Shown in pieces: positions 1 through 64,000 of a stretch of 64,000 bases of DNA (within the stretch, counting starts at the first letter, position 1; each line of letters begins with the position of its first letter). The stretch spans positions 22,613 through 86,612 of the forward strand of contig JAMCRP010000001.1 of the NCBI GenBank assembly GCA_023380635.1, in the 5' to 3' direction. The position numbers and the translations under genes are program-made. The notes under the pieces are model-generated. The model ran no database searches. It was not told the DNA's origin and worked only from the letters and a program-made list of their open reading frames with translations. Source of the DNA: Patescibacteria group bacterium. GTDB lineage: Bacteria; Patescibacteriota; Microgenomatia; JAMCZE01.

Positions 1-797
1 ATCTCCGTCTGGTCGGCCACCGAGAACTTATCCTCGTCATATTTTTTCAGAAGCTCTTTTTTGATATCCGCTTTGACCGTGGCCAGATTAGTGCCGTTGG
101 CCGCTTTGGCGTAAATGGCGTAAAACTTTTTGTCTTCAAGATAAGGGCTGGCTGCCGTGTAGGGGATAAAAACATGTTCGTCCATCGACGGGCCGCCCAG
201 GCCGCCGCCGCCTTTTGGTATCAAAATTCCCACGACCCGGAAAGCCAGGTTGTCGATGCGGATCTTTTTTCCCAGAGCCGAATCAGCGTCGGCAAAGATT
301 TCCGTCGCCACTTTGGAGCCGATGACTGCGACTTTCGCTCCTCTGCCGACATCGGCCTTGGTAAACATTTCTCCCTTATCGATTTCTAGGTTTAAAGTGT
401 TAAAAACATCAGCCGGCCCGCCGACAACTTCGTAGGTTTTGGTATCGGTTTCGCCCTGGGTTTTGGAAAACTGGGCGGTCATCGGCAAGGCAGCCTCAAC
501 TCCCGGAACTCGGCTTACTTTCTGGGCGTCAGTAAGAGTGAATTTAATTCCTCCGATTCCGCCGGCCGCAGCCATGCCGCCGCCACTGCTTAAATCTCCG
601 GGCATAATGTAAATCAGGTTGGTGCCCAGGCTTTCAAACTGCTGACGAATATATTCTTTAAGGCCCAAAGTGAAAGCCGTGAGTAAAACAACCGATAAGA
701 CCCCGATCAAAATACCCAGAGATGTCAAAAAAGTCCGCCCTTTATTGCGGGAAAAATCAAAAAGAGCCGATTTTAAGATAAAACGAAAATAGTTCAT
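1..797 (-). CDS. ABC transporter permease, FtsX/MacB-like; N-terminus at 797, C-terminus runs off the window start
   Basis: Reverse-complement reading frame opens with ATG at 797 (MNYFRFILKSALFDFSRNKGRTFLTSLGILIGV..., TM helix then large periplasmic loop) and has no stop before position 1. Not in the ORF track because it is truncated. Sits downstream of the ABC ATPase and HlyD-like genes on the same strand. Confidence 0.75.
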   Translation of the reverse strand, partial: MNYFRFILKSALFDFSRNKGRTFLTSLGILIGVLSVVLLTAFTLGLKEYIRQQFESLGTNLIYIMPGDLSSGGGMAAAGGIGGIKFTLTDAQKVSRVPGVEAALPMTAQFSKTQGETDTKTYEVVGGPADVFNTLNLEIDKGEMFTKADVGRGAKVAVIGSKVATEIFADADSALGKKIRIDNLAFRVVGILIPKGGGGLGGPSMDEHVFIPYTAASPYLEDKKFYAIYAKAANGTNLATVKADIKKELLKKYDEDKFSVADQTE

Positions 798-810
798 AAA
801 AGAGTAATCA

Positions 811-887
811 CGAATATACAAATCCTATACAAATATACAAATCTACAAATTCGTATATTTGTATATTTGCGGCAATTCGTATATTCG
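811..887. repeat. Nested inverted repeats of the ATACAAAT / ATTTGTAT motif in the 95-bp spacer between the ABC ATPase and permease genes
   Basis: Outer arms cgaatatacaaat (811-823) and attcgtatattcg (875-887) are complementary with one mismatch. Inner arms caaatatacaaat (830-842) and atttgtatatttg (857-869) are perfectly complementary. TATACAAAT occurs three times directly, then three times inverted. Confidence 0.5.
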
Positions 888-892
888 TGAGA

Positions 893-1567
893 TCACTTCT
901 CAATATGTCCATCCCTGATTTTAATAATTCTTCTTGTCTTGGCAGCAATATCCGGTTCATGCGTAACGATCACGATAGTAATTTTTTCTTCTTTATTTAA
1001 TTGGGCCAGCAGTTTCATAATTTCGTCGCCGGTTTTGGTGTCCAGATTGCCTGTCGGCTCATCGGCCAAAACCAGTTTTGGAGACATAATCAGGGCGCGG
1101 GCAATGGCGACCCGTTGCTGTTGGCCGCCGGAAAGTTTATTGGGAAAAGAGCGGGCTTTTTGGGCGATGCCAAAACGCTCCAGAAGGTAGTTTGCTTTAT
1201 CTTCCGGATTATAGGAAAGTTTGTGCCGGGCGTAGACTGCCGGCAGGAGAATATTTTCCAGAACCGTCAGTTTAGGCAAAAGGTTGAATTGTTGGAAAAC
1301 AAAACCGATAAATTCGTTACGCAGCTTGGATAAATTCGTATCCGAAACCCGGGAAATATCCTTATCGTCGATAAAAACTTTCCCGGAGGAGGGGAGGTCG
1401 AGAAGACCGATCAGGTGCATGAGAGTTGATTTACCCGAACCCGAGGGCCCCATAATCGCGCTGAACTCACCGTTTTTAACCGTTAAATTAATATCCTGCA
1501 GGGCCAGAAATTTCTGGTCATCACCGTCGAGGGTGTAGACTTTGGAAACATTTTGCAGCTTGATCAT
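893..1567 (-). CDS. ABC transporter ATP-binding protein (MacB/LolD-like)
   Basis: Walker [13 protein letters not shown] signature [15 protein letters not shown], Walker [14 protein letters not shown]-loop; 224 aa. Confidence 0.9.
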
Positions 1568-2574
1568 TAATCAGTCACCTGGATCCCTTCGGTCAGTCCT
1601 GATTTGACTTCCGTGTCGGTGTCAAAAGTGTCGCCGGTTTCAATGTTTTGTTTGATTCTTTTGCCGTTGGCCATAATCCAGACATATTTTGAGCCGTCAT
1701 CGTTGGATTTAATGTATTTTGTCGGCACCGCAATCACATTTTGAGCCTCTCTGACAATAAAATCGGCATTCCCGGTCATGCCGAGACGGTAAGAATAATC
1801 GGAGTTGGTTACCGGCAGAGTCATTTTTACTTCATAAACAGTGCCGGTTTCGCCGGTCTCTGGCGTAAAGGAAATCGCGGTGATACCCGAAGTGATGGTT
1901 TTGTCAGGATAAGCATCAAGAATGATTTCTCCGCTTTGATTAGCGGCCAGCCTCACCACATCTGCCTGGTCTGCCGAGGCGGAGAAATAGAGGGTGCGAG
2001 GGTTAACAATATCAAATTCCGTCCCTGTGGAAGTAATGTTGGTCCCTGCAGTCGGTACCGGGTCGGAAACAACGATCCCGTCAATTGGTGTCCAGAGGTT
2101 AGAGTATTCAACCGCCAGGTTTTTAATTTCCACATCCGCGACCGTAGAATTAAGGTCAAACTGGGCTTTATCCAGAATTTTCTTCAGGTCGGAAGTTAAT
2201 TGTGAATTATAATTGTCTTTGGCGGTTTCAAAATCCCAACGCTGCGACATATAGGCGTTCAGATATTTTTTCAGGTCGTCCTGGACTCCGCGTTGGTCCA
2301 AAGAGGCCAGGACCTGATACTTTTTGACAGTGTCGCCGGGCTTAACCCCTACCCAGATGAGCTGCCCGGAAGTTTGAAAATGAAGATTGGCGCTTTCGGC
2401 CGCTTTAATACTTCCGGAAAAAGACAGGGTTTCCGAAAGATTTTCCCGCTTAACGGTGTAGAAACTCTTTTTAGGGGTCAGTCTTGGCGCCAGAAGAAAA
2501 AAGTAACCTCCAAAAGCCGCTATGATTAAGACAGCCATAATAAAAAACCAGCGATGCTTGGTGATTTGGCGCAT
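1567..2574 (-). CDS. HlyD/MacA-family periplasmic adaptor (membrane fusion protein) of the ABC efflux operon
   Basis: N-terminal TM anchor, long coiled-coil/beta-barrel-like region, stop overlaps start of the downstream ABC ATPase; 335 aa. Confidence 0.6.
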   Translation of the reverse strand: MRQITKHRWFFIMAVLIIAAFGGYFFLLAPRLTPKKSFYTVKRENLSETLSFSGSIKAAESANLHFQTSGQLIWVGVKPGDTVKKYQVLASLDQRGVQDDLKKYLNAYMSQRWDFETAKDNYNSQLTSDLKKILDKAQFDLNSTVADVEIKNLAVEYSNLWTPIDGIVVSDPVPTAGTNITSTGTEFDIVNPRTLYFSASADQADVVRLAANQSGEIILDAYPDKTITSGITAISFTPETGETGTVYEVKMTLPVTNSDYSYRLGMTGNADFIVREAQNVIAVPTKYIKSNDDGSKYVWIMANGKRIKQNIETGDTFDTDTEVKSGLTEGIQVTD

Positions 2575-2582
2575 AAAGTTAA

Positions 2583-3236
2583 TTACAGCGAGAGTATATC
2601 AGCTTTCAGGGTAGAGAGAACAGGAGAACTGGGGTCAGTGTAAGCTAACACCATGACGGTCGAGCCGGGTTTAAAATCAGCCAATTTGGCAGCGGAGAAA
2701 ATGGTGCCGAGATTCTTTTTCAAAATGGCGCCGGTGAGGTCCACTTTGGTTTCGGGACCGCCGAATTCTTTAACCGTCAGAACATTTTTTTCGTTAGTTT
2801 TAATCGTCCCCACGAGATTATAACGATGAATTTTGACAATAATCTGCCGGGCCGTCATTTCCATATTTCCCGGGTCAATCGTCCCGAAAGCAGCCAGGTC
2901 GTCGCCGTCCTTAAGGTTGCTAAAAGTAATTTCCGCCCGCTTTCCAGCGGTGATCCGGTACAAACTGGTAACTTCGTTGGTAGTAATAGTGCGGTCGCCT
3001 TCAGTAGTCGAAATGACAATTGAGGCGGCCCCGACGGATTTAATTTTGCCGGTATAAGTTCTTTTCAGATCACCGGAGAGTTTATTGACCAGTTTGTTAA
3101 CCTGGTCCTGGATTTCCTGAGAGCGGGCGGAAGAAGTAGCGGAGGGAGAAGGAGTCGCCGTCGCCGCTAAAGCGCTGCGGCTAAATAAAATATAAGATAG
3201 AAAGATTAAGAATAATAAGCTGGCTAGTTTCTTCAT
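2583..3236 (-). CDS. Secreted hypothetical protein (signal peptide)
   Basis: N-terminal MKKLASLLFLIFLSYILFSRSALA signal-like sequence; ORF 217 aa; no recognisable catalytic motif. Confidence 0.5.
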   Translation of the reverse strand: MKKLASLLFLIFLSYILFSRSALAATATPSPSATSSARSQEIQDQVNKLVNKLSGDLKRTYTGKIKSVGAASIVISTTEGDRTITTNEVTSLYRITAGKRAEITFSNLKDGDDLAAFGTIDPGNMEMTARQIIVKIHRYNLVGTIKTNEKNVLTVKEFGGPETKVDLTGAILKKNLGTIFSAAKLADFKPGSTVMVLAYTDPSSPVLSTLKADILSL

Positions 3237-3700
3237 TACTGAGCAATTTCTAAAGTAACATTACGCCGGATGACAGCCGAGTTTGTTTGATTAGCAAAGG
3301 CCGTAACCGAAAGGTTATTTTCTCCCTCTTCCAATTTTATTGTTGTCTTAAAATTTCCGGAGGCGTCAGCGGAGGCGATTTTTTCGTCAGCGTTGGAAAA
3401 GACGACAACGGAGGCGACCGGAACGGTTTTTCCGGAAACGGAAAGGTTGGCTTCGGAGGTAGAAATGTTATCGTTTATCTGGTCCAAAGACAAAGCCAGG
3501 CCTGTCGCCCCGGAAACTTCCGGTTGTGCAGCTGATGTCGCAGCGATTTGTGGTTGCGGTTTAGTAAAGATCTGGTCCGGGGTTTTACCGATAGCGGGTA
3601 AAAATTTTTGGAAGGCGAAATAACCGCCTGCAGCGAGGACGCCGGCGGACAAACCAATGACGATAGTGATTATTTTTTCGCGGTTCACAGCCGGCGCCAT
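3236..3700 (-). CDS. Membrane-anchored hypothetical protein
   Basis: Single N-terminal TM helix followed by a Ser/Thr/Ala-rich beta-rich domain; 154 aa; 1-nt overlap with downstream gene. Confidence 0.45.
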   Translation of the reverse strand: MAPAVNREKIITIVIGLSAGVLAAGGYFAFQKFLPAIGKTPDQIFTKPQPQIAATSAAQPEVSGATGLALSLDQINDNISTSEANLSVSGKTVPVASVVVFSNADEKIASADASGNFKTTIKLEEGENNLSVTAFANQTNSAVIRRNVTLEIAQ

Positions 3701-3758
3701 TCTATGATACAGTTAAGTCTCTTGTCAACAAGCTTCATTGGGTTAAAATGCAGCTGAT

Positions 3759-4235
3759 ATGGAAATTAGTTTAAGTAAAGGTGACATAAAAATTAAAGGA
3801 AAAAATTCCCCGGCGTTAGTCAGTAATGCCAAGTTATCGGTGGGGGAGTTTGTTGTCCCCGGGCCGGGAGAGTTTGAAATTAACGGGGTGGATGTGGTCG
3901 GGGTGGCGGTCGATTCCCGGACGATCTACCGGGTCAATGTTGATAATGTTTTAGTAGTCTATCTGGATAACCTGGATCGGAAACTGACTGAGCAGGAGAG
4001 TAATCAAATTGGGCCGGCGAATGTTTTGCTAATTCCGGTGGAGACTCTCAGTGCTGACGCGGCCGCGGAAGTGGTTGCCCAACTTGAGCCCCAGATAGTG
4101 GTGCCCATCGGAAACAGTGAAAACCGGGCAAAATTTTTGAAACAAATGGGGACAGAACAGGCTGTCGCCCAAGCGAAACTAGTTACTTCTGCCGAAAAAC
4201 TGCCGGAGACCACGACAGTAGTCGTACTTGAATAA
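3759..4235 (+). CDS. Hypothetical protein; weak resemblance to a degenerate metallo-beta-lactamase-fold fragment; translationally coupled to dnaB
   Basis: 158-aa ORF whose stop abuts the dnaB ATG at 4236. No HxHxDH motif, so if MBL-like it is inactive. Confidence 0.4.
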   Translation: MEISLSKGDIKIKGKNSPALVSNAKLSVGEFVVPGPGEFEINGVDVVGVAVDSRTIYRVNVDNVLVVYLDNLDRKLTEQESNQIGPANVLLIPVETLSADAAAEVVAQLEPQIVVPIGNSENRAKFLKQMGTEQAVAQAKLVTSAEKLPETTTVVVLE

Positions 4236-5561
4236 ATGGCCGATCCCAAAATTCCTCCTCATAGCCTGGAGGCAGAACAGTCTGTCCTCGGGGCAATATT
4301 AATTGACAAAAATGCCATTGTCGAAGTGGCCGGTTTTTTGCGCCCCGAGCATTTTTATGAAGACCGCCACGGACAAATTTTCTCGGCGATGCTGGCCCTT
4401 TACGAAGAACGTCGCCCGATTGATCTTCTGACTTTAACCGAAAAACTGAAAGGCCTGAAAACCTATAAAGATGTCGGCGGCTCAACCTATCTGACGGAAC
4501 TGACGGCCGTGGTTCCCACTTCGGCTCATGTGGAAGAGTACGGCAAAATCATCCGGGAACTTTGTGCTAAACGCCAGCTTATAGCGGCTTCGGCGGCTGT
4601 GACCGAACTTTCCTTTGATTCCGGAAAAAATCTGCAGGATGTTTTGGACCAGGCGGAATCAAAAATCTTTAGCATTTCTCAGGAGAACCTGGAGCGCAAT
4701 TTTGTTTCAATGAAAGATATTCTGACCCGGAGTTTTGACCGGCTGGATGAGATTCAAAAGCGAGGAGCGGGTCTTCGGGGAGTGCCGACTGGCTGGAAAG
4801 ATCTGGATGATGTGTTAGCCGGGTTTCAGGAAAGCAATTTGGTCATTCTGGCGGCTCGGCCCGGCATCGGTAAAACAGCTTTTCTGTTAAACATCGCTCA
4901 GCATGTGGCGGTGAAGGAAAAAATGCCGGTGGGGGTCTTTTCCTTGGAAATGAGCCAAGAGGAACTGGGCGACAGGCTCTTGGTCATGCAGGCCGGTATC
5001 GACGCCTGGAAACTCAAGACCGGAAAACTGGACGATGAGGATTTAGACAAACTGCAGGACGCGATGGGAGTTTTGGCTGAAGCCCCCGTTTTTATTGATG
5101 ACACGCCGGGCATAACTCTCATGGAAATGCGCACCAAAGCGCGCCGGCTCCAGATGGAACACGGATTAAAACTACTGTTAGTAGACTATTTGCAACTGGT
5201 TAACCCAGGACGCAGTCTCGAGTCCCGGGTCCAAGAGGTGTCAATTGTTTCCCAGGCTCTAAAAAACCTCGCTAGAGAGCTACGCATTCCTGTCATTTCT
5301 GCTTCGCAGTTGAATAGGCAAGTAGAGGCGCGTGGCTCCAAAAAACCGCAACTGGCGGATCTGCGGGAATCGGGATCAATCGAACAAGACGCGGATGTGG
5401 TGATGTTTTTATATCGCGGCGAAGAAACCAAAGACCTGGCCCCGGGAGACAAAATTCCGACTACCTTATCAATCGATAAACACCGCAACGGGGCGCTTCG
5501 CGAAATAAATTACATGTTTAACGGGGCGATGATGCAGTTTAAGCTTTTAGCCAAGACCTAA
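4236..5561 (+). CDS. dnaB: Replicative DNA helicase DnaB
   Basis: N-terminal DnaB domain (HSLEAEQSVLGAIL), Walker A ARPGIGKTAF, SLEMS, Walker B LLLVDYLQL, ISASQLNR and ADLRESGSIEQDAD motifs; 441 aa. Confidence 0.95.
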   Translation: MADPKIPPHSLEAEQSVLGAILIDKNAIVEVAGFLRPEHFYEDRHGQIFSAMLALYEERRPIDLLTLTEKLKGLKTYKDVGGSTYLTELTAVVPTSAHVEEYGKIIRELCAKRQLIAASAAVTELSFDSGKNLQDVLDQAESKIFSISQENLERNFVSMKDILTRSFDRLDEIQKRGAGLRGVPTGWKDLDDVLAGFQESNLVILAARPGIGKTAFLLNIAQHVAVKEKMPVGVFSLEMSQEELGDRLLVMQAGIDAWKLKTGKLDDEDLDKLQDAMGVLAEAPVFIDDTPGITLMEMRTKARRLQMEHGLKLLLVDYLQLVNPGRSLESRVQEVSIVSQALKNLARELRIPVISASQLNRQVEARGSKKPQLADLRESGSIEQDADVVMFLYRGEETKDLAPGDKIPTTLSIDKHRNGALREINYMFNGAMMQFKLLAKT

Positions 5562-5577
5562 GTAGAAAAATATTTTG

Positions 5578-5662
5578 TGGCGCGGGAGGGAGTCGAACCC
5601 TCACAGCCTATTATGGCTACCAGTTTTTGAGACTGGCTTGTCTACCATTCCAACACCGCGCC
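5578..5662 (-). tRNA. tRNA-Leu (anticodon CAA), type II tRNA with long variable arm; CCA not encoded
   Basis: Reverse complement GGCGCGGTGTTGGAATGGTAGACAAGCCAGTCTCAAAAACTGGTAGCCATAATAGGCTGTGAGGGTTCGACTCCCTCCCGCGCCA. 7-bp acceptor stem GGCGCGG/CCGCGCC. Anticodon stem CCAGT/ACTGG with loop CTCAAAA. T-arm GAGGG-TTCGACT-CCCTC. Confidence 0.8.
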
Positions 5663-5725
5663 AAGTATACCTAATTATAGCATTCTTATAGTCTCTCTCT
5701 AACATATAAATCCTATCATTCGAGC

Positions 5726-6172
5726 ATGCCCGAGAAACCGAGTGAGCTGCCAAAAAATCTCAATAAAGCTCAGGAAACTTTCTTAACGCAGAAAACGCCG
5801 CCCCAATATGTCAAAACGCGGCCGGGACCCGGAGGAAAGCCCTTGTCCTATGTAGAAATAGGCTATGTGGTCAACCTGCTTAACCAGGCTTTTGGCTGGG
5901 ACTGGGATTTTCAGATCTGGGAGCAGGAAATCGGCAAAAAACAGGTTTGGGTGCGGGGAGAACTCACGGTCCGGATAAACGATAAACAGATCACCAAAGC
6001 CCAATACGGCGGGGCAGATATCAAGTTTAACCGGGCCACCGGGGAAGCGATTAGCATTGCCGACGATCTTAAAGCCGCCGCCTCCGATTGCCTAAAAAAA
6101 TGTGCCTCGCTTCTTGGTGTGGCCGGGGACATTTACTGGAAGGATCTGGATACTTGGAGCTCCGAAGAGTAG
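5726..6172 (+). CDS. Rad52/Rad22-family single-strand annealing protein (N-terminal annealing domain only)
   Basis: PQYVKTRPGPGGKPLSYVEIGYVVNLLNQAFGWDWDFQI aligns to the Rad52 core LGPEYISSRxGGGxxKVCYIEGxRVINLANExFGYNGW. Downstream GxxxxxxxGEAISIADDLKAAASDCLKKCASLLG matches the Rad52 GVSEG...KEAVTDGLKRALRSFG region; 148 aa. Confidence 0.6.
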   Translation: MPEKPSELPKNLNKAQETFLTQKTPPQYVKTRPGPGGKPLSYVEIGYVVNLLNQAFGWDWDFQIWEQEIGKKQVWVRGELTVRINDKQITKAQYGGADIKFNRATGEAISIADDLKAAASDCLKKCASLLGVAGDIYWKDLDTWSSEE

Positions 6173-6300
6173 ATTTGACGGGTCCTGTCTGCTCGACCAC
6201 CCTTAAGGCGCTCAACCGCTAAGCTTGCGTACTCCAGTAGTCGTGCGCTCGCCGCTCAGTTTCGCGTTTAAGGCATCTGTCTCGCTGCCACCCGTCAAAT
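6173..6300. other. ~130-nt intergenic element closed by a 12-bp inverted repeat (gatttgacgggt ... acccgtcaaatc); candidate structured RNA or attachment-site remnant
   Basis: atttgacgggt at 6173-6183 and acccgtcaaat at ~6289-6299 are perfectly complementary. Interior has imperfect direct repeats (tgtctgctcg / tgtctcgctg; ttaaggcgc / ttaaggcat). No ORF. Confidence 0.3.
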
Positions 6301-6316
6301 CTGATAAAATATAATT

Positions 6317-7267
6317 ATGACGTTGGAAGATATCTATCTGCTGGGTTTAAAAATGGCGATTGCCGCAGATCCCCGTGGCAAGGCGGGGGTGGAGAAATAT
6401 TTGGCCCGTATCAAAAAGGAATATGAAGAACTGCCGGAAAAACAGAAGAAATATTTTGATAAAGAAAACTTAGTTAATCCCTATGTTGACTCCCGGATCC
6501 TTCTTGGTAACAGAAATAAAGTTATTAAAAAAATTTTAGTTGGCATCGATATTTATACTGGTGAAGTAGTTTTGGCAGATCGGCTGGGCGGAGTTGATTT
6601 ATTAATTTCTCATCATCCTGAAGGTGAGAGTTGGTCGGCGCTTCATGAGGTTATGGATTTGAATGTGGATATTTTAGGAAGTTATGGCGTGCCGGTAAAT
6701 GTGGCCGAACATTTGCTGGGCGAGCGAATGGGTGAGGTTCGCCGCCGTATTTCACCGGCCAATCATCAGCAGAATGTTGATGCTGCCAGGCTTTTGGGCT
6801 TTGCGATGATGTGCGCCCATACTTTTACTGATAATTTAGTCTATGACTTTTTAAAGAAATTGTTTGAGAAAGAAAAACCGGAAACCGTTGGCGAAGTCGT
6901 TGATCTTTTGATGACGATTCCAGAGTACCAGGAAGCTACCCGCGGTAAAGCTGGGCCGATGATTTTTGTGGGCGATGCGAAGAAACGGGCAGGTAAGGTG
7001 GCTCCGATTGAGATCACCGGCGGAACAGAAGGGTCGCCGCAAATTTACGAAAAACTGGCCCAGGCTGGAGTAGGGACCATTGTGGGTATGCATGCCTCGG
7101 AGGAACATCGCAAAGAGTCGGAAAAGTATCATGTGAACATGGTTGTCGCCGGGCACATAAGCTCGGATTCGCTAGGCATGAATTTATTCCTTGACGAAAT
7201 AGAGCGTCAGGGTGTACAAATAGTGCCGTGCTCGGGGTTAATCCGGGTAAAGCGTAATAGTAAGTAA
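6317..7267 (+). CDS. Nif3-family (DUF34) dinuclear metal-centre protein
   Basis: ILVGIDIYTGEVVLADRLGGVDLLISHHPE matches the Nif3/YbgI N-terminal motif (GVD..ISHHP). C-terminal VVAGHISSD matches the Nif3 AAGHHATE region; 316 aa. Confidence 0.5.
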   Translation: MTLEDIYLLGLKMAIAADPRGKAGVEKYLARIKKEYEELPEKQKKYFDKENLVNPYVDSRILLGNRNKVIKKILVGIDIYTGEVVLADRLGGVDLLISHHPEGESWSALHEVMDLNVDILGSYGVPVNVAEHLLGERMGEVRRRISPANHQQNVDAARLLGFAMMCAHTFTDNLVYDFLKKLFEKEKPETVGEVVDLLMTIPEYQEATRGKAGPMIFVGDAKKRAGKVAPIEITGGTEGSPQIYEKLAQAGVGTIVGMHASEEHRKESEKYHVNMVVAGHISSDSLGMNLFLDEIERQGVQIVPCSGLIRVKRNSK

Positions 7268-7278
7268 TAGTAAATAGT

Positions 7279-7854
7279 ATGGCCATGATTGGGGTGACTG
7301 AGTTGCGGTCAGGGACCGTCTTCGAGGATCCGTTAGTCGGAAACGGACCTTGGGTCGTGCTTAAGTACGAGCATGTCAAAATGGGCCGGGGAACGGCAAC
7401 CATCAAAGTAAAAATCCGCAATTTAAAAACGGGGACCACGATCGAAAAGGCTTTTATTAACGGGGCTCGGGTTTCCGAGGTAATTCTGGAAAAGAAGCGC
7501 GGGCAGTACCTCTACCGTGACGGTGCCAATTTAGTTTTTATGGAACCCTCAACTTACGAACAGTTTGAGACCCCTCAGGATCTGGTCGGCGAGGCAGCAA
7601 AATTTCTTAAAGAGGGTACCGAGGTAGACCTAAAAATGTATGAAGGCCAAGCGCTTTCCGTCTCCTTACCGCTAAAAATGAAGTTTGAAATTACCGACAC
7701 CGAACCGGGTTATAAAGGCAACTCAGTGACTAATATCTACAAAGACGCGGTTCTTGAAACCGGCGCCCGCATTAAAGTTCCCATGTTTGTTAATCAGGGA
7801 GAAATGGTCGTGGTAAATACCGATTCAGGAGAATACGTCGAACGGGCTAAGTAA
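7279..7854 (+). CDS. efp: Elongation factor P
   Basis: Typical EF-P N-terminus (ELRSGTVFEDPLVGNGPWVVLKYEHVKMGRGTATIKVKIRNLKTG), three OB/KOW-like domains, 191 aa. Confidence 0.9.
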   Translation: MAMIGVTELRSGTVFEDPLVGNGPWVVLKYEHVKMGRGTATIKVKIRNLKTGTTIEKAFINGARVSEVILEKKRGQYLYRDGANLVFMEPSTYEQFETPQDLVGEAAKFLKEGTEVDLKMYEGQALSVSLPLKMKFEITDTEPGYKGNSVTNIYKDAVLETGARIKVPMFVNQGEMVVVNTDSGEYVERAK

Positions 7855-8344
7855 GGCTCCAAAGCAGGAAAGCTCCGGCCACCGCCACCTGAGAAATTAC
7901 TCCCCATGGGGCCATAAGCCGTGCGTCAAACCAGAGATCGTGGATATAGTGCTGGAATTTGTAAACACCTTTGGAAACGGGATTGTCAAAGCGGGGAAAA
8001 ATATACGGTGCTTCCAGAAGATCAGGAGACTGGGCCACCAAGATCGCGATAAAGAAATACGCCGGATCAACAGATGGTCCCCGAAGAAGATAAAAGGCGG
8101 CGGCAGCAACAAAACCAAGGATAATATCAGCCGAAGTTTCCAGAGCAATCCGCTGGTGACTCTTGTTCTTATTGGTCATAATGTCCCAATGGGGAACCTT
8201 GTCCAAAAGCAGGTGAGAAGTAAAAACGAGCGGTAGACCAATGGCGGGATTAGTGACTTTGGAAACGATAGCCGCAGCAATTATCGAGTGCGCCGTTAGC
8301 GTCATCTTTTTAAGTTGTTTTTTTAGTATAGCAGCCCTTGTCAA
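7847..8344 (-). CDS. Hypothetical integral membrane protein
   Basis: 165-aa ORF with 3-4 predicted TM helices; start may be the internal Met (MTLTAHSII). No motif recognised. Confidence 0.4.
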   Translation of the reverse strand: MTRAAILKKQLKKMTLTAHSIIAAAIVSKVTNPAIGLPLVFTSHLLLDKVPHWDIMTNKNKSHQRIALETSADIILGFVAAAAFYLLRGPSVDPAYFFIAILVAQSPDLLEAPYIFPRFDNPVSKGVYKFQHYIHDLWFDARLMAPWGVISQVAVAGAFLLWSLT

Positions 8345-8369
8345 TTTCTGCCAGGTTTGTTAATCTTAT

Positions 8370-9668
8370 TTGGGCCCGTATTTGGGGCCTAATATTTTGC
8401 TTAAGATGGCCCGGGCTTTGAAGAATATTACTTTTTTTCAAGTTCTGAAGATCGATGCCTTTCGTAACCTCTGGCTTTCCCAACTGCTATCTCAGGTGTT
8501 TTTAAATCTGCTCTTTTTCTCCCTCATGATCCGAATTTATGAAATTACCCGGAGCAATTCCGCCGTTTCGGTTGTTGTCCTGCTGGTGACAATCCCTAAC
8601 ATTTTTTTGGGAGCCTTAGCCGGCGTTCTGGTAGACCATTGGGGGCGCAAGCCGGTAATGTTTTTCTCCCATTTCCTGCGCGTTCTGGCGGTGCTGGCGT
8701 TTCTGGTCTCGGCAGAAACAATTGGCTGGCTTTACTCCCTGGTTTTTTTAATTAGTATTATTACCCAGTTTTTCTTCCCGGCGGAAGCGGGAACGATCCA
8801 TGAAGTGGTTAAGGATCAAAAACTCCTCTTAACGGCTAACAGCCTTTTTTCCGTGACTTTTTTTGCTTCGGTAATTGTGGGTAATGTTTTGGCCGGACCG
8901 TTTCTGCAGCTTTTCGGGCCGCAGTGGACATTCATGGTCGTGGCGATGGCTTTTTTAGTTGCCTCGGTTTTCACCAGCAGACTTCCGGGAAAACCGGTTT
9001 GGGAATTTACTCAAACCCACCGGGAATTGGATTTTGCCAAACTTTTCAGCGACTTTCTGGTAGGTTTGGATTATCTTTATCATAATCCGGTTGTCCGGCG
9101 GGGAATTTATCTTTTAGGAGCCTCTCAGATTACCATCGGGATCCTAGGGGTCATTGCTCCGGGGTTTGCAGACCAGGTTTTACATTTGCCGGTCACAGAT
9201 GTTTCGCTTTTGGTCATGGCTCCGGCGGCCGCCGGGATGGTATTGGGGGCGGTTTCCATCGGTCAATTTATGGGTGGCTTTAAACGGGAAAACCTGATTC
9301 AGGGCGGCTTTTTAGCGGCAGCGCTGGTCTTGATAATTTATTCTCTGGTGGATAAATTGGCTGGCCCGACGGGTTTACCGGTAATTCCGATCAGTCTGGT
9401 AATTCTTCTGACCCTTGGTTTTACCAATGCTTTTTTAGATATTCCGGTCAACACCTTAATTCAGGAAAATACGCCTCCCGAGATTCGCTCCCGGGTTTAC
9501 GGAGTAGTTTCTTCAGTGATTGGTCTGGCCGGAGTGGTGCCGATTGTCCTGTCCGGAGCCTTGGCGGATGTTATCGGCGTACGGTTTGTGATGATGTTTA
9601 CCGGCATAATCCTTTTGATCCTGGCGATAAAGTATAATAGAGAAACTTATGCTTCCAGTTCTTCTTAG
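8370..9668 (+). CDS. MFS-family transporter
   Basis: About 12 hydrophobic helices, MFS-like GxLxDRxGRKP motif (GALAGVLVDHWGRKP); 432 aa. Start possibly at the internal Met at 8406. Confidence 0.7.
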   Translation: MGPYLGPNILLKMARALKNITFFQVLKIDAFRNLWLSQLLSQVFLNLLFFSLMIRIYEITRSNSAVSVVVLLVTIPNIFLGALAGVLVDHWGRKPVMFFSHFLRVLAVLAFLVSAETIGWLYSLVFLISIITQFFFPAEAGTIHEVVKDQKLLLTANSLFSVTFFASVIVGNVLAGPFLQLFGPQWTFMVVAMAFLVASVFTSRLPGKPVWEFTQTHRELDFAKLFSDFLVGLDYLYHNPVVRRGIYLLGASQITIGILGVIAPGFADQVLHLPVTDVSLLVMAPAAAGMVLGAVSIGQFMGGFKRENLIQGGFLAAALVLIIYSLVDKLAGPTGLPVIPISLVILLTLGFTNAFLDIPVNTLIQENTPPEIRSRVYGVVSSVIGLAGVVPIVLSGALADVIGVRFVMMFTGIILLILAIKYNRETYASSSS

Positions 9669-10680
9669 GGTCGGCCCGGTCACTATTTACAGCTTTGGGG
9701 TTTTTTTAAGCCTGGCGGTTCTTTTGGCCTCATTTCTGGTTTGGAAGCAGGCCCGCAAAAAGGGTCTGCCGGAAGAAAAAGTTTTCGACACTTTTATTTT
9801 AACCATTTTTGTCGCCATAATCTTTGCCCGGCTGGGCTATGTTTTTTCCCACTGGGAGGTGTTCGGGGCAGATCCGTCGCGGATTTTTCTGTTTAATCAT
9901 TACGCCGGGCTGTCTTTTCCCTGGGGTTTTGCCGGAGGATTAGTCGCCGCCATGGTAAGCTCGCACATTTTAGAATTGGAAAGCCTTCTGATTCTGGATT
10001 ATTTTGCTCTGGCTTTCTCCTGGGCGGTTACCGTCGGCTGGGCAGGGTGTTTTCTTGACGGTTGTTTGGTGGGCGCCCCGAAATATCTTCTCCCGGCAAT
10101 GCTGGTTATTTTTGCCGCCATTGCCGCACTCCTTTTGGCTCTTAACTATAAAATTAATGCTAGCCCCAAATTGGTTGATTTAGCGCGTCGCCCCGGGCTT
10201 TTTATGTCTTCCTACTTGATTTTTTTCCTGAGTTCATTTTTAATACTTGGTGAAGCTACTGGCAGCGCGGAAAAGGTTATTTACCTGGCGATAATTGCTG
10301 TTAGCGGCATTGTCTTTATGGTCAAGTTTCCTGCATCGGTATTAAAACAGATTAAAACCTACCTCGAAGAGAAACACCGCGACGCGGAACACCGGCTGCA
10401 TGATCTTAAAAAAGAAGATCCGTTCGCGGATAATTCCCGGCTCTTGGATCGGGCATCGGAGGATACGGAAGCAGCAGCCAAGGCCGGACATGAACGCGTC
10501 GCCGCCATGCAACAGCAATTAAACCTCGTGATGGTTTCGACCCGCAAGGCTCTGACAAAGATTAAAATCGGTAAATACGGCATCTGCGAAGGCTGCGGCA
10601 AGATGATTGATACGGACCGTTTGGCCGCTATGCCGACAGCCACCCTTTGTTTATCCTGCGAAAAGAAGCGGGAGCGCTAA
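9649..10680 (+). CDS. Fusion protein: Lgt-like (prolipoprotein diacylglyceryl transferase family) membrane domain + C-terminal DksA/TraR C4 zinc-finger domain
   Basis: N-terminus VGPVTIYSFGVFLSLAVLLASFLV...IFARLGYVFSHW resembles Lgt (IGPVALHWYGL...GGRIGYVL). Lgt signature G-R-x-G-N region is degenerate (GWAGCFLDGCLVG). C-terminus RKALTKIKIGKYGICEGCGKMIDTDRLAAMPTATLCLSCEKK is a DksA/TraR CxxC-x17-CxxC finger; 343 aa. Confidence 0.55.
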   Translation: MLPVLLRVGPVTIYSFGVFLSLAVLLASFLVWKQARKKGLPEEKVFDTFILTIFVAIIFARLGYVFSHWEVFGADPSRIFLFNHYAGLSFPWGFAGGLVAAMVSSHILELESLLILDYFALAFSWAVTVGWAGCFLDGCLVGAPKYLLPAMLVIFAAIAALLLALNYKINASPKLVDLARRPGLFMSSYLIFFLSSFLILGEATGSAEKVIYLAIIAVSGIVFMVKFPASVLKQIKTYLEEKHRDAEHRLHDLKKEDPFADNSRLLDRASEDTEAAAKAGHERVAAMQQQLNLVMVSTRKALTKIKIGKYGICEGCGKMIDTDRLAAMPTATLCLSCEKKRER

Positions 10681-11414
10681 TGTCTCCACGAATTATCTTC
10701 GAAGACGACGCACTTCTGGTGATTGATAAACCTGCGGGAGTGGTAGTTAACCGGGCGGAAACAGCCGCGAAATCAGAGACGATTCAGGATTTCGCGGAAT
10801 TTAAAATTTTAAATTTAAAATTTAAAATTGTAACGGAAATAGAAAAGGAGTTTGCCAGCCGGGCGGGTATTGTCCATCGGTTAGATAAAGACACTTCAGG
10901 TGTACTGGTAATCGCCAAGACTCCCCAGGCATTCGAGAACTTAAAGAATCAATTTAAAAACCGGGAAACGACCAAAAAGTACCTGGCCCTGGTTCACGGG
11001 GAAGTCTATCCCGCCGCTGGCACGATAAAAGCCCCAATTGAACGCAATCCCTTTAACCGGATGCATTTTGGTGTTTTTCCCGGAGGAAGAAAGGCGGAAA
11101 CGAAATATCGGATGCTTAACTATCTTAAGGATCTTAAGAATTTTAAGTTCACTTACCTCGAATGCGAACCGAAAACGGGCCGAACTCATCAAATTCGGGT
11201 TCATTTAAAATACCTCAACCATCCCCTCGTTTCTGATCCGATTTACGCAGGAAGAAAACAGTCGAAACAGGATCTAACCTGGTGTCCGCGGCTTTTTTTA
11301 CACGCCGCTTCACTGACTTTTCGTCATCCGGTAACGGACGAAGTGATGTCATTTTCTTTGCCGCTGCCTTCCGATCTTCAGAGTGCATTAGATAAGCTGG
11401 TCAAAGTAGACTAA
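10647..11414 (+). CDS. RluA-family pseudouridine synthase
   Basis: Catalytic motif HRLDKDTSGVLVIAKT, LVHG, and GRTHQIRVHL motif; 255 aa. Contains AT-rich tandem repeat aatttaaaattttaaatttaaaatttaaaatt (10800-10830) encoding EFKILNLKFKIV. Confidence 0.85.
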   Translation: MFILRKEAGALMSPRIIFEDDALLVIDKPAGVVVNRAETAAKSETIQDFAEFKILNLKFKIVTEIEKEFASRAGIVHRLDKDTSGVLVIAKTPQAFENLKNQFKNRETTKKYLALVHGEVYPAAGTIKAPIERNPFNRMHFGVFPGGRKAETKYRMLNYLKDLKNFKFTYLECEPKTGRTHQIRVHLKYLNHPLVSDPIYAGRKQSKQDLTWCPRLFLHAASLTFRHPVTDEVMSFSLPLPSDLQSALDKLVKVD

Positions 11415-11439
11415 TGAGATAAATTTGGTTTAGAATAAA

Positions 11440-13116
11440 TTGATGGTATCTCTGTTGGTAGTTTTCCTGGTGGCTTTTTTAGGCGCCTGGGTTGCCAAGA
11501 AACTTAATCAGCCTGTTTTAACCGGTTATCTTCTGGCCGGTTTAATTTCGACAATTATCCTCGGTCCGGTTTTCCAGACAGCGGATCTTAACGAACTGGC
11601 AGATCTGGGGCTGGCTTTTTTAATGTTTGTCGTGGGGATGGAATTTTCTTTCCGCAGGCTTAGCCGGGTGCGCAATATTGCCGTTTTCGGAGCTATTATC
11701 CAGATGGTTCTAACGACCATAATTTTCTCCTTCTTTACCGGATCGATCCTTACCGGCGTAGTGTTTTCTCTGTCATCGACGGCGATTGTCGTGAAGCTGC
11801 TGTCGGAAAGGGGAGAGCTCGATACGCTCCCGTCGGAAATTATGGTTGGCTGGCTTTTGGTTCAGGATCTGGCGGTCGTGCCGATTTTAACCGTTTTGCC
11901 CGCCATATCCGTGGGCGGTTCGCTTAACTCGATGGTTTCCGCCCTGACTTTTTCGCTTCTTAAGGCAGCGGTTTTACTGTACCTCGTTTTAATTCTCGGC
12001 AAAAAGATTGTGCCCAGGCTTTTAACCAAGGTAGCAGAAACCGGCAGTCGGGAAGTGCTTCTAATTGCTGTTGTAGGGCTGGTCTTGCTTTCGGCAGCAG
12101 TAACCAGTTATTTTGGTCTGTCTTTTGCTCTCGGGGCGTTTCTGGCCGGGCTATTAATTGCTGAGGGAGCTTCGCAGCACGCGATTTTCAGCGAGATCCG
12201 GCCCCTGCGGGATGTGTTTGCCGTGGTCTTTTTTGTGACGCTCGGGGTTTTGGTTTCGCCGCAGTTTTTGGCAGCTAATTGGTTAATGGTTCTTAAATTT
12301 ACCCTCTTGGTAATTCTTGTAAAGTTTGTCGTCAGCCTGGCGGTAACTCTGTTTTTCAAATACCATTTAAAAACGGCTTTACAGGTTGGTTTATCTTTAA
12401 CTCAGGTAGGAGAATTTGCTTTTGTGGTGGCTCGCCTCGGGCTTTCCGGAAGTTTGATAGACCAAAACACCTACTCTTTAATTCTGGCGGTGACAATTTT
12501 AACAATGATGGTGACACCCTGGCAGCTTGGTTTAGCGGTGTCCGTTTATGAAGATCTGCGAAAACTGGCAGCGCGCTGGTCGCCCCGGCTCTACGACCTT
12601 TTATTCTCCAGTTTTGATCATTACCGCAAGGAACATTCGGAAGTGGAACTTTCCGATCATGTGGTCATTTGCGGCCACGGCCGGGTAGGAAAACATATCA
12701 CGAGAATTCTGGCTATGGCCGGCGTGCCCTATGTCGTGGTGGACTATAATCACAATGTTACTTCGGAACTGGCAGCAACCGGGGTCCCCACAGTTTTGGG
12801 TGATCCGACCGACCGGGAAGTCCTGGCTTTTTCCGGTATCGGTCGGGCGAAAGCAGTCATGGTGGCAGTGCCGGACCGTTATTCTCAGGAATTAATTATT
12901 GAAAACGCCTTGAACCTTCGCCCGGGCGTCGCGATTGTCTGCCGGTCGCACTTTGAAGAAGACCACCGGCGGCTCTACGCTTTGGGGGCCACGGCGGTGG
13001 TTTCGCCGGAGCTTGAAGCCGGGCTGTCCATGAGCCACCGGGTCCTGGACTCTCTGGGAGTAGACAAGGTGCGGACAGCAACTTATCTTAAGCAAGCGAG
13101 AAGAGAAGTACAGTAA
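11440..13116 (+). CDS. Kef-type (CPA2) cation/proton antiporter with C-terminal RCK/TrkA-N domain
   Basis: About 12-13 TM helices, then a Rossmann motif VVICGHGRVGKHITRIL typical of KefB/KefC RCK domains; 558 aa. Confidence 0.8.
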   Translation: MMVSLLVVFLVAFLGAWVAKKLNQPVLTGYLLAGLISTIILGPVFQTADLNELADLGLAFLMFVVGMEFSFRRLSRVRNIAVFGAIIQMVLTTIIFSFFTGSILTGVVFSLSSTAIVVKLLSERGELDTLPSEIMVGWLLVQDLAVVPILTVLPAISVGGSLNSMVSALTFSLLKAAVLLYLVLILGKKIVPRLLTKVAETGSREVLLIAVVGLVLLSAAVTSYFGLSFALGAFLAGLLIAEGASQHAIFSEIRPLRDVFAVVFFVTLGVLVSPQFLAANWLMVLKFTLLVILVKFVVSLAVTLFFKYHLKTALQVGLSLTQVGEFAFVVARLGLSGSLIDQNTYSLILAVTILTMMVTPWQLGLAVSVYEDLRKLAARWSPRLYDLLFSSFDHYRKEHSEVELSDHVVICGHGRVGKHITRILAMAGVPYVVVDYNHNVTSELAATGVPTVLGDPTDREVLAFSGIGRAKAVMVAVPDRYSQELIIENALNLRPGVAIVCRSHFEEDHRRLYALGATAVVSPELEAGLSMSHRVLDSLGVDKVRTATYLKQARREVQ

Positions 13117-13123
13117 CAATGAA

Positions 13124-13148
13124 AATTTTCAATTGTAAATTGAAAATT
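13124..13148. promoter_or_regulatory. Perfect 11-bp inverted repeat (aattttcaatt gta aattgaaaatt) 8 bp upstream of the RNHCP-gene start codon; candidate operator
   Basis: Arms at 13124-13134 and 13138-13148 are exact reverse complements separated by 3 bp. Sits between the kef stop (13116) and ATG at 13156, overlapping the expected RBS/-10 region. Confidence 0.4.
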
Positions 13149-13155
13149 ACTGAGG

Positions 13156-13470
13156 ATGCCTAAATTTATTGCCAGGAATGACCCGTTCGTTTGCGAACAC
13201 TGCCGTAAAAAGGTAGAACCAATTAAATATGGCGGTTCTTACCGCAACCACTGCCCATACTGTCTTTGGAGCAAGCACGTGGATAGCGATATGCCCGGCG
13301 ACCGGGCCAATTCCTGCCAGGGTTTAATGGAACCCGTGGCCGTTACCACCCGGCGTACCGGGGAATTTGTCTTAACCCACCGCTGCGTCAAATGCGGCTT
13401 TGAACGCTTTAACCGGATTGCAGGCGACGATGATTTTGCTAAAATAACGGAGTTAAGTACCAGGCACTAA
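13156..13470 (+). CDS. RNHCP-domain protein (small Cys-rich zinc-ribbon-like protein)
   Basis: Contains the eponymous RNHCPYC motif plus CEHC and CVKCG Cys pairs; 104 aa. Confidence 0.6.
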   Translation: MPKFIARNDPFVCEHCRKKVEPIKYGGSYRNHCPYCLWSKHVDSDMPGDRANSCQGLMEPVAVTTRRTGEFVLTHRCVKCGFERFNRIAGDDDFAKITELSTRH

Positions 13471-13605
13471 GATGAACCTTAGTTTCGGTCCCGAAAAAAC
13501 CCGCAGGAGATTCGGGGAGAACATGAAATTTCTGACCGGACGAAGAAAGGGCCGGTTAAAGCTGAACGAGATTGCTTCGCAAAAGCCGTAATGCCATAAT
13601 ATGGC

Positions 13606-14814
13606 GTGTTTAAATTTGAAATTACCGCTTCAGATAAACGCGCCCGGGTTGGAAAACTAACCACGCCTCATGGAGTAGTGGAGACCCCTGTTTTTTTGCC
13701 GGTCGGAACACAGGCCAGTGTCAAATCTCTGACTCCGGAAGATCTCGAAAAAATCGGAACCCAAATGATCCTGGCCAACACTTATCATTTATATCTTCGC
13801 CCGGGAGCGGATGCGGTATCCAAGATGGGGGGACTGCATGAGTTTATGCACTGGGACCGGCCAATTCTGACAGATTCGGGCGGGTTTCAGGTTTTCAGTT
13901 TGGGTTTTGGCATTGAACACCAGGTCGGCAAAATGATTGACCTGTTTGCCAAGGACATGGTTTTGGGAGAAACAATCGCGGTTGATCCCAAAGAACTGGT
14001 GGTGCGGACCAAACTGTGCAAAATTGAAGAAGACGGCCCGACTTTTCAGTCGCATATTGACGGGACAGTGCACTTCTTTTCGCCGGAAATTTCGGTGGAA
14101 ACTCAGCAGAAACTAGGCTCAGATTTTATTGTCGCTTTGGATGAATGTACCAGCCCATTACATGACTACGAATACACCCAGCTTTCAATGAAAAGAAGCC
14201 ATCGCTGGGAATTAAGATCACTTAATCATATGCGATCCTTTGCTAAAGCTCGGGATGGCCTTTCACAGGCCATGTTTGGCGTCATACAAGGAGGCCCGTT
14301 TGAAGATTTGCGGATCGAATCGGCTAAATTTGTTTCGGAGAATGATTTTTTTGGTGTCGGGGTTGGCGGAGCCCTGGTTTCCAAGGCAAAAATGAAAGAA
14401 ATTCTTGACTGGATTCACCCGCATTTACATCCGGGAAAACCCCGGCATTTGCTGGGTATCGGGACAGTAGACGATATTTTTGAGGGAGTTGAGCGGGGAG
14501 TCGATATTTTTGACTGTGTTCACCCGACCCGGATCGCCCGGATGGGCTGGCTGCTGGTTAAAAACGGCACGGTAGATATCAATAAAAGTATTTATTCTTT
14601 AGACAAAAAATCTATAGAGGAGGGGTGTAATTGTTATACTTGCCAAAATTATTCCCGGGCGTACCTTCATCATTTATTCCGTGCTAGAGAACTATTGGCT
14701 TATCGTTTGGCGACAATTCATAATTTGTACTTCATGGACCAGCTGATGAAGAAAATCCGGAAGGCCATTCGTGAAAAAAGGTTTGCAAAACTGAAAGCGG
14801 ATTGGCTACAATAA
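13606..14814 (+). CDS. tgt: Queuine tRNA-ribosyltransferase
   Basis: ETPVFLPVGTQASVK, ILANTYHLYLRPG, LTDSGGFQVFSL, and zinc site CxCxxC...H (CNCYTCQNYSRAYLHHL); GTG start; 402 aa. Confidence 0.9.
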   Translation: MFKFEITASDKRARVGKLTTPHGVVETPVFLPVGTQASVKSLTPEDLEKIGTQMILANTYHLYLRPGADAVSKMGGLHEFMHWDRPILTDSGGFQVFSLGFGIEHQVGKMIDLFAKDMVLGETIAVDPKELVVRTKLCKIEEDGPTFQSHIDGTVHFFSPEISVETQQKLGSDFIVALDECTSPLHDYEYTQLSMKRSHRWELRSLNHMRSFAKARDGLSQAMFGVIQGGPFEDLRIESAKFVSENDFFGVGVGGALVSKAKMKEILDWIHPHLHPGKPRHLLGIGTVDDIFEGVERGVDIFDCVHPTRIARMGWLLVKNGTVDINKSIYSLDKKSIEEGCNCYTCQNYSRAYLHHLFRARELLAYRLATIHNLYFMDQLMKKIRKAIREKRFAKLKADWLQ

Positions 14815-14822
14815 AGGAATAA

Positions 14823-15761
14823 ATGAGACGCAGATCTGCCCATCGGCGCAAAGGGGGGAATTTTTATGGTGGCCTAATCCTTCTGTTAATTCTCGGTGGC
14901 TTGGCTTTAGGCGTTTGGAAAGCCCTGCCACTATTGCCATCGCTTCTAAAAGGAACTCATACTCATTATGATCGCATCAATATTGTTCTTGGAGGTCGGC
15001 AGACGGTTTTGGTTTCCTATAACCAGATCGGTAAATCCGCTGTTGTCGTCAAATTGCCGGGTGATTTATATCTTACGGAAGTGATTCATGGCTACGGGCA
15101 ATATAAAGTTTCTTCGGTTTATCCGGCAGGAGAATTGGACCATCGCGGAGGGGAAACTCTGGCCGGAACAGTGCAGGAATATCTGGGCGTGCCGGTTGAC
15201 GGTTATTATTACACAAACCGAACTCTGGGAGACCTTAAGACCTTTTTTCTTTCGCCGGAGTTTCTATTTGAGGCCAAATCAAATATCAGTCTTTTAGACC
15301 GGCTCGAACTGGCAATCGACCTTGCCGGGGTGCGTTTTGACAAGATACAATCTGTCGATTTGGAAAAAGTGGCTTCGCCGTTAGTGTTGGCTGACGGCTC
15401 GACAGCGATCAGTTTAGAAAAAGAAGAGGTAGATAGCGCCCTTTCAGGGATGTTTTCTGAAAGCCGCCTGCAGGATGAAAATTTGCGGGTCGAAGTTATT
15501 AACACGACCGAAGCCACCGGACTGGGCAGCCGGGCCCAACGACTGCTTTCCAATATCGGGTTAACGGTGGTTAATGTCGACAGCCGGGAACCGGCTTTGC
15601 CCACCTGCCAAATTCAAGCAGACAGCACCGCGTTTTCTTCGCTCACCGTCAGCCGGATTGCTGCTATTTACGGGTGTAAAATAGAAAAGAAAGACGACGG
15701 CAGCCGGGCGGCAGTGACCGTTATGCTGGGCCAAAATTACGCTGATTATTTAACAAAATGA
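14823..15761 (+). CDS. LytR-CpsA-Psr (LCP) family cell-envelope protein
   Basis: N-terminal basic segment plus TM, LCP-like core (INIVLGGRQ...VVVKLPGDLYL) and C-terminal LytR_C-like region; 312 aa. Confidence 0.5.
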   Translation: MRRRSAHRRKGGNFYGGLILLLILGGLALGVWKALPLLPSLLKGTHTHYDRINIVLGGRQTVLVSYNQIGKSAVVVKLPGDLYLTEVIHGYGQYKVSSVYPAGELDHRGGETLAGTVQEYLGVPVDGYYYTNRTLGDLKTFFLSPEFLFEAKSNISLLDRLELAIDLAGVRFDKIQSVDLEKVASPLVLADGSTAISLEKEEVDSALSGMFSESRLQDENLRVEVINTTEATGLGSRAQRLLSNIGLTVVNVDSREPALPTCQIQADSTAFSSLTVSRIAAIYGCKIEKKDDGSRAAVTVMLGQNYADYLTK

Positions 15762-15890
15762 ATATAATCCTGATATTTGCGATAATTTTTATGCTCTCCG
15801 GTGTCCTGGCTTGGCGGAGCTTAGGAGATTTGCACGCTCCGGAAATTATCGAGAAGATTAAGAAACGAAAGGGCAGTTTGTTCGGCGTAA

Positions 15891-16685
15891 TTAAGTTGCC
15901 TCAGGTTCCTCGTCAGCGTGAAGTTTAGAAGTAATCGAACTCTCATCATCTTCCGTTTCTGTAACCGGCGGCGTTTCGGTTAATAGTTCGTCACGAATAA
16001 AGCTGAAATAATCCTGGTTGCTTCCGACGAACGAGGGCGTGTCGGCAAACTTTTTGACCCTGGAGAGTTCCCGGATAAAAATAATTAGCTGGCTTTTGGA
16101 AACGGATTTTACCAGAGCGGTATAGCGGTTGCCGCCTTTAATCAAAATTCCCAGGCGGTGGCCCAGGTCATCGGGCAGAGAACCAAGATAGTTTGCTTCG
16201 ATGTCGGTGGCCACAACCGTGTGTCGTTTGCATTCCAAATGAACCTGGTCTGCCTGGTTGAGTCTCAGCAAAGTCCGCATGGGTGCCAGATTCACCAGGG
16301 CGACTAACTTGGTGCGGCCCGGCTCTTCCAGAAAATTGGGTGAAGAGCTGATGGTAACCGTGGGAGTGCAGGCGGGATGGGGAGTTTTTTTAGACGGGGT
16401 TGTTGAGAGCGCCCGGGACAGGTTGCGGGTGGCGATGGAATCGTAGCGGTCAATTTTTAAAACTTTCCGAAAGATTGTAGCGGCTTTTTTATTGTCACCA
16501 AGCTCCAAATAAGCTTTCCCCAGACGGTTGAGGCAGTCAACATCAGCTTCGTTATCCTTTTCCTTAAGTATCCGGGTGTTGAGGTCAACAGCGAGTTTCC
16601 AGTCATTACAGAGGGCGGCCTTGATAGCGTCGTCGCAGAGGTTGGTCATGCAGTAAATAAACTTAAGGAATTGTAGGGGATACAT
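15891..16685 (-). CDS. TPR-like repeat hypothetical protein with acidic C-terminus
   Basis: Track ORF 15891-16919 extends over the yebC start. Plausible start is the Met at 16685 (MYPLQFLKF...). TPR-like helices (LGKAYLELGDNKKAATIFRKVLKIDRYD). Confidence 0.4.
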   Translation of the reverse strand: MYPLQFLKFIYCMTNLCDDAIKAALCNDWKLAVDLNTRILKEKDNEADVDCLNRLGKAYLELGDNKKAATIFRKVLKIDRYDSIATRNLSRALSTTPSKKTPHPACTPTVTISSSPNFLEEPGRTKLVALVNLAPMRTLLRLNQADQVHLECKRHTVVATDIEANYLGSLPDDLGHRLGILIKGGNRYTALVKSVSKSQLIIFIRELSRVKKFADTPSFVGSNQDYFSFIRDELLTETPPVTETEDDESSITSKLHADEEPEAT

Positions 16686-16719
16686 TGTAAAAGTCAAGAG
16701 ATCATAGGATAATATCGGT

Positions 16720-17406
16720 ATGTCCGGACACTCAAAATGGGCCACAATTAAAAGAGACAAGGGCGCTAATGACGCCAAACGTGGCGCGGCTTTTACTAAG
16801 CTGGGCAACGCGATTTCCATCGCTGTCCGGCAGGGTGGAGGCGTTGACCCGAACTTTAACTTCCGGTTGCGGCTGGCCATCGACAAAGCTCGGGCAGCTA
16901 ACATGCCCAAGGAAAACATTCAGCGGGCAATCGATAAAGGGGCCGGAAAAGGGGAAGGAGCAGCTCTGACAGAAGCGGTTTTTGAAGGTTTTGGCCCAGG
17001 CGGGGCAGCTGTAATAGTTGAAGCGGTTTCGGATAATAACACCCGCACTGCGTCGGAAATCCGCAACCTTTTTAATAAACATGGCGGCAATCTGGGCACG
17101 CCCGGGTCAGTTTCCTATCTTTTTACCCGGGTAGGGGAAATTGAAGCGGATAACGGCGAAGCGGTGTTTGAAAAGGCGGTCGAAGCCGGAGCTCTCGATG
17201 TGGAGGACAATTTCGTCTATACTAGTCCTGAGGACTTGCACCAGGTTAGTGAAGCTTTGGGTAAATCAGGGAGCTTGGTATTCCGGCCGAATAAGGAAAC
17301 CATGGTAGAGGTGGCTGATGAAGAAACGAAGTCAAAGTTAAATAATTTATTGGAGGCCCTGGACAGCTTAGATGATGTCCAGGAAATTTATGTCAACGCC
17401 CGATAA
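16720..17406 (+). CDS. yebC: YebC/PmpR-family transcriptional regulator
   Basis: MSGHSKWATIKRDKGANDAKRGAAFTKLGNAISIAVRQGGGVDPNFNFRLRLAIDKARAANMPKENIQRAI is the canonical YebC N-terminus; 228 aa. Confidence 0.9.
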   Translation: MSGHSKWATIKRDKGANDAKRGAAFTKLGNAISIAVRQGGGVDPNFNFRLRLAIDKARAANMPKENIQRAIDKGAGKGEGAALTEAVFEGFGPGGAAVIVEAVSDNNTRTASEIRNLFNKHGGNLGTPGSVSYLFTRVGEIEADNGEAVFEKAVEAGALDVEDNFVYTSPEDLHQVSEALGKSGSLVFRPNKETMVEVADEETKSKLNNLLEALDSLDDVQEIYVNAR

Positions 17407-17614
17407 AAAAACGGAAACATTCATTGAAGGTTGGGATAAATTGTATGTTCCGCCCGAACCTGGCAGCTTGCGCGAAAAGTTTTATAAATTGTGGAAAAAA
17501 GAACCAAAAAGTAAAGAACCTGAGCCTCAGGCGACGCACCCTGATACGCTAGTGCCTCCCGTTGAAACTCCGGCGATGCGCAACTGGTCAGAAAGCAGTG
17601 AAAGGGAAATTTAG
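17390..17614 (+). CDS. Small Pro/Lys-rich hypothetical protein between yebC and ruvC
   Basis: ORF 17372-17614 (80 aa) overlapping the yebC 3' end; start uncertain; no motif. Could be non-coding. Confidence 0.25.
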   Translation: MSTPDKKTETFIEGWDKLYVPPEPGSLREKFYKLWKKEPKSKEPEPQATHPDTLVPPVETPAMRNWSESSEREI

Positions 17615-17617
17615 CTT

Positions 17618-18133
17618 ATGTTAATTCTTGGTATTGATCCCGGCACGGCCCGTTTGGGTTACGGTTTAATCAGAAATGGTAAGGCCGATGCCTTGACCTT
17701 TGTAGATGCCGGCTGTCTGGAAACCTCATTGGAAACACCGATGCCCGAGCGGCTGTTATATCTTCAGGGAGAAATTGGTAAAATTCTGGCCAAACACAAA
17801 CCGGATGTTTTGGCGATCGAAGCGCTGTTTTTTGGCATTAACGCCAAAACCGCCATTGCTGTCGGGCAGGCGAGAGGGGTGGTTTTGGCCGAGGCGGCCA
17901 GATATAAAATCCCCGTTTTTGAATACCAAGGACTGTCTGTCAAGTTTGCCATTACGGGATTCGGCCGGGCCAAGAAGAAGGAGATTCAGGAAGGAGTCCG
18001 GCAAATTCTTAAAATGGATAAAATTATTAAGCCTGACGATGCGGCTGACGGGCTGGCGATAGCGATTACCCACCACATTAAACAGAGCATGAAGCGTCAA
18101 GCGGAAAGCGTCAAGAAAAAAACTAAACACTAA
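17618..18133 (+). CDS. ruvC: Crossover junction endodeoxyribonuclease RuvC
   Basis: MLILGIDPGTARLGYGLI (catalytic Asp in GIDPG), LAIEALFF, and C-terminal acidic DDAADGLAIAITH motif; 171 aa; follows yebC as in the classical yebC-ruvC arrangement. Confidence 0.85.
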   Translation: MLILGIDPGTARLGYGLIRNGKADALTFVDAGCLETSLETPMPERLLYLQGEIGKILAKHKPDVLAIEALFFGINAKTAIAVGQARGVVLAEAARYKIPVFEYQGLSVKFAITGFGRAKKKEIQEGVRQILKMDKIIKPDDAADGLAIAITHHIKQSMKRQAESVKKKTKH

Positions 18134-18158
18134 GCGCTTCCCGCTAAACGCTTGAAGT

Positions 18159-18992
18159 ATGTCAAAGCGCCAAAAGTTTGTCATTGCGACTTTCGTTTTG
18201 CTTGCGGGAATTATTTTGAGCCGGGCTGGTCTGGGAGTTTTTTTGCAGTGGCGTTTCCGGGTCGTTTTATTTGCTTTAGCCTCGATTGCCGTCACCATCT
18301 GGGCTCTTAAGGACGAGGACTTTAATGGGGTAGAGTGGCTGACTTTACCGATCCTGCCGGCAATGTTCGCTCTGGGCTCGGCCCTGGCCTTTCCGCTTTT
18401 ACCGTCGGGTTTCGATACGATTGCCACTGTTTCCGTTTCTTCAGATACTAGCATGCTTTTGTCTTTGGCGGTAAGACTTTTATTTCTGGCTGGTTTCGTG
18501 GTGGGGTATTATGCCAGCATTTTAACGGCTAACATCTATAATGTTGCTGCTATCCGAAATATTCAATTGCTACGGGTAGCGCACTCTATTGGTTTCCTGG
18601 TGACCGTCGCCTCGGCTCTGCTGCTTTATATTGTCCTGTTTTCGTTTCACTTAAGCGGTTTTCTGGATTTCTTTTTTGTGATGCTTATTTCCGGTCCGCT
18701 GATTTTCCAGGCGGTTTGGAGCGCCACTCTTGAAGAGAAGATCGGGGAGAGAACTATAAATTATTCTTTTATTGCTACGATCATTCTTGGCGAGGTGGCC
18801 TGGATTTTGTCTTTCTGGCCGGTCGGGATCTCTATTGTCGCTCTTTTTCTGACGGCCATTTTTTACGAAATGGTGGGCATCATCCAGTACCATTTTGATG
18901 AAAGATTAAACCGGCGCATCGCTAATGAATTTGTTTTTGTGGCTGTTTTTGTTTTTCTGATCACAATTTTTGCGGCCCAATGGGGCGGATAG
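18159..18992 (+). CDS. Hypothetical polytopic membrane protein
   Basis: 277 aa, about 7 hydrophobic helices; no motif recognised. Confidence 0.45.
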   Translation: MSKRQKFVIATFVLLAGIILSRAGLGVFLQWRFRVVLFALASIAVTIWALKDEDFNGVEWLTLPILPAMFALGSALAFPLLPSGFDTIATVSVSSDTSMLLSLAVRLLFLAGFVVGYYASILTANIYNVAAIRNIQLLRVAHSIGFLVTVASALLLYIVLFSFHLSGFLDFFFVMLISGPLIFQAVWSATLEEKIGERTINYSFIATIILGEVAWILSFWPVGISIVALFLTAIFYEMVGIIQYHFDERLNRRIANEFVFVAVFVFLITIFAAQWGG

Positions 18993-19923
18993 GAGAGTGA
19001 GAGAAACAAAAACTATAGGACCAAGCTGAGGCTAGCGGGGATATTCTTTCACGAGGTTGTGCTCCTATTTTTCACAGATATCAAACTATATCACCTCGGT
19101 CGCTTCGCTTCTCGGTGCAAGCAGTGAGGTCCGCAAAAAACCCGAAAGCTACGCTCGGTTTTACGACTATAGGGCCTTGCTACGCTCCAAAGTTATGCCT
19201 TATTTAACTATTAATCTAGGTTTTATTGAGCACAAAACAAAATAGCGGAGCGTAACACGGCGCTAGATCTTACCGCGCCCTCAACTCTGGTTCTTACACT
19301 GCAGAGGCAAAACGGAAGAAGACAGGCTCGAAATAACGAAATTAGCCCGTATTGACGCTCTATTCTTTGCGGGAATAATAAAGGCCAAATTGCATATTAT
19401 TACGCTCAAAAGTTAACGATTAGTGCATTGTTAGGCTCCAAAGTAGAGTAGCGCCCGTAGCCCTCTTCCAGATAAAGGCTCGATAATGGCTTTCGTTTTA
19501 AGCATCTTAAGATACTTAAGTTTCTTATGTGATCTTCCATTAGAGAACAGTGGCGACGGACTTAAAACCATTAGAGAGGTTCTCTTCTTTTCTTTTCTTT
19601 TCTTTAATTGTCTCTAAATAGTTAATGCCTTAAAGGAACCTTTTCTCTTGACGCCGGCACCCGGGAGCAGTAAAGTGATTATGTCGTAAATTGTATCTTT
19701 AACGACGCGACCGAAGCTGGGGTCTGGGGGAAGTGGTTCCTGGGCCTCATAGGTCTGGCGCATTAAGGATGGCAAATGTTTATAATTATTCCTGTGGGTC
19801 TGACAATTAATTTCTTATTATTCCCCAGATTTCTGGACCTGGTTGTTCCCTACTATAGGGTGACATTTCCGGCACGGGTGAGAAAAATATCTTGTTATAA
19901 CAGGCTAAAATTAATGCTTCACT
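18993..19923. other. ORF-free ~0.93 kb region (no ORF of 60 aa or more except one implausible 62-aa frame) with short repeats; candidate ncRNA, degraded element or recombination (dif-like) site upstream of the Xer recombinase
   Basis: Motifs ctatagg (3x), gctacgctc (2x), ccattagaga (2x), (cttttc)n tract at ~19585-19605. Coding density elsewhere in the window is above 90 percent. Confidence 0.35.
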
Positions 19924-20856
19924 ATGACTAGTGACAAACTCCTGGTGGAGTACATCACTGACTTTCTGGAGTACTGCGAGCTTGACCGGAGCCTGAGCCC
20001 TTTAACCGTTAAGATGTATGGCTACTACTTAGGCAGCTTTGCGGGCTGGTTGGCTTCCCAGGATAAGCCGCTTCGGCCAAACCAATTATCTGAAGATATC
20101 ATTCGGGAATACCGGCTTTACCTAAGCCGCTATGTGAACCCGATTAAAGGACCGCTGGCCAAGAACACCCAGAATTATTTTCTGATTGCTTTAAGAGCCT
20201 TTCTAAGGTTCCTGACGAAAAAAAATGTTGAAACTCTGGCCCCGGATCTGATTGAACTGGGAAAAAACCGGGACCGGCAAATAAAGTTTTTGACCCGCGA
20301 CCATCTTAATCAGATGTTAGTCCAGCCGGATACTTCAAAGTCTGAGGGTTTGCGGGACCGGGCCATTATGGAATTATTATTCAGTACTGGTTTGCGTGTC
20401 AGCGAACTGACAAAACTGGACCGGGACAAAATCAATCTGGATACCCGGGAATTTGGCATTATTGGCAAAGGCGGCCGGGCCCGGGTGGTATTTATATCTA
20501 CTGCCGCCGCTGAAAGCCTTTCTAGGTACCTTACAACGCGTCAGGATCAGGCACGCCCGTTATTCATACGATATTCGGGTAAACGGGACGAAACTGACGG
20601 CGGAAACAAGATGCGGTTAACCCCCCGGTCTGTCGAAAGGATGATTGCTAAGTATGTCCGGCTGGCCAAAATTCCGGTGGCCGCCACGCCGCACACTTTG
20701 CGCCATACTTTTGCCACGGATCTTCTAAGTAATGGTGCGGATTTACGATCGGTACAAGAAATGTTGGGCCACAAGAATGTGGCGACCACGCAGATTTATA
20801 CCCATGTGACCAATAAAAAACTTAAGGAGATTCATGAGCAGTTCCACGGAAAGTGA
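19924..20856 (+). CDS. Tyrosine recombinase, XerC/XerD family
   Basis: N-terminal SAM-like core-binding domain; catalytic R...HTLRHTFATDLL...LGHKNVATTQIYTHV (R-H-R-Y signature); 310 aa. Confidence 0.85.
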   Translation: MTSDKLLVEYITDFLEYCELDRSLSPLTVKMYGYYLGSFAGWLASQDKPLRPNQLSEDIIREYRLYLSRYVNPIKGPLAKNTQNYFLIALRAFLRFLTKKNVETLAPDLIELGKNRDRQIKFLTRDHLNQMLVQPDTSKSEGLRDRAIMELLFSTGLRVSELTKLDRDKINLDTREFGIIGKGGRARVVFISTAAAESLSRYLTTRQDQARPLFIRYSGKRDETDGGNKMRLTPRSVERMIAKYVRLAKIPVAATPHTLRHTFATDLLSNGADLRSVQEMLGHKNVATTQIYTHVTNKKLKEIHEQFHGK

Positions 20857-21606
20857 CTACCTCGTTTCGTAGCTTAATGTGACCGTGACGGAAATTTCCG
20901 AAGTTCCGGGTTCGATTTGGGTCGGAACAGACGGAGCAGTTCCGCCGCCCAAACCAACCGCCTTGTCCATGTACAATGGCTGGGGAGTGGCCGTATTGCC
21001 TTCGGAAACATTAATCAGACGGCCCAAAGTGATGCCGGATTCCCCCGCAATTTCGGCAGCTTTCTTCTCGGCGTTATCAATGGCCAGCTTTCTGGCCTGC
21101 GCGCGATAGGTTTCCGGATTATCAACCGTAAACTGTAACCCGCCAACCGTGTTGGCACCGTTGGTTGTCCCGGCGTCGATAACCTGATTAATCTTGCCGA
21201 AATCCCGAACTTTGACCTCAATATTCACATCAATTGTGTATCCGGTAATTCTCTGCGGCTTGGAATTATAGTCGTAATCGGGACGAAGGTTGTAGTTGGT
21301 CGTTTGAATGTCGCTCTCCCCTATCCCCAACTTTTTCACAGCCGCCGAAATATTATTAATGGTTTGGTTAGCTTGGCTTTGGACTTGGGATACCGAACTA
21401 CCAGAGGTGGTAAAGCCGAGGTTAACTTGGGCCACATCCGGTTTGGCTAAAACTTTGCCGTCGGCGGAAACGGTAAACGGTGCCGGCTGGGCCGTGGTAA
21501 TCGAACTAACCGATAACGGTAAACCCGGGCCGAATTTGCCGTAAATGAAAAGACCCAGGAAAAGCAGAATAATAGTGGCTAAAGCGGTTTTCAGACTTTC
21601 GGACAC
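20857..21606 (-). CDS. SIMPL-domain (DUF541, YggE-like) periplasmic/secreted protein
   Basis: N-terminal TM/signal, then ITGYTIDVNIEVKVRDFGKINQVID and C-terminal GTSEISVTVTLSYE typical of SIMPL/26-kDa periplasmic immunogenic protein family; 249 aa. Confidence 0.7.
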   Translation of the reverse strand: MSESLKTALATIILLFLGLFIYGKFGPGLPLSVSSITTAQPAPFTVSADGKVLAKPDVAQVNLGFTTSGSSVSQVQSQANQTINNISAAVKKLGIGESDIQTTNYNLRPDYDYNSKPQRITGYTIDVNIEVKVRDFGKINQVIDAGTTNGANTVGGLQFTVDNPETYRAQARKLAIDNAEKKAAEIAGESGITLGRLINVSEGNTATPQPLYMDKAVGLGGGTAPSVPTQIEPGTSEISVTVTLSYETR

Positions 21607-21672
21607 GGATATAGATTAGCTGTCTATAGAGGGGGGTGTCAAGACCGGGGTTCGGCTTCCAGTGAAAGCATA

Positions 21673-24159
21673 TTATTTTTCCAGCGTGGCGACGGCAGCG
21701 AGATGGTCGCTACTATCAGAAAACCTCATCAGGATAACACCCTGGGTGGCTCGGGATAAGCGGGGAACGGAAACGAGCGGCAGTTTAATCACAATCCCCT
21801 TGGCCGAAGTCAGGATCAGCTGGTCGATATTATCGTCGATGGCTCGGGCGGTGACGAGTTTTCCGGTTTTGGGGGTAATCTGCATCGCCTTAACTCCCAT
21901 TCCCCCGCGACCCTGTTTGGGAAACTGCTTCATTTCGGTGCGTTTGCCGATGCCTTTTTCCGAAACTACCAGAAGATCGCCGTCGTGGGCACATTCCATG
22001 CCGACCACATAATCCTCCTTGGCTAATTTAATTCCCCGGACGCCGATGGTGTCCCGGCCCTGCGGTTTGGCCTGTTTTTCGGCAAAACGAATGGATTTGC
22101 CGTCGTGGGTTACCAGAATAATTTCGTCATTACCTGAAGTCAGCTTGGCCCAAACCAGCTCGTCGTTATCTTCCAGCTTTATGGCGGTTAGGCCGTTTTT
22201 ACGGATGTTGGCAAAATCTTCAATGGGGGTTTTCTTAACCGTACCGCGGCGGGTAGCCAGAAAAACATACTTGGGGGCGTTGGGGATATTTGGGGTGTTG
22301 GGATATGACAGGACTGATTGGACGGCCTCCCCCTGGGCGGTGTTAATAATATTAACGATGGCCTGGCCTTTGGCAGTTCTGCCCGCTTCCGGCAGTTCGT
22401 AAACTTTTGTCTGATAAACTTTCCCTTTGTTGGTAAAGAAAAGGATATTGTCGTGGGCGCTGGCAGACACCAGGTGCTCAATTTCGTCTTCTTCTTTGGT
22501 AGCCATGCCGGTAACGCCTTTGCCGCCCCGCGCCTGGGCGCGGTAGGAGCTGGGCGATAATCGCTTCACATAGCCGGTTTTAGTCAGAGTAACGACCATG
22601 GGGTCATTGGGAACCAGATCTTCTTCGCTAAACTCTCCGACCTTGCCTTTGATAACTTTGGTACGACGCTCGTCGCCGTATTTCTCTTTTAATTTCTGCA
22701 GTTCGTCTTTAATTACTTTGCGAATTTTTTCCGGATGGGCCAATAAATCTTCCAGATAAGCGATTGTCTCGCGCACCATTGCCAATTCGTCTTCAATCTT
22801 TTGCCTCTCGAGAGCGGCCAGACGGCGTAGCTGCATGTCCAAAATGGCTGTGGCCTGAATGTCGGTCAGTTTGTATTTTGCCATTAATTTCGTTTTGGCG
22901 TCTTCGGCGCTGGCGGCTTTTTTAATTAAGTCGATGACTTCGTCGATGTGGTCGACCGCAATTTTTAATCCTTCCAGAATATGCTCCCGGGCTTTGGCTT
23001 CCTTCAGTTCGAATTGGCTTCGGCGGGTGACGACATTCTGGCGGTGCTTTAAGAATTCCTCCAGAATCATTTTCAGAGTCAGGGTTTGCGGCGTCTGGTC
23101 GACCAGAGCAACGATATTGACCGGATAGGAAGTTTGTAATTCGGTATGCTTAAATAAATTATTAAGCACTGCCTGCGGTCTGGCGTCCCGTTTTAGTTCA
23201 ATATAAATCCTCATTCCGCGCCGATCGGATTCATCGCGCAGGTCAGAAATTCCTTCAATCTTTTTGTCCTTGACCAGATCGGCAATCCGGGCGACCAGGT
23301 CAGCTTTATTAATCTGATAAGGAATTTCTGTAACGATAATGGCGGATTTGCCGTTGCTCTGCTCTTCAATCTCGGTTCGCGCGCGAACCACAATTTTGCC
23401 TTTGCCGGTGCCGTAAGCCGCCAGGATTTCCTTCTGGTCGTAAATTATGCCGCCCGTGGGAAAATCCGGGCCTTTGATAAACTGGACCAGATCTTCAACA
23501 GTCGTATTTTCTTCACCCTTATCAATTAAAAAGCAGATGGCGTCGACCACTTCGCCCAGGTTATGCGGCGGGATTTTAGTGGCCATACCCACAGCAATGC
23601 CGTCAGCGCCCATTAACAATAAGTTAGGCAGCAAGGCCGGAAGATAGACCGGCTCGACATCGGTGTTCGAGTAGTTGGGAATAAAGTCGACAGTTTCCTT
23701 TTCAATGTCCGCCAAAAGGGCGTCGGAAACGGCAGCCATGCGGGCCTCGGTGTAGCGCATTGCGGCCGGCGGATCGCCGTCTACTGACCCAAAGTTACCT
23801 TGACCGTCAATCAGCGGATACCTTAAGGAAAAGTCCTGCGCCATACGCACTAGCGCGTCGTAGACCGGAATGTCCCCATGGGGATGGTAGTTTTTTAGTA
23901 CCTCGCCTACAACCGCGGCCGATTTGGCATGTTTACTGCTATGGTGCAGACCAATTTTGTGCATCGCGTAAATGATCCGGCGGTGCACCGGTTTCAGGCC
24001 GTCACGGACATCAGGTAAGGCGCGGCTGACAATAACCGACATGGCGTAATCGAGGTATGCCGATTCCATTTCCGAGGTGATTTCAGAAGAAAGAATCTTG
24101 CCGATTTTCGGATCGAATTTTTCTAGTTCTTCGTTTTTGTGGTTATCCTGTTCGTCCAT
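21673..24159 (-). CDS. gyrA: DNA gyrase subunit A
   Basis: [33 protein letters not shown] (catalytic Tyr region), QRLxxL motif, C-terminal beta-pinwheel repeats; 828 aa. Confidence 0.95.
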
Positions 24160-24250
24160 TTTTTTGCAAAAAAATTACCCTTTCGGGACATCTATATTCT
24201 ACCATTTTTGAAGCCGCGCAACAACTGTTTAGAGGTCTTTCTAAAGCGAA

Positions 24251-26248
24251 TTAAACTATTAGTCCAGCCAGAAGCAGCGCTACAATGTTTGCCACCTTGA
24301 TCATCGGATTGATCGCTGGGCCCGCGGTATCTTTGTAGGGATCCCCGACTGTATCGCCAGTGACCGCGGCTTGATGCGCCGGACTCTTTTTGCCGCCATA
24401 ATTACCGGCTTCGATATATTTTTTGGCATTGTCCCAGGCTGCCCCGCCGGTCGTCATGGAAACGGCCACAAAAATACCGGTGACAATGGCGCCGACTAGG
24501 ACCCCTCCCAAGGCGACGGGTCCCAGCAGAAAGCCGACGGCAACAGGTACGACCACCGGAATCAGAGCCGGAACCAGCATCTGTTTAATCGCGGCGCCGG
24601 TGACGATAGAAACAGCTTTGCCATACTGCGGTTTTTCCGTGCCCTTCATGATGCCCTTGATTTCTTTAAACTGTCGCCTAATCTCCGTAACAATGGTGCC
24701 CGCAGCAATCCCGACTGACTCCATAAGCAGGGCTCCAAAAAAGTAAGTCATGGCTCCACCCAGGAACAGGCCGATTAAAACTTTGGGGTCAGTCAAAGAG
24801 AAAACCAGGGGCATAGCTGTCCGGATCGCCACTTCCTGAACATAGGCGCCAAATAAAACCAAAGCTGCTAAAGCAGCTGACCCAATCGCATAGCCCTTCG
24901 TGACGGCCTTGGTCGTGTTTCCCACGGCGTCTAAAGCGTCGGTGACATTTCTGACTTTTTCCGGCAGCCCGGCCATTTCGGCAATGCCGCCGGCGTTATC
25001 GGTGATCGGGCCAAAAGCGTCAATGGCCACGACAATACCGGTAAGAGATAACATTGCGGTGGCTGCGACGGCGACGCCGTATAAATTAGCCAGATAATAC
25101 GAGAGCAAAATAGCCACGCAAATGACGATAACCGGCGCGGCGGTGGATTTCATGGAGACGGCCAGGCCGGCAATAATATTGGTTCCGTGACCGGAGTTAC
25201 TGGCGGCGGCAATTCCCTTCACACTGCCATAGTTTTTGGAAGTGTAAAACTCGGTAATCACAACCATGGCAGCAGTGACGCCGATACCAATAAGCGCGGC
25301 AAAATACAAATTAACCCAAGGAAAAAGGGCATTGTCGGCCATCAAATAGGCAGTCAGCGGCAAAAAAGCCAACGCCGAAAAGACCGCGGCGGCAATTAAA
25401 CCTTTATACAAAGCGCCCATAATGCTACGCTTTTTGCCCAGAGAGACAAAGAAAGTGGCAATAATGGAGCCGAAAATAGAAACGGCGCCGATTAACAAAG
25501 GATACAAAGAGGAAACCGGATAATGCGGAAAAACCAAATTACCAAGTAGAAGTGTGGCCACCATGGTGACCACATAAGTTTCAAACAGATCCGCCGCCAT
25601 GCCGGCACAGTCGCCGACATTGTCGCCGACATTGTCCGCAATGACACCCGGGTTTCGTGGATCGTCTTCGGGAATCCCCGCTTCGATTTTGCCTACCATG
25701 TCCGTGCCGACATCAGCCGCTTTAGTAAAGATTCCCCCGCCGATCCGGGCAAAAATGGAAATTAATGACGCGCCAAAACCCAAGGCGGCCAATTTTTCAT
25801 TACCGCCCGGTAAGACAAGGACCGTACTAACCGCGAGCAAAGCTAAACCGGCGACCATTAAACCGGTGACCGATCCCCCATCAAAGCCGACTTTAAGAGC
25901 CGCGCCCAAACCTTTGGTGGCGGCCTGAGCTGTACGGCTGTTGGATCTGACGGAAACACTCATGCCAACGATGCCGGAGGTGGCGGATAAGACCGCTCCA
26001 ATCAAGAAAGCGATCGCTGCAAACGGGCCATACAAATAATAAAGTATTGCTAAGACCAGTAGAGCGACGACGGCGACAACAGAGTATTGTTTCTTGAGGT
26101 AGGCGTTGGCCCCTTCCAAAATAGCCTGAGAAATTTCCTGCATTTTCACAGTGCCGGCCGGGAGGGCTAAAATCCGATTAATCTGCCAGAGGGCGTAAGC
26201 AACGGCCAAAAATCCGGCCCCGAAAGAAGCATAAATCAGATTTTGCAT
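24251..26248 (-). CDS. hppA: Membrane-bound proton/sodium-translocating pyrophosphatase (V-PPase)
   Basis: 16-helix membrane protein with [38 protein letters not shown], and [11 protein letters not shown] motifs; 665 aa. Confidence 0.9.
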
Positions 26249-26292
26249 AACTGCTTACGATTATATATATGGGGTTTAGCCGTTTGCAAGGG

Positions 26293-28227
<1,935 letters not shown>

Positions 28228-28237
28228 TCATATTTTA

Positions 28238-28789
28238 CTATTTTAGGAAGAGATTTTCCAGAGTTAAACGGACATTGGTGTTGGCCTGTAAATACTTTTT
28301 TGCCTTCAGTAATTGCCGCAAGTGTTTGGTGCCGGAAGCGACAATTAAAGTGTCAATAAGGGCTATCGCCTCACCCCGATTTTTGACGGTTTCAGCCCAT
28401 TTCGAACCATTGCCAAAGTTATAACTCTCGATCCAATCGAGAATCTGTTTTTCCTGGTTACTGATCTTACCAGCCCTCCTGTCGGTACTGATATTAATGA
28501 TTAAACATCGGGAAGTGACAGTTAGTAGCAACTGGTCTTCGTTTTCGGCAAGAAGAATAATTTCAGTTCCCGCCGGAGGTTCCTCCAGAGTTTTTAAAAA
28601 GGCATTCTGGGCTTCTTCAGTAAGATTCTGGGCGTTTTCGACAATAACTGATTGGCCGGTACTGATAAGGCCTTCCAGTTCCCGGATCTCCCCCACTCCG
28701 GTCGGGTTGACAATCAAACCGTCTGGAAAAATCTCTTTCGCTTTGGTCAGCCGGCTTCGGCTGTTTCCTCCGGTAATCAAAACACTCAC
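28238..28789 (-). CDS. holB: DNA polymerase III delta-prime-like clamp-loader subunit (short form)
   Basis: AFLKTLEEPP and SRC motif (TVTSRCLIIN) diagnostic of clamp-loader gamma/delta-prime; no intact Walker A; only 183 aa. Confidence 0.55.
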   Translation of the reverse strand: MSVLITGGNSRSRLTKAKEIFPDGLIVNPTGVGEIRELEGLISTGQSVIVENAQNLTEEAQNAFLKTLEEPPAGTEIILLAENEDQLLLTVTSRCLIINISTDRRAGKISNQEKQILDWIESYNFGNGSKWAETVKNRGEAIALIDTLIVASGTKHLRQLLKAKKYLQANTNVRLTLENLFLK

Positions 28790-28804
28790 GGGGCAATTTT
28801 ATCA

Positions 28805-31072
28805 TTAATCCGAAGGGGTTAGTTCGGTCCAGGAATAGGATGGCCGGGAAAGAATGTTTTGATAGATTGTCAGATACTTTGGCTGGTAAATCCACCGTTC
28901 TGCCGGAAGACTGTTGTCACTGACGGCACGATTCAGGCCCAGATCGGAGTTGCCAAAAGCCAGGAGCGAACCGTTGCCGACCAAAGCTCCTAACCCTGCA
29001 CCGTCATCAAAGCTGCCAGGGAAAAGATACACGCCGTCCAGCTGTGACACTGAAGGACTGAGGGTTAAATTTCCTGGATTAAAGGCGTCCGGATTATTTT
29101 GGACAAAGATTATTGAGGAGTTGCCGGTCCCGGTTGTAATATTCTTATTAACAGTTAACGAGCCGTTAATGAAAACAATAATCCGCATGTTTGCTGGAAT
29201 GGTTTTTGCGGTATCGATCGTTTGGGAGTTCGAAATTTTCCACGGGACGATAACCTGAACTGTGTCGGTTTTATCGGCCATTGCTTGGCTCAAGACGCTG
29301 TTGAGATTATCGTTGCTAGTGCCCCAAAAACGGTAGCGATTATTTCCAGAAATGATCGGATCAGCATTGCCAATTGGATACTCGTATCCCCAGACATCAA
29401 ACAAATCGGTTAGAGCTTTTAGGCTGGGAATGCCGGCGTTTTTGAGAACGGTGGCCATTAGGGTTGGGTAATTGGCCTCATTCTTATTGAGCGCACTCGA
29501 ATTGCTTAAGATGTTCATGCCGGGCAAAATCCCGTTTTGGGAGATCCAGCCGTTGCCGCCTGAGCCATAGTTGATGGTCAGATCTTTTGTTTCCACAATC
29601 CCGGCGCTGTTGGGCGGCGGGACGCATTTGCCAGAGTAGCAGGCAACGCCCGAGCCGCAGTTATGGTTGCAGGCGCCGCAGTTTTGCGGGTCATTATTTA
29701 AGTCTGTGCAGGTGCCTGAGCAGATAACTTGACCTGTTCCAGGACAAAAACAAATATTATTAGTGCATGTTGAAGGGGACGGGCAACCCGGGGGGCACTC
29801 TCCGCCGCAGCCGTTATAACCACATTGCTTTCCGGAACAGTAACTAATTCTGGGATCAACAGCGTTACAAGTGTTGGTGTTCCAGGTACCACCATAAATG
29901 CTAGTGCAGGACATAATGCCCGTAACATTACAGGTCCCAAAAGTCTTATAACAGTAGGTGGTGTCAGTTAAGCCGCAGTTGGGGTGTTGCGTAATTGGGG
30001 CGCCGCAACCCTGGTCATAACAGGTTTGGTTACCGGTAGCCTGAGAGCCGCATTGCGGGCAGCCGGTAATCGTTCCGCAGTAGACAGGAATACCGTTACA
30101 GGTATAGTGGGCATAAAAACCGATGCTGGTGCAGGATTGCGGCGGGCTGGCCCACCATTCCCAATAGTAGGGGTAAGGGGTGCCGCAACTGGCAGTTACT
30201 GTCGAATCCTGCTGGTAATATTGCGGCGGACTGTAGCCCGCCCAGGTTATGAAGGTACCGGCTGCTGCGGTAAAAGTAGAGGACCAATTGCCAGCGCCAT
30301 CAACCGGTGCAGTAGCAATATAGTTCCACTGATAATTGGGAGAGCCATAGTCGTAAAGATAAACAGAGCCGTGTGGGGTACCCGGGCCGCCAGAAAGATA
30401 TTCATGTCCTCCAAGGGTAATTGGTTGGCGAAGATTAAAATAGCTGTTCGTGTTAGTAATTTTCCAGCCATCTGTTTGATTAAGGTTATTCATTCCCCAG
30501 CCGGAAACGGTATTGTTGGTTAAGGGAGAGCTAAAGTTAGTGTTCAAGTGAAAATAGAAACTGACGCTCCGCATGGCATAGCCGTTTCCGTTAACCCAAG
30601 TGTCGCAGCCCACAAGATCTACATATTGGTAACCTTCACCGCCTAAATCGCTGCCATCATAAATTGCGGCATAGCCCACCGCTGAAGTGCCATAAGTGCT
30701 GTCAGTGCAGGTTATGAGATCTTTAGTGGCGTTGTAGCCGTTGCCCCAGTATGGAAAATAACCTGTCAGCGACCAGCCGAACTGGCCGCGCATGTTTGAA
30801 TAACTTGGCGGATTTGCATTTGGGCCCTGATAGTTAATGATAACATTGGCGTCTTTGATATTATTTCCGTTGCCACCGGAACTTAAATACCAATCGCCGT
30901 CAGAGACCTGAACAGTGAGAGAATAGACCGTGCTGCCGTCAGCGATTGGTGTCGTGTCGCTAATTCCCGCGTAACGAACAACCGGATAAAAAGCCCGGAC
31001 TGCTTGGGCGCCCTTGGTCAAAAATCCCAGGGCCAAAACAAGGAGTAATAAAAATTTAAGAGCTGATTTCAT
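28805..31072 (-). CDS. Large secreted cysteine-rich surface protein with Stig1-like DPxNCGxC repeats
   Basis: Signal peptide MKSALKFLLLLVLALGFLTKGAQA. Gly/Asn/Tyr/Trp-rich N-terminal region. Central Cys-rich block with repeated CGxC/CxxGxC units (e.g. TDLNNDPQNCGACNHNCGSGVACYSGKC). Asn/Ser-rich C-terminal region; 755 aa. Confidence 0.6.
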   Translation of the reverse strand: MKSALKFLLLLVLALGFLTKGAQAVRAFYPVVRYAGISDTTPIADGSTVYSLTVQVSDGDWYLSSGGNGNNIKDANVIINYQGPNANPPSYSNMRGQFGWSLTGYFPYWGNGYNATKDLITCTDSTYGTSAVGYAAIYDGSDLGGEGYQYVDLVGCDTWVNGNGYAMRSVSFYFHLNTNFSSPLTNNTVSGWGMNNLNQTDGWKITNTNSYFNLRQPITLGGHEYLSGGPGTPHGSVYLYDYGSPNYQWNYIATAPVDGAGNWSSTFTAAAGTFITWAGYSPPQYYQQDSTVTASCGTPYPYYWEWWASPPQSCTSIGFYAHYTCNGIPVYCGTITGCPQCGSQATGNQTCYDQGCGAPITQHPNCGLTDTTYCYKTFGTCNVTGIMSCTSIYGGTWNTNTCNAVDPRISYCSGKQCGYNGCGGECPPGCPSPSTCTNNICFCPGTGQVICSGTCTDLNNDPQNCGACNHNCGSGVACYSGKCVPPPNSAGIVETKDLTINYGSGGNGWISQNGILPGMNILSNSSALNKNEANYPTLMATVLKNAGIPSLKALTDLFDVWGYEYPIGNADPIISGNNRYRFWGTSNDNLNSVLSQAMADKTDTVQVIVPWKISNSQTIDTAKTIPANMRIIVFINGSLTVNKNITTGTGNSSIIFVQNNPDAFNPGNLTLSPSVSQLDGVYLFPGSFDDGAGLGALVGNGSLLAFGNSDLGLNRAVSDNSLPAERWIYQPKYLTIYQNILSRPSYSWTELTPSD

Positions 31073-31772
31073 ACTTTTTCAAAACCTGCTGATACCAATC
31101 GATGAAAGTTTTTCCTAAGCCGGGATTTTGGTCGGTGATGACATTAATCTGATAACCAGTTGGCGACGGTACTAACCCGGGGGTGTAGGACGGGTCTTTA
31201 CCTATAACGGTGATTTTTTGTTCGGAATCATCAATTGGGGCGTTGGGGTTTGCTTTGAGAGTTTCTGCTGCTTTTTGGGCGTCAGCTTCTTTGCCAGCCG
31301 GAAAAGAAATAATCCGAAAGGTAGTATAGCCTTCTATTTTTTGGCGAGCGTCCTGAACCAGTTGCTGATCGTAAGTGAATATTCGGGCCAAAGCCGGGTC
31401 AGTAATGACTTTTCCTTCCGCAGTAAAGGCGCCGGACTTTTCGGCCTCTTGTTTAACTTGGTTCAAGTCAATTTTAAGATTAGGTGCTTCAGCCTCGAGA
31501 ATTTTTCGCTGCTGAACGCGGCTTTTGGCAATGAATTCCAAGGCTTCTTTACTGGGTTTTGCCGACCCTGAGCCGGTCTGAACAGGCTTTTGGAGCAATT
31601 CTTCCAGTTTTTCTGCCTGGGCCAGTTCGTCGGCGGAGACGGTAATTTTCTTTTTGGTAATATTTGTAATTGGCGGCCTTAAGGCACCTCTTTTATAAAG
31701 CACAATCCCCGCCCCTATGCCCGCGACCAAAATAATAATTATTAAGATTATCGGGAGCTTTTTAATTTTCAT
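31056..31772 (-). CDS. Membrane-anchored hypothetical protein (N-terminal TM, extracytoplasmic helical domain)
   Basis: MKIKKLPIILIIIILVAGIGAGIVLY anchor; 238 aa; overlaps flanking genes by a few nt, suggesting co-transcription with the surface-protein genes. Confidence 0.5.
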   Translation of the reverse strand: MKIKKLPIILIIIILVAGIGAGIVLYKRGALRPPITNITKKKITVSADELAQAEKLEELLQKPVQTGSGSAKPSKEALEFIAKSRVQQRKILEAEAPNLKIDLNQVKQEAEKSGAFTAEGKVITDPALARIFTYDQQLVQDARQKIEGYTTFRIISFPAGKEADAQKAAETLKANPNAPIDDSEQKITVIGKDPSYTPGLVPSPTGYQINVITDQNPGLGKTFIDWYQQVLKKYEISS

Positions 31773-33761
31773 TTAGTTTTTTAAATCAATAAAACAGTTA
31801 GAGGTACAACGGTCGGAAATGTTACTCCCCACCACTGTACCATAGACATCGCCCCCTTGCACCTGCCACCAGGGGGGCGGTACCACCTGGATATTGGCCG
31901 TGGTGGCTGAGCACTGGGAGCCGCCGTTAGTTAAGGTGGCCGTGGCGCTAATGTTGGCCGTTTGGGGGCTGGTGACTTTGACGGCCGAAACGATGGCCGT
32001 GGGGTTAGCCGACGGGTCATCGACAGTAATGGCCCCAGTATTGGAAGAAACCCAGTTAATTGAACTAACCGTGGCCGGGCCGGTAATGACCGGAATAGCC
32101 GTAATGCTCCCCTTTCTGTTGAAGTAGAAGGGATTAGGAATGGTAGGGTTTAAAGTCAGGGTACAGGTGGGACTGATAACGGTGATGGGGGCTGTTACCG
32201 GGGTGGAAGCGGTGCAAGTTCCTCCCCCGACAGCCAGGGTGGCTGTCACCGTTACCGTCGTGCTGCCGGCGTAGTTGGCGTGAATGGTGGCCGGGTTGGT
32301 GGTCGGAGTGGTAATCGTGGCGGCGGCCCCGGAGGTCGGGGTCCAGGAAAAAGTCGCGGCCTGCCCGGCAGGAAGAGTGTTTAAAGTCGTGGAAATGGTG
32401 CGATCCTGACTGACATAAAAAGTGCCGGAAGGACTTAAAACCGGGGTGGTTAAAGTGCAGGTAGGGGCCGCGACGGTGACACAAACAGTGTTGGAACAGG
32501 TATTGGTTCCGGGAGAAAGCGGGGCTGAGGCCGTAAAGCAGGTTTGGCCCACGGTCGTCGCACTGGCCCGGATAGTTACAGTACTACCAGTCGTCCCTCC
32601 GGTAAAGTCAGCTGAGGTTCCGGAAGTCCGGGTCCAGGTAATCGTTCCCAGCGTACCGCCGCTGGCGGCAAAATTAGCCGTCAAAGTCCCGGTGTTACCT
32701 AACTGAAAGGGGCTAGGAACATTCGTGGAAATGGTATTGCTAGCGCAAGTGGCCGGAGCCGGAGCGGAAACGGTGATTTGTTTAGCACTGCCGAGGCCAC
32801 AATAGCTCCAGCCGGTGGGATACCCAAAAGGGTTACCGGTGCACCGGCCGTAAGACGCGGCGGAGTTCACCCGGTTGTAGCCTTGGCAATAAACCCAGTA
32901 GGTCCCGGGATTTTGGAAAGTAAGTTGGGTGTTAACGGGGTTAGTCAGTTTAAGGCTGGTATTGGTGGTACTGCCGACCGTGCCATAGGGGCCACTGGCA
33001 TTGTTAGTGGAAGTGGGGCTGGTCCACAGATCGATCATGGTAGCCCCGTTAGCCGGGGTGTTAGTAAAAGTAACCGGCGTGCCGGTAGTGGCTGTTGCCG
33101 GTCCGGACACGGTGCAGGTGGGGTTACAGTAGACAGGCTGGTTACAGGCATCAGCACAGTTACTGATTTCGTTACAGGAACCAGCCGGAACACAGGAACC
33201 GTCAGCCGGGACCCAAAGACATTGTCCCCAGGCAACATCGCCATATTGCTGTAAAGTGGGGTCGCTGTGGACGGCCCGGGGCGGGCTGCCGGGATTGTTG
33301 TAAATATCCTTACACATGGCTTCAGTCCCCACATTTTCCGGCAAAAGGCAAACCGGGGTCCCGTTTAGGTCCAAGGGGTCGCGCCATTCGTGGTTTAAAT
33401 TTGTTCCGGCCGGCGGGCAGGATAGCCCGCTGCAGCCTGCAGAAGGTTGTAAAGTGCATTTTCCGGTACAAACACTGGTCGTGCCGCTACACATTTGCTT
33501 AGCTTCGGTATTAGTATCGCAGTAATAGATTTCTTGACCGCAGAAAGCATTTCCAACAGTACACTTAGAGGAAATTTGAACCCAACCTCCATTAGTAGAA
33601 CAGCCACTGCCGTAATATTCTCCACCAGAACAGGAGTCACAAGTCCAACTTGAGTAACTTTGAAATTGGCAGCCGGCAAGCACGATATTTTTAGAAAAGA
33701 GAAAAAGAAAGCCTATCAATACAAAGGCAAATATAGCTAAAACTAACCGGCGAAGAGCCAT
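31773..33761 (-). CDS. Large secreted Cys- and Thr/Ser/Gly-rich surface protein (paralog A of the gene at 47477-49453)
   Basis: N-terminal TM/signal, Cys-rich N-domain, long Thr/Gly/Ser-rich Ig-like repeats with PTCTLT junctions, conserved C-terminus PPPWWQVQGGDVYGTVVGSNIS; 662 aa; residues ~94-428 identical to paralog B. Confidence 0.6.
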   Translation of the reverse strand: MALRRLVLAIFAFVLIGFLFLFSKNIVLAGCQFQSYSSWTCDSCSGGEYYGSGCSTNGGWVQISSKCTVGNAFCGQEIYYCDTNTEAKQMCSGTTSVCTGKCTLQPSAGCSGLSCPPAGTNLNHEWRDPLDLNGTPVCLLPENVGTEAMCKDIYNNPGSPPRAVHSDPTLQQYGDVAWGQCLWVPADGSCVPAGSCNEISNCADACNQPVYCNPTCTVSGPATATTGTPVTFTNTPANGATMIDLWTSPTSTNNASGPYGTVGSTTNTSLKLTNPVNTQLTFQNPGTYWVYCQGYNRVNSAASYGRCTGNPFGYPTGWSYCGLGSAKQITVSAPAPATCASNTISTNVPSPFQLGNTGTLTANFAASGGTLGTITWTRTSGTSADFTGGTTGSTVTIRASATTVGQTCFTASAPLSPGTNTCSNTVCVTVAAPTCTLTTPVLSPSGTFYVSQDRTISTTLNTLPAGQAATFSWTPTSGAAATITTPTTNPATIHANYAGSTTVTVTATLAVGGGTCTASTPVTAPITVISPTCTLTLNPTIPNPFYFNRKGSITAIPVITGPATVSSINWVSSNTGAITVDDPSANPTAIVSAVKVTSPQTANISATATLTNGGSQCSATTANIQVVPPPWWQVQGGDVYGTVVGSNISDRCTSNCFIDLKN
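32473..33479. repeat. ~1007-bp tract exactly identical to 48177-49183 (offset 15704 bp) within the paralogous surface-protein genes
   Basis: Track ORFs 32422-32706/48126-48410, 32778-33254/48482-48958 and 33035-33334/48739-49038 translate identically. Manual alignment shows exact identity from 32473/48177 to 33479/49183. Flanks are ~80 percent identical on one side and diverge within ~30 bp on the other. Confidence 0.8.
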
Positions 33762-33807
33762 TAATTCAGATTAGCCTTTTTACTCCCCGGCCGTCAAGAG
33801 GATTTAT

Positions 33808-34398
33808 TTATTTCTTGGAAGACAAGTTCTGAAGGCTTTGAGCGGCTTTAACAAAAGCGAGATGATCGGGCATGGGCTTGTTTCCATCCAGGACGGTTCG
33901 CTGTTCCCAGTGAACTCCTCCGTCGACTGAGGACCAAATGCCAAAACCGGTATTAAAAGAAGGATAGACGCCCATAACATAAATGTCTTTTCCCAAAGCG
34001 ACACCGTCTTTAAAGAAACCTATGGCTTCCCCTTTAATCCCCGGGGTCGGGTCTTTGGTTTCGCTCAGAGATGTCCGGTACCATTGCTGAGAGCCTATTT
34101 CCCGTACTAAAACCGATCCCGGAAAGCTGCCGGCAGGATCGTTAGAGTTAAGCATCATAATTTCCGTCCTATGAGTCAGATCTTGAATCTTTTTTCCGCC
34201 ATACAAATGGGCGAGATCTTCGGGCTTATTGCCGGGTAGAGGGACGTACGCGCCAAAAACGGTGACATTCACGGTTTTAGCTTCAAGTTCTTGTGCGGGC
34301 AGAGAATGAACGACAGCTGCACCGCCAATGGCCATCCCGGTAGCAACACCAGCTATGACCCCGGTCTTAGCAAGTTTGTCTCTAGTTTCTTGCCCCAT
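33808..34398 (-). CDS. Membrane-anchored hypothetical protein with a BNR/Asp-box-like motif (SSVDGGVHW)
   Basis: N-terminal TM (GVIAGVATGMAIGGAAVV); S-x-D-G-G-x-x-W near C-terminus; 196 aa. Confidence 0.45.
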   Translation of the reverse strand: MGQETRDKLAKTGVIAGVATGMAIGGAAVVHSLPAQELEAKTVNVTVFGAYVPLPGNKPEDLAHLYGGKKIQDLTHRTEIMMLNSNDPAGSFPGSVLVREIGSQQWYRTSLSETKDPTPGIKGEAIGFFKDGVALGKDIYVMGVYPSFNTGFGIWSSVDGGVHWEQRTVLDGNKPMPDHLAFVKAAQSLQNLSSKK

Positions 34399-34448
34399 AG
34401 TTTTAATAATAAATTATAAGCATACTTTGTTTTATGTGTCAAGTATTT

Positions 34449-35417
34449 TTAATAACCCACGCACTGGAAAGCTGACGCGGAAGTTAACAGACGCTCAACT
34501 TCCTTAGGACTTTTGTCATAAAGTTTCCCCAAGCGGGTAAAGAGTTCTTCGGCGGGCATGCGATGGCCAAGACGGTTGGCCGGGTCTTCCCGGACCCAAT
34601 TTCGGTTGCTGTTAACCATGGCGGCAAAAAGATGCGGTTTATCCGGCTGGTTGAATTGCGCTGCGGCAGCGCGGAAAGCTTCGGCTCCGGCGTCATAATC
34701 AAAAGACCCGGTACTGTTAAGGCGGCAACCCTTAAATTTTGGGGTTTTGATCTCCGGGGTAAAAGCGTGGCTCGCCTCCAACTCGGCAAAGCGGGCGGTA
34801 GATTCTTCCATTCCCTGCCAAGGTTGGCCTTTCCATTCCAGTTCGATCAGTTCGTGAGTCCATTCATGGATAATCTGACCGGGGCTGCCCAGTTCTACCC
34901 GTCCGAAATATTTAAAGCCCCACCCCCCATCATTAATGCGGACAATATTAATATTCGGCAAAGTGCTTTCCAGGTATTGTGGCTCAACTCCCAAGCGCAA
35001 AAAAGTAAAAACTCCCACATAAGCGTCGGCCCGGACATAGCCCTTTTCTTCTTCAGTCCAGGGAATAATCTTTGCTCCTCCGAGGCTCGGAGCATTTTCA
35101 AAGGGCAGCTTGGCGACAATTTCCCGGGCAATCTGGTCAAAGCGGTCAAACTCTTCCATGCCGACAGCCGCCTGAGCTGTGGCCCGAATGTTTTTCTCCG
35201 GCTGGCTCTCGGGAAGCGGTGGTAATTCTACCGGAGATATTTCTGCAGCCGGAGGCAGATTTGGCTGGTCATGGGAGAGAAAACGGCTAAGGAAATTGAT
35301 GGCCGGTCTGGCCATAAAAGCTGTTCCCGCAGTAATAATAAGGGCTGACAAGCCCAGTTCTACTTTGCGTTTAGTGGCTTTTCCCAAGCCAAATTCCGCT
35401 GGCGACGCATCATTCAT
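34449..35417 (-). CDS. Putative secreted/membrane-anchored zinc metallopeptidase-like protein (HExxH motif)
   Basis: IHEWTHELIE contains HExxH; N-terminal hydrophobic anchor (LGLSALIITAGTAFMA); 322 aa; divergently oriented to pilB. Confidence 0.5.
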   Translation of the reverse strand: MNDASPAEFGLGKATKRKVELGLSALIITAGTAFMARPAINFLSRFLSHDQPNLPPAAEISPVELPPLPESQPEKNIRATAQAAVGMEEFDRFDQIAREIVAKLPFENAPSLGGAKIIPWTEEEKGYVRADAYVGVFTFLRLGVEPQYLESTLPNINIVRINDGGWGFKYFGRVELGSPGQIIHEWTHELIELEWKGQPWQGMEESTARFAELEASHAFTPEIKTPKFKGCRLNSTGSFDYDAGAEAFRAAAAQFNQPDKPHLFAAMVNSNRNWVREDPANRLGHRMPAEELFTRLGKLYDKSPKEVERLLTSASAFQCVGY

Positions 35418-35491
35418 AGCTGGTTCTTTCCATCTTACACCCTTTTTCCCGCTTTGACAGGGGTTTAAGAAACATAGTACATTAATAGTGT

Positions 35492-37243
35492 ATGCCCGAT
35501 ACTGCCCAGGTACCGGTAGATGGTGCCGCTTCCCAGAACCGCTCGATTGAGGATGTCCTTTTTGAGAACAAACTGATTACGCCCGACCAGTTAAATCTGG
35601 TCAAGCTGGAATCGGTTAATTCCGGCAAACCCATCGAACAGATTCTGAAAGACCATGGCTTTGCCTCCAGCCAGGACATTATTAAAGCCCGTTCGGAAGT
35701 TCTGGGGATTCCCTACGCTGATCTTTCCGCCAAGGCAATTTTGCCGGAAGTTTTAGGTTTGGTGCCGGAAACTGTGGCCCGGCGCTATCAGGCGGTGCCG
35801 TTCCAGCTGGACCAGTCCGGGGAAACGCTGTCAGTGGCCATGGCCGACCCGCTGGATATTAACGCCATTTCCTTTCTGGAGAAAAAAACCGGTAAGAAAA
35901 TCCGGCCGTTCCTGTCCGCTCCGGAAATTATCAAATCCCTGGTCGACGAACGCTATAACCAGAACTTAACGACGGAAGTGTCGGCGGCTTTGGAGGAAGC
36001 CCCGACGGTGGGTGAATCTGCCGGAGCGGATCTTAGCAAAGTGGAAGGAATTATCCGGGACGCGCCGGTAGCCAAAATCGCTTCTTCCCTTTTGGATTTT
36101 GCCATCAAGTCCCGGGCTTCGGATATCCATATTGAACCTCTGGAGACTCACACCCGGGTGCGTTACCGCATTGACGGTATTCTTTACGAGAAGCTGGTTC
36201 TGCCTTCCCGGATCCACGACGCTCTGGTTTCCCGCATAAAAATTATGTCGGAGCTCAAAATTGACGAAAAAAGGGTGCCTCAAGATGGCCGGTTTAATTA
36301 TAAAAGCGGCGGCAACGAAGTCGATGTCCGGGTGTCAACGCTGCCGACAGCTTTCGGCGAGAAAGTGGTCATGCGGCTATTGCGCAAAAGCGGCGGTGTT
36401 CCCACCTTGCAGGATTTAGGATTGCGCGGCCTGGCGCTTAAAAATCTGGAAACGGCCATTTTGCGTCCTCACGGGATTATTATTGTCTGCGGGCCGACCG
36501 GTTCCGGGAAAACCACGACTTTATACTCCGTTTTGTCGAAAATTAATTCCACTAAAGTAAATATCGTTACTTTGGAAGATCCGGTTGAATACCAAATTGG
36601 CGGGGTCAACCAGGTGCAGATTAACCCGGCCGCGGGACTGACTTTTGCCACCGGGCTGCGGTCGTTTTTACGCCAGGATCCTAATGTTATTCTTGTCGGT
36701 GAAATCCGGGACGGCGAAACGACCGATCTGGCCATTCAGGCTGCCCTGACGGGTCATCTGGTCTTCTCGACTTTGCACACCAGCAATGCTTCCGGAGCTA
36801 TTCCCCGCCTTTTGGATCTGGGCGGCGAGGCGTTTCTTCTGGCTTCATCCATGAACGCCATGGTCGGTCAAAGAATTTTGCGTAAAATCTGTCCCAAGTG
36901 CAAAGAGCCTTATGAACCGCCGGAAATTATGGCCAACGACATCCGCACGGTTTTAGGCAAATACCTCACTCCCGATAAACTGGTTAACGGCAAACTGATG
37001 CTTTATAAAGGCAAGGGTTGTTCGGAATGCGGCGACTCCGGGTTTTTGGGCCGGGTGGGAATTTTTGAAGTCTTACCGGTGACGGATAAAATTGCCAAAC
37101 TGGTCTTGACCCGGGCGGACGCGGGAGAAATTGAAAGACAGGCTGTGGAAGAAGGCATGATGCCGATGAAAGTTGATGGGTACCTTAAGGCCGTTGAGGG
37201 AGTAACGACAATTGAAGAAGTGCTGCGCGTAGCGCAAGACTAA
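35492..37243 (+). CDS. pilB: Type IV pilus assembly ATPase PilB (GspE family)
   Basis: N-terminal GSPII domain, Walker A VCGPTGSGKTTTLYS, Asp box, Walker B, tetracysteine motif CPKC...CSEC; 583 aa. Confidence 0.9.
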   Translation: MPDTAQVPVDGAASQNRSIEDVLFENKLITPDQLNLVKLESVNSGKPIEQILKDHGFASSQDIIKARSEVLGIPYADLSAKAILPEVLGLVPETVARRYQAVPFQLDQSGETLSVAMADPLDINAISFLEKKTGKKIRPFLSAPEIIKSLVDERYNQNLTTEVSAALEEAPTVGESAGADLSKVEGIIRDAPVAKIASSLLDFAIKSRASDIHIEPLETHTRVRYRIDGILYEKLVLPSRIHDALVSRIKIMSELKIDEKRVPQDGRFNYKSGGNEVDVRVSTLPTAFGEKVVMRLLRKSGGVPTLQDLGLRGLALKNLETAILRPHGIIIVCGPTGSGKTTTLYSVLSKINSTKVNIVTLEDPVEYQIGGVNQVQINPAAGLTFATGLRSFLRQDPNVILVGEIRDGETTDLAIQAALTGHLVFSTLHTSNASGAIPRLLDLGGEAFLLASSMNAMVGQRILRKICPKCKEPYEPPEIMANDIRTVLGKYLTPDKLVNGKLMLYKGKGCSECGDSGFLGRVGIFEVLPVTDKIAKLVLTRADAGEIERQAVEEGMMPMKVDGYLKAVEGVTTIEEVLRVAQD

Positions 37244-37244
37244 A

Positions 37245-38312
37245 ATGACAATACAATCACTTTTACAAACTACAATTGACCGGAACGCTTCGGATTTACA
37301 TTTAATTTCGGGTTATCCGTCTACAATCCGGATTGACGGCAATCTCCTCCCTTTGCAACCGGAACCGCTTTCTGACACTGATATCGCCCAAATGCTTTCC
37401 GTCTTTTTAACTCCTGACCAAAAAAAGATTTTTGAACAGAACCACGAACTGGATTTTGGCTACACTTTCGGTAAAGGCAGGTTCCGGATTAATACCTACT
37501 ACCAGAAAGGAGCGCCGGCAGTCGCTTTCCGGTTAATCCCGCTAAGCGTTCGTAAAATCGACGAACTGAACTTGCACCCGGCCTGCCACGATCTGGCGGC
37601 GTTAAAACAGGGTTTTGTCCTGGTGACCGGGCCGACAGGCCACGGTAAGTCCACAACCATTGCTGCCATCATTGAGGAAATTAACGAAAATTTTGGCGGC
37701 CACATTCTGACCGTTGAAGACCCGATCGAGTATATTTTCTCTCCGGCCAAGGCAATTGTTTCTCAGAGAGAAGTCGGCGGTGACACCCATTCCTGGAATA
37801 ATGCCTTGCGGGCAGCTCTTCGCGAAGACCCGAATGTGGTGTTTATCGGGGAAATGCGGGATTTCGAAACAATTGAGGCGGCTTTGACGATCGCCGAGAC
37901 CGGGCATCTGGTTTTTGCTACGCTGCACACCAACTCTGCCGCCCAGTCTATCGACCGGGTGGTGTCCGTTTTTCCGGAAGCCCAACAGGCGCAGGTGCGG
38001 CTTCAGCTTTCCAATACGCTGGAAGCAATTATTTCTCAGCGGCTGGTGCCGATGGTAAGTTCCGGCCGGGTTCCGGCGATGGAAGTGCTTCTGGGTTCTT
38101 CGGCGGTCCGGTCGGTGATCCGGGAAGGCAAAACCCATCTGCTGGATAACATTATCCAGACTTCTATGGACGCCGGAATGTGTACTATGGATATGTCCCT
38201 GGCCCGCCTGGCCGCCGCCGGCAAAATTTCCTACGAGACAGCCCTGGCCTATGCCAATTCTCCTGAAGACCTGAACGGAATTATCAAGAGTAAATCAGTA
38301 ACGGGTTTGTAA
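37245..38312 (+). CDS. pilT: Type IV pilus retraction ATPase PilT
   Basis: Walker A LVTGPTGHGKSTT, GEMRD, AETGHLVFATLHTNSAAQ; 355 aa. Confidence 0.9.
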   Translation: MTIQSLLQTTIDRNASDLHLISGYPSTIRIDGNLLPLQPEPLSDTDIAQMLSVFLTPDQKKIFEQNHELDFGYTFGKGRFRINTYYQKGAPAVAFRLIPLSVRKIDELNLHPACHDLAALKQGFVLVTGPTGHGKSTTIAAIIEEINENFGGHILTVEDPIEYIFSPAKAIVSQREVGGDTHSWNNALRAALREDPNVVFIGEMRDFETIEAALTIAETGHLVFATLHTNSAAQSIDRVVSVFPEAQQAQVRLQLSNTLEAIISQRLVPMVSSGRVPAMEVLLGSSAVRSVIREGKTHLLDNIIQTSMDAGMCTMDMSLARLAAAGKISYETALAYANSPEDLNGIIKSKSVTGL

Positions 38313-38320
38313 AGCCTACT

Positions 38321-39532
38321 ATGAAACAGTTCACCTATCGCATTCGCAAGCCTGACGGGGTGATTGCTACCGGGGTAATTGAAAGCGTTTCTCCGCAGAC
38401 AGCAGCCCGGACTCTTCAGGAGCGTAAATACCTGGTCTTAAACATCGCCGAAAAACGCAGCTGGGATATAAATAGTATTCTGGGCAGTTTTGGCCAAAAA
38501 GCCTCTTCCCGGGAAATCGCCCAGTTTACCCGGCTGCTGGCAACAATGCTTTCGACCGGATTACCGCTGACCGACGCTCTTTCCAATCTGGTAAGCCAGG
38601 CAAAAAACGGCTATTTTCGGGAAGTACTGCAGACAATCATGCATGATGTCCAGGGGGGCGTGGCTCTTTCCGAAGCCATGAACCGTCACCCCAAGGTCTT
38701 TAATGATCTTTATGTCAATCTGGTGAAAGCCGGCGAAGCTTCGGGAAAGGTTGATGAGGCTCTGGCCAAACTGGCGGACACCCTTGAATCCAATCTGGAT
38801 TTTCAGTCCAAGGTTAAAGGGGCCATGATCTACCCGGCAGTGGTGACGGTCGCCATGACCGGCATTGGCTTCTTTATGATCACCAATATCATCCCCCAAA
38901 TCGCTAATGTTTATAAAGAATTCGGGGCCGACTTGCCTCTTCCCACCCGGATTCTGATCGGGATTGCAAATTTTATTACCAATTACACTATTATCGTTGC
39001 CGCGATAATCGGCCTGATTTACTACACTTTCCGGACCCTGAAGAAAAATCCTTCCAGCGAATATTTGATTAACAATTTCTTTTTTAAAATCCCGATTTTC
39101 GGGCCGTTGTCCTGGGAAGTCAATTTGGCGGTGGTCTGCCGGACTTTGGGCACTCTTCTGGCTTCGGGAGTCGCTATTTTAGATGCTTTGCGGATTGTTT
39201 CCAAAACCGTCGGGAATAATTCCTTGCGTTCCGGACTGGTCGAGGCGGCAGCGATGGTGGAAAAAGGCTTGCCTCTTTCTTTGGCTTTGCGGCGCAACGA
39301 AAATTTTCCCATTATGATGTCGCAGCTGATTGCCATCGGCGAAGAAACCGGTACTCTGGATAAAAGTCTGGAGAGGCTCTCAAAATTTTACCAGGACTCG
39401 GCTGAGGTGAAAGTAAAGGCTCTCACGACTCTTCTTGAACCGATAATGATTCTTTTAATGGGCGGCATGGTGGCCGGGTTGGCTCTTGCCGTCTTGTTGC
39501 CAATGTTTAATCTTGTTAATGTTATTAAATAA
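38321..39532 (+). CDS. pilC: Type IV pilus inner-membrane platform protein PilC (GspF family)
   Basis: Two GspF repeats each with a TM segment, conserved LLEPIMILLMGGMVAGLA C-terminus; 403 aa. Confidence 0.9.
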   Translation: MKQFTYRIRKPDGVIATGVIESVSPQTAARTLQERKYLVLNIAEKRSWDINSILGSFGQKASSREIAQFTRLLATMLSTGLPLTDALSNLVSQAKNGYFREVLQTIMHDVQGGVALSEAMNRHPKVFNDLYVNLVKAGEASGKVDEALAKLADTLESNLDFQSKVKGAMIYPAVVTVAMTGIGFFMITNIIPQIANVYKEFGADLPLPTRILIGIANFITNYTIIVAAIIGLIYYTFRTLKKNPSSEYLINNFFFKIPIFGPLSWEVNLAVVCRTLGTLLASGVAILDALRIVSKTVGNNSLRSGLVEAAAMVEKGLPLSLALRRNENFPIMMSQLIAIGEETGTLDKSLERLSKFYQDSAEVKVKALTTLLEPIMILLMGGMVAGLALAVLLPMFNLVNVIK

Positions 39533-39545
39533 AGGAGGTGAAATT

Positions 39546-40025
39546 ATGAAGCAAAGAGGTTTTACTTTAATTGAACTCATGGTAGTAATCTCGGTAATTG
39601 CGATTCTTTCGACGATTGCCCTGTTTGGTTTAAATAAAGCTCAGGCCAGTGCCAGGGATTCTTCCCGGCAACAGATTATGAATGGGATAAGAACTGCTCT
39701 GGAGAGATATTACGGTGACAACCAATTTTATCCGGGACCAGGGGGTGTCGGATATCAATGGAGCGGGGCCTCCGATAGCCCAATAGACACGCTGGTTACA
39801 GGAAAATACCTGGTAATCCCTCCGAAGGATCCTTGTAAAAACGGCACTACAATTCCGAGCACGGGAACGATGGGCGCTTCAGACTGCGCCCCGACAGCTT
39901 ACGCCTATACAGCCACGCAGGCAGACGGAAGCGCGTGTACCACCGCGGATAAAAACTGCACTAAATATACTTTGACTTTAACAAAAGAGGCCGGAGGGAC
40001 CAGCATATTTGTTAGTCCGCAATAA
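39546..40025 (+). CDS. Type IV pilin (prepilin, class III signal) paralog 1
   Basis: MKQRGFTLIELMVVISVIAIL: leader ending in G, then FTLIE with Glu+5. RBS aggagg 8 nt upstream. Track ORF starts earlier at 39486 but the Met at 39546 fits the prepilin leader. Confidence 0.8.
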   Translation: MKQRGFTLIELMVVISVIAILSTIALFGLNKAQASARDSSRQQIMNGIRTALERYYGDNQFYPGPGGVGYQWSGASDSPIDTLVTGKYLVIPPKDPCKNGTTIPSTGTMGASDCAPTAYAYTATQADGSACTTADKNCTKYTLTLTKEAGGTSIFVSPQ

Positions 40026-40028
40026 AGC

Positions 40029-40448
40029 GTGAGGAGAGGGTTTAGTTTAATCGAGATAATGATTGTAGTAGCAGTCGTGGCTCTCTTGGCCACGATTGCC
40101 TTGTTTTCTTTCCGGATCGTCTTGGCTCAGAGTCGGGATGCCAAACGGGCGGCCATCATGCATGATCTGCAGTTCGCCCAGGAACTTTACAAAATCCGCA
40201 ACGAGGAGTATTACTCGACGATTAACACTTTCTGCGGAGTTTACACAGCCTTGGTTAGCGGCAACTATATTACCTATACCCCGGTTGACCCCGGGACCCA
40301 ATCCCCGATCTGCTCTTCAGCCGATGGCGGTAATCCCTTAATCGACAACGCCCTTTATTATTATGTAGCGACGCCGTCTTCGGGAACCTACCTGTTGAAA
40401 TTAGGCAAAGAAGCTGGCGGTTCTGGGGACTTTTTCAGCCCGCAATGA
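40029..40448 (+). CDS. Type IV pilin paralog 2
   Basis: GTG start; [28 protein letters not shown] prepilin N-terminus; 139 aa. Confidence 0.75.
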   Translation: MRRGFSLIEIMIVVAVVALLATIALFSFRIVLAQSRDAKRAAIMHDLQFAQELYKIRNEEYYSTINTFCGVYTALVSGNYITYTPVDPGTQSPICSSADGGNPLIDNALYYYVATPSSGTYLLKLGKEAGGSGDFFSPQ

Positions 40449-40858
40449 AAAAGGGTTTTACCTTGGTTGAATTAATGGTGGTAATTGTGGTGATTTCGAT
40501 TTTAGCCACAATCGGGGTTGTCTCCTTTACCCGGGTTCAGAAGCAGGCCCGGGACAGCAAGAGAAAATCGGAACTGACGGCAATCCAGACGGCCCTTCTG
40601 GCTTTTTTTACCGAAAGAAGAGCCTATCCCGACGGGCTTTCCGAACTTGTCCCGGATTATATTTCCAGTGTGCCGGCAGCGCCGAAAGGAGCGACAGGCA
40701 CCAATCTTGACTACACCTATGTTGTTGACAGCACCCATTTCAAGTATGCCCTGTGCGTTGACCTGGAAACGGCCGGGGCCGGCATGATGCTGAAGGTCGA
40801 CACCCATAACACTACGGGCCGGGAGATGCCCGACGCGCCCTGTGAAATCGATTTTTAG
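40445..40858 (+). CDS. Type IV pilin paralog 3
   Basis: MKKGFTLVELMVVIVVISILATIGVVSF; C-terminal disulfide loop C...C; 137 aa. Confidence 0.8.
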   Translation: MKKGFTLVELMVVIVVISILATIGVVSFTRVQKQARDSKRKSELTAIQTALLAFFTERRAYPDGLSELVPDYISSVPAAPKGATGTNLDYTYVVDSTHFKYALCVDLETAGAGMMLKVDTHNTTGREMPDAPCEIDF

Positions 40859-40868
40859 GGTACGGCCC

Positions 40869-40946
40869 TTGACAAGCGGATTTTTTTATTTCACTATGAA
40901 TACATAGTGGAAAACCTAAAGCCGCCCTCACTAAGGTTATGGCGGC
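40869..40946 (+). promoter_or_regulatory. Candidate promoter (TTGACA ... TATGAAT) plus two hairpins in the leader of pilin paralog 4
   Basis: TTGACA at 40869-40874, TATGAA at 40895-40900 (spacing ~20 bp). Palindrome cactatg-aata-catagtg (40892-40909). gccgcc-N14-ggcggc (40921-40946). Followed by GGGGGG RBS and ATG 40963. Confidence 0.35.
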
Positions 40947-40962
40947 CGAAGGGGGGTGAATC

Positions 40963-41439
40963 ATGATTAAACTGCCTAATAAAAGTAAAAAAGGTTTCAC
41001 CCTGGTCGAGTTGATGATCGTTATCACGGTTATCGCCATTCTGGCAACGATTGCGGTAGTGTCTTTCACCCGGGTGCAGAAACAGGCGCGGGATACGAAG
41101 AGGAAGGCAGAAGTGAAGTCTCTTCAGACTGCCCTTCAAGCTTATTACACCGAGCATCAGGCCTACCCGATTTCAACGACGGCAATTACAACTGAGGACG
41201 TGAATACCGTGTTAACAGGACTATCTCCGGACTATATGTCGTCTTTGCCGATTGCTCCTTTGGGGTCAACGGGTAACTATCAAAAATACACTTACATCAC
41301 GACCGATGACGGGTTTAGATACGCTATTTGTGTGGACCTAGAGACGGCGGCTGTCGGACAAGAACTTTGGGTTGTAAATACCCAAAATTCAGCCGGTGAA
41401 GGTATTGCTGACGCTGCTGGTGCTTGTGTACCCAAGTAA
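40963..41439 (+). CDS. Type IV pilin paralog 4 (likely the major pilin: own promoter-like region and strong terminator)
   Basis: MIKLPNKSKKGFTLVELMIVITVIAILATIAVVSF; ~70 percent nt identity to paralog 3 over the N-terminal half; C-terminal Cys pair; 158 aa. Confidence 0.8.
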   Translation: MIKLPNKSKKGFTLVELMIVITVIAILATIAVVSFTRVQKQARDTKRKAEVKSLQTALQAYYTEHQAYPISTTAITTEDVNTVLTGLSPDYMSSLPIAPLGSTGNYQKYTYITTDDGFRYAICVDLETAAVGQELWVVNTQNSAGEGIADAAGACVPK

Positions 41440-41441
41440 TT

Positions 41442-41497
41442 CTTTACTCGCGCGAGTAAAGAAGCAAAAAACCCTGCCCTAACCGGTGGGGTTTTTG
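41442..41497 (+). terminator. Rho-independent terminator(s) after the pilin array
   Basis: Perfect palindrome tttactcgcgcgagtaaa (41443-41460), then aaaaaccctgcc-ctaacc-ggtggggttttt (A-tract, 12-bp stem with two G-U pairs, T-tract), likely bidirectional. Confidence 0.6.
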
Positions 41498-41510
41498 GTA
41501 GTATTAGACC

Positions 41511-42281
41511 ATGAGAGAAATAGGAGAAATTGGGTTGATTGGGATATTTGGATTAATCATCGGCAGTTTTCTCAATGTCCTAATCTGGCGGCTAAATGAC
41601 CCGAAAGCGCCGAAATTTTGGCAGGGGCGAAGCATCTGTCCTCAGTGCAAACACCAGATCGCCTGGTTTGACAACCTTCCCCTGCTCTCCTATCTGCTGC
41701 TGCGAGGTCGTTGCCGCTCCTGCAAAAAGCCGATTAGTTGGCAATATCCCCTGGTCGAATTTTTGACAGGGATTTTTTTTGTTTTGGCGTGGGTTTTGAC
41801 GCCCGGATTGGGGATATTGGGGAAATTGGGGGTGTTGGGTATCGCTGCAGCTCTGGAAGTAATTTTCTTTTCCGATTTAATTTATGGCTTTATCCCCGAT
41901 GAAATGCTTTTGGTCATTGGAATTTTAAAATTGATTGAAAATTGGAAATTGAAAAATGAAAATTGGGGCTTAGATTTTCTAGCAGGATTAATTGCCATGC
42001 TATTGTTCTACCTAATTTATAAAATAACCAAAGAACGCGGCTTGGGTTTTGGGGATGTTAAATTTGCTTTTCTGATGGGCTTTCTACTCGGTTGGCCGAA
42101 AATTGCTGTGGGTTTGTGGGTGGCTTTTGTCTCTGGCGGTCTGGTGGCGATAATTTTATTGGCGTTGCGCCGGACAAAACTTTCTGCCACAATGGCTCTA
42201 GGGCCATTTTTGGTAATTGGCACTTTCTTTGCTGCCCTATGGACAAATACCGTTCTTACCATTCTCGGGCTTACACCCTGA
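41511..42281 (+). CDS. pilD: Prepilin peptidase PilD (A24 family, with N-terminal zinc-finger)
   Basis: CPQCKHQIAWFDNLPLLSYLLLRGRCRSCKKPI tetracysteine motif, GFGDVKF catalytic Asp region, 7-8 TM; 256 aa. Confidence 0.85.
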   Translation: MREIGEIGLIGIFGLIIGSFLNVLIWRLNDPKAPKFWQGRSICPQCKHQIAWFDNLPLLSYLLLRGRCRSCKKPISWQYPLVEFLTGIFFVLAWVLTPGLGILGKLGVLGIAAALEVIFFSDLIYGFIPDEMLLVIGILKLIENWKLKNENWGLDFLAGLIAMLLFYLIYKITKERGLGFGDVKFAFLMGFLLGWPKIAVGLWVAFVSGGLVAIILLALRRTKLSATMALGPFLVIGTFFAALWTNTVLTILGLTP

Positions 42282-42805
42282 TCGAACTGCTGATCTCTTT
42301 AGCCATCATGGCCATAATCGGGGTGCTGGCTTTTTACGGCATTCAAGATTTCAATGTTAACCAGGCGGTGTCCGATGCTCAGCATAACTTTATTTCTGAT
42401 CTGCGGGCCACGCAAAACCAGGCGGCTCTCGGAGCAGACGGAGTCAATTTTAAGACGGTGTGGGTAAACACCGGTTCTCCGGATCAGTACACGATTTCTT
42501 ATACCGTTCCTCTTTCAAATAATCTGGTTTCTGTAACTAAAATACTCCCGACCGGAGTCACGGTTTCGGCTCCCAATCCGGCAAATTTTACGGTTTGTTT
42601 GGCCAACCCCAAGCTGACCGGATATACCACCGGACAATGCGGCAACTGTGCCGTAGCTGGTTCAGAAGCGTTTTTTGCTTGCAACAACGGGACGAAAGTT
42701 GATAGTAACTATCTGGATGTGACCTTCTCCCGGGGCTCGGTTTCCAAAACTGTCCGCATCGAAGGCAATGGTATGGATATCAGCAGAATATATGCGCTCG
42801 ACTAG
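42239..42805 (+). CDS. Minor pilin / pseudopilin with atypical prepilin cleavage site (…SRA|YTLIELL)
   Basis: Track ORF begins at 42092 inside pilD. First in-frame ATG after that is 42239 (MDKYRSYHSRAYTLIELLISLAIMAIIG). Hydrophobic prepilin-type N-terminus with Glu at +5; 188 aa from this start. Confidence 0.5.
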   Translation: MDKYRSYHSRAYTLIELLISLAIMAIIGVLAFYGIQDFNVNQAVSDAQHNFISDLRATQNQAALGADGVNFKTVWVNTGSPDQYTISYTVPLSNNLVSVTKILPTGVTVSAPNPANFTVCLANPKLTGYTTGQCGNCAVAGSEAFFACNNGTKVDSNYLDVTFSRGSVSKTVRIEGNGMDISRIYALD

Positions 42806-43238
42806 AGGCATGACCCTTATCGAAACCATCCTCGCCCTTTTAGTGCTGGCGGCCGTGACTTCGGCGGTAATCCTGCTTTTGACCCAGATTATGGCCCTAA
42901 CCACTTCCGCCCGGCTGCGAAATACCGCTACAGCGATGGCGGAACAAAACCTGGAGAAAATCAGGAGCTTTTATCAGGTTAATTTTTGGATGAATCTGGC
43001 TAACAAAGGCTCTTCCGGCGGAACCTGCTATATTGATACTGCCGGAATTTTAAATTTAGACACCGGAGCGACTTGTGTGACGGATTGCAGCAGTTTGGGC
43101 AGCAACGGTTTTCGCCAAAATGTAAAGTTGACGACCGATTCTGGCCTTAGCCGGGTTCAGGTCGATTCGTCGGTCTGGTGGCAGGACAAGGGGGCTTGTC
43201 AGCACCTTACCTCCACGACTTATTATTTTAATTACTGA
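42792..43238 (+). CDS. Minor pilin / pseudopilin
   Basis: MRSTRGMTLIETILALLVLAAVTSAVILL: leader ending in G, Met+1, Glu+5; start at the internal Met of the track ORF 42768-43238. Confidence 0.55.
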   Translation: MRSTRGMTLIETILALLVLAAVTSAVILLLTQIMALTTSARLRNTATAMAEQNLEKIRSFYQVNFWMNLANKGSSGGTCYIDTAGILNLDTGATCVTDCSSLGSNGFRQNVKLTTDSGLSRVQVDSSVWWQDKGACQHLTSTTYYFNY

Positions 43239-43798
43239 TGCGTAAGGGCTTTACTCTGATCGAAATTATTGTCGTTATCGCCGTTTTCGGCGTTTTAATG
43301 CTAGCCGGAACAAGTTTTTTAATATCAGTTATCCGTAATGCCAATCAGGTGCGGATTCAAAACGATGTCCGCCAGACGGCCAGTCAAATTATGGAAGACA
43401 TTGCTTCGGAAATGCGTTCGGCGACAGATGTCACTTTCTCGTCCGGCTTAACGCAGAATGTTTTGACTATCACTAATACCACGATTGTGCCAAGCAGAAC
43501 AGTGGTATATACAGCTTATAATACCGGGAAACTGACGAAAACAGTTAATAGCGGAGCGCCGTTGGATTTTACTTCGGATAATAATGACACCACTTCTCAA
43601 AGCGAGGCGGTTGTTTTGGATACTTCTGCTGTTTCCTGTGATGACAGCCTTCATGCGGCCAAGGGTCTGCAGGTGGTTGTGGGGACTAACCTGGCTACTG
43701 ATATTACCCTGACTCTTCAGCAGGCAACGAAATATGTCACTCCCGATTTTTGTGCCCGAATCCAGCTTAAAAATACCCTGGTGCCAAGACGGTACTAG
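43238..43798 (+). CDS. Minor pilin (GspJ/PilW-like)
   Basis: MRKGFTLIEIIVVIAVFGVLMLAGTSF prepilin N-terminus; 186 aa. Confidence 0.65.
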   Translation: MRKGFTLIEIIVVIAVFGVLMLAGTSFLISVIRNANQVRIQNDVRQTASQIMEDIASEMRSATDVTFSSGLTQNVLTITNTTIVPSRTVVYTAYNTGKLTKTVNSGAPLDFTSDNNDTTSQSEAVVLDTSAVSCDDSLHAAKGLQVVVGTNLATDITLTLQQATKYVTPDFCARIQLKNTLVPRRY

Positions 43799-43834
43799 AC
43801 GATGCGGCAAATTTTACGCTATCATGTACTTAAG

Positions 43835-44698
43835 ATGATAAAAACCAGGCGCGGGCAGGTGATGGTTTTAGTCCTCCTTTTGTCCCTGATGGGACTGACA
43901 GTCGGTTTGGCCACCGCTTCCAGGTCGCTGTCCGATTTAAAACAGATCTCTTATGTTGATCAGGGCACCAAAGCTTTTGCCGGAGCGGAAGCCGGGTTGG
44001 AATATGTTTTAAACATGTTGGGCAATGTGTCGACTCTTGACCCGACTTGGTGTACGAGCGACCAATCGATCTCCTCTACTGACTTGAGTATTACCGGGGT
44101 TAAAAGCCTGACTTATCGGGTTTGTTCCCACACCGCTAATCAGACAATTTATCCCAACTTGGCCAAGGATAATGTAATGCAAATCAATTACAACAATGTT
44201 AGCAACACAAAACTTTTTACGATTTTTTGGAAATCACCGGCGGCAATTGAGGCAATTCGGGTGGATAAATCGAACCTTATTACCCGGTATGCTTATAACC
44301 CTTATAATCCTACGGGGAGCATAGTGGCTAATAATCTGCTGAGTTCTTATTCGACCGGTGATGTCATTAACTGTCCGTCGAGTTGTCTAAATGGAGTTCC
44401 GGATTCCGGAAGCTACACCAGTTGCAGCGGCGGTTCTAACAGTTCAAATGCTATTCCCTATGTGCCTAACGACCAGTTTCTGCGGATAAAAGCGCTTTAT
44501 TCATCGACCCCGGTGGTTATTTGTGCGGTTAATTCGGGAAACAGCGCGGTGAATATGCCTGAGGCTTATACCGTTATCACCATGACGGCCACAACGGATA
44601 ACGGTACGGTTAAAAGACTGCAGGTGACAAAGTTGCCTCCGGCTCTTCCTTCCATTTTTGATTACGCGATTTATTCCGGCGGACAAATAGCCAAGTAA
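43835..44698 (+). CDS. PilX-like pilus assembly protein (PilX N-terminal domain)
   Basis: MIKTRRGQVMVLVLLLSLMGLTVGLATASRSLSDL resembles the PilX_N consensus (RGxALVxVLLLLxxLTLLGLAAxRSS); 287 aa from the Met at 43835 (track ORF starts at 43802). Confidence 0.5.
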   Translation: MIKTRRGQVMVLVLLLSLMGLTVGLATASRSLSDLKQISYVDQGTKAFAGAEAGLEYVLNMLGNVSTLDPTWCTSDQSISSTDLSITGVKSLTYRVCSHTANQTIYPNLAKDNVMQINYNNVSNTKLFTIFWKSPAAIEAIRVDKSNLITRYAYNPYNPTGSIVANNLLSSYSTGDVINCPSSCLNGVPDSGSYTSCSGGSNSSNAIPYVPNDQFLRIKALYSSTPVVICAVNSGNSAVNMPEAYTVITMTATTDNGTVKRLQVTKLPPALPSIFDYAIYSGGQIAK

Positions 44699-44713
44699 CA
44701 GTTATTCCTGCCC

Positions 44714-45751
44714 ATGAAATTTCAATCTCATATCGGTTTAGACATTGGTTCTCAGGGGATTAAACTGGTCCAGCTTTCAGTTTCCGGCCCGGATAAATTT
44801 TCTCTTTCAGCCATTGGCCAGATTAACACCCCGCCGGTTGGCGCCAATCAGGTGGAAGCCAATGAAGCTAAAGTCGAGACAATCAAAAAGCTTTTGCACG
44901 ATAGCCACGCCGGGAGTCGTCAGGCAGTCATCTCTCTTCCCGAATCCCAAGTTTATACCCGGGTAATCGAAATGCCAAGAATGTCGGAAGCGGAATTGGC
45001 GCAGGCGATTCGCTGGCAGGCGGAGCAGTATATTCCCGTACCCCTGTCCGATGTAGTTTTAAAACACCAACTGCTATCGGGTTCTGACGAGAGTGACAGT
45101 CCGGACGCGAAATGTAATGTCTTATTAATTGCCGCGCCTAATTTACTCTTAAATAGTTATGTCAGCCTTCTTTCCCGGGCCGGCTTGGAAACCGTGGCCA
45201 TCGAAACGGAGATTTTAGCCGTGGCCCGCGCCTTAGTTGGTGCGGACGCTTTTTCCCCCACTTCCCTGCTGGTACACATGGGGGCGGAAACGACAACCCT
45301 GTCAATTATTTCCCGCGGGAATTTGTCGTTAACCCAAAGTATTTCCACCGGCGGCATGGCTATTTCCCGGGCGGTCGCCTCGAGTCTGGGGCTGGAAATT
45401 AATCAGGCGGAAGAATACAAACGCTCTTACGGGATGGACGAAACCAAGCTGGAAGGCAAAGTTGTGACGGCGATCAAACCGATGATTGATTTAGTTCTGG
45501 CAGAGATCAAAAAAGTGCTGGCGTTTTACGAAACCCACGGCTTCAAAGATCCGGTAAAACGGGTGGTACTTTCCGGCGGCACGGCTCTTCTACCCGGCTT
45601 GGTGGGTTATCTGAGCGTTAATCTGGAAGTCGAGGTTCAGGTTGGTAATCCCTTCCTGAGTGTAAATCTTTCTGACAAGCAGCGCCAGGAGCTTGGCGAA
45701 AACGGTCCGCTTTACGCTACTGCTGTCGGACTGGCTCAAAAACAGACATGA
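44714..45751 (+). CDS. pilM: Type IV pilus assembly protein PilM (actin-like ATPase fold)
   Basis: IGLDIGSQGIKLVQL N-terminal motif and FtsA/actin-like fold signatures (LSGGTALLPGL); 345 aa. Confidence 0.8.
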   Translation: MKFQSHIGLDIGSQGIKLVQLSVSGPDKFSLSAIGQINTPPVGANQVEANEAKVETIKKLLHDSHAGSRQAVISLPESQVYTRVIEMPRMSEAELAQAIRWQAEQYIPVPLSDVVLKHQLLSGSDESDSPDAKCNVLLIAAPNLLLNSYVSLLSRAGLETVAIETEILAVARALVGADAFSPTSLLVHMGAETTTLSIISRGNLSLTQSISTGGMAISRAVASSLGLEINQAEEYKRSYGMDETKLEGKVVTAIKPMIDLVLAEIKKVLAFYETHGFKDPVKRVVLSGGTALLPGLVGYLSVNLEVEVQVGNPFLSVNLSDKQRQELGENGPLYATAVGLAQKQT

Positions 45752-46290
45752 TTGATATTAATCTCCTGCCACCGCAAAACGTGCTCTCACAAAAAGAGAA
45801 AATCCTACGAAGTCAACTGACTGTCGCGGCTATTATCGGAGGCGTGGTGACGGCTCTAGTTTTAGGGTCATTAGCTCTGATCAACGCTTACTACTCTGCC
45901 CGCCTGTCAGCGGTCGCGGCCCGACGGACCAGTCTCACGGCGCAGTTTAATGCTGTTCAAAAAACCGCTCTGGATTTGCGCCTGATTAAGGATAAAATAG
46001 CCGGAATTAATTCCATCAAAACTTCCCAGACGCAATTTCCTCCGATTCTGGATGATCTAACAGCCCTGTTTTCCGGAGGTTTTCAGCTAACCCAGCTTTC
46101 TGTTGATCAAACGCAAAAGACCAGCTTTGCCGGAATAACCGCCGGGCCGGAGTCTTTTAACACCCTGCTGGGTCGGATTATTGCCGGTCGGGATGCAAAC
46201 AAGTACGGGCAAATCGAACTTTCCGGCTTACGGGAAAACAAGGACAAGACTTTGAGTTTTTCAATTCAGATGCTTTATGAAAACAAATAA
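45748..46290 (+). CDS. pilN: Type IV pilus assembly protein PilN
   Basis: MIDINLLPP... start typical of PilN, single TM then coiled coil; 4-nt overlap with pilM; 180 aa. Confidence 0.65.
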   Translation: MIDINLLPPQNVLSQKEKILRSQLTVAAIIGGVVTALVLGSLALINAYYSARLSAVAARRTSLTAQFNAVQKTALDLRLIKDKIAGINSIKTSQTQFPPILDDLTALFSGGFQLTQLSVDQTQKTSFAGITAGPESFNTLLGRIIAGRDANKYGQIELSGLRENKDKTLSFSIQMLYENK

Positions 46291-46981
46291 TAGCCTGGAT
46301 TTGAAAAAAATTAGGCCTTATTTTTTCTTCATTTTCCTTTTTGTGGTTTTTGCCGCCGAGCTTGGGGTTCTGGTGATCTTTGCTCCGTCGTTGTATTCGA
46401 CAATTCTTTCGGCCCGGGCGTCTTTGGCCGCACAGACGGCGGAAGTCAACACTCTTTCTGACCTAGTGACAGCTCTTAACCAGACAGACCCCGCTAATTT
46501 AGCGGCTCTGCAAAAGAAAGTGACGGCTGCTTTGCCGGATGAGAAAAAAACTGCCGGGGTGGTGACGGGCTTAACTCGCCTGGCTTCGAGTTCCGGAGTG
46601 GTGGTTAACAGCCTGGAATTTTCCCCGGGACTGATTTCTACCGGTTCAGCAACGGCGGTCGTGACAAATACTTCCGGCGAAATAGTCTTAGGTGGCGGTG
46701 TTAAAGCCATTCCGGCCCAGTTGACGGTTACGGCTGATGTTCCGGCTGTCTCTCGTTTTTTGGCGGACTTGGCCAAATCCAGCCAGATGATCGGGGTAAC
46801 CAGCGTTGAATACACTCATTCCGGTCCCAAGACAAGCACCGCCCTGGGACTTTTACTTTATTTTCAACCGCCAAAAGAAGGGGCCGTTACTCCCAAACAA
46901 GTTCAGCCTTTAACTTCCCAGGAGGTTGGTTTAGCCCAGAGTTTGCCGCAGGAGGATATTTTTACTGTTGCGCCAGAGTAA
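46277..46981 (+). CDS. PilO-like pilus assembly protein
   Basis: Single TM, coiled-coil then beta-rich periplasmic-type domain, positioned after pilN; 234 aa. Confidence 0.5.
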   Translation: MKTNNSLDLKKIRPYFFFIFLFVVFAAELGVLVIFAPSLYSTILSARASLAAQTAEVNTLSDLVTALNQTDPANLAALQKKVTAALPDEKKTAGVVTGLTRLASSSGVVVNSLEFSPGLISTGSATAVVTNTSGEIVLGGGVKAIPAQLTVTADVPAVSRFLADLAKSSQMIGVTSVEYTHSGPKTSTALGLLLYFQPPKEGAVTPKQVQPLTSQEVGLAQSLPQEDIFTVAPE

Positions 46982-47195
46982 CATTAACCCTGGTGTTTTG
47001 TTTCACGGCCAAAATACGCACCAGGTCGCGGATGGCTTTAATAATCCGGCCGCCCTTACCAATGACTTTGCCCATGTCCGGTTGAGCCACGGTCAGATTT
47101 AAATTTACAAAGCCTTCATTGTTGATTTCTTCCACGGCCACGGCTTCCGGCTCATCAACGATATTTTTAACCAGATATTCTAAAAGGTCTTTCAT
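46962..47195 (-). CDS. KH-domain RNA-binding protein (YlqC/UPF0109 family)
   Basis: VIGKGGRIIKAIRDLV (GxxG KH loop); immediately downstream of rpsP as in many bacteria; 77 aa. Confidence 0.8.
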   Translation of the reverse strand: MKDLLEYLVKNIVDEPEAVAVEEINNEGFVNLNLTVAQPDMGKVIGKGGRIIKAIRDLVRILAVKQNTRVNVTLAQQ

Positions 47196-47434
47196 TATTT
47201 AGCGTTTTTCCTTAGAAGAGCTTCGACAGTAGCAGTGGGTTTGGCGCCAACGGACAACCAGTAATCAACCCTCTCTTTTTTCAGTTCCAGTTTGTTGTCA
47301 GGGCTATGCGGATCATAGGTTCCCACAATTTCCCGGGCTTTCCCGTCTCTTTTGAGGTGTTCATCAATGGCAATAAGACGGTAAACGGGGTTTCCGGTTT
47401 TGCCAAATCTGGATAGTCTAAGTTTTACAGCCAT
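47195..47434 (-). CDS. rpsP: 30S ribosomal protein S16
   Basis: MAVKLRLSRFGKTGNPVYRLIAIDEHLKRDGKAREIVGTYDP is canonical S16; 79 aa. Confidence 0.9.
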   Translation of the reverse strand: MAVKLRLSRFGKTGNPVYRLIAIDEHLKRDGKAREIVGTYDPHSPDNKLELKKERVDYWLSVGAKPTATVEALLRKNAK

Positions 47435-47476
47435 GGAGTGATTTTACTATTTCCGCAGCCTTGATGCAATCACCGT

Positions 47477-49453
47477 CTAGTTTTTCAAATTAATATAGCA
47501 GTTAGATGAACAGGAAGGTGAAATGTTACTCCCCACCACTGTACCATAGACATCGCCCCCTTGCACCTGCCACCAGGGGGGCGGTACCACCTGGATATTG
47601 GCCGTGGTGGCTGAGCACTGGGCACCGCCGGGGGTTAAAGTGGCGGTGGCGGTCACGGCGGCTGTTTGGGGGCTAGTCACTTTGACGGCGGAAACGATCG
47701 TGGTCGGGTCAGCGGCGGGGTTATCGATCGTAATCGCGCCGGGGTTGGAAGAGACCCACTGAACGGTTCTTGACTGGATAGGGCCGGTGACCACAATATT
47801 AGCCGTGATACTCCCCTTGCGGTTAAAGTAAAACGGATTGGGAATGGTCGGACTTAGGGTCATAGTGCAGGTGGGGTTAACCACCGTAATGGGGCTGGCA
47901 ACCGGGGTCGTAGCGGTGCAGGTGTTTCCTCCGACATTAAGCGTGGCGGTGACGGTGACGGCCGTGCTGCCGGCGTAATTAGCGTGGATGGTAGCTGGAT
48001 TGGTTGTGGGGGTGGTAATGGTGGCAGCGGCTCCAGAGGTCGGAGTCCAGGAAAAAGTCGCGGCCTGTCCGAGAGGGTTGGTGGTTAAAACGGAAGAAAT
48101 GCTGCGGTCCTGGCCGGTGTAAAAAGTGTCGGACGGATTTAAAACCGGCGGGGTTAAAGTGCAGGTGGGGGCAGCCACGGTGACACAAACAGTGTTGGAA
48201 CAGGTATTGGTTCCGGGAGAAAGCGGGGCTGAGGCCGTAAAGCAGGTTTGGCCCACGGTCGTCGCACTGGCCCGGATAGTTACAGTACTACCAGTCGTCC
48301 CTCCGGTAAAGTCAGCTGAGGTTCCGGAAGTCCGGGTCCAGGTAATCGTTCCCAGCGTACCGCCGCTGGCGGCAAAATTAGCCGTCAAAGTCCCGGTGTT
48401 ACCTAACTGAAAGGGGCTAGGAACATTCGTGGAAATGGTATTGCTAGCGCAAGTGGCCGGAGCCGGAGCGGAAACGGTGATTTGTTTAGCACTGCCGAGG
48501 CCACAATAGCTCCAGCCGGTGGGATACCCAAAAGGGTTACCGGTGCACCGGCCGTAAGACGCGGCGGAGTTCACCCGGTTGTAGCCTTGGCAATAAACCC
48601 AGTAGGTCCCGGGATTTTGGAAAGTAAGTTGGGTGTTAACGGGGTTAGTCAGTTTAAGGCTGGTATTGGTGGTACTGCCGACCGTGCCATAGGGGCCACT
48701 GGCATTGTTAGTGGAAGTGGGGCTGGTCCACAGATCGATCATGGTAGCCCCGTTAGCCGGGGTGTTAGTAAAAGTAACCGGCGTGCCGGTAGTGGCTGTT
48801 GCCGGTCCGGACACGGTGCAGGTGGGGTTACAGTAGACAGGCTGGTTACAGGCATCAGCACAGTTACTGATTTCGTTACAGGAACCAGCCGGAACACAGG
48901 AACCGTCAGCCGGGACCCAAAGACATTGTCCCCAGGCAACATCGCCATATTGCTGTAAAGTGGGGTCGCTGTGGACGGCCCGGGGCGGGCTGCCGGGATT
49001 GTTGTAAATATCCTTACACATGGCTTCAGTCCCCACATTTTCCGGCAAAAGGCAAACCGGGGTCCCGTTTAGGTCCAAGGGGTCGCGCCATTCGTGGTTT
49101 AAATTTGTTCCGGCCGGCGGGCAGGATAGCCCGCTGCAGCCTGCAGAAGGTTGTAAAGTGCATTTTCCGGTACAAACACTGGTGGTCCCGCTGCACATCT
49201 GTTTGGCTTCTGCCGGACTACCACATTGATAAGTTTGTGAATAGTTACACGATTCTCCAGCACTACAACCGTCATGAATAGTGACACTTGAGTTACTGAC
49301 GCTACATGATCCTCCTACGGGACAGACTCCGCCACCACAAGCAAACCAATCATTAGTCATGGTACAGCCCGCAAAGACTTGGTTGTGCAGAAGAGGAAGA
49401 GTAAAAAGAAGTGATAACCAAATAAAAACAAAAATGGCGACTTTTTGCCCCAC
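47477..49453 (-). CDS. Large secreted Cys- and Thr/Ser/Gly-rich surface protein (paralog B of the gene at 31773-33761)
   Basis: 658 aa; N-terminal hydrophobic segment; central 335 aa identical to paralog A; C-terminal third ~80 percent identical including the PPPWWQVQGGDVYGTVVGSNIS terminus. Confidence 0.6.
   Translation of the reverse strand: MGQKVAIFVFIWLSLLFTLPLLHNQVFAGCTMTNDWFACGGGVCPVGGSCSVSNSSVTIHDGCSAGESCNYSQTYQCGSPAEAKQMCSGTTSVCTGKCTLQPSAGCSGLSCPPAGTNLNHEWRDPLDLNGTPVCLLPENVGTEAMCKDIYNNPGSPPRAVHSDPTLQQYGDVAWGQCLWVPADGSCVPAGSCNEISNCADACNQPVYCNPTCTVSGPATATTGTPVTFTNTPANGATMIDLWTSPTSTNNASGPYGTVGSTTNTSLKLTNPVNTQLTFQNPGTYWVYCQGYNRVNSAASYGRCTGNPFGYPTGWSYCGLGSAKQITVSAPAPATCASNTISTNVPSPFQLGNTGTLTANFAASGGTLGTITWTRTSGTSADFTGGTTGSTVTIRASATTVGQTCFTASAPLSPGTNTCSNTVCVTVAAPTCTLTPPVLNPSDTFYTGQDRSISSVLTTNPLGQAATFSWTPTSGAAATITTPTTNPATIHANYAGSTAVTVTATLNVGGNTCTATTPVASPITVVNPTCTMTLSPTIPNPFYFNRKGSITANIVVTGPIQSRTVQWVSSNPGAITIDNPAADPTTIVSAVKVTSPQTAAVTATATLTPGGAQCSATTANIQVVPPPWWQVQGGDVYGTVVGSNISPSCSSNCYINLKN
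48177..49183. repeat. Second copy of the exact ~1007-bp repeat (see 32473-33479)
   Basis: Same evidence as for the first copy. Confidence 0.8.
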
Positions 49454-49495
49454 AATTTTAGAATAGAACCCAGGCTGATGGTTGTCAATTGAGGG

Positions 49496-49813
49496 TTAGT
49501 GGCTAGTATCGTCAGTCCCTGGCTGAATAACGAAGTAGAAATTGTCTGTGGACAGCTCATGGCGGCAACTTGTTTTGACAGAAGCATTGCCATAAAGATC
49601 CTTTGCTGCCCCACTGACAGTTAGTTTTTCTAAATCTGAGCAACTGGAAAAATCAGTTGAGGTTGGGCTGCTAGTCGGCATAGGAGAAACAGATTGCCGA
49701 CCATACTCAACTCCAGCTCGAAGTGTAAAAGGTAAACCAAGAAGTAAGGCGATAAGAATAATATCGCGAACAAACCGCGCATTTTTGTAAGGCCGAAATT
49801 CGGGCGATTTCAT
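49496..49813 (-). CDS. Small membrane/secreted hypothetical protein
   Basis: 105 aa, N-terminal TM (IILIALLLGLPFTL), Ser/Thr-rich; no motif. Confidence 0.35.
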   Translation of the reverse strand: MKSPEFRPYKNARFVRDIILIALLLGLPFTLRAGVEYGRQSVSPMPTSSPTSTDFSSCSDLEKLTVSGAAKDLYGNASVKTSCRHELSTDNFYFVIQPGTDDTSH

Positions 49814-49823
49814 ACCCTATAGT

Positions 49824-51047
49824 TTAATTTGGTTTGGCTGGTTTGTCAAATTCTCCACTAATGTATTTTTGGCATTTCTTCTGAAATAGTTCCAAATATT
49901 CCGGAGCCGCAGCTAAAGATTGATCCTGCATAACTAGTTGTTCGAAATTAGGATCACTTTCACGGCGATCCTGATTATACTTTCTCTCTAATTTTCCATT
50001 GTAGTCGCCATGAACGGCGACGCTGGTAATTAAACGCACGACATCTGTCTCTGGTTCTTTGTCTTGAATCCGGCCAAGGACCAGCAGTAGTTTTGAGTCT
50101 GGTTGGTGGTCAGAAGCCCCGATCGCATTGGCGGCAACAGATCTAATTAGCGTCATTGCTAAATGAATTTCCCGCCCATATTTATCTTCGTGGCCCATAT
50201 TCGCATCGTGTAGTTTGTTCTGATCCAGAAAACTGCTGGATGGCTGAAGAAGACTATGGAGTGGTCCTTCTTCCGTTCCCACATCTACCAAGCTGTTGAT
50301 AGTTTGCGAATAATTTTGTTTGAGCTGTTTTTCGTCAAAGTAAATATCTCCGACAATCCCCGCCGGGATTTTTTCCAGCCAGTTACCATTAAAACCAAGA
50401 ATCTTGTCCCCGCCTGGGAAAAATTGAAAGTAGTCAAAGAATTTTTCCGGTAGATCCGAAGGAATTTGTGGTGTTTTGCCGTCACGAAAATCAGTCGGGT
50501 TAAGTTTGTCAGAGAGAAGTCGGTTAACCGCCCAAAATCCTGGCCAAAGCTCGTTAAACATCTTTTGCAAGGTTTCGTTGGCCTCGATATTGTTATGGTA
50601 AGCCACCAGTTCATTAATAATTGTTTCTCTGTCCAAGTTATTGACGGCGGTTTTGCCATCTAGATTTTTCAGTCGGTTGACGCCGCTTTCGAGCCGTTCC
50701 AAATATAACCGATCTGGGCCGGGTTTGCGGCCAAAAACCACTTGGGCCCTGGATCGGATAGCAGCGAAGGTTTTAGAGTCACTGATTTGTAATTTTTTGG
50801 CATCGTCATCAAGCAGGTCGGGGTTTAGGGGGATTTCGGCCGGCGGAAATAATGATTCTAATTGATCTGCCAATTGGCCTTGAAGACTAATTCCGCCAGC
50901 CGCTACGGCAAGAGTCGACAGGAACATAATACCCATGAATTTTCGTCGGCTCATTGCGGCTGGGCCTAATTCTGGGAGTTTTTCAGGAGGTTCGATCAGT
51001 CCAGTCGAGAAGTTTTGTAGCTCCTGGCTCGAATTACCGTCTGGCAT
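49824..51047 (-). CDS. Hypothetical exported protein with twin-arginine-like signal (SRRKFMGIMFLSTLAVAAGG)
   Basis: 407-aa ORF. Probable true start at the Met at 50954 (MSRRKF...), giving an RR motif followed by a hydrophobic stretch. No catalytic motif recognised. Confidence 0.45.
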   Translation of the reverse strand: MPDGNSSQELQNFSTGLIEPPEKLPELGPAAMSRRKFMGIMFLSTLAVAAGGISLQGQLADQLESLFPPAEIPLNPDLLDDDAKKLQISDSKTFAAIRSRAQVVFGRKPGPDRLYLERLESGVNRLKNLDGKTAVNNLDRETIINELVAYHNNIEANETLQKMFNELWPGFWAVNRLLSDKLNPTDFRDGKTPQIPSDLPEKFFDYFQFFPGGDKILGFNGNWLEKIPAGIVGDIYFDEKQLKQNYSQTINSLVDVGTEEGPLHSLLQPSSSFLDQNKLHDANMGHEDKYGREIHLAMTLIRSVAANAIGASDHQPDSKLLLVLGRIQDKEPETDVVRLITSVAVHGDYNGKLERKYNQDRRESDPNFEQLVMQDQSLAAAPEYLELFQKKCQKYISGEFDKPAKPN

Positions 51048-51132
51048 TTCAATCGATTCTCCTGCTATTTTGTAGGGATGTCAACTTTCCCAACATTGGA
51101 AGGCGGAAAATTGGTTGAAAAGATTTTGTTTA

Positions 51133-51816
51133 TTACTTTAAGGTCTCAAGAGCAATCCTAGCAGCCTCCTGCTCAGCTTCCTGCTTACTCTTGCCTGTGC
51201 CCCGGGCCAGTTCGCGTCTGCCGGCTTTCACGGCAATGGTAAAGGTTTTGTCATGATCCGGCCCAGTCTCGGAAATCATTTCGTAAGCCGGAGCAACCTT
51301 CTCCTTGTTTTGAATCACTTCCTGAAGCTTGCTCTTGTAGTCATAGATACTACGGTCCGCAGTGAGCTTATCCATTTGGGAAAAGAGGTGTTTTTCCAAA
51401 AAAGTCTTTGCGGCCGGTAAGCCCTGGTCCAAATAAATCGCGCCCAGCACGGCTTCAAAAGTATTGGCCAAAAGAGACAAATTTTCCCGGCCACCGCCGT
51501 GTTCTTCGCCCTTGCTGATTAAAAGGAAATCGCCGTAATGCAGCTCTCTGGCCAGCTTACCCAAAGTTTCCGTGCGGACAATTGCCGAGCGGAGATTGGT
51601 TAATTTTCCTTCCGGATACTTCGGAAATTTCCGATAAAGTTCTGTTGAAGTCAGAACCTGGAGAACGCTGTCGCCCAGAAATTCCAGTCGTTCGTTGGAT
51701 TCCTTAAATTGTGGGTTTTCGTTTAAATATGAACGATGAATCAGAGCGCCTTCAAGCAGAGACTTGTTAGTAAACTTAATACCCAGTATTGTTTCTAGGC
51801 TTGATAAATCTGGCAT
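51133..51816 (-). CDS. rnc: Ribonuclease III
   Basis: RNase III signature ERLEFLGDSVL, catalytic E in FEAVLGAIYLD region, C-terminal dsRBD (GPDHDKTFTIAV...GKSKQEAEQEAA); 227 aa. Confidence 0.9.
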   Translation of the reverse strand: MPDLSSLETILGIKFTNKSLLEGALIHRSYLNENPQFKESNERLEFLGDSVLQVLTSTELYRKFPKYPEGKLTNLRSAIVRTETLGKLARELHYGDFLLISKGEEHGGGRENLSLLANTFEAVLGAIYLDQGLPAAKTFLEKHLFSQMDKLTADRSIYDYKSKLQEVIQNKEKVAPAYEMISETGPDHDKTFTIAVKAGRRELARGTGKSKQEAEQEAARIALETLK

Positions 51817-51821
51817 TCAAA

Positions 51822-52442
51822 TTAGTCCTTGTGGTCTTCAATATAATCAAGAATGTCTCCCACCGTTTTCATTTTATTCCCTTTTTCAAACTCCAGGCCC
51901 AAATCTCTTTCCAGCCTGGCCAAAAGATCGGCAATTTCCAAATCGGTAGCGTTTAGATCCGCACGAAGATCTGCTTCGGGAGTAACATTTTTCTGATCCG
52001 CGCCCAGATTATCAGCAATAATTTTAAGCGTCCGGGCGGGCGAAACCAAAACTTTGCCTAAGGCTCCGTTTACAAATGCCGGAGAATTCTCCCCGCCGAA
52101 TTCTTTCGCCAGTTCCACGGCCTCATCGATAACTACCTTAGACGGTTCCGTCGGAGCCAACAGCAGTTCGTAAACTCCCAGGCGCAAAATCGCCAGATCG
52201 ACGGGATTAATTCTATCAATAGCAAATTCGGGAGCGGCTTCGGAAATGGTCTTATCGATAGAATCAAGGTGTGTCAGGATCTGTTGGGCCAAGTCAGAGT
52301 CCACTTTCTGCGGGTGAAATCCGCGAGCAAAAAGTTCCTGGACGGCTTTCTGGCGTTTAAGATGGCGCGGGTCTAAAGCACTCTTCATGATCTGGCTCCA
52401 CAGAACTTGCAAGCCATGTGAGGAAGTTTGGGTTTTTGGCAT
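51822..52442 (-). CDS. nusB: Transcription antitermination factor NusB fused to a C-terminal acyl-carrier-protein-like domain
   Basis: NusB core (RHLKRQKAVQELFA...AILRLGVYELL...VVIDEAVELAKEFGGENSPAFVNGALGKV). C-terminal 65 aa LRADLNATDLEIADLLARLERDLGLEFEK...TVGDILDYIEDH aligns with ACP ([21 protein letters not shown]...AIDYI), with Thr replacing the phosphopantetheine Ser; 206 aa. Confidence 0.75.
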   Translation of the reverse strand: MPKTQTSSHGLQVLWSQIMKSALDPRHLKRQKAVQELFARGFHPQKVDSDLAQQILTHLDSIDKTISEAAPEFAIDRINPVDLAILRLGVYELLLAPTEPSKVVIDEAVELAKEFGGENSPAFVNGALGKVLVSPARTLKIIADNLGADQKNVTPEADLRADLNATDLEIADLLARLERDLGLEFEKGNKMKTVGDILDYIEDHKD

Positions 52443-52543
52443 TTCGGGCAGGTGATTAGAGAGGCCAGCCTAAGAGTTAAGGCAGCGCGTCTTTTTCCCT
52501 GTCGTTTGCGTGATAGTTTGCGTTTAGGTAAGGGTGTCATGTT

Positions 52544-54526
52544 TTAATTACTGGCGATATTAATTTTACTTTCCTCAAGAAGCTGACGCAAGAGAGGAAA
52601 ATTTTCCAGGTTTAAAGTAACTTTTTGGGCAAGCTGGTTGGTTCTTTCGATTAAATCCAGATCAGAGAAATCGGCGATCCTGAGATCCCAGCGGCCATGC
52701 TGGGCGGTACCGAACCGCTGGCCTGGTCCCCGGAACCGCAGGTCTATTTCCGCCAGCTCCATGCCATTATTAATTTTCTCCAGATTTTTCAGCCGCTTTA
52801 CGGCGTATTCAGATTCGTTTTCCGTAAACAACAGGCAGTAAGATTGTCTATCGGCCCGTCCGACCCGGCCGCGCAGCTGGTGCAGCTGGGCCAATCCAAA
52901 ACGATCGGCAGCTTCAATAACCATAATCGTGGCTGTCGGAATATCAATTCCCACCTCGACAACGGGCGTGGCGACCAGGATGTCCAGTTTTCCCCGGCGA
53001 AAATCCTCCAGCACTTTATCTTTTTCTTTTGGCTTCATCCGGCCATGCAATAACCCCAGTTTAAGGTCAGGAAATACATTTTTCGACAGATAGTCGTATT
53101 CGGTTTTGGCCGATTTGACGGTTTGCAGGGTTTCCGACTCTTCGATTAGCGGGCAAACGATAAACGCCTGGGTTTTTTGTTGTTTGATCCATTCATAGGC
53201 AGCCTTCCGCTTATGTTTGGGGACAACCCAGGTTTTAACCGGCAGCCGGTTTTTGGGCAGCTCGTCAAGGACGGACAAATTCAGATCGCCATACAAAGTC
53301 AGAGCAATTGTCCTGGGAATGGGGGTAGCGGTCATGGTCAGAATGTGAGGATTAATCCCCTTCTCGGCCAATTTGGCCCTTTGAGAAACGCCAAAGCGAT
53401 GTTGTTCGTCAATAACTATCAGGCCTAACTTTTTAAAATTAAGGTCATCAGAGAGCAGAGCGTGGGTGCCGACAATTATCCCTTTGTTTTGATAATCTTT
53501 TTTGCTGCCGGTAGCAATGCCGACATCCATCCCGAGCTTTCTAAGGGTTTCGTAGTGCTGGTTAGCCAAAATTTCCGTCGGGGCCATTAAGGCGGCCTGA
53601 AAACCGTTCAAAGTGGTTGCCAGCATGGCCAGGGCCGCCACAACAGTTTTGCCGGAGCCGACATCACCTTGAAGCAGCCGGTTCATTGGTCTGGCAGACG
53701 CCAGATCCTGGTAAATTTCGTTAACTACTTTTTTCTGAGCGGCGGTCAGTTCAAAAGGCAGCCTGGCAGTAAGAGCTGTCAGGTCTTTTCGCACGCCGAC
53801 AATTTCCAATTTGTTGCCAACTTGTTTTTTTTGAAGTTCGTCCCGGCGGACCTTGGCTTGAACCTGAGCCAACAACAGCTCGTCAAAGGCCAATCGTTTT
53901 TTTGCTTCCTCCGCCTGTTTCAAGTTATCCGGAAAGTGAACTTTGATGATGGCTTCTTGCAGCGGCATCAGTCCGTTTTCCTCCAGGACTACTTTTGGTA
54001 AATACTCATTAATCTTCCCGACTTCTCTGATATTCTCAAGTAAAGTATGAATCTTTCCCCTCAGCCACTTGCTTGATATCCCTTCCGTTTCCGGATAGAC
54101 GGGCACCAGTCGGCCGGTGTGAATCGCTCCTTTGCCGGGGTAAATAACTTCGTACTGCGGAGCCGTCAGCTGGAGTTTATGGTTATTTTTCTCTACTTTG
54201 CCGGAGAGCGAGACATAGTCGTCCTTATGCAAAACCCGGGTCAAAAATCTTTGGTTAAACCACAAGATGTCAAGTGTTCCGGTGTCATCCTGAATTTTTG
54301 CCTGTTGGAGCATGAACCCGTTTTTGGTGTAAACATTTTTAATTTCCAGAATTTTCCCCTGAACTGTTACCGTTTCCCCTTCCTGAAGATTCGCAATTTT
54401 GGAAATAAGCGAAAAGTCTTCATAACGGGAGGGAAGATGGTAGAGAAGATCTCTGGCCGTTCTAATTCCTAACTTTTCCAGCTTTCGGGCGTATGCCGGG
54501 CCAACACCCGGGATCTTGTTGTTCAT
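52544..54526 (-). CDS. recG: ATP-dependent DNA helicase RecG
   Basis: Wedge domain, then SF2 helicase motifs LLQGDVGSGKTVVA (I), IDEQHRFGV (II), TATPIPRT (III), HGRMK, and QLRGRVGR (VI); 660 aa. Confidence 0.9.
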   Translation of the reverse strand: MNNKIPGVGPAYARKLEKLGIRTARDLLYHLPSRYEDFSLISKIANLQEGETVTVQGKILEIKNVYTKNGFMLQQAKIQDDTGTLDILWFNQRFLTRVLHKDDYVSLSGKVEKNNHKLQLTAPQYEVIYPGKGAIHTGRLVPVYPETEGISSKWLRGKIHTLLENIREVGKINEYLPKVVLEENGLMPLQEAIIKVHFPDNLKQAEEAKKRLAFDELLLAQVQAKVRRDELQKKQVGNKLEIVGVRKDLTALTARLPFELTAAQKKVVNEIYQDLASARPMNRLLQGDVGSGKTVVAALAMLATTLNGFQAALMAPTEILANQHYETLRKLGMDVGIATGSKKDYQNKGIIVGTHALLSDDLNFKKLGLIVIDEQHRFGVSQRAKLAEKGINPHILTMTATPIPRTIALTLYGDLNLSVLDELPKNRLPVKTWVVPKHKRKAAYEWIKQQKTQAFIVCPLIEESETLQTVKSAKTEYDYLSKNVFPDLKLGLLHGRMKPKEKDKVLEDFRRGKLDILVATPVVEVGIDIPTATIMVIEAADRFGLAQLHQLRGRVGRADRQSYCLLFTENESEYAVKRLKNLEKINNGMELAEIDLRFRGPGQRFGTAQHGRWDLRIADFSDLDLIERTNQLAQKVTLNLENFPLLRQLLEESKINIASN

Positions 54527-54636
54527 ACCCGAATTCTACCGCAAAGAGAACAGGGGTAAAAGCGAAGTGGCGATTAGAGCCAGCGAAGAGACAATCACGA
54601 TAACCTTCCAAATCCATTGATGCTTGCGAAATAAGT

Positions 54637-55782
54637 TCATATTATTTTGATAAACTTCTTTTTACCAATGCGGTAGGTTCCGGGGAGGATTTTATCACTT
54701 TCCAGCTTTTTTCCGTCAACTTCAATGGCGCCTTGATCAACCAGCCGTTTCCATTCGGACTTGCTGGCGACAATACCCTTACTCACTAAATCTTCTACCG
54801 ATTCAGCCTTAATCTCTTCCACTTCCCCAATTTCGCCTTTCTGAAAAGTTTTCTCCCAAGCGCTTTGGGCTTTGTCCGCGGCTTGTTTACTGTGTAGTTC
54901 GCTAACAATTTCGTGCGCCAGTTCTTTCTTTAAAACCATCGGATTCTCCCCACTTTCAAGGCGTTTTTTGATTTCCCCGACTTTCTCCATCGGTAAATCG
55001 GTGGCCAAAGTGAAGTACTGAATAATAAGGTCGTCTTTAAGAGACATCACTTTTCCAAACATCTCTTCTGGACTGTCATCGAGCCAGATGGCGTTGCCCC
55101 AGCTTTTGCTCATTTTTCGCCCGTCAGTGCCCTCCAAGTAACCCGTGACTAAAACAAACGACTCTTTGTTGCGGAAGTCTTTCTGGAGCACGCGCCCAGC
55201 CTGCATATTAAAAGTTTGGTCCGGGCCGCCAATCTGGATGTCGGTATCCAGGTGGTAGCTGTCGTAGCCTTGCATGACAGGATAAATAACTTCATCAAGG
55301 CGTACGGAACCACCAGAAGCAAGGCGTTTCTTAATCAGTTCCCGGCTAATAAAATCATTTAAAGAGTAATGTCTGATCAGCTCGACAATTTCCTCAAAGC
55401 GGAGATTTTTTAGCCACTCGCTGTTGTGGTGCAATTCAATTTTAGAAAAATCAACCAGCTTTTCCGCTTGAGCTTTATAGTCTTTGAAGTTTTTCTGGAT
55501 TTGTTCTTTGGTTAAAACCGGCCGTTCTGATTCCTTATCGGAGGTATCGCCGATAAGGGCCGTAAAATCCCCAATAATAAAGGTAACATGGTGGCCTAGT
55601 TCGACAAACGTCTGGAGTCTGCGAAGTGGGACAGCGTTGCCAATATGAATATGAACTGCGGTCGGATCGATTCCGAAGTAAACGTTAAGTTTCTTGCCGG
55701 AACGCAAAGCTTTCTCTAACGTTTCCTTATTGGAAATGATATTCTCTACTCCACGGCTAAGCAGCTCATCAATTTTATCCAT
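54637..55782 (-). CDS. tyrS: Tyrosine--tRNA ligase
   Basis: GIDPTAVHIHIGNAVPL (HIGH-type motif present as HIGN), KMSKS motif (KMSKSWGNAI), C-terminal S4-like domain; 381 aa. Confidence 0.9.
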   Translation of the reverse strand: MDKIDELLSRGVENIISNKETLEKALRSGKKLNVYFGIDPTAVHIHIGNAVPLRRLQTFVELGHHVTFIIGDFTALIGDTSDKESERPVLTKEQIQKNFKDYKAQAEKLVDFSKIELHHNSEWLKNLRFEEIVELIRHYSLNDFISRELIKKRLASGGSVRLDEVIYPVMQGYDSYHLDTDIQIGGPDQTFNMQAGRVLQKDFRNKESFVLVTGYLEGTDGRKMSKSWGNAIWLDDSPEEMFGKVMSLKDDLIIQYFTLATDLPMEKVGEIKKRLESGENPMVLKKELAHEIVSELHSKQAADKAQSAWEKTFQKGEIGEVEEIKAESVEDLVSKGIVASKSEWKRLVDQGAIEVDGKKLESDKILPGTYRIGKKKFIKII

Positions 55783-55841
55783 AGGCTTATCATAGAGGCT
55801 AGTTTTGTTTTTGGCAAGATTTTGTTAAACTAGGACATCAT

Positions 55842-58403
55842 ATGTGGCTGCGAAAATTGCGGCGAATGTGGTATAACCCCGCTGAACGCTTGAGGCTGCT
55901 GGCTTATCTTTCCGGTGGTATCTTTGCGGCAATTATTGCAGGAACGATTCTGACGGCGATAGTCTTTGCAGTTTTTTCCCTCAACCTCCCCGATCCGAAC
56001 AAAGTCATCCGCCATGATGGTTTTTCGACAATTATTACTGACCGTAATGGCAAGACGCTTTATGATGTTTACGGCGACCAGAACCGGATCCCTCTGGAAT
56101 TAAAAGATATTCCCAAATATCTTCAAGAGGCGACTATCTCCGTAGAGGACAAGAATTTTTATCAGCATCAGGGTTTTAGTCTCACTGGTATAGCTCGCTC
56201 GGCCATAGGGATTGTGACTTTTCAGGGAATTTCCGGCGGTTCGACTTTGACCCAGCAACTGGTGAAAAATGTTCTTCTTTCACCGGAACAGACGATCTTC
56301 CGGAAAATTAAGGAAGTAATTCTGGCCAGTCAGATCGAGAAAAAATTCACCAAAGACCAAATTCTTCAGATGTATCTTAACGAAGCACCATACGGCGGAG
56401 CCACCTACGGCGTCGAGTCGGCCTCCAAATATTATTTTGGCAAAAGCGCCAAAGATCTCGACCTGGTGGAAGCCGCCATTTTGGCTGGTCTTCCCCAGCA
56501 ACCGTCTTATTACGATCCTTTCGGAGCTCATCCGAAGGCCTATGTTGACCGGGCCGGTCATGTTTTGCGGCGAATGCGGGAAGATGGCTACATTACGGCT
56601 CAGCAGGAAACCGATGCGGACAAACAGCTGGATTCGGTTCAATTTGCCACTCAGTCAGGAACGATCAAGGCACCACATTTTGTCTTTTATGTTAAAGACG
56701 AATTGGTTAAACGCTTCGGTGAGCAGATGGTGGAGTCCGGCGGTCTGAAGGTAACTACCTCATTGGATTATGACCTGGAACAACAGGTGGAACAAATCGT
56801 CAATGAAGAAGTCAAAAAAATTAAGCCGCTAAAAGTGAGCAACGGCGCGGCGGTGGTGATGAACCCTCAGACCGGAGAGATATTGGCCATGGACGGCTCT
56901 TATGATTATTTCGACAAGGATTACGGCAGTTTTAATGTGGCTACTGCCTTGCGGCAACCGGGTTCTTCCGGCAAACCGTTTATTTACGCGACGGCTTTCC
57001 AGAAAAATTACACTCCGGCGACACTTCTTATGGATGTCAAAACTTCTTTTCCTTCAGGCGACCCCACGAAACCAGACTACACTCCGGAAAATTATGATCT
57101 GAAATACCGCGGTCCCATGCAGCTGCGCTTTGCCCTGGGCAATTCCATTAATACCATTGCCGTGAAACTGACCGCCCTGCTCGGGCTAAAAGACATTATG
57201 ACCAACGGTTATAATGCCGGGATTTCTACTTGGGAGCCAACGGCAGACAATATGAAAAATGTCGGTCTTTCTTTGGCGCTGGGCGGCCGAGAGGTAAAGT
57301 TATTAGATCTCACGGATGCCTATGGAGTTTTTGCCAATGGCGGAACCCGGATAGACCCCGTGGCCATTCTGAAAGTGACCGACTCGAAGGGCAAAGTGCT
57401 TTACGAATACAAGCCGGTGACCGGGAAAAGAGTTTTCTCTCCGGAAGTGAGTTTTTTGATTTCCCACATTCTTTCAGATAATAACGCCCGGAAAGATACT
57501 TTCGGCGCGGTGAACCTTTTACAGATACCGGGTAAAACGGTGGCAGTAAAAACCGGAACGACGGATCAGAAAAGAGACAACTGGACAGTGGGCTATGATC
57601 CGGGACATATTGTGGCCGGGGTTTGGGTGGGCAACAATGATAATTCCATTATGGCCCCAGCCATAACCAGTGGGGTCACCGGGGCCGCTCCTATCTGGAA
57701 CCGGATTATGAAAGCGGCTCTGGCGGATATCCCCCGGACAGAATTTAAAGTGCCGGATGATGTGACTGCGGTAACGATCGACGCCCTTTCGGGGGGGTTG
57801 CCGCACGACTCTGATCCGACCAGAAGCGAATACTTTATTAGAGGCACGGAGCCCGTTTCGCAGGGATCAATCTATAAGAAACTGAAAATTTCCAAGTCAA
57901 ATGGCAAACTGGCAAACGATTTGGAAATTAAAACCGGAAATTATGACGAGAAGGAATTTATTGTTTTTTCGGAAAACGATCCGGTGTCTGAGGCGGGCAA
58001 AAACCGCTGGCAGGAAGCCATCAACGCCTGGGTGGACGCCAACCACAAAGACGATCAAAAGTATCATCCGCCGACAGACACTTCCGATGCCGACCAAAAT
58101 ACGGTGAAAGTCAACTGGAACGGCCCGGCTGACCATGAGCGGGTTAACACTAATGATGTCCACCTGACGGCCAAGGCCTACTCGATGCGCGACATTGTCA
58201 ATTTTACGGTGACGATTAACGGGACGGTGAAGATTAATAAAAGCTCCGACACGATTGATGACACGGTTCACCTGGATAACGGAAAGTACGATATAATTTA
58301 TAAAGCTTCGGATTCTGCCGGCAATTCCGGGCAGACGGAAATTAATATCGGAGTGAATCAGGATTGGGACGCGCCTACCGCTAGCTCTTCGGGGACACCT
58401 TAA
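55842..58403 (+). CDS. Class A penicillin-binding protein (PBP1A: glycosyltransferase + transpeptidase) with C-terminal Ig-like extension
   Basis: GT51 motifs (EDKNFYQHQG, GGSTLTQQL, RKIKE), transpeptidase SSGKPF (SxxK), SLN-like, KTGTT; N-terminal TM; about 190-aa C-terminal beta-rich tail; 853 aa. Confidence 0.85.
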   Translation: MWLRKLRRMWYNPAERLRLLAYLSGGIFAAIIAGTILTAIVFAVFSLNLPDPNKVIRHDGFSTIITDRNGKTLYDVYGDQNRIPLELKDIPKYLQEATISVEDKNFYQHQGFSLTGIARSAIGIVTFQGISGGSTLTQQLVKNVLLSPEQTIFRKIKEVILASQIEKKFTKDQILQMYLNEAPYGGATYGVESASKYYFGKSAKDLDLVEAAILAGLPQQPSYYDPFGAHPKAYVDRAGHVLRRMREDGYITAQQETDADKQLDSVQFATQSGTIKAPHFVFYVKDELVKRFGEQMVESGGLKVTTSLDYDLEQQVEQIVNEEVKKIKPLKVSNGAAVVMNPQTGEILAMDGSYDYFDKDYGSFNVATALRQPGSSGKPFIYATAFQKNYTPATLLMDVKTSFPSGDPTKPDYTPENYDLKYRGPMQLRFALGNSINTIAVKLTALLGLKDIMTNGYNAGISTWEPTADNMKNVGLSLALGGREVKLLDLTDAYGVFANGGTRIDPVAILKVTDSKGKVLYEYKPVTGKRVFSPEVSFLISHILSDNNARKDTFGAVNLLQIPGKTVAVKTGTTDQKRDNWTVGYDPGHIVAGVWVGNNDNSIMAPAITSGVTGAAPIWNRIMKAALADIPRTEFKVPDDVTAVTIDALSGGLPHDSDPTRSEYFIRGTEPVSQGSIYKKLKISKSNGKLANDLEIKTGNYDEKEFIVFSENDPVSEAGKNRWQEAINAWVDANHKDDQKYHPPTDTSDADQNTVKVNWNGPADHERVNTNDVHLTAKAYSMRDIVNFTVTINGTVKINKSSDTIDDTVHLDNGKYDIIYKASDSAGNSGQTEINIGVNQDWDAPTASSSGTP

Positions 58404-60372
58404 GTTTTTCTTTAAGGCTTTTCAGGATTTTAGTTTTAACTTCTGCCACCTCTTTATCAGTGAGGTTTTTAGTCGGGTCAAGGTAGGTGATCCGGAAAGT
58501 TTTGCTGCTTTCGTGTTGGTCAATCATCTCAACACTGGAAACTAGTTTATTTTCTTTAATAATATCAACTACTTCCCCGACCAAAACTTTATCGGGAATG
58601 ACCAGCGACACATCTTCGATCACCGGCGGATATTTGGAAATCGGAGAATACACTTTATTAGTGTTGGCAGTTTTGTACAAAATATCTCTGTTTAAACTCC
58701 AATAAGTAGTTCGGGAATTAATGCCAAATTTCGCCAACAATCTCGGGTGAATTTCAAAAATAAATCCGATTGTCTTCTTTTCGATTTGAACCCAGGCTGT
58801 CCTCCCCGGATGGGTCCAACTATCCGGCTCAGCAGGAACTATTTCAAAATCAATACCAAGTTGATCAAGGACATTCTCGATAATTCCTTTAGCCTGATAA
58901 AATTTTTCTCCGGAAAGAATGGCATCAACCCAGAGTTCCTCCGTAGCTTTGTCGCAGGAATCTCCTCGATATATTTTTCCCATTTCGTATAGTCTGATGT
59001 CTGAAAAATTAGGAAGGTTAAGTTTTAAAGATTCGAGTAAATTTCCAATAAGCACTGGCCGCAGATATTCATATTCTTTGGAAATGGGATTGTCGACACG
59101 TAAAGTTTTACTTGGATTTATCCCCAATTTATTTAATTGCTCTTCAGAAATTAAAGAGTAAGAATATATTTCGCTGTACCCGGCGCCCTTGAGAATTTGT
59201 TTAATTTGATAGTCAAAATCGTAGTCGTGGACGTAGGCGACCTTGGTGGTGGGTACCGGCGAAGCTGGTAAGGTTTTAGGGAAACTGTTATAGCCGATCA
59301 TTCGCCCGACCTCTTCAACCAAATCCTCTTCAATGTGCAAATCATTTCTGAAAGTCGGAATTTCAATGGAGTACATTGTTCCATTGCTCAATTGTCTCAT
59401 TGCTGTTTTCAGTTCCAGACTTTCCCAAATCTCCTTGGCTTTTTCCGGTTTGACCGGGATGCCCAATACTCTTTCCAGATGTTCGTGGCTAACTTCCACT
59501 GTCCAGGACGGGAACGGTTTTTCAGGCACATCCATTAAGGGTGAAGCCACTTCTCCGCCGGCTAATTCGAGTATCAGTTCCAGGGCTTTTAGGACAGCTT
59601 TGGTAGTACCATTTGGGTCAACGCCCCGTTCTGAGACCGCCGAAGAATCACTGCGCAGCCCCAGGGCTTGGGAAACCCGCCGGGTCAGAACCGGATCGCA
59701 GACAATGGAATGCAGTAAAACATTTTTTGTTTCGGCACTGACCGCCGTATTTTCGCCGCCTTTTAGTGGAGGCAGGTCAATTACCCGGCCAAGATCTTTA
59801 ATGACAATGGCGTCCTTTGGTAGACGATAATTAATACCATCTAAACTACGAAACTCCTCTCCGCCCTTAGCTAACTCTACTGACATGGTGTGGCCGCGGA
59901 TTTTATCGTAATCGAAAACATGGAGGGGATTGCCATAAAGCCAAAGGACATAGTTGGTAATATCGACGAGATTGTTAATCGGCCGCAAACCAATCTGTTT
60001 AATTCTTTTTTGCAGCCATTCTGGCGAACTTTTTACTTTAACGTTTCGAATAATCACGGTCGAGGTCTTCGGGCAAATTTTTAAATCCTCTTTATACTTT
60101 ATCTCGAGCGGATTCTTCACCTTGTCTGGTGGCGCTATCAGTTTTGGGGCGGTATATTTTGTTCCTGTAGCCGCGGCAACTTCCCGGGCGATGCCCGTGA
60201 TACTCATCCAGTCTCCCCTGTTTGGTGTCACTTCCGGGTCAAAAATAATGTCCCCTTCAACCTCCCTCCAAGTTTCAATAGTTAGTCCGACTTCCGACAT
60301 CCGCTCCGCGAGTTTCGGAAACGGCATTTTGATGTCGACGTATTCTTTCAACCAACTAAGCGGTATTAGCAT
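58381..60372 (-). CDS. pheT: Phenylalanine--tRNA ligase beta subunit (short form lacking the N-terminal tRNA-binding domain)
   Basis: B3/B4 and B5 domains, C-terminal FDX-ACB-like domain; positioned directly after pheS; 663 aa. Confidence 0.9.
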   Translation of the reverse strand: MLIPLSWLKEYVDIKMPFPKLAERMSEVGLTIETWREVEGDIIFDPEVTPNRGDWMSITGIAREVAAATGTKYTAPKLIAPPDKVKNPLEIKYKEDLKICPKTSTVIIRNVKVKSSPEWLQKRIKQIGLRPINNLVDITNYVLWLYGNPLHVFDYDKIRGHTMSVELAKGGEEFRSLDGINYRLPKDAIVIKDLGRVIDLPPLKGGENTAVSAETKNVLLHSIVCDPVLTRRVSQALGLRSDSSAVSERGVDPNGTTKAVLKALELILELAGGEVASPLMDVPEKPFPSWTVEVSHEHLERVLGIPVKPEKAKEIWESLELKTAMRQLSNGTMYSIEIPTFRNDLHIEEDLVEEVGRMIGYNSFPKTLPASPVPTTKVAYVHDYDFDYQIKQILKGAGYSEIYSYSLISEEQLNKLGINPSKTLRVDNPISKEYEYLRPVLIGNLLESLKLNLPNFSDIRLYEMGKIYRGDSCDKATEELWVDAILSGEKFYQAKGIIENVLDQLGIDFEIVPAEPDSWTHPGRTAWVQIEKKTIGFIFEIHPRLLAKFGINSRTTYWSLNRDILYKTANTNKVYSPISKYPPVIEDVSLVIPDKVLVGEVVDIIKENKLVSSVEMIDQHESSKTFRITYLDPTKNLTDKEVAEVKTKILKSLKEKLKVSPKS

Positions 60373-60373
60373 A

Positions 60374-61387
60374 TTAGAATTGTTTCAAAATCCGTAAATC
60401 AGGATTAGTCAAGGCGCGAATGTCGTCTATTTGAAATCGCATAAGGGCCAGGCGGGTCAGACCCATACCAAAAGCAAACCCCGACCACTCTTTGGGATCT
60501 ATTCCTGCCATTCTAAGAACATTGGGGTGTACCATTCCCGCGCCTAGGATTTCCATCCAAGAACCATTCGGTCGTTTCGCCACAACTTCAATTCCTGGCT
60601 CAACGAAGGAGAAATTTGTAGTCCAAACTTTGTACTCTATTCCGGGTAGTAACCCCTGCAGGACATAATCAAGCGTTCCAAGTAGATGGGTCATGTTAAT
60701 ACCTTTATCAATAGCAAATCCTTCAAACTGCCAGAATTCGTAAGAGTGAGTGGCATCTAAATCATCAACACGAAAACATTTTCCGGGAACAAGGACACGC
60801 ATTGGGGGCTTTGTTTTCTCATATACACGTGACTGCATGTTGGTAGTTTGGGTTCGTAGAACCATTTCTCCGGGTTGAATTTTACTGTTGCGGCAATCGA
60901 GATAAAAAGATGCTTGGGTGTCTCGTGAGGGCGCATTTTTGGGCATATTAGCTCTTTCAAAATTATACAAATCACTTTCAATCTCCGGTCCCATAACGAC
61001 CTGATAACCTAGTTTATTGGTGATTTTAATAACTTCATTTAAAATTTGAGTCAATGGATGTAAGTGGCCTTCCGGAGGGTATATCGCCGGGGCCGTGACA
61101 TCCAGCCATTCGGTTTTGGCGATGTTGGCCTCTTTGTGTTTTTGCAGGGTTGTTCCCTGCGAAGCTAAAGCATCTTCAATGGCGTTTTTGACTTCGTTGG
61201 CAAACCGGCCCACGATAGCCCGCTCCCCTTCCGGCAAGGAGGGGATCGATTTCATTATTAAGGTCAGCTTGCCCTTGGATTTGCCCAGATATTCCACCCG
61301 GATTTCTTCCAGGGTGGCGCTATCTTGAGCCGTCAAAATCTGGGCCAAAGCCTCGTTTTTGATGTCTATAAGTTTATCTTGCACCAT
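60374..61387 (-). CDS. pheS: Phenylalanine--tRNA ligase alpha subunit
   Basis: Class II motifs (motif 2 FRVDDLDATHSYEFWQFEG region, motif 3 GFAFGMGLTRLAL); 337 aa. Confidence 0.9.
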   Translation of the reverse strand: MVQDKLIDIKNEALAQILTAQDSATLEEIRVEYLGKSKGKLTLIMKSIPSLPEGERAIVGRFANEVKNAIEDALASQGTTLQKHKEANIAKTEWLDVTAPAIYPPEGHLHPLTQILNEVIKITNKLGYQVVMGPEIESDLYNFERANMPKNAPSRDTQASFYLDCRNSKIQPGEMVLRTQTTNMQSRVYEKTKPPMRVLVPGKCFRVDDLDATHSYEFWQFEGFAIDKGINMTHLLGTLDYVLQGLLPGIEYKVWTTNFSFVEPGIEVVAKRPNGSWMEILGAGMVHPNVLRMAGIDPKEWSGFAFGMGLTRLALMRFQIDDIRALTNPDLRILKQF

Positions 61388-61586
61388 TTGATTTTATATT
61401 ATCTTCTTTGTTCACCGCAACGGGTTGGTGTCCCAACGGACACCATATAGAAAGCCGCCGGGCGGTAATCTCTAGGCTTTCCTTAGAGACGGCAGTTTGC
61501 CGAGCCGCTAGGTCAGATAGATGACATTTAGTACATGTTTCCGGACAACGAGCCTTAGTCCTCATATAATCACCCCCTTTACCACT

Positions 61587-61610
61587 AAAAAACCCCGCTT
61601 CTGCGGGGCT
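61587..61610 (-). terminator. Rho-independent terminator on the minus strand between the rplT-region genes and the pheS leader
   Basis: Plus-strand aaaaaa-ccccgc-ttct-gcgggg, read on the minus strand as GC stem plus U6. A second copy of the gaagcggggtt motif lies 40 nt upstream in transcript sense (61636-61648). Confidence 0.55.
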
Positions 61611-61684
61611 ATTAACGTTTTCTTTTACGTTAATCTAACCCCGCTTCCGCGAAGTAAAGAAGAACGCAAAAAAAAGTTTGCTTG

Positions 61685-62149
61685 TCATGTGTTTCTAATA
61701 CTATGCCGCCGTTTTCTTTTTGTCAACCTCTCTTTTTTATTTTCCTTTTTCTCCTTTGGGACTCTAGACATCAATTCGAAAACATGTATCCCGCAGCTTT
61801 GGGCAAAACTGCGAACACTGTTTGAGTGACACCTGACTGTGGCTGCGTCTTCAAACATTAATCTTCTAATTTCGACAACATCGCTGGCACTATATAGCCG
61901 GGCGTCATAGTTATAGATCTTCCGGCCTTTAAATCTGGTGATTTTTACTGTTTCAACTTCAGAGTCCAGCATTTGTCCATAACGGGCGATAGTGCCGGGA
62001 GTAATTCCATGACCGAATCTAATGGCGAGATCCACGGCAGTGGCTGGTTTTTCTTCCGGGTCTTCTCTTACCGGTATTTTTAACCCGGAAACGGGATCAA
62101 GGAAAACTTTACTGGTTGCGGGAATTTCAGCAGTCAAATGCTTAGCCAA
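61685..62149 (-). CDS. Hypothetical protein inserted between rplT and pheS; basic Lys/Arg-rich C-terminus; possible KilA-N/ORF6N-like DNA-binding fold (weak)
   Basis: 154-aa ORF overlapping the rplT start by 8 nt; no firm motif. Weak resemblance of KIPVRED...AVDLAIRFGHG to phage Bro-N/KilA-N-type domains. Confidence 0.4.
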   Translation of the reverse strand: MAKHLTAEIPATSKVFLDPVSGLKIPVREDPEEKPATAVDLAIRFGHGITPGTIARYGQMLDSEVETVKITRFKGRKIYNYDARLYSASDVVEIRRLMFEDAATVRCHSNSVRSFAQSCGIHVFELMSRVPKEKKENKKERLTKRKRRHSIRNT

Positions 62150-62486
62150 TTTTTTTAATTAGTTCCGCAAAAGCTTGGGGTTGTTCGGTGGCCAATTGAG
62201 CCATAACCTTACGGTCGAGATCGATTTTAGCGACCTTTAGTTTATGAATGAAAGTGCTGTAGCTTAGGCCGTTGAGTTTCAGAGATTCGTTAATATGAAG
62301 AATCCAGTCGCGGCGCATAACGCCTTTTTTGTCTTTGCGTCCGGCATAAGCGTATTGCCCGGCATGTAAGACTGCCTCTTTAGCTTTACGCACCAGGCGA
62401 TGACGGGTCATCCAGTAACCCTTGGCCTGGCTTTTAAGCTTTTTGTGCTTTGCGTGGGAAGTTAATCCCCTTTTGACTCTGGCCAT
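62142..62486 (-). CDS. rplT: 50S ribosomal protein L20
   Basis: MARVKRGLTSHAKHKKLKSQAKGYWMTRHRLVRKAKEAVLHAGQYAYAGRKDKK is canonical L20; 114 aa. Confidence 0.9.
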   Translation of the reverse strand: MARVKRGLTSHAKHKKLKSQAKGYWMTRHRLVRKAKEAVLHAGQYAYAGRKDKKGVMRRDWILHINESLKLNGLSYSTFIHKLKVAKIDLDRKVMAQLATEQPQAFAELIKKIG

Positions 62487-62615
62487 ATTTTTTTAAATTC
62501 AGCTTGATTTTATCAACTATCGGCCTAAACCTCAAGTAGTGATTGTAGGCTCTGGCGGACATCTCCGCCGCCCTTTGCCCGGCGTCTTTTTTGAAATTTA
62601 CAAAGAAACGGCGCA

Positions 62616-62810
62616 TTAGACTGCGAGTAATTTCTTAAGTTTTTTTTCTAAAACACCAACGACCTGAATGGGAACTTTACCGCGCCTGATGTTGGCGCGG
62701 CTCTTGGTCGCCTTCAAATGTCGCTGGCCGATCTTGCGGCGCATTATTTTTCCGTTCGCGGAAACCTTAAAGCGGTCCCTGACGGTCTTGGACATTTTCA
62801 TTTTTGGCAT
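62616..62810 (-). CDS. rpmI: 50S ribosomal protein L35
   Basis: MPKMKMSKTVRDRFKVSANGKIMRRKIGQRHLKATKS is canonical L35; 64 aa. Confidence 0.85.
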   Translation of the reverse strand: MPKMKMSKTVRDRFKVSANGKIMRRKIGQRHLKATKSRANIRRGKVPIQVVGVLEKKLKKLLAV

Positions 62811-62812
62811 AG

Positions 62813-63325
62813 CTACTTAATAGGACTAAAGGTGATAACTAACTGTTTACCTTCAAACTTCGCTTCGCGTTCCACTCTGGCTTTGTCTTTCAGGACTTCT
62901 TTAAACTGGGCAAAAATTTTATGTCCGAATTCAGGGTGGGCTAACTGACGCCCCGAAAACTTAATGCTTATTTTAACATTAAAACCTTCCGCCAGGAAGT
63001 CGGCAGTTTTTCTGATCCTGGCCTCAACATCAGCTGAAGCGGCAAACGGACTGCCGACCCGAATTTCTTTCGTGCCTGTCCCTCTTTGGCCTTTTCTGGC
63101 TTCCGCTTCTTTCTTCTGTTCCTGATATAAAAACTTTTTATAGTCGATGATCTTTGCTACTGGCGGGTTGGCGGCTTCTCCGATTAAAACCAAGTCAGAC
63201 CCTTGACCCAAAGCGTAGTCCAGGGCTTCTTCCCGACTAAAAATCCCCACCTGTTTGCCTTCTTCTGAGATTAGGCGCACTTGGGGGACGGTTATTTGGC
63301 TGTTAACTTTGTACTGTTTTAGCAA
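62813..63325 (-). CDS. infC: Translation initiation factor IF-3
   Basis: VRLISEEGKQVGIFSREEALDYALGQGSDLVLIGEAANPPVAKIIDYKKFLYQ N-domain and C-domain VKEIRVGSPFAASADVEARI; true start may be a non-ATG codon slightly upstream; 170 aa. Confidence 0.85.
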   Translation of the reverse strand: MLKQYKVNSQITVPQVRLISEEGKQVGIFSREEALDYALGQGSDLVLIGEAANPPVAKIIDYKKFLYQEQKKEAEARKGQRGTGTKEIRVGSPFAASADVEARIRKTADFLAEGFNVKISIKFSGRQLAHPEFGHKIFAQFKEVLKDKARVEREAKFEGKQLVITFSPIK

Positions 63326-64000
63326 TTTTTTTCTCTTTGATTTCTATTTTAAGGTCTTCCAGGAACTTTTTCAATGGCAGACTTCCCAGGTCACCTTTGT
63401 CTCTGGAGCGTACGGACACGGTTTTTTCCTCTACTTCCTTGTCTCCAATTACCAGCATATACGGCACTTTTTGCATCTGGGCGTCGCGGATTTTTGCCCC
63501 TAATTTCTCGGATCTGTCGTCCAGTTCAGCCCTGACACCGACCGATTCTAAAGCGACTTTAACGGACCGGGCGTAGTCCAGGTGTCTATCGGCTATCGGA
63601 AGTACTTCTGCCTGCACCGGCGCCAGCCAGGTTGGCAAATTTCCGGATAGGTGTTCCAGCATTATGCCAACAAACCTTTCCAGTGAGCCATATATCACGC
63701 GGTGAATCACTGCAGGTGTCTTTTGAGAACCATTTGCGGCCGAATATTTGAGGTTAAAACGCAACGGCATTTGAAAGTCGAGTTGAATTGTTCCCGTTTG
63801 CCACTCGCGTCCCAAGGCGTCTTTCATTAGAATATCGATTTTTGGTCCGTAGAAAGCACCTTCGTTTTCGCCGATGAAATACTCATGGCCGGAATCCTTG
63901 ACGATCTTTTCCAATATTGCCTCGGCTTTGTCCCAAACCTTAGGATCGCCCATCAAATCGTCCGGCCTGGTGCCCAAGCGAAAACGATATTCCATACCAA
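63303..64000 (-). CDS. thrS: Threonine--tRNA ligase, C-terminal part (catalytic core end + anticodon-binding domain); N-terminus beyond window end
   Basis: Class II motif 3 region (GSLERFVGIMLEH), anticodon-binding domain (VLPIADRHLDYARSVKVALESVGVRAELDD...YMLVIGDKEV); frame open to 64000. Confidence 0.85.
   Translation of the reverse strand, partial: GMEYRFRLGTRPDDLMGDPKVWDKAEAILEKIVKDSGHEYFIGENEGAFYGPKIDILMKDALGREWQTGTIQLDFQMPLRFNLKYSAANGSQKTPAVIHRVIYGSLERFVGIMLEHLSGNLPTWLAPVQAEVLPIADRHLDYARSVKVALESVGVRAELDDRSEKLGAKIRDAQMQKVPYMLVIGDKEVEEKTVSVRSRDKGDLGSLPLKKFLEDLKIEIKEKKIAKTVQS

Follow-up and report, generated by a model that had tools for sequence, protein, structure and literature searches.

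Genes and features of the locus

The DNA analysed here is a stretch of 64 kb, to which we refer as the window. On its plus strand, at positions 5726-6172, lies an ORF of 148 aa, whose product is a predicted Rad52-family ssDNA-binding/annealing protein (Pfam PF04098). The ORF starts 63 nt from tRNA-Leu(CAA), exactly as described in the first-pass annotation. The tRNA is encoded on the minus strand at 5577-5662 (ARAGORN; Rfam tRNA, 56.7 bits), with its 5' end towards the rad52-like gene and its 3' end towards dnaB (4236-5561, plus strand), the gene of the replicative helicase DnaB (Pfam DnaB_C, 8.5e-97; DnaB, 1.8e-35). Downstream of the rad52-like gene and on the same strand follow the genes for a NIF3-like (DUF34) protein (6317-7267; Pfam DUF34_NIF3, 28.3 bits) and for elongation factor P (efp, 7279-7854; Pfam EFP_N, EFP and Elong-fact-P_C). 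The rad52-like gene is probably co-transcribed with the NIF3-like and efp genes. Between the rad52-like and the NIF3-like gene, an orphan foldback element of 132 nt is located (6171-6302).

According to a Pfam scan of approximately 6 kb on either side of the rad52-like gene, the neighbours encode an ABC transporter, an HlyD-like protein, DnaB, the NIF3-like protein and EF-P, and further an MFS transporter, Lgt-DksA, a pseudouridine synthase and a cation antiporter. In this range no integrase, exonuclease or phage gene was detected, which agrees with the earlier description of the gene as lacking such partners. The GC content of the rad52-like gene (51%) is host-like when compared to the window mean of 48%.

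The Rad52-like protein

Judged by its sequence, the 148-aa ORF product is a member of the Rad52 family, and in this respect the first-pass annotation was right. Residues 17-134 match positions 6-131 of the 153 positions of the profile PF04098 (Rad52_Rad22) with 42.5 bits (E=8e-11; gathering cutoff 20.3 bits), and PF04098 is present in 120 of the 120 homologs listed. TIGR00607 (rad52) gave a partial match only (30.4 bits, cutoff 224.8). The best profile and fold matches are to the N-terminal domain of eukaryotic RAD52 (PDB 1KN0, 1H2I, 5XRZ and 8BJM). In the comparison of the family profile with the PDB, human RAD52 was found with E=1.5e-6, and hhalign placed residues 19-133 on residues 42-161 of human RAD52 with a probability of 93.6%. 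The top nine Foldseek matches in the PDB were all human RAD52 (best E=1.4e-6, probability 1.00), with a TM-score of just 0.36 for the monomer model. The AF2 model (pLDDT 73.9) predicts strands E29-33 and E39-43, helix H45-56, strands E59-69, E73-84 and E87-98 and helix H111-127, which corresponds to the beta-hairpin and beta-beta-beta-alpha fold of the annealing domain.

The protein shares with RAD52 the motif Y-V/I-E...V-I-N-L-x-N-x-x-F-G. In the hhalign alignment, R32, Y42, K124 and K125 correspond to R55, Y65, K152 and R153 in the inner ssDNA groove of human RAD52, and all four are invariant in an alignment of 32 sequences. Over residues 37-94, the human RAD52 sequence used for this mapping is consistent with the PDB alignment. 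However, the identity to RAD52 is 22-32%, and the C-terminal half of RAD52, which interacts with RPA and RAD51, is missing in the Rad52-like protein.

Two other known systems are suitable for comparison. The phage single-strand annealing proteins (SSAPs) such as Sak of the lactococcal phage ul36 share the superfamily with the present protein and are likewise small single-domain proteins (Lopes et al. 2010, PMC2896510). They are encoded in recombination/replication modules, whereas the present gene has housekeeping neighbours and is fixed throughout a clade of bacteria. DdrA of Deinococcus radiodurans is, like the present protein, a cellular and not phage-borne member of the Rad52_Rad22 family, and since DdrA protects 3' ends but showed no annealing in vitro (PMC515370), the term annealase may overstate the activity of the present protein. 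Both genes also stand alone, without a partner exonuclease. The link of DdrA to repair is its induction after damage, while that of the present clade is the neighbourhood of uvrB and lexA. The two proteins belong to different clades in different phyla, and they are likened here by description. DdrA has approximately 200 aa as compared to 148 aa here.

From the analogy to RAD52, Sak and DdrA we infer that the Rad52-like protein may form rings which bind ssDNA in a basic groove. In double-strand-break or gap repair, it would protect 3' ssDNA tails, anneal complementary ssDNA, or do both.

Conservation and genomic context of the rad52-like gene

More than 350 homologous proteins with 65-92% identity were found in Patescibacteria (Daviesbacteria-like). 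At 50% identity, all members of the clade fall into one cluster (290 bits; next cluster 215 bits), and 244 clusters were obtained at E<=1e-30. The conservation is similar to that of EF-P, and the gene is among the most conserved small genes of the clade. Upstream of the gene and in divergent orientation, uvrB is located in 11 of the 21 loci from Patescibacteria genomes, and lexA was found within approximately 4 kb in seven of the 21; uvrA also occurs among the neighbours. A tRNA adjoins the gene only in the nearest relatives (loci L059, L061 and L065). The order dnaB-tRNA-rad52 is common to the window and L065, and the synteny of the rad52-like gene with efp is kept in L059, L061 and L046. Between tRNA-Leu(CAA) and the NIF3-like gene, L059 and L065 contain the rad52-like gene just as the window does, and L075 has an unrelated ORF of 99 aa in this slot. 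The flank upstream of the tRNA contains dnaB in the window and in L065 but mazE/PIN in L059. Thus, the gene order around this slot is fluid.

The first-pass annotation had considered the gene together with the repeat as a remnant or minimal mobile element next to a tRNA. Spelled out, this reading takes the two for what is left of a prophage or small mobile element integrated at tRNA-Leu, with the inverted-repeat element as its att-like site or terminus. Indeed, a lone Rad52-like gene next to a tRNA resembles mobile debris, Rad52-type SSAPs are common in phages, and the protein itself has phage relatives (PHROG 37405, E=7e-31; Polaribacter phage P12002L, 42% identity). The different genes in the slot among related genomes and the variable flank upstream of the tRNA would also be in line with such an origin. 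However, the comparative data correct this reading, which we regard as very improbable and largely refuted: the gene is kept at 65-92% identity throughout the clade, usually beside uvrB/lexA and usually without a tRNA, relatives with the same tRNA-rad52-NIF3 order do not have the element, and the GC content of the gene is that of the host. The geometry is also wrong. Integrases which target tRNA genes place the island at the 3' end of the tRNA. Since the rad52-like gene lies on the 5' (promoter) side, a tRNA-integrated island is disfavoured, and neither an integrase within approximately 6 kb nor a repeat of the tRNA 3' end in the window was found. In a search of the 64-kb window for partial tRNA repeats of the attL/attR type, the best candidate was a 15-nt chance match at a distance of 4.5 kb (E=0.93). 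The arrangement of a phage SSAP module (Sak or Red-beta type), with phage context and exonuclease, SSB or replication partners, was not detected either; the neighbours are housekeeping genes, and in the relatives uvrB, uvrA and lexA. PADLOC gave no match.

We read the gene as a cellular, vertically maintained or domesticated repair gene of a Patescibacteria (Microgenomates/Daviesbacteria-like) lineage. This is close to the domesticated recombination mediator, which had been offered as the alternative to a mobile element, and it agrees with the synteny comparison, in which the gene occurs throughout the clade, mostly at non-tRNA loci, and without the repeat element outside of the window. The ancestral site in the clade would have been beside uvrB and lexA, and in the sub-lineage of the window the gene lies between tRNA-Leu(CAA) and the NIF3-like/efp pair. 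Because phage homologs exist, an ultimate phage origin of the clade is possible.

A conserved CTTAC(C) motif is present upstream of the rad52-like genes and was considered as a LexA box. It was not seen by eye in the upstream regions of four lexA genes, and therefore SOS control is without support.

Sequence and predicted structure of the inverted-repeat element

The element is bounded by an inverted repeat with the left arm AGATTTGACGGGT (6171-6183) and the right arm ACCCGTCAAATCT (6290-6302), between which 106 nt are located. The repeat itself was recognized correctly in the first-pass annotation, but it is perfect over 13 bp instead of 12 bp. By its first two bases, the left arm overlaps the end of the rad52-like gene's TAG stop codon, and the ends of the element contain ATTTGAC...GTCAAAT. 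At the scale of the whole window such a repeat is not unusual: 40% of dinucleotide shuffles hold a perfect 13-bp inverted repeat in 64 kb, and in the window it is the only perfect one of at least 13 bp. For the 147-nt spacer in which it is found, the repeat is far beyond chance; among 20,000 shuffles of the spacer none reached 13 bp, and 0.3% reached 10 bp.

When folded as a whole, the element is more stable than shuffled sequences (z = -3.75 on the plus and -3.89 on the minus strand). The 106-nt interior alone is no better than shuffles (z = 0.0 and -1.5, respectively). The earlier designation as structured is thus justified mainly for the terminal stem, which comprises 14 pairs in the RNA fold including a terminal U-G pair. 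A second helix is formed by CCUUAAGGCG/CGCGUUUAAGG. The imperfect direct repeats that had been noticed inside the element (6207-6267) could be traced, with weak support: the best pair, GCGCTCAACCGCTAAGCTT-GCGT at 6207-6230 and GCGCTC-GCCGCTCAGTTTCGCGT at 6244-6267, has a local alignment score of 19 versus a mean of 12.1 in mononucleotide shuffles (p ~0.0125).

The GC content of the element is 56.8% as compared to the window mean of 48.4%, which places it in the top 8% of window segments. All six frames contain stops or short peptides and nothing protein-like. After the stem no T-run of an intrinsic terminator is present on either strand. A weak -35/-10-like pair, matching in 9 of 12 positions, is located on the minus strand at 6336-6308, just outside of the stem; altogether two promoter-like matches were found, with 1.4 expected by chance. 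A perfect stem (13/13), a GC content of 57% and a weak internal repeat are features that would also be expected of a selected RNA.

Occurrence of the element in relatives and sequence collections

In the alignment with L059, L065 and L046, the window contains approximately 135 extra nt, and the boundaries of this indel coincide with the element. In these three relatives, the stop codon of the rad52-like gene and the ATG of the NIF3-like gene are separated by 9 nt, without the element; in the window, 14 further AT-rich nt follow beyond it (6303-6316). The element is absent from every other rad52-like locus in the approximately 75 related stretches examined. Since it is missing from all other loci with the gene, it is no partner of the rad52-like gene. 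The earlier proposal of an associated small RNA or att-like site thus found no confirmation. An apparent gap in L060 turned out to be a run of Ns and no insertion.

The closest relative shows 92% identity for the Rad52-like protein and 71% for the NIF3-like protein. The NIF3-like protein of the window is 71% identical to that of L059 and 69% to that of L065, while the latter two are 78% identical to each other, which makes the window the outgroup. Judged from these sequences, a gain in the lineage of the window and a single loss in the L059/L065 lineage would both fit.

Searches for further copies returned only the element itself. With nhmmer, the sole match in 58 related loci and in the 64-kb window (approximately 11% of the genome when set against a 559-kb contig with an identical NIF3-like protein, and the part of it that was searched) was the self match, and the same was true for a single-sequence covariance model over 540 kb. 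With the filters off, the covariance model found nothing below E=1.6 in L074-L076. The covariance model also gave a weak match in L056 (E=0.03), which is unrelated to the element: it is a GC hairpin of approximately 40 bp, probably a terminator, that follows the rad52-like gene of this locus. The exact pattern of a 12+12 inverted repeat with a gap of 90-120 nt was found neither in metagenome_contigs nor in viral_contigs, and the left-end 21-mer in metagenome_contigs and the apical 22-mer in viral_contigs were not found either. A relaxed 10+10 pattern had four matches in viral_contigs, which all represent one and the same AT-rich phage coding region; the interior was unrelated, the number is about that expected by chance, and the matches were rejected. 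A blastn search against phages and plasmids in distant mode gave no match. In Rfam 15, no family matched the region 6150-6325 (176 nt) on either strand at E<=10, and between 5400 and 6500 nothing apart from the tRNA was detected. Candidates such as SRP RNA, 6S RNA, 5S rRNA, Y RNA, ribozymes and retron msr/msd have no Rfam support, and for a retron there is in addition no reverse-transcriptase Pfam family among the genes scanned within approximately 6 kb.

Possible nature of the element

We favour, with moderate confidence, the view that the gene and the element are two unrelated neighbours, namely a cellular Rad52 repair gene and a lineage-specific, MITE-like foldback insertion. For the gene, this view builds on what is observed directly: the family membership, the conservation throughout the clade, the synteny and the absence of mobile-element genes. 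For the element, our best guess, which we hold weakly, is a small non-autonomous insertion similar to ERIC or Correia elements and unrelated to the function of Rad52. ERIC, Correia (NEMIS) and RUP elements have a length of 100-160 bp, carry terminal inverted repeats, and form a long imperfect hairpin when transcribed. Their insertion sites lie in transcribed DNA, either intergenic or intercistronic, and at orthologous sites they are present in some relatives and absent from others. In line with this, the element consists of short non-coding DNA between terminal inverted repeats, and it is polymorphic for presence when compared with L059, L065 and L046. However, what defines those families is their occurrence in many copies per genome, and in the case of Correia the duplication of a TA target. 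Here, a single copy was seen in the 64-kb window, 72 related loci and the metagenome, viral, phage and plasmid collections searched; the flanks are TA on the left and TG on the right without a clean duplication, and no matching IS or family member was found in these collections. With approximately 11% of the genome covered by the window, a family of low copy number is possible. Concerning origin and effect, we infer that the element may be lineage-specific DNA in a spacer, formerly of 9 nt, that separates the rad52-like from the NIF3-like gene. If transcribed in the operon, it would fold into a stable hairpin (approximately -50 kcal/mol), which at most would modulate processing or stability of the mRNA.

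Alternatively, the element could be a functional structured RNA, either a small RNA from the minus strand or an intercistronic element in cis (an RNase III site, a stabiliser or a leader of the NIF3-like/efp genes). The perfect 13-bp closing stem with z values of about -3.8 on both strands, the GC content in the top 8% of the window segments, the second helix and the weakly significant internal repeat would all fit such an RNA, as would the position inside a probable operon and the weak promoter-like site just outside of the stem, which would put a minus-strand start at the edge of the stem. Nevertheless we consider this unlikely, since the interior does not exceed shuffled sequences in stability, the promoter-like match (9 of 12) occurs at chance frequency, an intrinsic terminator is missing on both strands, and no Rfam family matches at E<=10. 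Moreover, the nearest relatives lack the element at the same junction, and no homolog was found in any collection searched. Still less probable is a scar of break repair, that is, filler or templated DNA in the spacer without mobility or function, in which the repeat would be a by-product. A single-copy orphan without target-site duplication, with an interior devoid of coding signal and significant structure, in a spacer that differs also by the 14 AT-rich nt at 6303-6316, is what such a scar would look like; yet no donor sequence was found in the window or in the collections searched, and simple filler capture would not be expected to leave a perfect 13-bp terminal inverted repeat.

A site of rearrangement, either an attC-like cassette site of an integron or a small invertible segment, is disfavoured and in our opinion extremely improbable. 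With 132 bp the element falls into the size range of attC sites (57-141 bp), it lies directly 3' of an ORF, and its ends resemble the R''/R' boxes at 6 of 7 positions each. The attC consensus is RYYYAAC...GTTRRRY. However, the nearly invariant AAC/GTT core is replaced here by GAC/GTC, the perfect stem is without the typical extrahelical bases, and the context is not that of an integron, with no intI or other recombinase within approximately 6 kb. In the relatives, the rad52-like gene occupies this position although the site is missing, and therefore the gene is no cassette. Against an invertible switch speaks that no promoter-like site is present inside the segment. On present evidence, the hairpin element is a curiosity with no demonstrable function.

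Implications for recombination in Patescibacteria

To our knowledge, chromosomal Rad52 homologs of bacteria were studied essentially only in Deinococcus (DdrA). RecO is regarded as the functional analogue of Rad52. It is therefore tempting to speculate that the gene is a fixed and vertically inherited core repair factor throughout an entire class of Patescibacteria, ancestrally associated with uvrB/lexA and maybe in the role of RecO/RecFOR, and that, separately, the element is the first member of an undescribed foldback element or RNA of the CPR; we give this far-reaching combination only a small chance. If the protein is the recombination mediator of the clade, this would bear on break repair in symbionts with minimal genomes, and compact annealases of 148 aa could become available for recombineering. 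In the role of RecO/RecFOR, it would be an example, provided by nature in these reduced genomes, of a mediator of eukaryote or phage style that serves the recombination of cellular bacteria. In a full-text literature search joining Rad52 with Patescibacteria or the candidate phyla radiation, no publication was by its title or abstract on the present gene family. In the databases, homologs are already annotated automatically as 'RAD52 family DNA repair protein'.

Rad52-family membership of the 148-aa protein

The rad52-like gene (a 148-aa ORF at 5726-6172, plus strand) is preceded by dnaB (4236-5561, plus strand) and tRNA-Leu(CAA) (5577-5662, minus strand), and is separated by a 144-nt spacer (6173-6316) from the NIF3-like gene (6317-7267, plus strand), which is followed by efp (7279-7854, plus strand). 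The Rad52/Rad22 similarity proposed in the first-pass annotation was borne out, since the protein matches Pfam Rad52_Rad22 with 42.5 bits (E=8e-11), above the gathering score of 20.3. When a profile of 32 homologs was compared with solved structures, only human and yeast RAD52 were matched (E=1.5e-6), and hhalign paired residues 42-161 of human RAD52 with residues 19-133 of the window protein (probability 93.6%). R32, Y42, K124 and K125, the counterparts of the human inner-groove residues R55, Y65, K152 and R153, are invariant throughout the alignment of the homologs. The AlphaFold model (pLDDT 73.9) shows a hairpin, a sheet of three strands and a long helix, as expected; in a Foldseek search of the PDB all nine best matches to this model were human RAD52, with a TM-score of only 0.36. 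The protein is thus a true member of the Rad52 family, for which ring formation and annealing are predicted. Among characterised proteins its nearest analogue is Deinococcus DdrA, a chromosomally encoded homolog of Rad52 which protects the 3' ends of ssDNA (PMC515370).

Conservation and neighbourhood of the gene

Our protein search found 352 proteins, the best 120 of which show 65-92% identity; the few taxon-named ones are labelled Patescibacteria or Daviesbacteria. With library sequences clustered at 50% identity, a single representative (290 bits) stands for the entire clade, the next cluster scoring 215 bits, and the wider family comprises 3067 such clusters. Synteny was compared in 21 Patescibacteria loci from species-representative genomes. 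There the gene mostly stands without a tRNA; uvrB lies upstream in divergent orientation in 11 loci, and lexA follows within a few kb downstream in seven. In Daviesbacteria-like genomes (loci L002-L015, L066 and L068) uvrA is located farther upstream of the uvrB/rad52-like pair. Pfam-annotated examples are L066 and L068, with uvrB at 3934-5901, the rad52-like gene at 6001-6510 and lexA at 11229-11846 in L066. This neighbourhood is gone from the sub-lineage of the window. We conclude that the gene is a conserved, clade-wide cellular gene encoding a Rad52-family protein of an already known type with a predicted role in repair. Among full-text literature pairing Rad52 with Patescibacteria or the candidate phyla radiation, no title or abstract dealt with this gene family, and its clade-wide conservation beside uvrB and lexA is apparently undescribed.

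Two further observations were made in these loci. In approximately 14 of 25 loci a position-specific motif, CTTAC(C), is present 5' of the gene (background 12% per 160 nt), and CTTAG often comes 5-6 nt after it. The CTTAC(C) motif is located 47-55 nt before the ATG in L002, L003, L004, L007, L009, L011, L014, L015, L016, L059, L065 and L068; its counterpart in the window is CTTAT (5685-5689, at about -41). The motif may represent a regulator site or a -35 element of unusual form; by-eye inspection of four lexA upstream regions did not reveal it. Further, many contigs whose proteins are of Patescibacteria type bear the record title 'uncultured Gammaproteobacteria bacterium' (L001, L004, L005, L007-L011, L014, L015, L020, L021 and L046), and one other bears 'Clostridia bacterium' (L018); these are probably mislabelled MAGs.

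The tRNA-Leu(CAA) neighbourhood

The first-pass annotation had read the Rad52-family gene and the repeat behind it as a possible mobile-element remnant at a tRNA. Its observations and the family assignment stood, and we rejected the view of the gene as mobile-element debris. In line with what had been noted from the sequence, the Pfam scan of the neighbours, covering about 6 kb on each side, revealed no integrase, exonuclease or phage gene; there was also no defence-system match around the gene, and a search of the window for a partial copy of the tRNA found none. Islands integrating into tRNA genes are located at the tRNA 3' end. Here the rad52-like gene lies on the 5' side and the 3' end faces dnaB. 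Moreover, among the relatives only the nearest ones (L059, L061 and L065) have the tRNA beside the gene, which together with the clade-wide distribution and the uvrB/lexA context argues against a remnant. The protein has phage relatives (PHROG 37405; Polaribacter phage P12002L, 42% identity), and may be of ancient phage origin.

Though the gene itself is clade-wide, gene order about the tRNA (window 5562-5725) is fluid, and the neighbourhood looks like a rearrangement hotspot. In the related locus L075 (1-480) what separates tRNA-Leu(CAA) from the NIF3-like gene is a 99-aa ORF that is unrelated to the rad52-like gene and has no Pfam match. The other flank is occupied by dnaB in the window and L065, and by a mazE/PIN toxin-antitoxin pair in L059 (3169-3886).

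An orphan foldback element behind the gene

The element in the spacer (6171-6302, 132 nt) had been described accurately, except that its perfect inverted repeat is 13 bp long and not 12 (6171-6183 and 6290-6302, with 106 nt between the arms). A perfect 13-bp inverted repeat arises somewhere in 64 kb in 40% of shuffles, while shuffling the spacer itself gave none in 20,000. The whole element folds with z of about -3.8 on both strands; the 106 nt between the arms, folded alone, show no gain over shuffled sequence on the plus strand (z = 0.0) and only a marginal one on the minus strand (z = -1.5). The structure of the element is thus mainly the terminal stem. It is accompanied by a second short helix around the CCTTAAGG palindrome, and the interior also has an imperfect direct repeat (p about 0.0125). 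The GC content is 57%, compared to a window mean of 48%. We found no coding potential, no T-run of a terminator beside the element and no convincing promoter, and its flanks (TA/TG) show no clean target-site duplication.

In the nearest relatives L059, L065 and L046, whose rad52-like proteins are 92%, 87% and 93% identical to that of the window, the rad52-NIF3-efp order is kept and the stop codon is followed by 9 nt (AATCAKGCT) and the ATG of the NIF3-like gene. The window spacer is longer by approximately 135 nt, and the edges of this surplus coincide with the inverted repeat. Since NIF3-like identity places the window as outgroup to L059 and L065, gain in the window and loss in these relatives are indistinguishable. 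No second copy exists in the 64-kb window, and no relatives were detected in 72 related loci (nhmmer or covariance model) or in metagenome, viral, phage and plasmid collections. The 64 kb searched correspond to about 11% of the genome, judged by a 559-kb contig that encodes an identical NIF3-like protein; on the assumption of evenly spread copies we estimate that a high-copy family, with some 30 copies or more, is unlikely, and a low-copy family may exist. The hairpin element is a real but orphan feature.

The suggestion that the element is a small RNA or att-like partner of the gene did not hold, because no other gene-carrying locus examined has it. Our best guess, weakly held, is an ERIC/Correia-like foldback insertion within the spacer between two cistrons; were it co-transcribed with them, a hairpin of about -50 kcal/mol would result. 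A lineage-specific functional RNA appears unlikely; the search of Rfam matched no family at E<=10. Less probable still is that the element is filler DNA left by repair. We disfavour a reading as attC or invertible site, since the attC core is AAC/GTT, that of the element is GAC/GTC instead, and no recombinase is encoded nearby.

Other repeats and genes

Immediately 3' of the longer rad52-like gene (257 aa) of the Chloroflexi relative L056 is a near-perfect, GC-rich hairpin of approximately 40 bp (2187-2272) followed by CCTTTTCGC; unrelated in sequence to the window element, it is probably a terminator or a REP-like palindrome. The NIF3-like proteins of L059 (4566-4625) and L046 carry a short GC-rich insertion, ...PEKPARGGSAMGGKADFD..., that the window protein (6420-6450) lacks; the insertion has an inverted repeat of its own, GCCCGCCCGAGGCGGGTCCGCCATGGGCGGA. 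In the window, nested repeats of TATACAAAT-like units, inverted as well as direct, form an AT-rich cluster (796-890) that lies either at the end of the ABC-transporter gene or immediately upstream of it and is possibly an operator or origin-like array, and at 41440-41463 there is a perfect 24-bp palindrome, TTCTTTACTCGC directly followed by GCGAGTAAAGAA. Two paralogous ORFs of approximately 660 aa with no Pfam match (31773-33761 and 47477-49453, both minus strand) share 76-86% nucleotide identity across approximately 560 nt (31816-32376 and 47520-48080). Finally, the gene at 9649-10680 encodes a fusion of prolipoprotein diacylglyceryl transferase (Lgt) with a DksA/TraR C4 zinc finger at the C-terminus, which is also called in the relatives L059, L065, L074 and L075.

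Follow-up and report, generated by a model that had tools for sequence, protein, structure and literature searches.

A membrane domain derived from Lgt and fused to a DksA-like module: a candidate membrane-held transcription factor in Microgenomates

A single ATG-to-TAA reading frame (9649..10680, forward strand; 343 amino acids plus the TAA stop) in the window, by which the whole 64-kb stretch of analysed DNA is meant, was found to encode a fusion of a seven-helix membrane domain derived from prolipoprotein diacylglyceryl transferase (Lgt; amino acids 1-223, 9649..10317, forward strand) and a complete DksA-like module (amino acids 224-343, 10318..10677, forward strand). The interpretation that we tentatively prefer, with a confidence a little short of even, is that this is a selected fusion, in which a catalytically dead Lgt-derived anchor, possibly also acting as a sensor, holds a DksA-type secondary-channel factor at the membrane.

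Domain composition, topology, and gene neighbourhood

In the profile search proposed with the original prediction, each half of the protein scored above its Pfam cut-off of 24.9. An identical protein (P0001) from a 'Patescibacteria group bacterium' is on record at NCBI, encoded on a 559-kb contig. LGT (PF01790) matched amino acids 3-188 (E=1.2e-20, 74.4 bits) and zf-dskA_traR (PF01258) matched amino acids 308-343 (E=1.8e-12, 47.4 bits). The proposed Lgt-like nature of the N-terminal half was further borne out by sequence alignment and by a Foldseek search, in which E. coli Lgt (5azb; E=5e-6, TM 0.60) was the best PDB match of the membrane half. The GPVxxHWYG-like and GGRIGY-like motifs that had been reported were found as VGPVTIYSFG and FARLGYVF, the E. 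coli counterparts being IGPVALHWYG and GGRIGYVLF. Scores against the NCBIfam Lgt equivalogs TIGR00544 and NF000778 (48 vs 118.9 and 65 vs 334 bits, respectively) were below cut-off, and the PF01790 match covered only profile positions 1-167 of 240. A truncated Lgt, ending where the Pfam match ends, was rejected on the basis of the seven helices found by AlphaFold2 and Foldseek. In the AlphaFold2 model (mean pLDDT 87), these helices occupied residues 15-38, 42-67, 90-107, 112-137, 147-171, 184-199, and 206-225, of which helices 5-7 were too diverged for the Pfam LGT profile. The seven-helix fold, its topology, arm-1/arm-2, and the structural residues R73, G99, and D129 were shared with E. coli Lgt (5azb/5azc; PF01790). 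The predicted topology is N-out, C-in, with 12 Lys and Arg residues inside versus 3 outside (positive-inside), which would place the finger in the cytoplasm, in agreement with the original prediction.

The C-terminal 60 amino acids had originally been described as a DksA/TraR finger. The finger itself was recovered by PF01258, but its extent had been underestimated: NCBIfam and PDB profiles, the AlphaFold2 model, and Foldseek all delimited a whole hairpin-plus-finger module of ~120 amino acids. In the AlphaFold2 model, hairpin helices 229-256 and 271-305 precede a C4 zinc ribbon, CEGC-x17-CLSC (C313, C316, C334, and C337; 10585..10659, forward strand; Pfam zf-dskA_traR), all four cysteines of which were invariant among aligned fusions. 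The module aligned end to end with the NCBIfam model DksA_like (NF033459, positions 3-110 of 113), with a score below cut-off (51-55 vs 105 bits); the cut-offs of dksA (44-46 vs 115.5 bits) and yteA (59-63 vs 134 bits) were not reached either. PDB profile matches of the module were DksA, DksA2, and TraR, and Foldseek matched it to DksA2 and DksA with a probability of 1.0.

The hairpin tip (amino acids 257-272, DPFADNSRLLDRASED; 10417..10464, forward strand) was located by its loop position in the AlphaFold2 model and by alignment conservation. D257, P258, R264, and D272 were invariant and D267 and A269 nearly so; D257, D261, D267, A269, and D272 were conserved within or beside the tip loop. 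Profile alignments disagreed on the register of the acidic DxxDxA motif; one alignment read RxxDxA, and an invariant Arg may take the place of the first Asp. No helix was found beyond the finger, the C-terminus lying 6 residues past the last Cys. The hairpin, the CxxC-x17-CxxC ribbon, and the acidic residues at the tip are shared with the DksA/TraR family (1tjl, 4ijj, 6n57), and the size of ~120 amino acids is that of the short DksA-like and YteA/YlyA proteins of Gram-positives. Unlike members of the DksA/TraR family, the module has no helix after the finger, carries a tip motif of its own (EDPF-D--R--D-A--D-E), and either continues covalently from a polytopic membrane domain or has a gene that overlaps the gene for such a domain. 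To our knowledge, all characterised DksA/TraR-type factors are soluble.

The MFS transporter gene directly upstream (8370..9668, forward strand; Pfam MFS_1 1.4e-36, MFS_3 3.5e-15) was taken as the first gene of an apparent operon because its 3' end overlaps the start of the fused frame by 20 nt, and its synteny was kept in all fused loci that were looked up. Downstream, the ATG of an RluA/RluD-type pseudouridine synthase gene (10680..11414, forward strand; Pfam PseudoU_synth_2 5.1e-33) overlaps the stop codon of the fused frame (TAATG), and in nearly all of ~95 loci the gene immediately 3' to the DksA-like one encoded an RluA-type synthase. Synteny across loci also identified a Kef-type cation/proton antiporter gene (11440..13116, forward strand; Na_H_Exchanger and TrkA_N in Pfam) as a member of the conserved block, and EF-P and TGT genes occurred near the DksA-like gene. 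The order of a lipoprotein enzyme, a DksA-like protein, and rluD is echoed in B. subtilis, in which ylyA presumably adjoins lspA and rluD. B. subtilis ylyA neighbours ileS and affects transcription of germination genes.

Loss of catalytic residues in the Lgt half

The canonical Lgt signature was taken as G142-R-x-G-N-x-x-N-x-E-x-x-G154 (E. coli numbering), with R143, N146, and E151 as essential residues. Based on the alignment with 5azb and on family residue tables, the E. coli sequence GRLGNFINGELWG is replaced by GWAGCFLDGCLVG (amino acids 130-142; 10036..10074, forward strand) in the fused protein. The degeneracy of the signature that had been noted earlier was thereby confirmed, and corresponds to the changes R143W, N146C, and E151C. 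The same comparisons showed replacement of the essential residues Y26 (by F) and H103 (by P), as well as changes throughout the catalytic cluster of TM6 (Y235F, R239F, E243G, and R246T), which are less certain, as the alignment is diverged there and the E. coli reference beyond residue 162 is provisional. R239, E243, and R246 sit in TM6, and E202 belongs to the 'RHPxQLYE' motif. The periplasmic head domain (E151-P197 in E. coli, ~50 residues) was reduced to a 9-residue TM4-TM5 loop (138-146), and strand beta1 was absent, the first residue of the fused protein corresponding to P13 of the E. coli enzyme; both elements are needed for Lgt activity. The fused protein is thus unlike E. coli Lgt in having no Y26, H103, R143, N146, E151, Y235, R239, E243, R246, head, or beta1, and in bearing a 120-amino-acid cytoplasmic extension. 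E. coli Lgt is inactivated by Y26F, R143A/E/K, E151A/Q, or deletion of its first 9 residues (PMC4728403). R143 and R239 were kept together in 0/75 fused representatives. Since many essential residues have been lost along with the signature, the original suggestion that the enzyme may be inactive or repurposed appears well supported at the level of sequence.

The signature GWAGCFLDGCLVG resembles that of Cys-type Lgt homologues (N146C, E151C/D; e.g., MSMEG_5408) and has the appearance of a 'Cys-type' signature (GRxGCFxxGCxxG) that has decayed, its two cysteines then being inherited from such a signature. A new metal or redox site formed by the cysteines of GCFLDGC was considered and rejected, as these cysteines were present in 25/43 and 24/43 of the fusions and match the Cys-type signature. 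No DksA-like neighbour was found beside the intact Cys-type Lgt genes that were examined. Loss of both R143 and R239 is a trait that the window protein shares with a subgroup described by Legood et al. (2026; PMC13251419). Unlike the window protein, the divergent Lgt groups published there stand alone, in Deinococci, Anaerolineales, and other phyla, and that study (PMC13251419) mentions neither members from CPR nor a fusion or a DksA partner.

Searches with phmmer and tblastn detected no second Lgt homologue within the 64-kb window. A strict lipobox scan of the window proteins yielded no matches; inspection by eye revealed a lipobox-like [LF]-A-G-C in two of them, and the organism may therefore need an active Lgt. 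The Lgt half showed dN/dS values of 0.11-0.36, indicative of purifying selection, these values being approximate because dS was saturated in several pairs. Sequence identity was 45-85% for the DksA-like half versus 17-66% for the Lgt half. The only positions conserved in all 81 partners (F29, W32, and WY...G183 in loop 3) were on the cytoplasmic side, and outer, catalytic-side positions were not conserved within the family.

Recurrence of the gene pair and the domain junction

The same fusion, sought in relatives as originally proposed, recurred in many independent assemblies. The fused architecture was represented by at least 75 protein clusters at 50% identity and by ~50 clusters at 90%, and individual fused proteins each occurred on between 7 and 14 independent contigs. 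In a survey of 80 Microgenomates species loci, 78 were evaluable and 2 were at contig ends. A gene for a membrane protein abutted the DksA-like gene in all 78 evaluable loci, of which 8 were fused, 30 were split with an Lgt-like partner, and 40 were split with a membrane partner of ~200 amino acids. The latter partner was recognised as a homologue of the Lgt-like family only by profile-profile comparison (hhalign 99.9%, E=2.7e-31); a Pfam search with the ~200-amino-acid upstream partners from Woese- and Amesbacteria gave no match. A few split relatives of the L035 type retained R143, N146, R239, and E243. Within one gene neighbourhood, members of the family range by degrees from a near-canonical Lgt to partners beyond Lgt recognition.

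The same syntenic slot is occupied in relatives by two separate, overlapping genes, which in close relatives are in different frames with overlaps of 8-70 nt. Fused and split states were interleaved on a rough tree, and adjacency of the pair was kept in Roizmanbacteria though flanking genes differed. The fusion is a merger of two adjacent, overlapping genes, and the pair has been fused or split several times. Genes of the pair are currently annotated as 'prolipoprotein diacylglyceryl transferase' or 'DksA', and neither label is likely to describe the actual function of the pair.

An internal ATG (Met224; 10318..10320, forward strand) marks the domain junction and aligns with the start of stand-alone DksA-like proteins (MVKFP...). 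A Met at or adjacent to this position was present in 43/43 aligned fusions and in 59 of the 75 fused representatives. The internal ATG is not preceded by a clear Shine-Dalgarno sequence, but its absence is uninformative, since most ordinary genes of the window lack one as well. In one fused locus (L008), AAGGAG is located 6 nt 5' of the internal ATG. The module of the window protein was 55-78% identical to stand-alone 120-amino-acid proteins, and by sequence the fused modules could hardly be told apart from the stand-alone ones. The junction start codon may yield an additional, free form of 120 amino acids, and the conserved junction Met and the internal Shine-Dalgarno sequence of L008 suggest that activity may reside in this free form. 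In the window protein, helix 7 and the hairpin are separated by a linker of ~3 residues (KFP), so short that it could hinder docking of the module into the polymerase channel.

Alternative explanations and biological significance

In the selected fusion that we tentatively prefer, the Lgt-derived pseudoenzyme would no longer lipidate proteins and would act as the membrane anchor of a DksA-type RNA-polymerase secondary-channel factor, for which it would possibly also sense lipids or the envelope. This factor would be kept at the cytoplasmic face of the membrane, covalently in species with the fused gene and, in those with split genes, probably through contact between the two proteins. Tethering would either limit its access to RNA polymerase or place its action at the membrane of very small cells, and the junction start codon may supply the free form in addition. 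Their repeated natural fusion is an argument for a joint function of the two proteins (the Rosetta-stone argument). A wider claim, that the pair is a Microgenomates-wide device by which a former lipoprotein enzyme signals the state of membrane lipids or envelope directly to RNA polymerase, is put forward as a rather doubtful extension.

Membrane-held regulators include RseA-sigmaE, Mlc held by PtsG, and ToxR/CadC. The arrangement proposed here would share their logic, in that a protein binding the transcription machinery is held by a membrane protein that possibly senses the envelope. It differs from them in that there is no kinship in sequence or fold, that the tethered protein would be a secondary-channel factor instead of a sigma-binding or DNA-binding domain, and that the anchor would be a pseudoenzyme. 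Literature searches on Lgt-DksA fusions, membrane-anchored DksA, DksA of Patescibacteria, and lipoprotein maturation in CPR returned nothing relevant.

An artefact of assembly or a frameshift that joined separate genes would fit the presence of the two genes in different, overlapping frames in close relatives. Such an error was rejected and is given almost no credence, since the fused frame recurs across independent NCBI, ENA, JGI, and Logan assemblies and the in-frame junction (…F-MVKFP…) is also found in the nearest relatives. A near-neutral fusion of independent neighbours, with the DksA-like factor made from the internal start and the membrane domain unrelated to it, requires little, since the overlap of the two genes means that one indel suffices to merge them. 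Retention of the junction Met, the AAGGAG motif ahead of the internal ATG in one fused gene, interleaving of fused and split states, and the near identity in character of fused and stand-alone modules are all consistent with this scenario. We nevertheless regard it as unlikely, in view of the adjacency of the pair in every evaluable locus, even with the differing flanks of Roizmanbacteria, the intact frames of at least 75 diverged fused clusters, and the conservation of partner residues on the cytoplasmic face, the same side as the DksA-like module.

Retention of Lgt activity, through an unorthodox mechanism or another lipid donor and with the DksA-like tail in an accessory or regulatory role, could account for the purifying selection on the domain, the lipobox-like N-termini of two window proteins, and the lack of another Lgt homologue in the window. 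It would also fit the few split relatives, such as L035, that retain four of the catalytic residues discussed above, and the subgroups without R143 and R239 in the 2026 survey, for which an alternative substrate or mechanism was suggested (PMC13251419). This explanation is considered quite improbable: substitutions affect nine positions that in E. coli lie in or beside the active site, some of which have proved essential by experiment; four of the types of substitution tested abolish activity of the E. coli enzyme; head domain and beta1 are missing; Pfam no longer recognises Lgt in the partner of half the lineage; and the outer, catalytic-side positions are unconserved in the family. Action of the module elsewhere than on RNA polymerase, whether with the co-transcribed RluA-type rRNA pseudouridine synthase, on the ribosome, or as a structural part of a membrane complex, would be consistent with the almost constant presence of the synthase gene next to it, the nearby EF-P and TGT genes, the discordant register of the DxxDxA tip, and the absence of a post-finger helix. 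This, too, was judged improbable, because models of the DksA-like and YteA families align with the module over its whole length, its nearest solved structures are the RNA-polymerase-binding proteins DksA, DksA2, and TraR, and its hairpin tip carries invariant acidic residues, like those of secondary-channel factors.

If the preferred interpretation, a dead Lgt-derived anchor holding a DksA-type factor, is correct, these proteins would be a clear case of a pseudoenzyme retained for a non-catalytic role, and would raise the question whether these CPR/Patescibacteria lipidate proteins at all. A membrane-bound DksA-type factor on a retired lipoprotein enzyme would represent a new way of wiring the envelope to RNA polymerase. 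If the wider and more doubtful claim of a Microgenomates-wide signalling device also held, the fused forms would demonstrate that membrane attachment is compatible with the action of a secondary-channel factor. The pair would then constitute a new class of transcription regulator tethered to the membrane, and possibly a main circuit of growth control in cells that are ultra-small and poor in regulators.

Architecture and topology of the fusion protein

The fusion gene (9649..10680, + strand) forms a single ATG-to-TAA reading frame encoding 343 aa. Pfam LGT matched residues 3-188 of the window protein (E = 1.2e-20, 74 bits against a cut-off of 24.9) and zf-dskA_traR matched residues 308-343 (E = 1.8e-12); the curated NCBIfam cut-offs of all Lgt and DksA models were not reached. 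In phmmer searches of PDB sequences, residues 3-149 matched E. coli Lgt (5azb) and the tail matched DksA, DksA2, and TraR. The Lgt motifs quoted in the original prediction, which was made from the sequence by a model, were found in the protein, as was the CxxC-x17-CxxC spacing of its DksA/TraR finger. The extent of the latter had been underestimated: since NCBIfam DksA_like (positions 3-110 of 113) and the YteA family both aligned end to end with the last 113 aa, a whole DksA-like module, rather than a finger only, makes up the C-terminal part.

In an AlphaFold2 model built from 50 homologues (pLDDT 87, pTM 0.73), seven long helices were followed by a helical hairpin (residues 229-256 and 271-305) and a zinc ribbon. 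Its top PDB match in Foldseek was E. coli Lgt (E = 5e-6, TM 0.60 across 281 columns), with DksA2 and DksA ranking next. Predicted cytoplasmic segments contained 12 Lys and Arg residues versus 3 outside, which indicated an N-out, C-in topology as in E. coli Lgt and therefore a cytoplasmic DksA-like module, as anticipated for the finger. The periplasmic head domain of Lgt (ca. 50 residues) is shrunk to a 9-residue loop and, because the first residue is equivalent to E. coli P13, strand beta1 is absent.

A lineage-wide overlapping gene pair and recurrent fusion

All fused genes that were looked up shared a block comprising EF-P, a small membrane ORF, MFS, the fusion, an RluA-type pseudouridine synthase, a Kef-type antiporter, RNHCP, and TGT. 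In the window, the MFS and fusion genes overlap by 20 nt and the stop codon of the fusion overlaps the start of the synthase gene as TAATG; the three genes are translationally coupled. EF-P and the MFS/Lgt-like genes are separated by a conserved membrane ORF of ca. 155-165 aa without Pfam match, encoded on the other strand (window, 7847..8344; Microgenomates locus L057, 2880..3344; - strand in both); its synteny extends from the window as far as Woesebacteria. In most syntenic loci, the Kef-type gene is followed by the gene for the small RNHCP-domain zinc-ribbon protein (13156..13470, + strand, in the window).

A search with the C-terminal half alone yielded over 1,500 stand-alone DksA-like proteins of ca. 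120 aa, the best 120 of which showed 52-81% identity to it. In the same syntenic slot, stand-alone DksA-like genes are preceded by a separate Lgt-like gene that overlaps them by 8-70 nt in another reading frame, and the pair is found in Roizmanbacteria too, where neither an MFS nor an RluA-type gene adjoins it. When species-representative genomes were scanned with a profile, 249 loci were confirmed. Among the best 80, 8 were fused, 30 were split with an adjacent Lgt-like gene, 40 had no Lgt-like gene detected by HMM, and 2 lay at a contig end. At the DksA-like start of all 40 loci in the third class sits a polytopic membrane gene of ca. 200 aa, overlapping or abutting the DksA-like gene in every case. 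A Pfam search of this partner gave zero matches. Profile-profile comparison with hhalign identified it as homologous to the Lgt-like family (99.9%, E = 2.7e-31, 201 columns), so that a membrane partner is paired with the DksA-like module in 78 of the 78 evaluable loci (80 sampled). By that comparison, the partner family is best described as an extreme Lgt derivative. It occurs in Woese- and Amesbacteria (loci L032-L095, e.g., L057, 3372..3965, and L049, 3321..3983), with motifs W[KR][KR]L[KR]EDY…IF and WYKSGKxGF. For loci L016-L095, many species-representative third-party MAG records are titled 'uncultured Gammaproteobacteria/Pseudomonadales bacterium', one 'Nevskiaceae', and one 'Clostridia'; these labels look wrong, the loci being clearly of Microgenomates type.

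The fusion originated from this gene pair, and did so recurrently. Fused and split states were intermixed on a rough, distance-based neighbour-joining tree, indicating at least three transitions; indel errors could account for some of these assignments in MAGs, although multiple independent contigs back both states. The fusion profile was run exhaustively with HMMER against 1.84 billion representatives and found 169 matches at E ≤ 1e-30; 75 of the 146 representatives analysed carried both modules. The same fusion was thus recovered in other genomes, as the original prediction had proposed to check: both Pfam domains were present in ca. 50 clusters at 90% identity, as low as 35% identity, from NCBI, ENA, JGI, and Logan assemblies. 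With single fused proteins on 7-14 contigs each, an assembly artefact was ruled out.

Elsewhere in the window, a complete type IV pilus cluster (35492..46981, + strand) encodes a PilB-like T2SSE ATPase, a PilT-like ATPase, PilC (T2SSF), a prepilin peptidase, PilM, PilN/O-like proteins, and several pilins with N-methylation motifs. A membrane H+-pyrophosphatase gene (24251..26248, - strand; Pfam H_PPase, 843 bits) is flanked by large ORFs (21673..24159 and 26293..28203, both - strand) that are putative gyrA and gyrB by N-terminal sequence only.

Loss of catalytic residues under continued selection

Of the sequences used as E. coli references, Lgt 13-162 and DksA 71-140 agree with the PDB-match alignments; for TM6 of Lgt, the check covered only the presumed Y, R, E, and R at 235, 239, 243, and 246, which match literature numbering. 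The window protein carries Y26F, H103P, R143W, N146C, E151C, Y235F, R239F, E243G, and R246T (E. coli numbering), the alignment being less certain in the diverged helices 5-7. The Lgt signature is hence as degenerate as first supposed, and further catalytic residues are also gone. E. coli Lgt is inactivated by each of Y26F, R143A/E/K, E151A/Q, and loss of the first nine residues; catalysis does not depend on D129, and the salt bridge formed by R73 is structural (PMC4728403). According to a survey from 2026, Y26, H103, R143, N146, G154, and R239 are absolute requirements and N146C and E151C/D variants are rare; neither CPR nor fusions are mentioned there (PMC13251419). R143 and R239 were each kept in 3 of 41 DksA-adjacent Lgt-like genes. 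Relatives in unrelated gene contexts have an otherwise intact 'Cys-type' signature, GRxGCFxxGCxxG, so the two cysteines of the window protein were inherited.

The Lgt half is still under purifying selection, with dN/dS of ca. 0.11-0.36 where dS was computable. Structural residues R73, G99, and D129 are kept. The positions conserved in all 81 partners lie on the cytoplasmic face: F29 and W32, where helix 1 reaches the cytoplasm, and WY…G183 in cytoplasmic loop 3. Across relatives, identity to the window protein was 17-66% for the Lgt half versus 45-85% for the DksA-like half. In the latter, the four cysteines, D257, P258, R264, D267, A269, D272, H281, and E282 are invariant or nearly so, and the C-terminus lies 6 residues past the last Cys.

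Two paralogous secreted proteins of ca. 660 aa (31773..33761 and 47477..49453, both - strand), without Pfam match, have an N-terminal lipobox-like [LF]-A-G-C after a hydrophobic segment (…NIVLAGCQF… and …NQVFAGCTM…), followed by Cys-rich sequence; should these two be genuine lipoproteins, an active Lgt must be present somewhere in the organism.

Possible roles of the fusion

The Lgt-derived domain may be a pseudoenzyme that would act as membrane anchor, and perhaps also as sensor, for a DksA-type RNA polymerase factor; we hold this reading tentatively, at somewhat under even odds. Its main uncertainties are the very short link, KFP, between membrane domain and hairpin, and the status of other lgt in the genome, no second Lgt homologue having been found within the 64-kb window. 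The Lgt half might instead be an active, unorthodox Lgt; the 2026 survey contains one subgroup without R143 and R239 (PMC13251419). Activity appears improbable, and these two residues occur together in none of the 75 fused representatives. Action of the DksA-like module on a target other than RNA polymerase seems about as improbable. Its conserved acidic residues are placed by the model at or next to the loop of the hairpin; alignments fixed no register for the classic DxxDxA tip.

Somewhat less doubtful, though still unlikely, is a tolerated fusion in which a free DksA-like factor is translated from an internal start. Stand-alone DksA-like proteins begin MVKFP…, corresponding to Met224 of the window protein (ATG 10318-10320), and a Met at or adjoining the junction is found in 43 of 43 aligned fusions and in 59 of the 75 fused representatives. 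No clear SD was seen upstream of the internal ATG of the window, where ordinary genes rarely have one; in the fused gene of Microgenomates locus L008, AAGGAG is located at -6. The retained Met and this motif make a free 120-aa product possible, also alongside a membrane-held factor. Most window genes (e.g., starts 6317, 7279, 9649, and 35492) have AT-rich upstream regions and no recognisable SD, suggesting SD-independent initiation in this genome.

A literature search found no paper on an Lgt-DksA architecture or a membrane-anchored DksA, and database labels for family members are inconsistent, naming either Lgt or DksA. Should the link from membrane to polymerase prove true, the fusion would be of real interest.

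Follow-up and report, generated by a model that had tools for sequence, protein, structure and literature searches.

Among the closest described systems are the type IV pili of Patescibacteria/Saccharibacteria, for example T4P-1 and T4P-2 of Nanosynbacter lyticus TM7x (PMC11623550, PMC10633639). The Saccharibacteria papers propose that the pilus makes the first contact and that separate surface adhesins then act at close range, and the host-binding element shown experimentally is the minor pilin PilX2 (PMC11623550, PMC10633639). We analyzed a 64,000-nucleotide stretch of a Patescibacteria genome (hereafter the window), which has the same pilus gene set (PilB, PilT, PilC, PilD, several pilins, a large PilX-type minor pilin and PilMNO), likewise without a secretin. 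However, a non-pilin adhesin cassette beside the operon is not described in those papers, and the proteins flanking the operon in the window are non-pilin.

The pilus operon

Judged from its sequence, the operon at 35492-46981 is a complete, standard monoderm-type operon for a retractile type IV pilus. L001, cited below, is its closest pilC-anchored relative.

35492..37243, +: pilB, extension ATPase (PF00437 T2SSE, 7.9e-127, and PF05157 MshEN)
37245..38312, +: pilT, retraction ATPase of 355 aa (PF00437, 4.4e-44; MshEN absent)
38321..39532, +: pilC, platform protein (PF00482 T2SSF, 1.2e-61, in two stretches)
39546..41439, +: four pilins (39546-40025, 40029-40448, 40445-40858, 40963-41439), each with PF07963 N_methyl; G/FTLIE-type leaders
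41511..42281, +: pilD, prepilin peptidase (A24; PF06750 and PF01478)
42239..43798, +: three minor pilins (about 42239-42805 with inferred start, 42768-43238, 43238-43798; PF07963 N_methyl)
43802..44698, +: PilX_N-type minor pilin of 298 aa (PF14341, 4.5e-4, under the gathering score; syntenic gene in L001)
44714-45751, +: pilM (PF11104 PilM_2, 2.2e-49)
45748-46290, +: pilN-like (position, transmembrane segment, match to the L001 gene after pilM)
46277-46981, +: pilO-like (weak PilO match, 3.4e-3)

An earlier sequence-only reading of this DNA had listed pilB-pilT-pilC, four pilins, pilD, four minor pilins including a PilX-like one, and pilM-pilN-pilO. All were recovered, PilN and PilO on the evidence listed, and the minor pilins as three N_methyl proteins and one PilX_N protein. 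The absence of a PilQ secretin also holds: none was found among the ORFs of at least 300 aa in the 64 kb window, all of which belong to other families or are proteins studied here. A secretin-less gene set is the known pattern in Patescibacteria. The PilX_N protein ends in ...FDYAIYSGGQIAK, which by eye reading alone bears a loose likeness to the WWQV-GGDV motif described below.

Two variable islands in a conserved backbone

The operon lies in a conserved housekeeping backbone (gyrA - H+-PPase - gyrB - holB, pilB...pilO - khpA - rpsP, rnc - nusB) with two lineage-variable islands, at the holB-pilB and rpsP-rnc junctions. The islands, which vary between strains, encode a previously undescribed family of modular secreted surface proteins. 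Their genes and the relevant neighbours, with lgt from elsewhere in the window, are listed below.

9649..10680, +: lgt, prolipoprotein diacylglyceryl transferase (PF01790, 1.2e-20; C-terminal zf-dskA_traR)
28238..28789, -: holB-like gene (DNA polymerase III delta-prime; TIGR00678, 1e-18), conserved left border of the upstream island, outside the system
28805..31072, -: p755, the solenoid protein (Sec signal aa 1-24; N-domain about 25-215; Cys-rich Stig1-like part about 325-480; C-terminal β-solenoid aa 480-755)
31056..31772, -: p238, single-pass membrane protein between the tail and solenoid genes (transmembrane segment within aa 1-31)
31773..33761, -: p662, the tail protein (LAGC lipobox-like leader, Cys31; Cys-rich aa 31-212; Ig-like 213-336)
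33808..34398, -: p196, orphan single-pass membrane protein (one hydrophobic segment, aa 12-31)
34449..35417, -: p322, membrane-associated, with HEWTH motif; opens the upstream island and runs divergently from pilB
46962-47195, -: KhpA-type KH gene (PF13083, 3.3e-23)
47195-47434, -: rpsP (PF00886, 1.1e-20)
47477..49453, -: p658, paralogue of p662 (83% amino acid identity; NCBI M1403_00435), with FAGC lipobox-like leader
49496-49813, -: p105, orphan membrane/secreted protein; downstream island 49496..51047
49824-51047, -: p407, orphan membrane/secreted protein that completes the downstream island

The ORFs of 755, 238, 662, 196 and 322 aa and the 658-aa paralogue exist as the sequence-only reading described them. 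The large flanking proteins are secreted, as it had supposed, with N-terminal signal or transmembrane segments, Sec-type leaders and 4-5% Cys in the large ones. Its arrangement has to be corrected in two points. Five of the six co-oriented upstream genes encode secreted or membrane proteins, but the sixth (28238-28789) is the holB-like housekeeping gene. The 658-aa paralogue was placed immediately downstream of the pilus genes, but the KH gene and rpsP stand between pilO and the downstream island, an order kept in L001, and the rpsP-rnc island is not contiguous with the operon.

The smaller island proteins have few relatives. No match to p322 was found in Pfam, NCBIfam or PHROG, and its sole detectable homologue is in L018 (BLASTP 2e-11, HExxH aligned); the label of HExxH metallopeptidase-like protein retains the motif, kept in that one homologue, but no peptidase family is matched. 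The protein called BNR-like has a single Asp-box-like motif and lacks family support. No homologue of p196 occurs in any of the loci compared, and p238 matches only SurA_N_3, at a sub-threshold 0.036. For p105 and p407, there were no family matches and no homologues in the loci compared, and both are missing from L001. A TTGACA-18-TATAAT sequence at 34442-34413, directly upstream of p196, matches the sigma-70 consensus at 12/12 positions; promoter-like sites also lie upstream of p658, p105 and p407.

The solenoid module

The C-terminal module of p755 (aa 480-755, DNA 28808-29635, about 270 aa) was confidently predicted (pLDDT 83) to form a triangular β-solenoid of the ice-binding-protein/ComZ type. 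An exhaustive phmmer search gave 1189 matches. Residues 480-753 match proteins of 230-1274 aa whose N-terminal parts are unrelated (discoidin-like, LamG, Cys-rich); of 54 proteins, 53 have the module at their extreme C-terminus. These N-terminal parts are unrelated between genomes with GyrB 81-86% identical. Among 40 members of the module family, four have a distant match to DUF7305 in Pfam and none matches DUF3494. Searched against Pfam, p755 gave nothing at E<=0.1 and stayed under every family threshold. Its Cys-rich spacer matches PF04885-carrying proteins and many proteins with 5-24 CxxC repeats; the description of p755 as Stig1-like holds only indirectly, through this part.

Tail proteins and their relation to the solenoid

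The Ig-like domain of p662 gave a match to P0068 repeats (5e-8), and aa 337-626 comprise three Big_2-like repeats (z 6-7). The protein ends in the tail WWQVQGGDVYGTVVGSNISDRCTSNCFIDLKN (DNA 31776-31886), and p658 carries the same C-terminal tail (DNA 47480-47590), with a motif of about 35 aa, WWQV-GGDV...[FY]I-L-N. The two genes share one tract and have otherwise diverged.

32473..33479 = 48177-49183, unstranded: 1007-bp identical tract within p662 and p658

In the C-terminal coding part flanking this tract, dS is about 0.9 and dN/dS 0.18; for the tail of p662 versus p658, dN/dS is 0.30, indicating purifying selection. A check for sortase-type anchoring revealed no LPXTG motif in the large flanking proteins. 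As lgt is present in the window, lipid anchoring of p662 and p658 is possible.

The p662 tail is related to sequences at other loci, of two kinds. Many related proteins carry the tail motif and the solenoid module in a single chain, the motif immediately before the module (a cis lead); elsewhere, the motif ends a separate protein (a trans tail). When aligned to single-chain homologues, the p662 tail ends where the p755 module starts (the ...AGIV... segment). An HMM built from cis leads alone found the trans tails of L018, L015 and L016 at extreme C-termini (E 6.5e-10 to 6.3e-9), and the converse HMM, built from the tails of the window and of L010, found the cis lead of P0012 (5.7e-5) and the tail of L015 (1.8e-3). 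The window tails matched the lead HMM weakly (E 0.016-0.07 for p662 and 0.11-0.35 for p658). With L010 and L011 taken as a single locus, five loci supply six proteins that have the conserved tail at their very C-terminus.

About 13 of the 36 solenoid proteins have no cis lead. A trans tail protein was present in five of six loci with a lead-less solenoid protein versus none of five cis-lead loci (Fisher p = 0.015; the loci are not independent). L019 has a lead-less solenoid protein and no tail protein in its island. Since the lead-less proteins presumably fold and L019 is tail-free, the tail is not structurally obligatory.

The order tail protein, small membrane protein(s), solenoid protein recurs in five loci, namely the window, L015, L016, L018 and L010, where the tail protein has its own transmembrane anchor. 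The small membrane proteins in the middle are not homologous across all loci, and p238 is an orphan. IS200-like Y1 transposase genes adjoin the cassette in L016 and L018.

Interpretation of the islands

We put the chance at about one half that the islands are a self-contained, adhesin-type cell-surface protein cassette, a pair of solenoid and tail protein, and not parts of the pilus. In such a cassette, p755 is the Sec-secreted member that combines exchangeable N-terminal domains and a Cys-rich spacer with the conserved C-terminal solenoid. p662 and p658 would have a probable N-terminal lipid anchor (lipobox, lgt), their Cys-rich domain and four Ig-like domains serving as a stalk. The tail motif appears to occupy the place where the first coil of the fold would lie, and we infer that a p662-type tail docks in trans onto the p755 solenoid. 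Docking would keep the N-terminal domains of p755, which vary and presumably bind ligands, tethered to the cell envelope; p238, encoded between the two, may help in anchoring or assembly. In the canonical DUF3494 fold, the first coil packs beside the last coil (PMC11645318), which would give a structural reason for tail-solenoid contact.

The sequence-only reading had instead proposed a functional module of pilus plus adhesins. The modular, adhesin-like character of the large flanking proteins is borne out, as Ig-like and Cys-rich domains occur in them together with a β-solenoid whose fold class is used by adhesins. It seems rather unlikely, however, that p755 and/or p662/p658 sit on the pilus or are handed to it, for example in a tip complex of minor pilins, with a role in attaching to a host or binding DNA analogous to that of ComZ, PilY1/PilC or the tapirins. 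In L001 (PPase-gyrB-holB<>pilB...pilO-KH-rpsP-rnc-nusB) the operon is intact and both islands are empty, so a pilus-plus-adhesin module is unsupported. In seven loci (L007, L008, L012, L013, L014, L015, L016), the homologue is in another island or distant from every T2SSE/T2SSF gene; L013 and L014 share the 8.3-20.9 kb backbone of the window, and their solenoid gene sits in a third island, RluA-NhaP, a junction that is empty in the window. No T2SSE/T2SSF genes were found within the available flanks of homologues in more distant genomes. Moreover, holB adjoins p755 homologues in L006, L010/L011, L018 and L019, and the homologue is linked to holB-gyrB as tightly as to pilB (L006, L018, L019). 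The leaders are Sec-type and not prepilin-type, the p196-p755 genes have their own perfect sigma-70-like promoter match, and p658 is parted from the operon by rpsP and the KH gene.

On the other side, L010 and L019, like the window, have a p755-type gene between pilB and holB, and this pilB adjacency in three genomes leaves room for a functional tie to the pilus. Conservation of the neighbourhood is therefore mixed: the pilB-holB placement recurs, but synteny support is limited to one clade, outside which homologues are largely scattered, and the loci compared are few and phylogenetically related. A pilus link is also favoured by tapirins, β-helix adhesins encoded close to a T4P locus (bioRxiv 10.1101/359786), by L017, where a solenoid module forms a protein by itself (195 aa) and its gene overlaps the beginning of that for a modular pilin of 567 aa, and by the likeness, seen by eye, of the PilX_N C-terminus to the tail motif.

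We are equally doubtful about a reading in which these are surface or antigenic proteins that evolve fast and independently and have no interaction, with the tail a vestige of a truncated solenoid module and the islands recombination hot spots. Three different islands in use within one backbone, unrelated N-terminal parts despite the GyrB identity, the 1007-bp gene-conversion tract joining p662 and p658, the transposase genes by the L016 and L018 cassettes and the tail-less L019 would all suit this. However, the recurrent gene order and complementary cis and trans leads are hard to square with decay, and the C-terminal position of the tail in six proteins and its dN/dS also speak against this reading. 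An enzymatic module, such as a polysaccharide lyase or hydrolase that attacks the cell wall or capsule of a host, is very improbable: the solenoids of ice-binding proteins and ComZ, which match best, are non-enzymatic, none of the 40 members matches a lyase/hydrolase Pfam family, the residues at invariant positions are for the most part structural, Gly or aromatic, and a conserved module with variable lectin-like N-termini (LamG, discoidin) suits a scaffold, not a catalytic head.

Comparison with known systems

The solenoid fold class is also used by ComZ, tapirins, and SRRP and TPS adhesins. The tapirins of Caldicellulosiruptor (bioRxiv 10.1101/359786; PDB 6n2b, 6n2c, 4wa0) have no sequence homology to p755. 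In tapirins the β-helix itself binds the ligand, cellulose, whereas in the p755 family the solenoid is conserved and the N-termini vary; tapirins also have no tail-protein partner, unlike the proposed window cassette. ComZ, the tip pilin of the Thermus thermophilus competence pilus (PDB 6qvi; PMC6561018), carries its solenoid as an insertion in a pilin fold and becomes part of the fibre, whereas p755 starts with a Sec signal and lacks a pilin domain. Compared with DUF3494/type-1 ice-binding proteins (PDB 5uyt, 7bwx, 3wp9, 6bg8; PMC11645318), the p755 family lacks DUF3494 and shows only the distant DUF7305. Its module is C-terminal to large adhesin-like regions, unlike in DUF3494 proteins, and ice binding is not suggested. 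Stig1-like/MXAN_6577-like Cys-rich repeat proteins (PF04885, NF041328) share a CxxC-rich stretch with the p755 spacer, but in p755 this repeat is a spacer and not the feature that defines the cassette.

In the donor-strand complementation of chaperone-usher pili, a terminal element of one polypeptide completes or caps the fold of another, joining them non-covalently. Those systems are Ig-like and have a chaperone and usher, whereas the window cassette is based on a β-solenoid and has neither. Donor-strand complementation is a mechanistic analogy only, for the tail-solenoid docking that we infer.

Pilus operon and flanking islands

The pilus genes form one block with an island on either side, each island being a variable insert (at holB|pilB and at rpsP|rnc) of a conserved housekeeping backbone. 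Island proteins are named by their length in amino acids.

Features of the pilus region
35492-46981, + strand, pilus genes (Pfam matches)
34449-35417, divergent from pilB, p322, upstream island
33808-34398, divergent from pilB, p196, upstream island
31773-33761, divergent from pilB, p662 (tail protein), upstream island
31056-31772, divergent from pilB, p238, upstream island
28805-31072, divergent from pilB, p755 (solenoid protein, NCBI M1403_00325), upstream island
47477-49453, p658 (tail protein, paralogue of p662, NCBI M1403_00435), downstream island

Pfam recognized the extension ATPase PilB (T2SSE 7.9e-127, with MshEN), the platform protein PilC (T2SSF 1.2e-61), the prepilin peptidase PilD (A24_N 1.5e-33 and Peptidase_A24), the retraction ATPase PilT (T2SSE 4.4e-44) and PilM (PilM_2 2.2e-49). 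PilO gave a weak, sub-threshold match (3.4e-3), and pilN, the gene between pilM and pilO, was named only by its position, its single transmembrane segment and its similarity to the corresponding gene in a relative. PF07963 together with a G/FTLIE-type motif (class III, N-methylation leader) occurred in seven proteins. The pilin complement consists of four pilins with N-methylation leaders, three more N_methyl minor pilins and a 298-aa PilX_N protein. All ORFs of the window of at least 300 aa were assigned and none of them is a secretin. Neither the outer-membrane secretin PilQ nor PilP was found, and there was no Secretin domain in the scanned ORFs of the 64-kb window, which is part of a 559-kb contig. 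The claim of the sequence-only reading that the pilus machinery lacks a secretin was thus borne out. Saccharibacteria have a pilus of this kind, with PilT and no secretin, which earlier work described and tested (PMC11623550, PMC10633639). The pilus of the window is ordinary for its phylum, monoderm-type and retractile.

The upstream surface genes do run divergently from pilB, as had been read, and they are five rather than six; the supposed sixth is a holB-like gene (DNA polymerase III delta-prime), co-oriented beyond p755 and followed by gyrB, an H+-pyrophosphatase gene and gyrA. Downstream, the order is pilO, an opposite-strand KhpA-type KH gene, rpsP, p658, p105, p407, rnc and nusB. As the KH gene and rpsP lie between, p658 has no contact with the pilus operon, which it had been said to follow immediately. 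The original observation therefore holds in part, with a looser bracketing of the pilus than claimed.

The eight island proteins had no meaningful match in Pfam, NCBIfam or PHROGs; the result with PHROGs gives no sign of a prophage origin. A PilC scan of the genome collection returned a single locus, L001, and a scan of metagenomes returned four contigs whose flanks were too short to see. L001 (GyrB 84% and PilC 58% identical to the window) has the order PPase-gyrB-holB<>pilB...pilO-KH-rpsP-rnc-nusB, in which both island positions are empty and the pilus operon is intact. Because L001 has neither of them, blocks 28790-35491 and 47435-51132 are lineage-specific. Two other loci, L013 and L014, share the gene order of the window's left part (MFS-Lgt-RluA-NhaP-TGT-LytR_C-TPR-YebC-RuvC-DUF5656-Xer). 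Between RluA and NhaP, both have an insert of two genes, one of the p755 family and one unknown; the window has only 25 bp at this junction. With the two island positions, at least three junctions of one backbone therefore host such genes.

Some further observations concern these loci. The record of L001 (CAYPLU010000007.1) is labelled 'uncultured Gammaproteobacteria bacterium', and its bin is likely mislabelled, as its gene order and protein identities of 58-84% match the Patescibacteria window. In L014, a Xer-type recombinase gene (16141-18027) contains an intein with a LAGLIDADG endonuclease domain according to the source Pfam annotation; the orthologue in the window (19924-20856) has no intein.

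A family of solenoid surface proteins

An exhaustive phmmer search of p755 against 1.84 billion representatives gave 1189 matches in three classes. The family was revealed only by this search. Word-indexed searches with p662, p755 and the C-terminal module of p755 were near-empty because Cys- and Thr-rich words swamped the candidates; beyond the query itself, the one with p755 returned just weak Cys-repeat matches of Stig1 type. The first class consists of many multi-repeat proteins that match the Cys-rich spacer (aa ~420-495). In the second, the N-domain (aa ~25-210) matched a domain repeated in the homologues P0031, P0068, P0089 and P0135, and tblastn additionally found it in P0021 and P0037. 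The third class matched the last ~270 residues and comprised proteins of 230-1274 aa with unrelated N-terminal parts (discoidin-like, LamG, Ig-like or Cys-rich). The module reached the final residue in 53 of 54 proteins. A Stig1 assignment (PF04885), as had been proposed for the Cys-rich region of p755, did not hold: there was no Pfam match at E<=0.1, and the region was similar only to proteins that carry PF04885.

The C-terminal module was predicted to form a triangular β-solenoid with an accompanying helix, as in the DUF3494 fold. Its model compared with DUF3494-type ice-binding proteins at scores of 12.6-11.3, with ComZ, a competence pilus tip pilin, at 9.6 (186 residues aligned), and with the β-helices of SRRP, tapirin, TPS and autotransporters at 6-8. 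The nearest fold of the ComZ solenoid is itself an ice-binding protein, according to the ComZ paper (PMC6561018), so the ComZ match indicates a fold class and gives no pilus-specific signal. Full-length p755 had a pLDDT of 35 in single-sequence AF2, and this model was set aside. No significant Foldseek match was found in PDB and BFVD, and PDB sequence searches with p662, p755, the module profile and a DUF7305 segment gave nothing useful. No sequence homology of p755 to the N- or C-domain of tapirins was detected. An ice-binding function of the module was rejected, as the fold was its sole basis.

Among 40 members of the module family, Pfam DUF3494 had no match at E<=0.1. Four of the 40 matched DUF7305 (PF23981), only P0069 above the threshold (29.5 vs 27 bits). 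The match spans profile positions of about 40-180 and indicates a distant relation; p755 itself had no match. DUF7305 is presumably associated with PilX_N and ComZ. We rejected it as evidence of a pilus link, since we found no paper naming the family and no sequence link to 6qvi.

Separately, an uninterrupted 1058-aa ORF in L010 (7757-10933) encodes a signal peptide, about 20 Cys-rich repeats and the solenoid module, and was split by the source gene caller into a 310-aa protein and wrong-frame fragments. Public protein sets probably underrepresent the repetitive Cys-rich genes of this family.

The paralogous tail proteins

The large island proteins have Sec-type leaders and 4-5% Cys. In p662, a Cys-rich region with 20 Cys extends from the leader-end Cys31 to aa 212. 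Next come an Ig-like domain resembling the repeats of P0068 (5e-8), three mutually related Big_2-like repeats (z 6-7) and a C-terminal tail of 36 aa, PPPWWQVQGGDVYGTVVGSNISDRCTSNCFIDLKN. Its VLAGC (Cys31) fits the lipobox [LVI][ASTVI][GAS]C, and VFAGC of p658 is near-canonical. As Lgt is encoded in the window (9649-10680, PF01790), both are predicted lipoproteins by the sequence criteria for bacteria. No island-protein C-terminus had an LPXTG motif with a hydrophobic stretch and a basic tail. Lgt of the window is a fusion protein with a C4 zinc finger of DksA/TraR type at its C-terminus; the same fusion is annotated in L014 (2047-3030).

The two tail proteins are 83% identical, and their genes share a tract of 1007 bp without a single difference (32473-33479 = 48177-49183). 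In the C-terminal coding part, dS is about 0.9 and dN/dS is 0.18; saturation is almost reached in the N-terminal part. An old duplication with a recent gene-conversion tract would account for this pattern. The identical stretch reflects either such a conversion or a collapse of the MAG assembly. A wider duplication was rejected: p322 vs p407 and p196 vs p105 had no real similarity, and p662 and p658 are the only paralogues.

A recurring tail-solenoid cassette

The same kind of tail ends a 707-aa protein of L010/L011 (...LYYQVTGGDVYGTIITSQIPSTIPNVCQGYINLSN), and tails also end proteins of 890 aa (L015), 450 aa (L016) and 364 aa (L018). In all these loci, a p755-family solenoid protein is encoded one to three genes after the tail protein, with one or two small single-pass membrane proteins between them. 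The tail protein of L010 has its own N-terminal transmembrane anchor. The order p662, p238, p755 in the window is the same as in the other cassettes. In L018, the cassette had been expected beforehand and was found as predicted. In L019, a lead-less solenoid protein is present and the tail protein is absent from the island.

Of 36 solenoid proteins that could be evaluated, about 23 have the motif of these tails, [WFY][WFY]Q[VTA]xGGDV...G.I.S.LP....F.ID, within their own chain (in cis), immediately before the ...AG[IV][IV]... segment where the module of p755 starts. An HMM built only from these cis leads, searched against 2430 ORFs, found the extreme C-termini of the tail proteins of L018 (6.5e-10), L015 (3.7e-9) and L016 (6.3e-9); p662 and p658 ranked next, at E of 0.016-0.35 only. 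Reciprocally, an HMM of the window and L010 tails found the cis lead of P0012 (5.7e-5) and the tail of L015 (1.8e-3). A tail protein in trans accompanied five of six lead-less solenoid genes and none of five lead-bearing ones (Fisher p=0.015), a distribution that is suggestive only, because the loci are related. At the level of sequence, this is a Rosetta-stone pattern, with two polypeptides in the window corresponding to one chain elsewhere. We regard the recurrence of this partner, and its tail as a detached lead segment of the solenoid module, as a useful new result.

We infer that the tail docks onto the solenoid of p755 in trans. In canonical DUF3494 proteins, the first coil ends adjacent to the last coil (PMC11645318). 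A first element supplied in trans would plausibly bind beside the last coil, near PAExWxYQPKYL, the most conserved stretch of the module. A further-reaching possibility, which we put forward tentatively and consider rather unlikely, is that the solenoid is a split fold that receives its first coil from the tail of a stalk protein with a lipid anchor. Either paralogue, p662 or p658, could be the donor. A split fold would yield an adhesin of two chains tethered to the envelope; its stalk and head would be independently exchangeable by recombination between genomic islands. As a bolder extension, the pilus tip might also capture the solenoid through the PilX_N minor pilin, since this pilin ends in a motif (...FDYAIYSGGQIAK) loosely like the lead and tail motif; this would couple the cassette physically to the pilus.

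IS200/IS605-type Y1 transposase genes were seen a few kb from the cassette in L016 (11139-11822) and L018 (237-893). They are a possible route for movement of cassettes between islands.

Is the cassette linked to the pilus?

The data are compatible with a functional tie between the cassette and the type IV pilus. A gene of the p755 family occupies the pilB-holB interval of the window, of L010/L011 (PilB 79% and PilC 70% identical to the window) and of L019 (PilB 65% over the visible part). However, p755-family genes are equally attached to holB-gyrB (L006, L018, L019), are missing from L001 and lie elsewhere in the same backbone in L013 and L014. In L007, L008/L009, L012, L015 and L016, the flanks seen contain no T2SSE or T2SSF gene; the neighbors are thioredoxin, Wzy/glycosyltransferase genes and cohesin/dockerin-like surface proteins.

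ComZ has the same fold as the p755 module, and tapirins, whose genes neighbor a T4P locus (bioRxiv 10.1101/359786), resemble it loosely. In L017 (GCA_039738335.1, 162-2449), the gene of a stand-alone solenoid protein of 195 aa shares 4 nt with the start of the gene for a modular pilin of 567 aa (KKGFTLIELLVV...). Several Asp-box (BNR-like) motifs identify the latter as a β-propeller-type modular pilin, like PilX2 reported in TM7x. Against a tie, the leaders of p755, p662 and p658 are not prepilin-type: they lacked any G/FTLIE motif in a regex scan and are of Sec or lipobox type. The island genes also seem to have promoters of their own, as far as consensus matches can tell. A perfect (12/12) sigma-70 match, TTGACA-18-TATAAT, lies before p196 at 34413-34442 on the - strand, in the 50-bp p322/p196 gap; separate promoter-like sites precede p658, p105 and p407, and the other matches in the region are 9-10/12. 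A divergent promoter common to pilB and the adhesin genes was dismissed, because only p322 faces pilB and p196-p755 have their own match.

We conclude that the co-localisation is clade-limited synteny at a recombination-prone junction and is not evidence for a functional link. Assignment of the large proteins to the pilus was not supported; their adhesin-like nature, also suggested by the sequence-only reading, is supported by their architecture and fold.

Other genes of the islands and compared loci

A single homologue of p322 was detected (2e-11), encoded first in the L018 island; its HEDAH aligns with the HEWTH of p322. There was no match of p322 to Pfam and NCBIfam peptidase models, and it may be a membrane-bound metallopeptidase-like protein. 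No homologue of p196, p238, p105 or p407 was found in any fetched locus. The idea that p238 is a SurA/PrsA-like foldase was rejected: PF13624 gave E 0.036 and 14.3 bits vs a cutoff of 27.2, and p238 did not resemble the SurA_N-like part of the L010 protein of 707 aa that prompted it. At aa 33-39 of p407 (49824-51047), SRRKFMG followed by a hydrophobic stretch resembles a twin-arginine signal, and its real start may be Met32. Tat export would be unusual for a Patescibacterium.

Cohesin-domain proteins with an LPNTG/LPGTG sortase signal adjoin large Cys-rich proteins in L007 (13832-18062), L008 (12793-16789), L012 (7547-11649) and L015 (11152-14715). The Cys-rich neighbors end in a dockerin-like ...EINILDFSCFAKYYGKEVGKN motif, which suggests a putative cellulosome-style cohesin-dockerin surface display beside the solenoid genes of these four loci. 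Homologous small membrane-anchored cupredoxin-like proteins (motif ...IE[IV]NYT..GF.PAK.T[IV]KKGTV[IV]VFYNK...) are encoded directly upstream of the solenoid gene in L016 (4277-4717) and L019 (882-1283); the window has no counterpart.

Implications

What is known of how ultrasmall Patescibacteria recognize and hold their hosts comes largely from a few cultured Saccharibacteria. The widespread, unannotated family of modular surface proteins described here, with a conserved C-terminal solenoid of ice-binding-protein type, is new and in our opinion useful. Its heads are exchangeable and lectin-like, and several genomes add a dedicated partner whose tail replaces a segment fused elsewhere. If the docking is true, it would provide a sequence handle to candidate host-specificity determinants across the phylum, a simple and testable protein-protein interaction, and an example of a split β-solenoid assembling a surface structure. 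If it is false, the analysis still corrects an attractive, weakly founded guilt-by-association link of the flanking proteins to the pilus. In cultured Saccharibacteria, pili and separate protein adhesins are both required (PMC10633639, PMC11623550).
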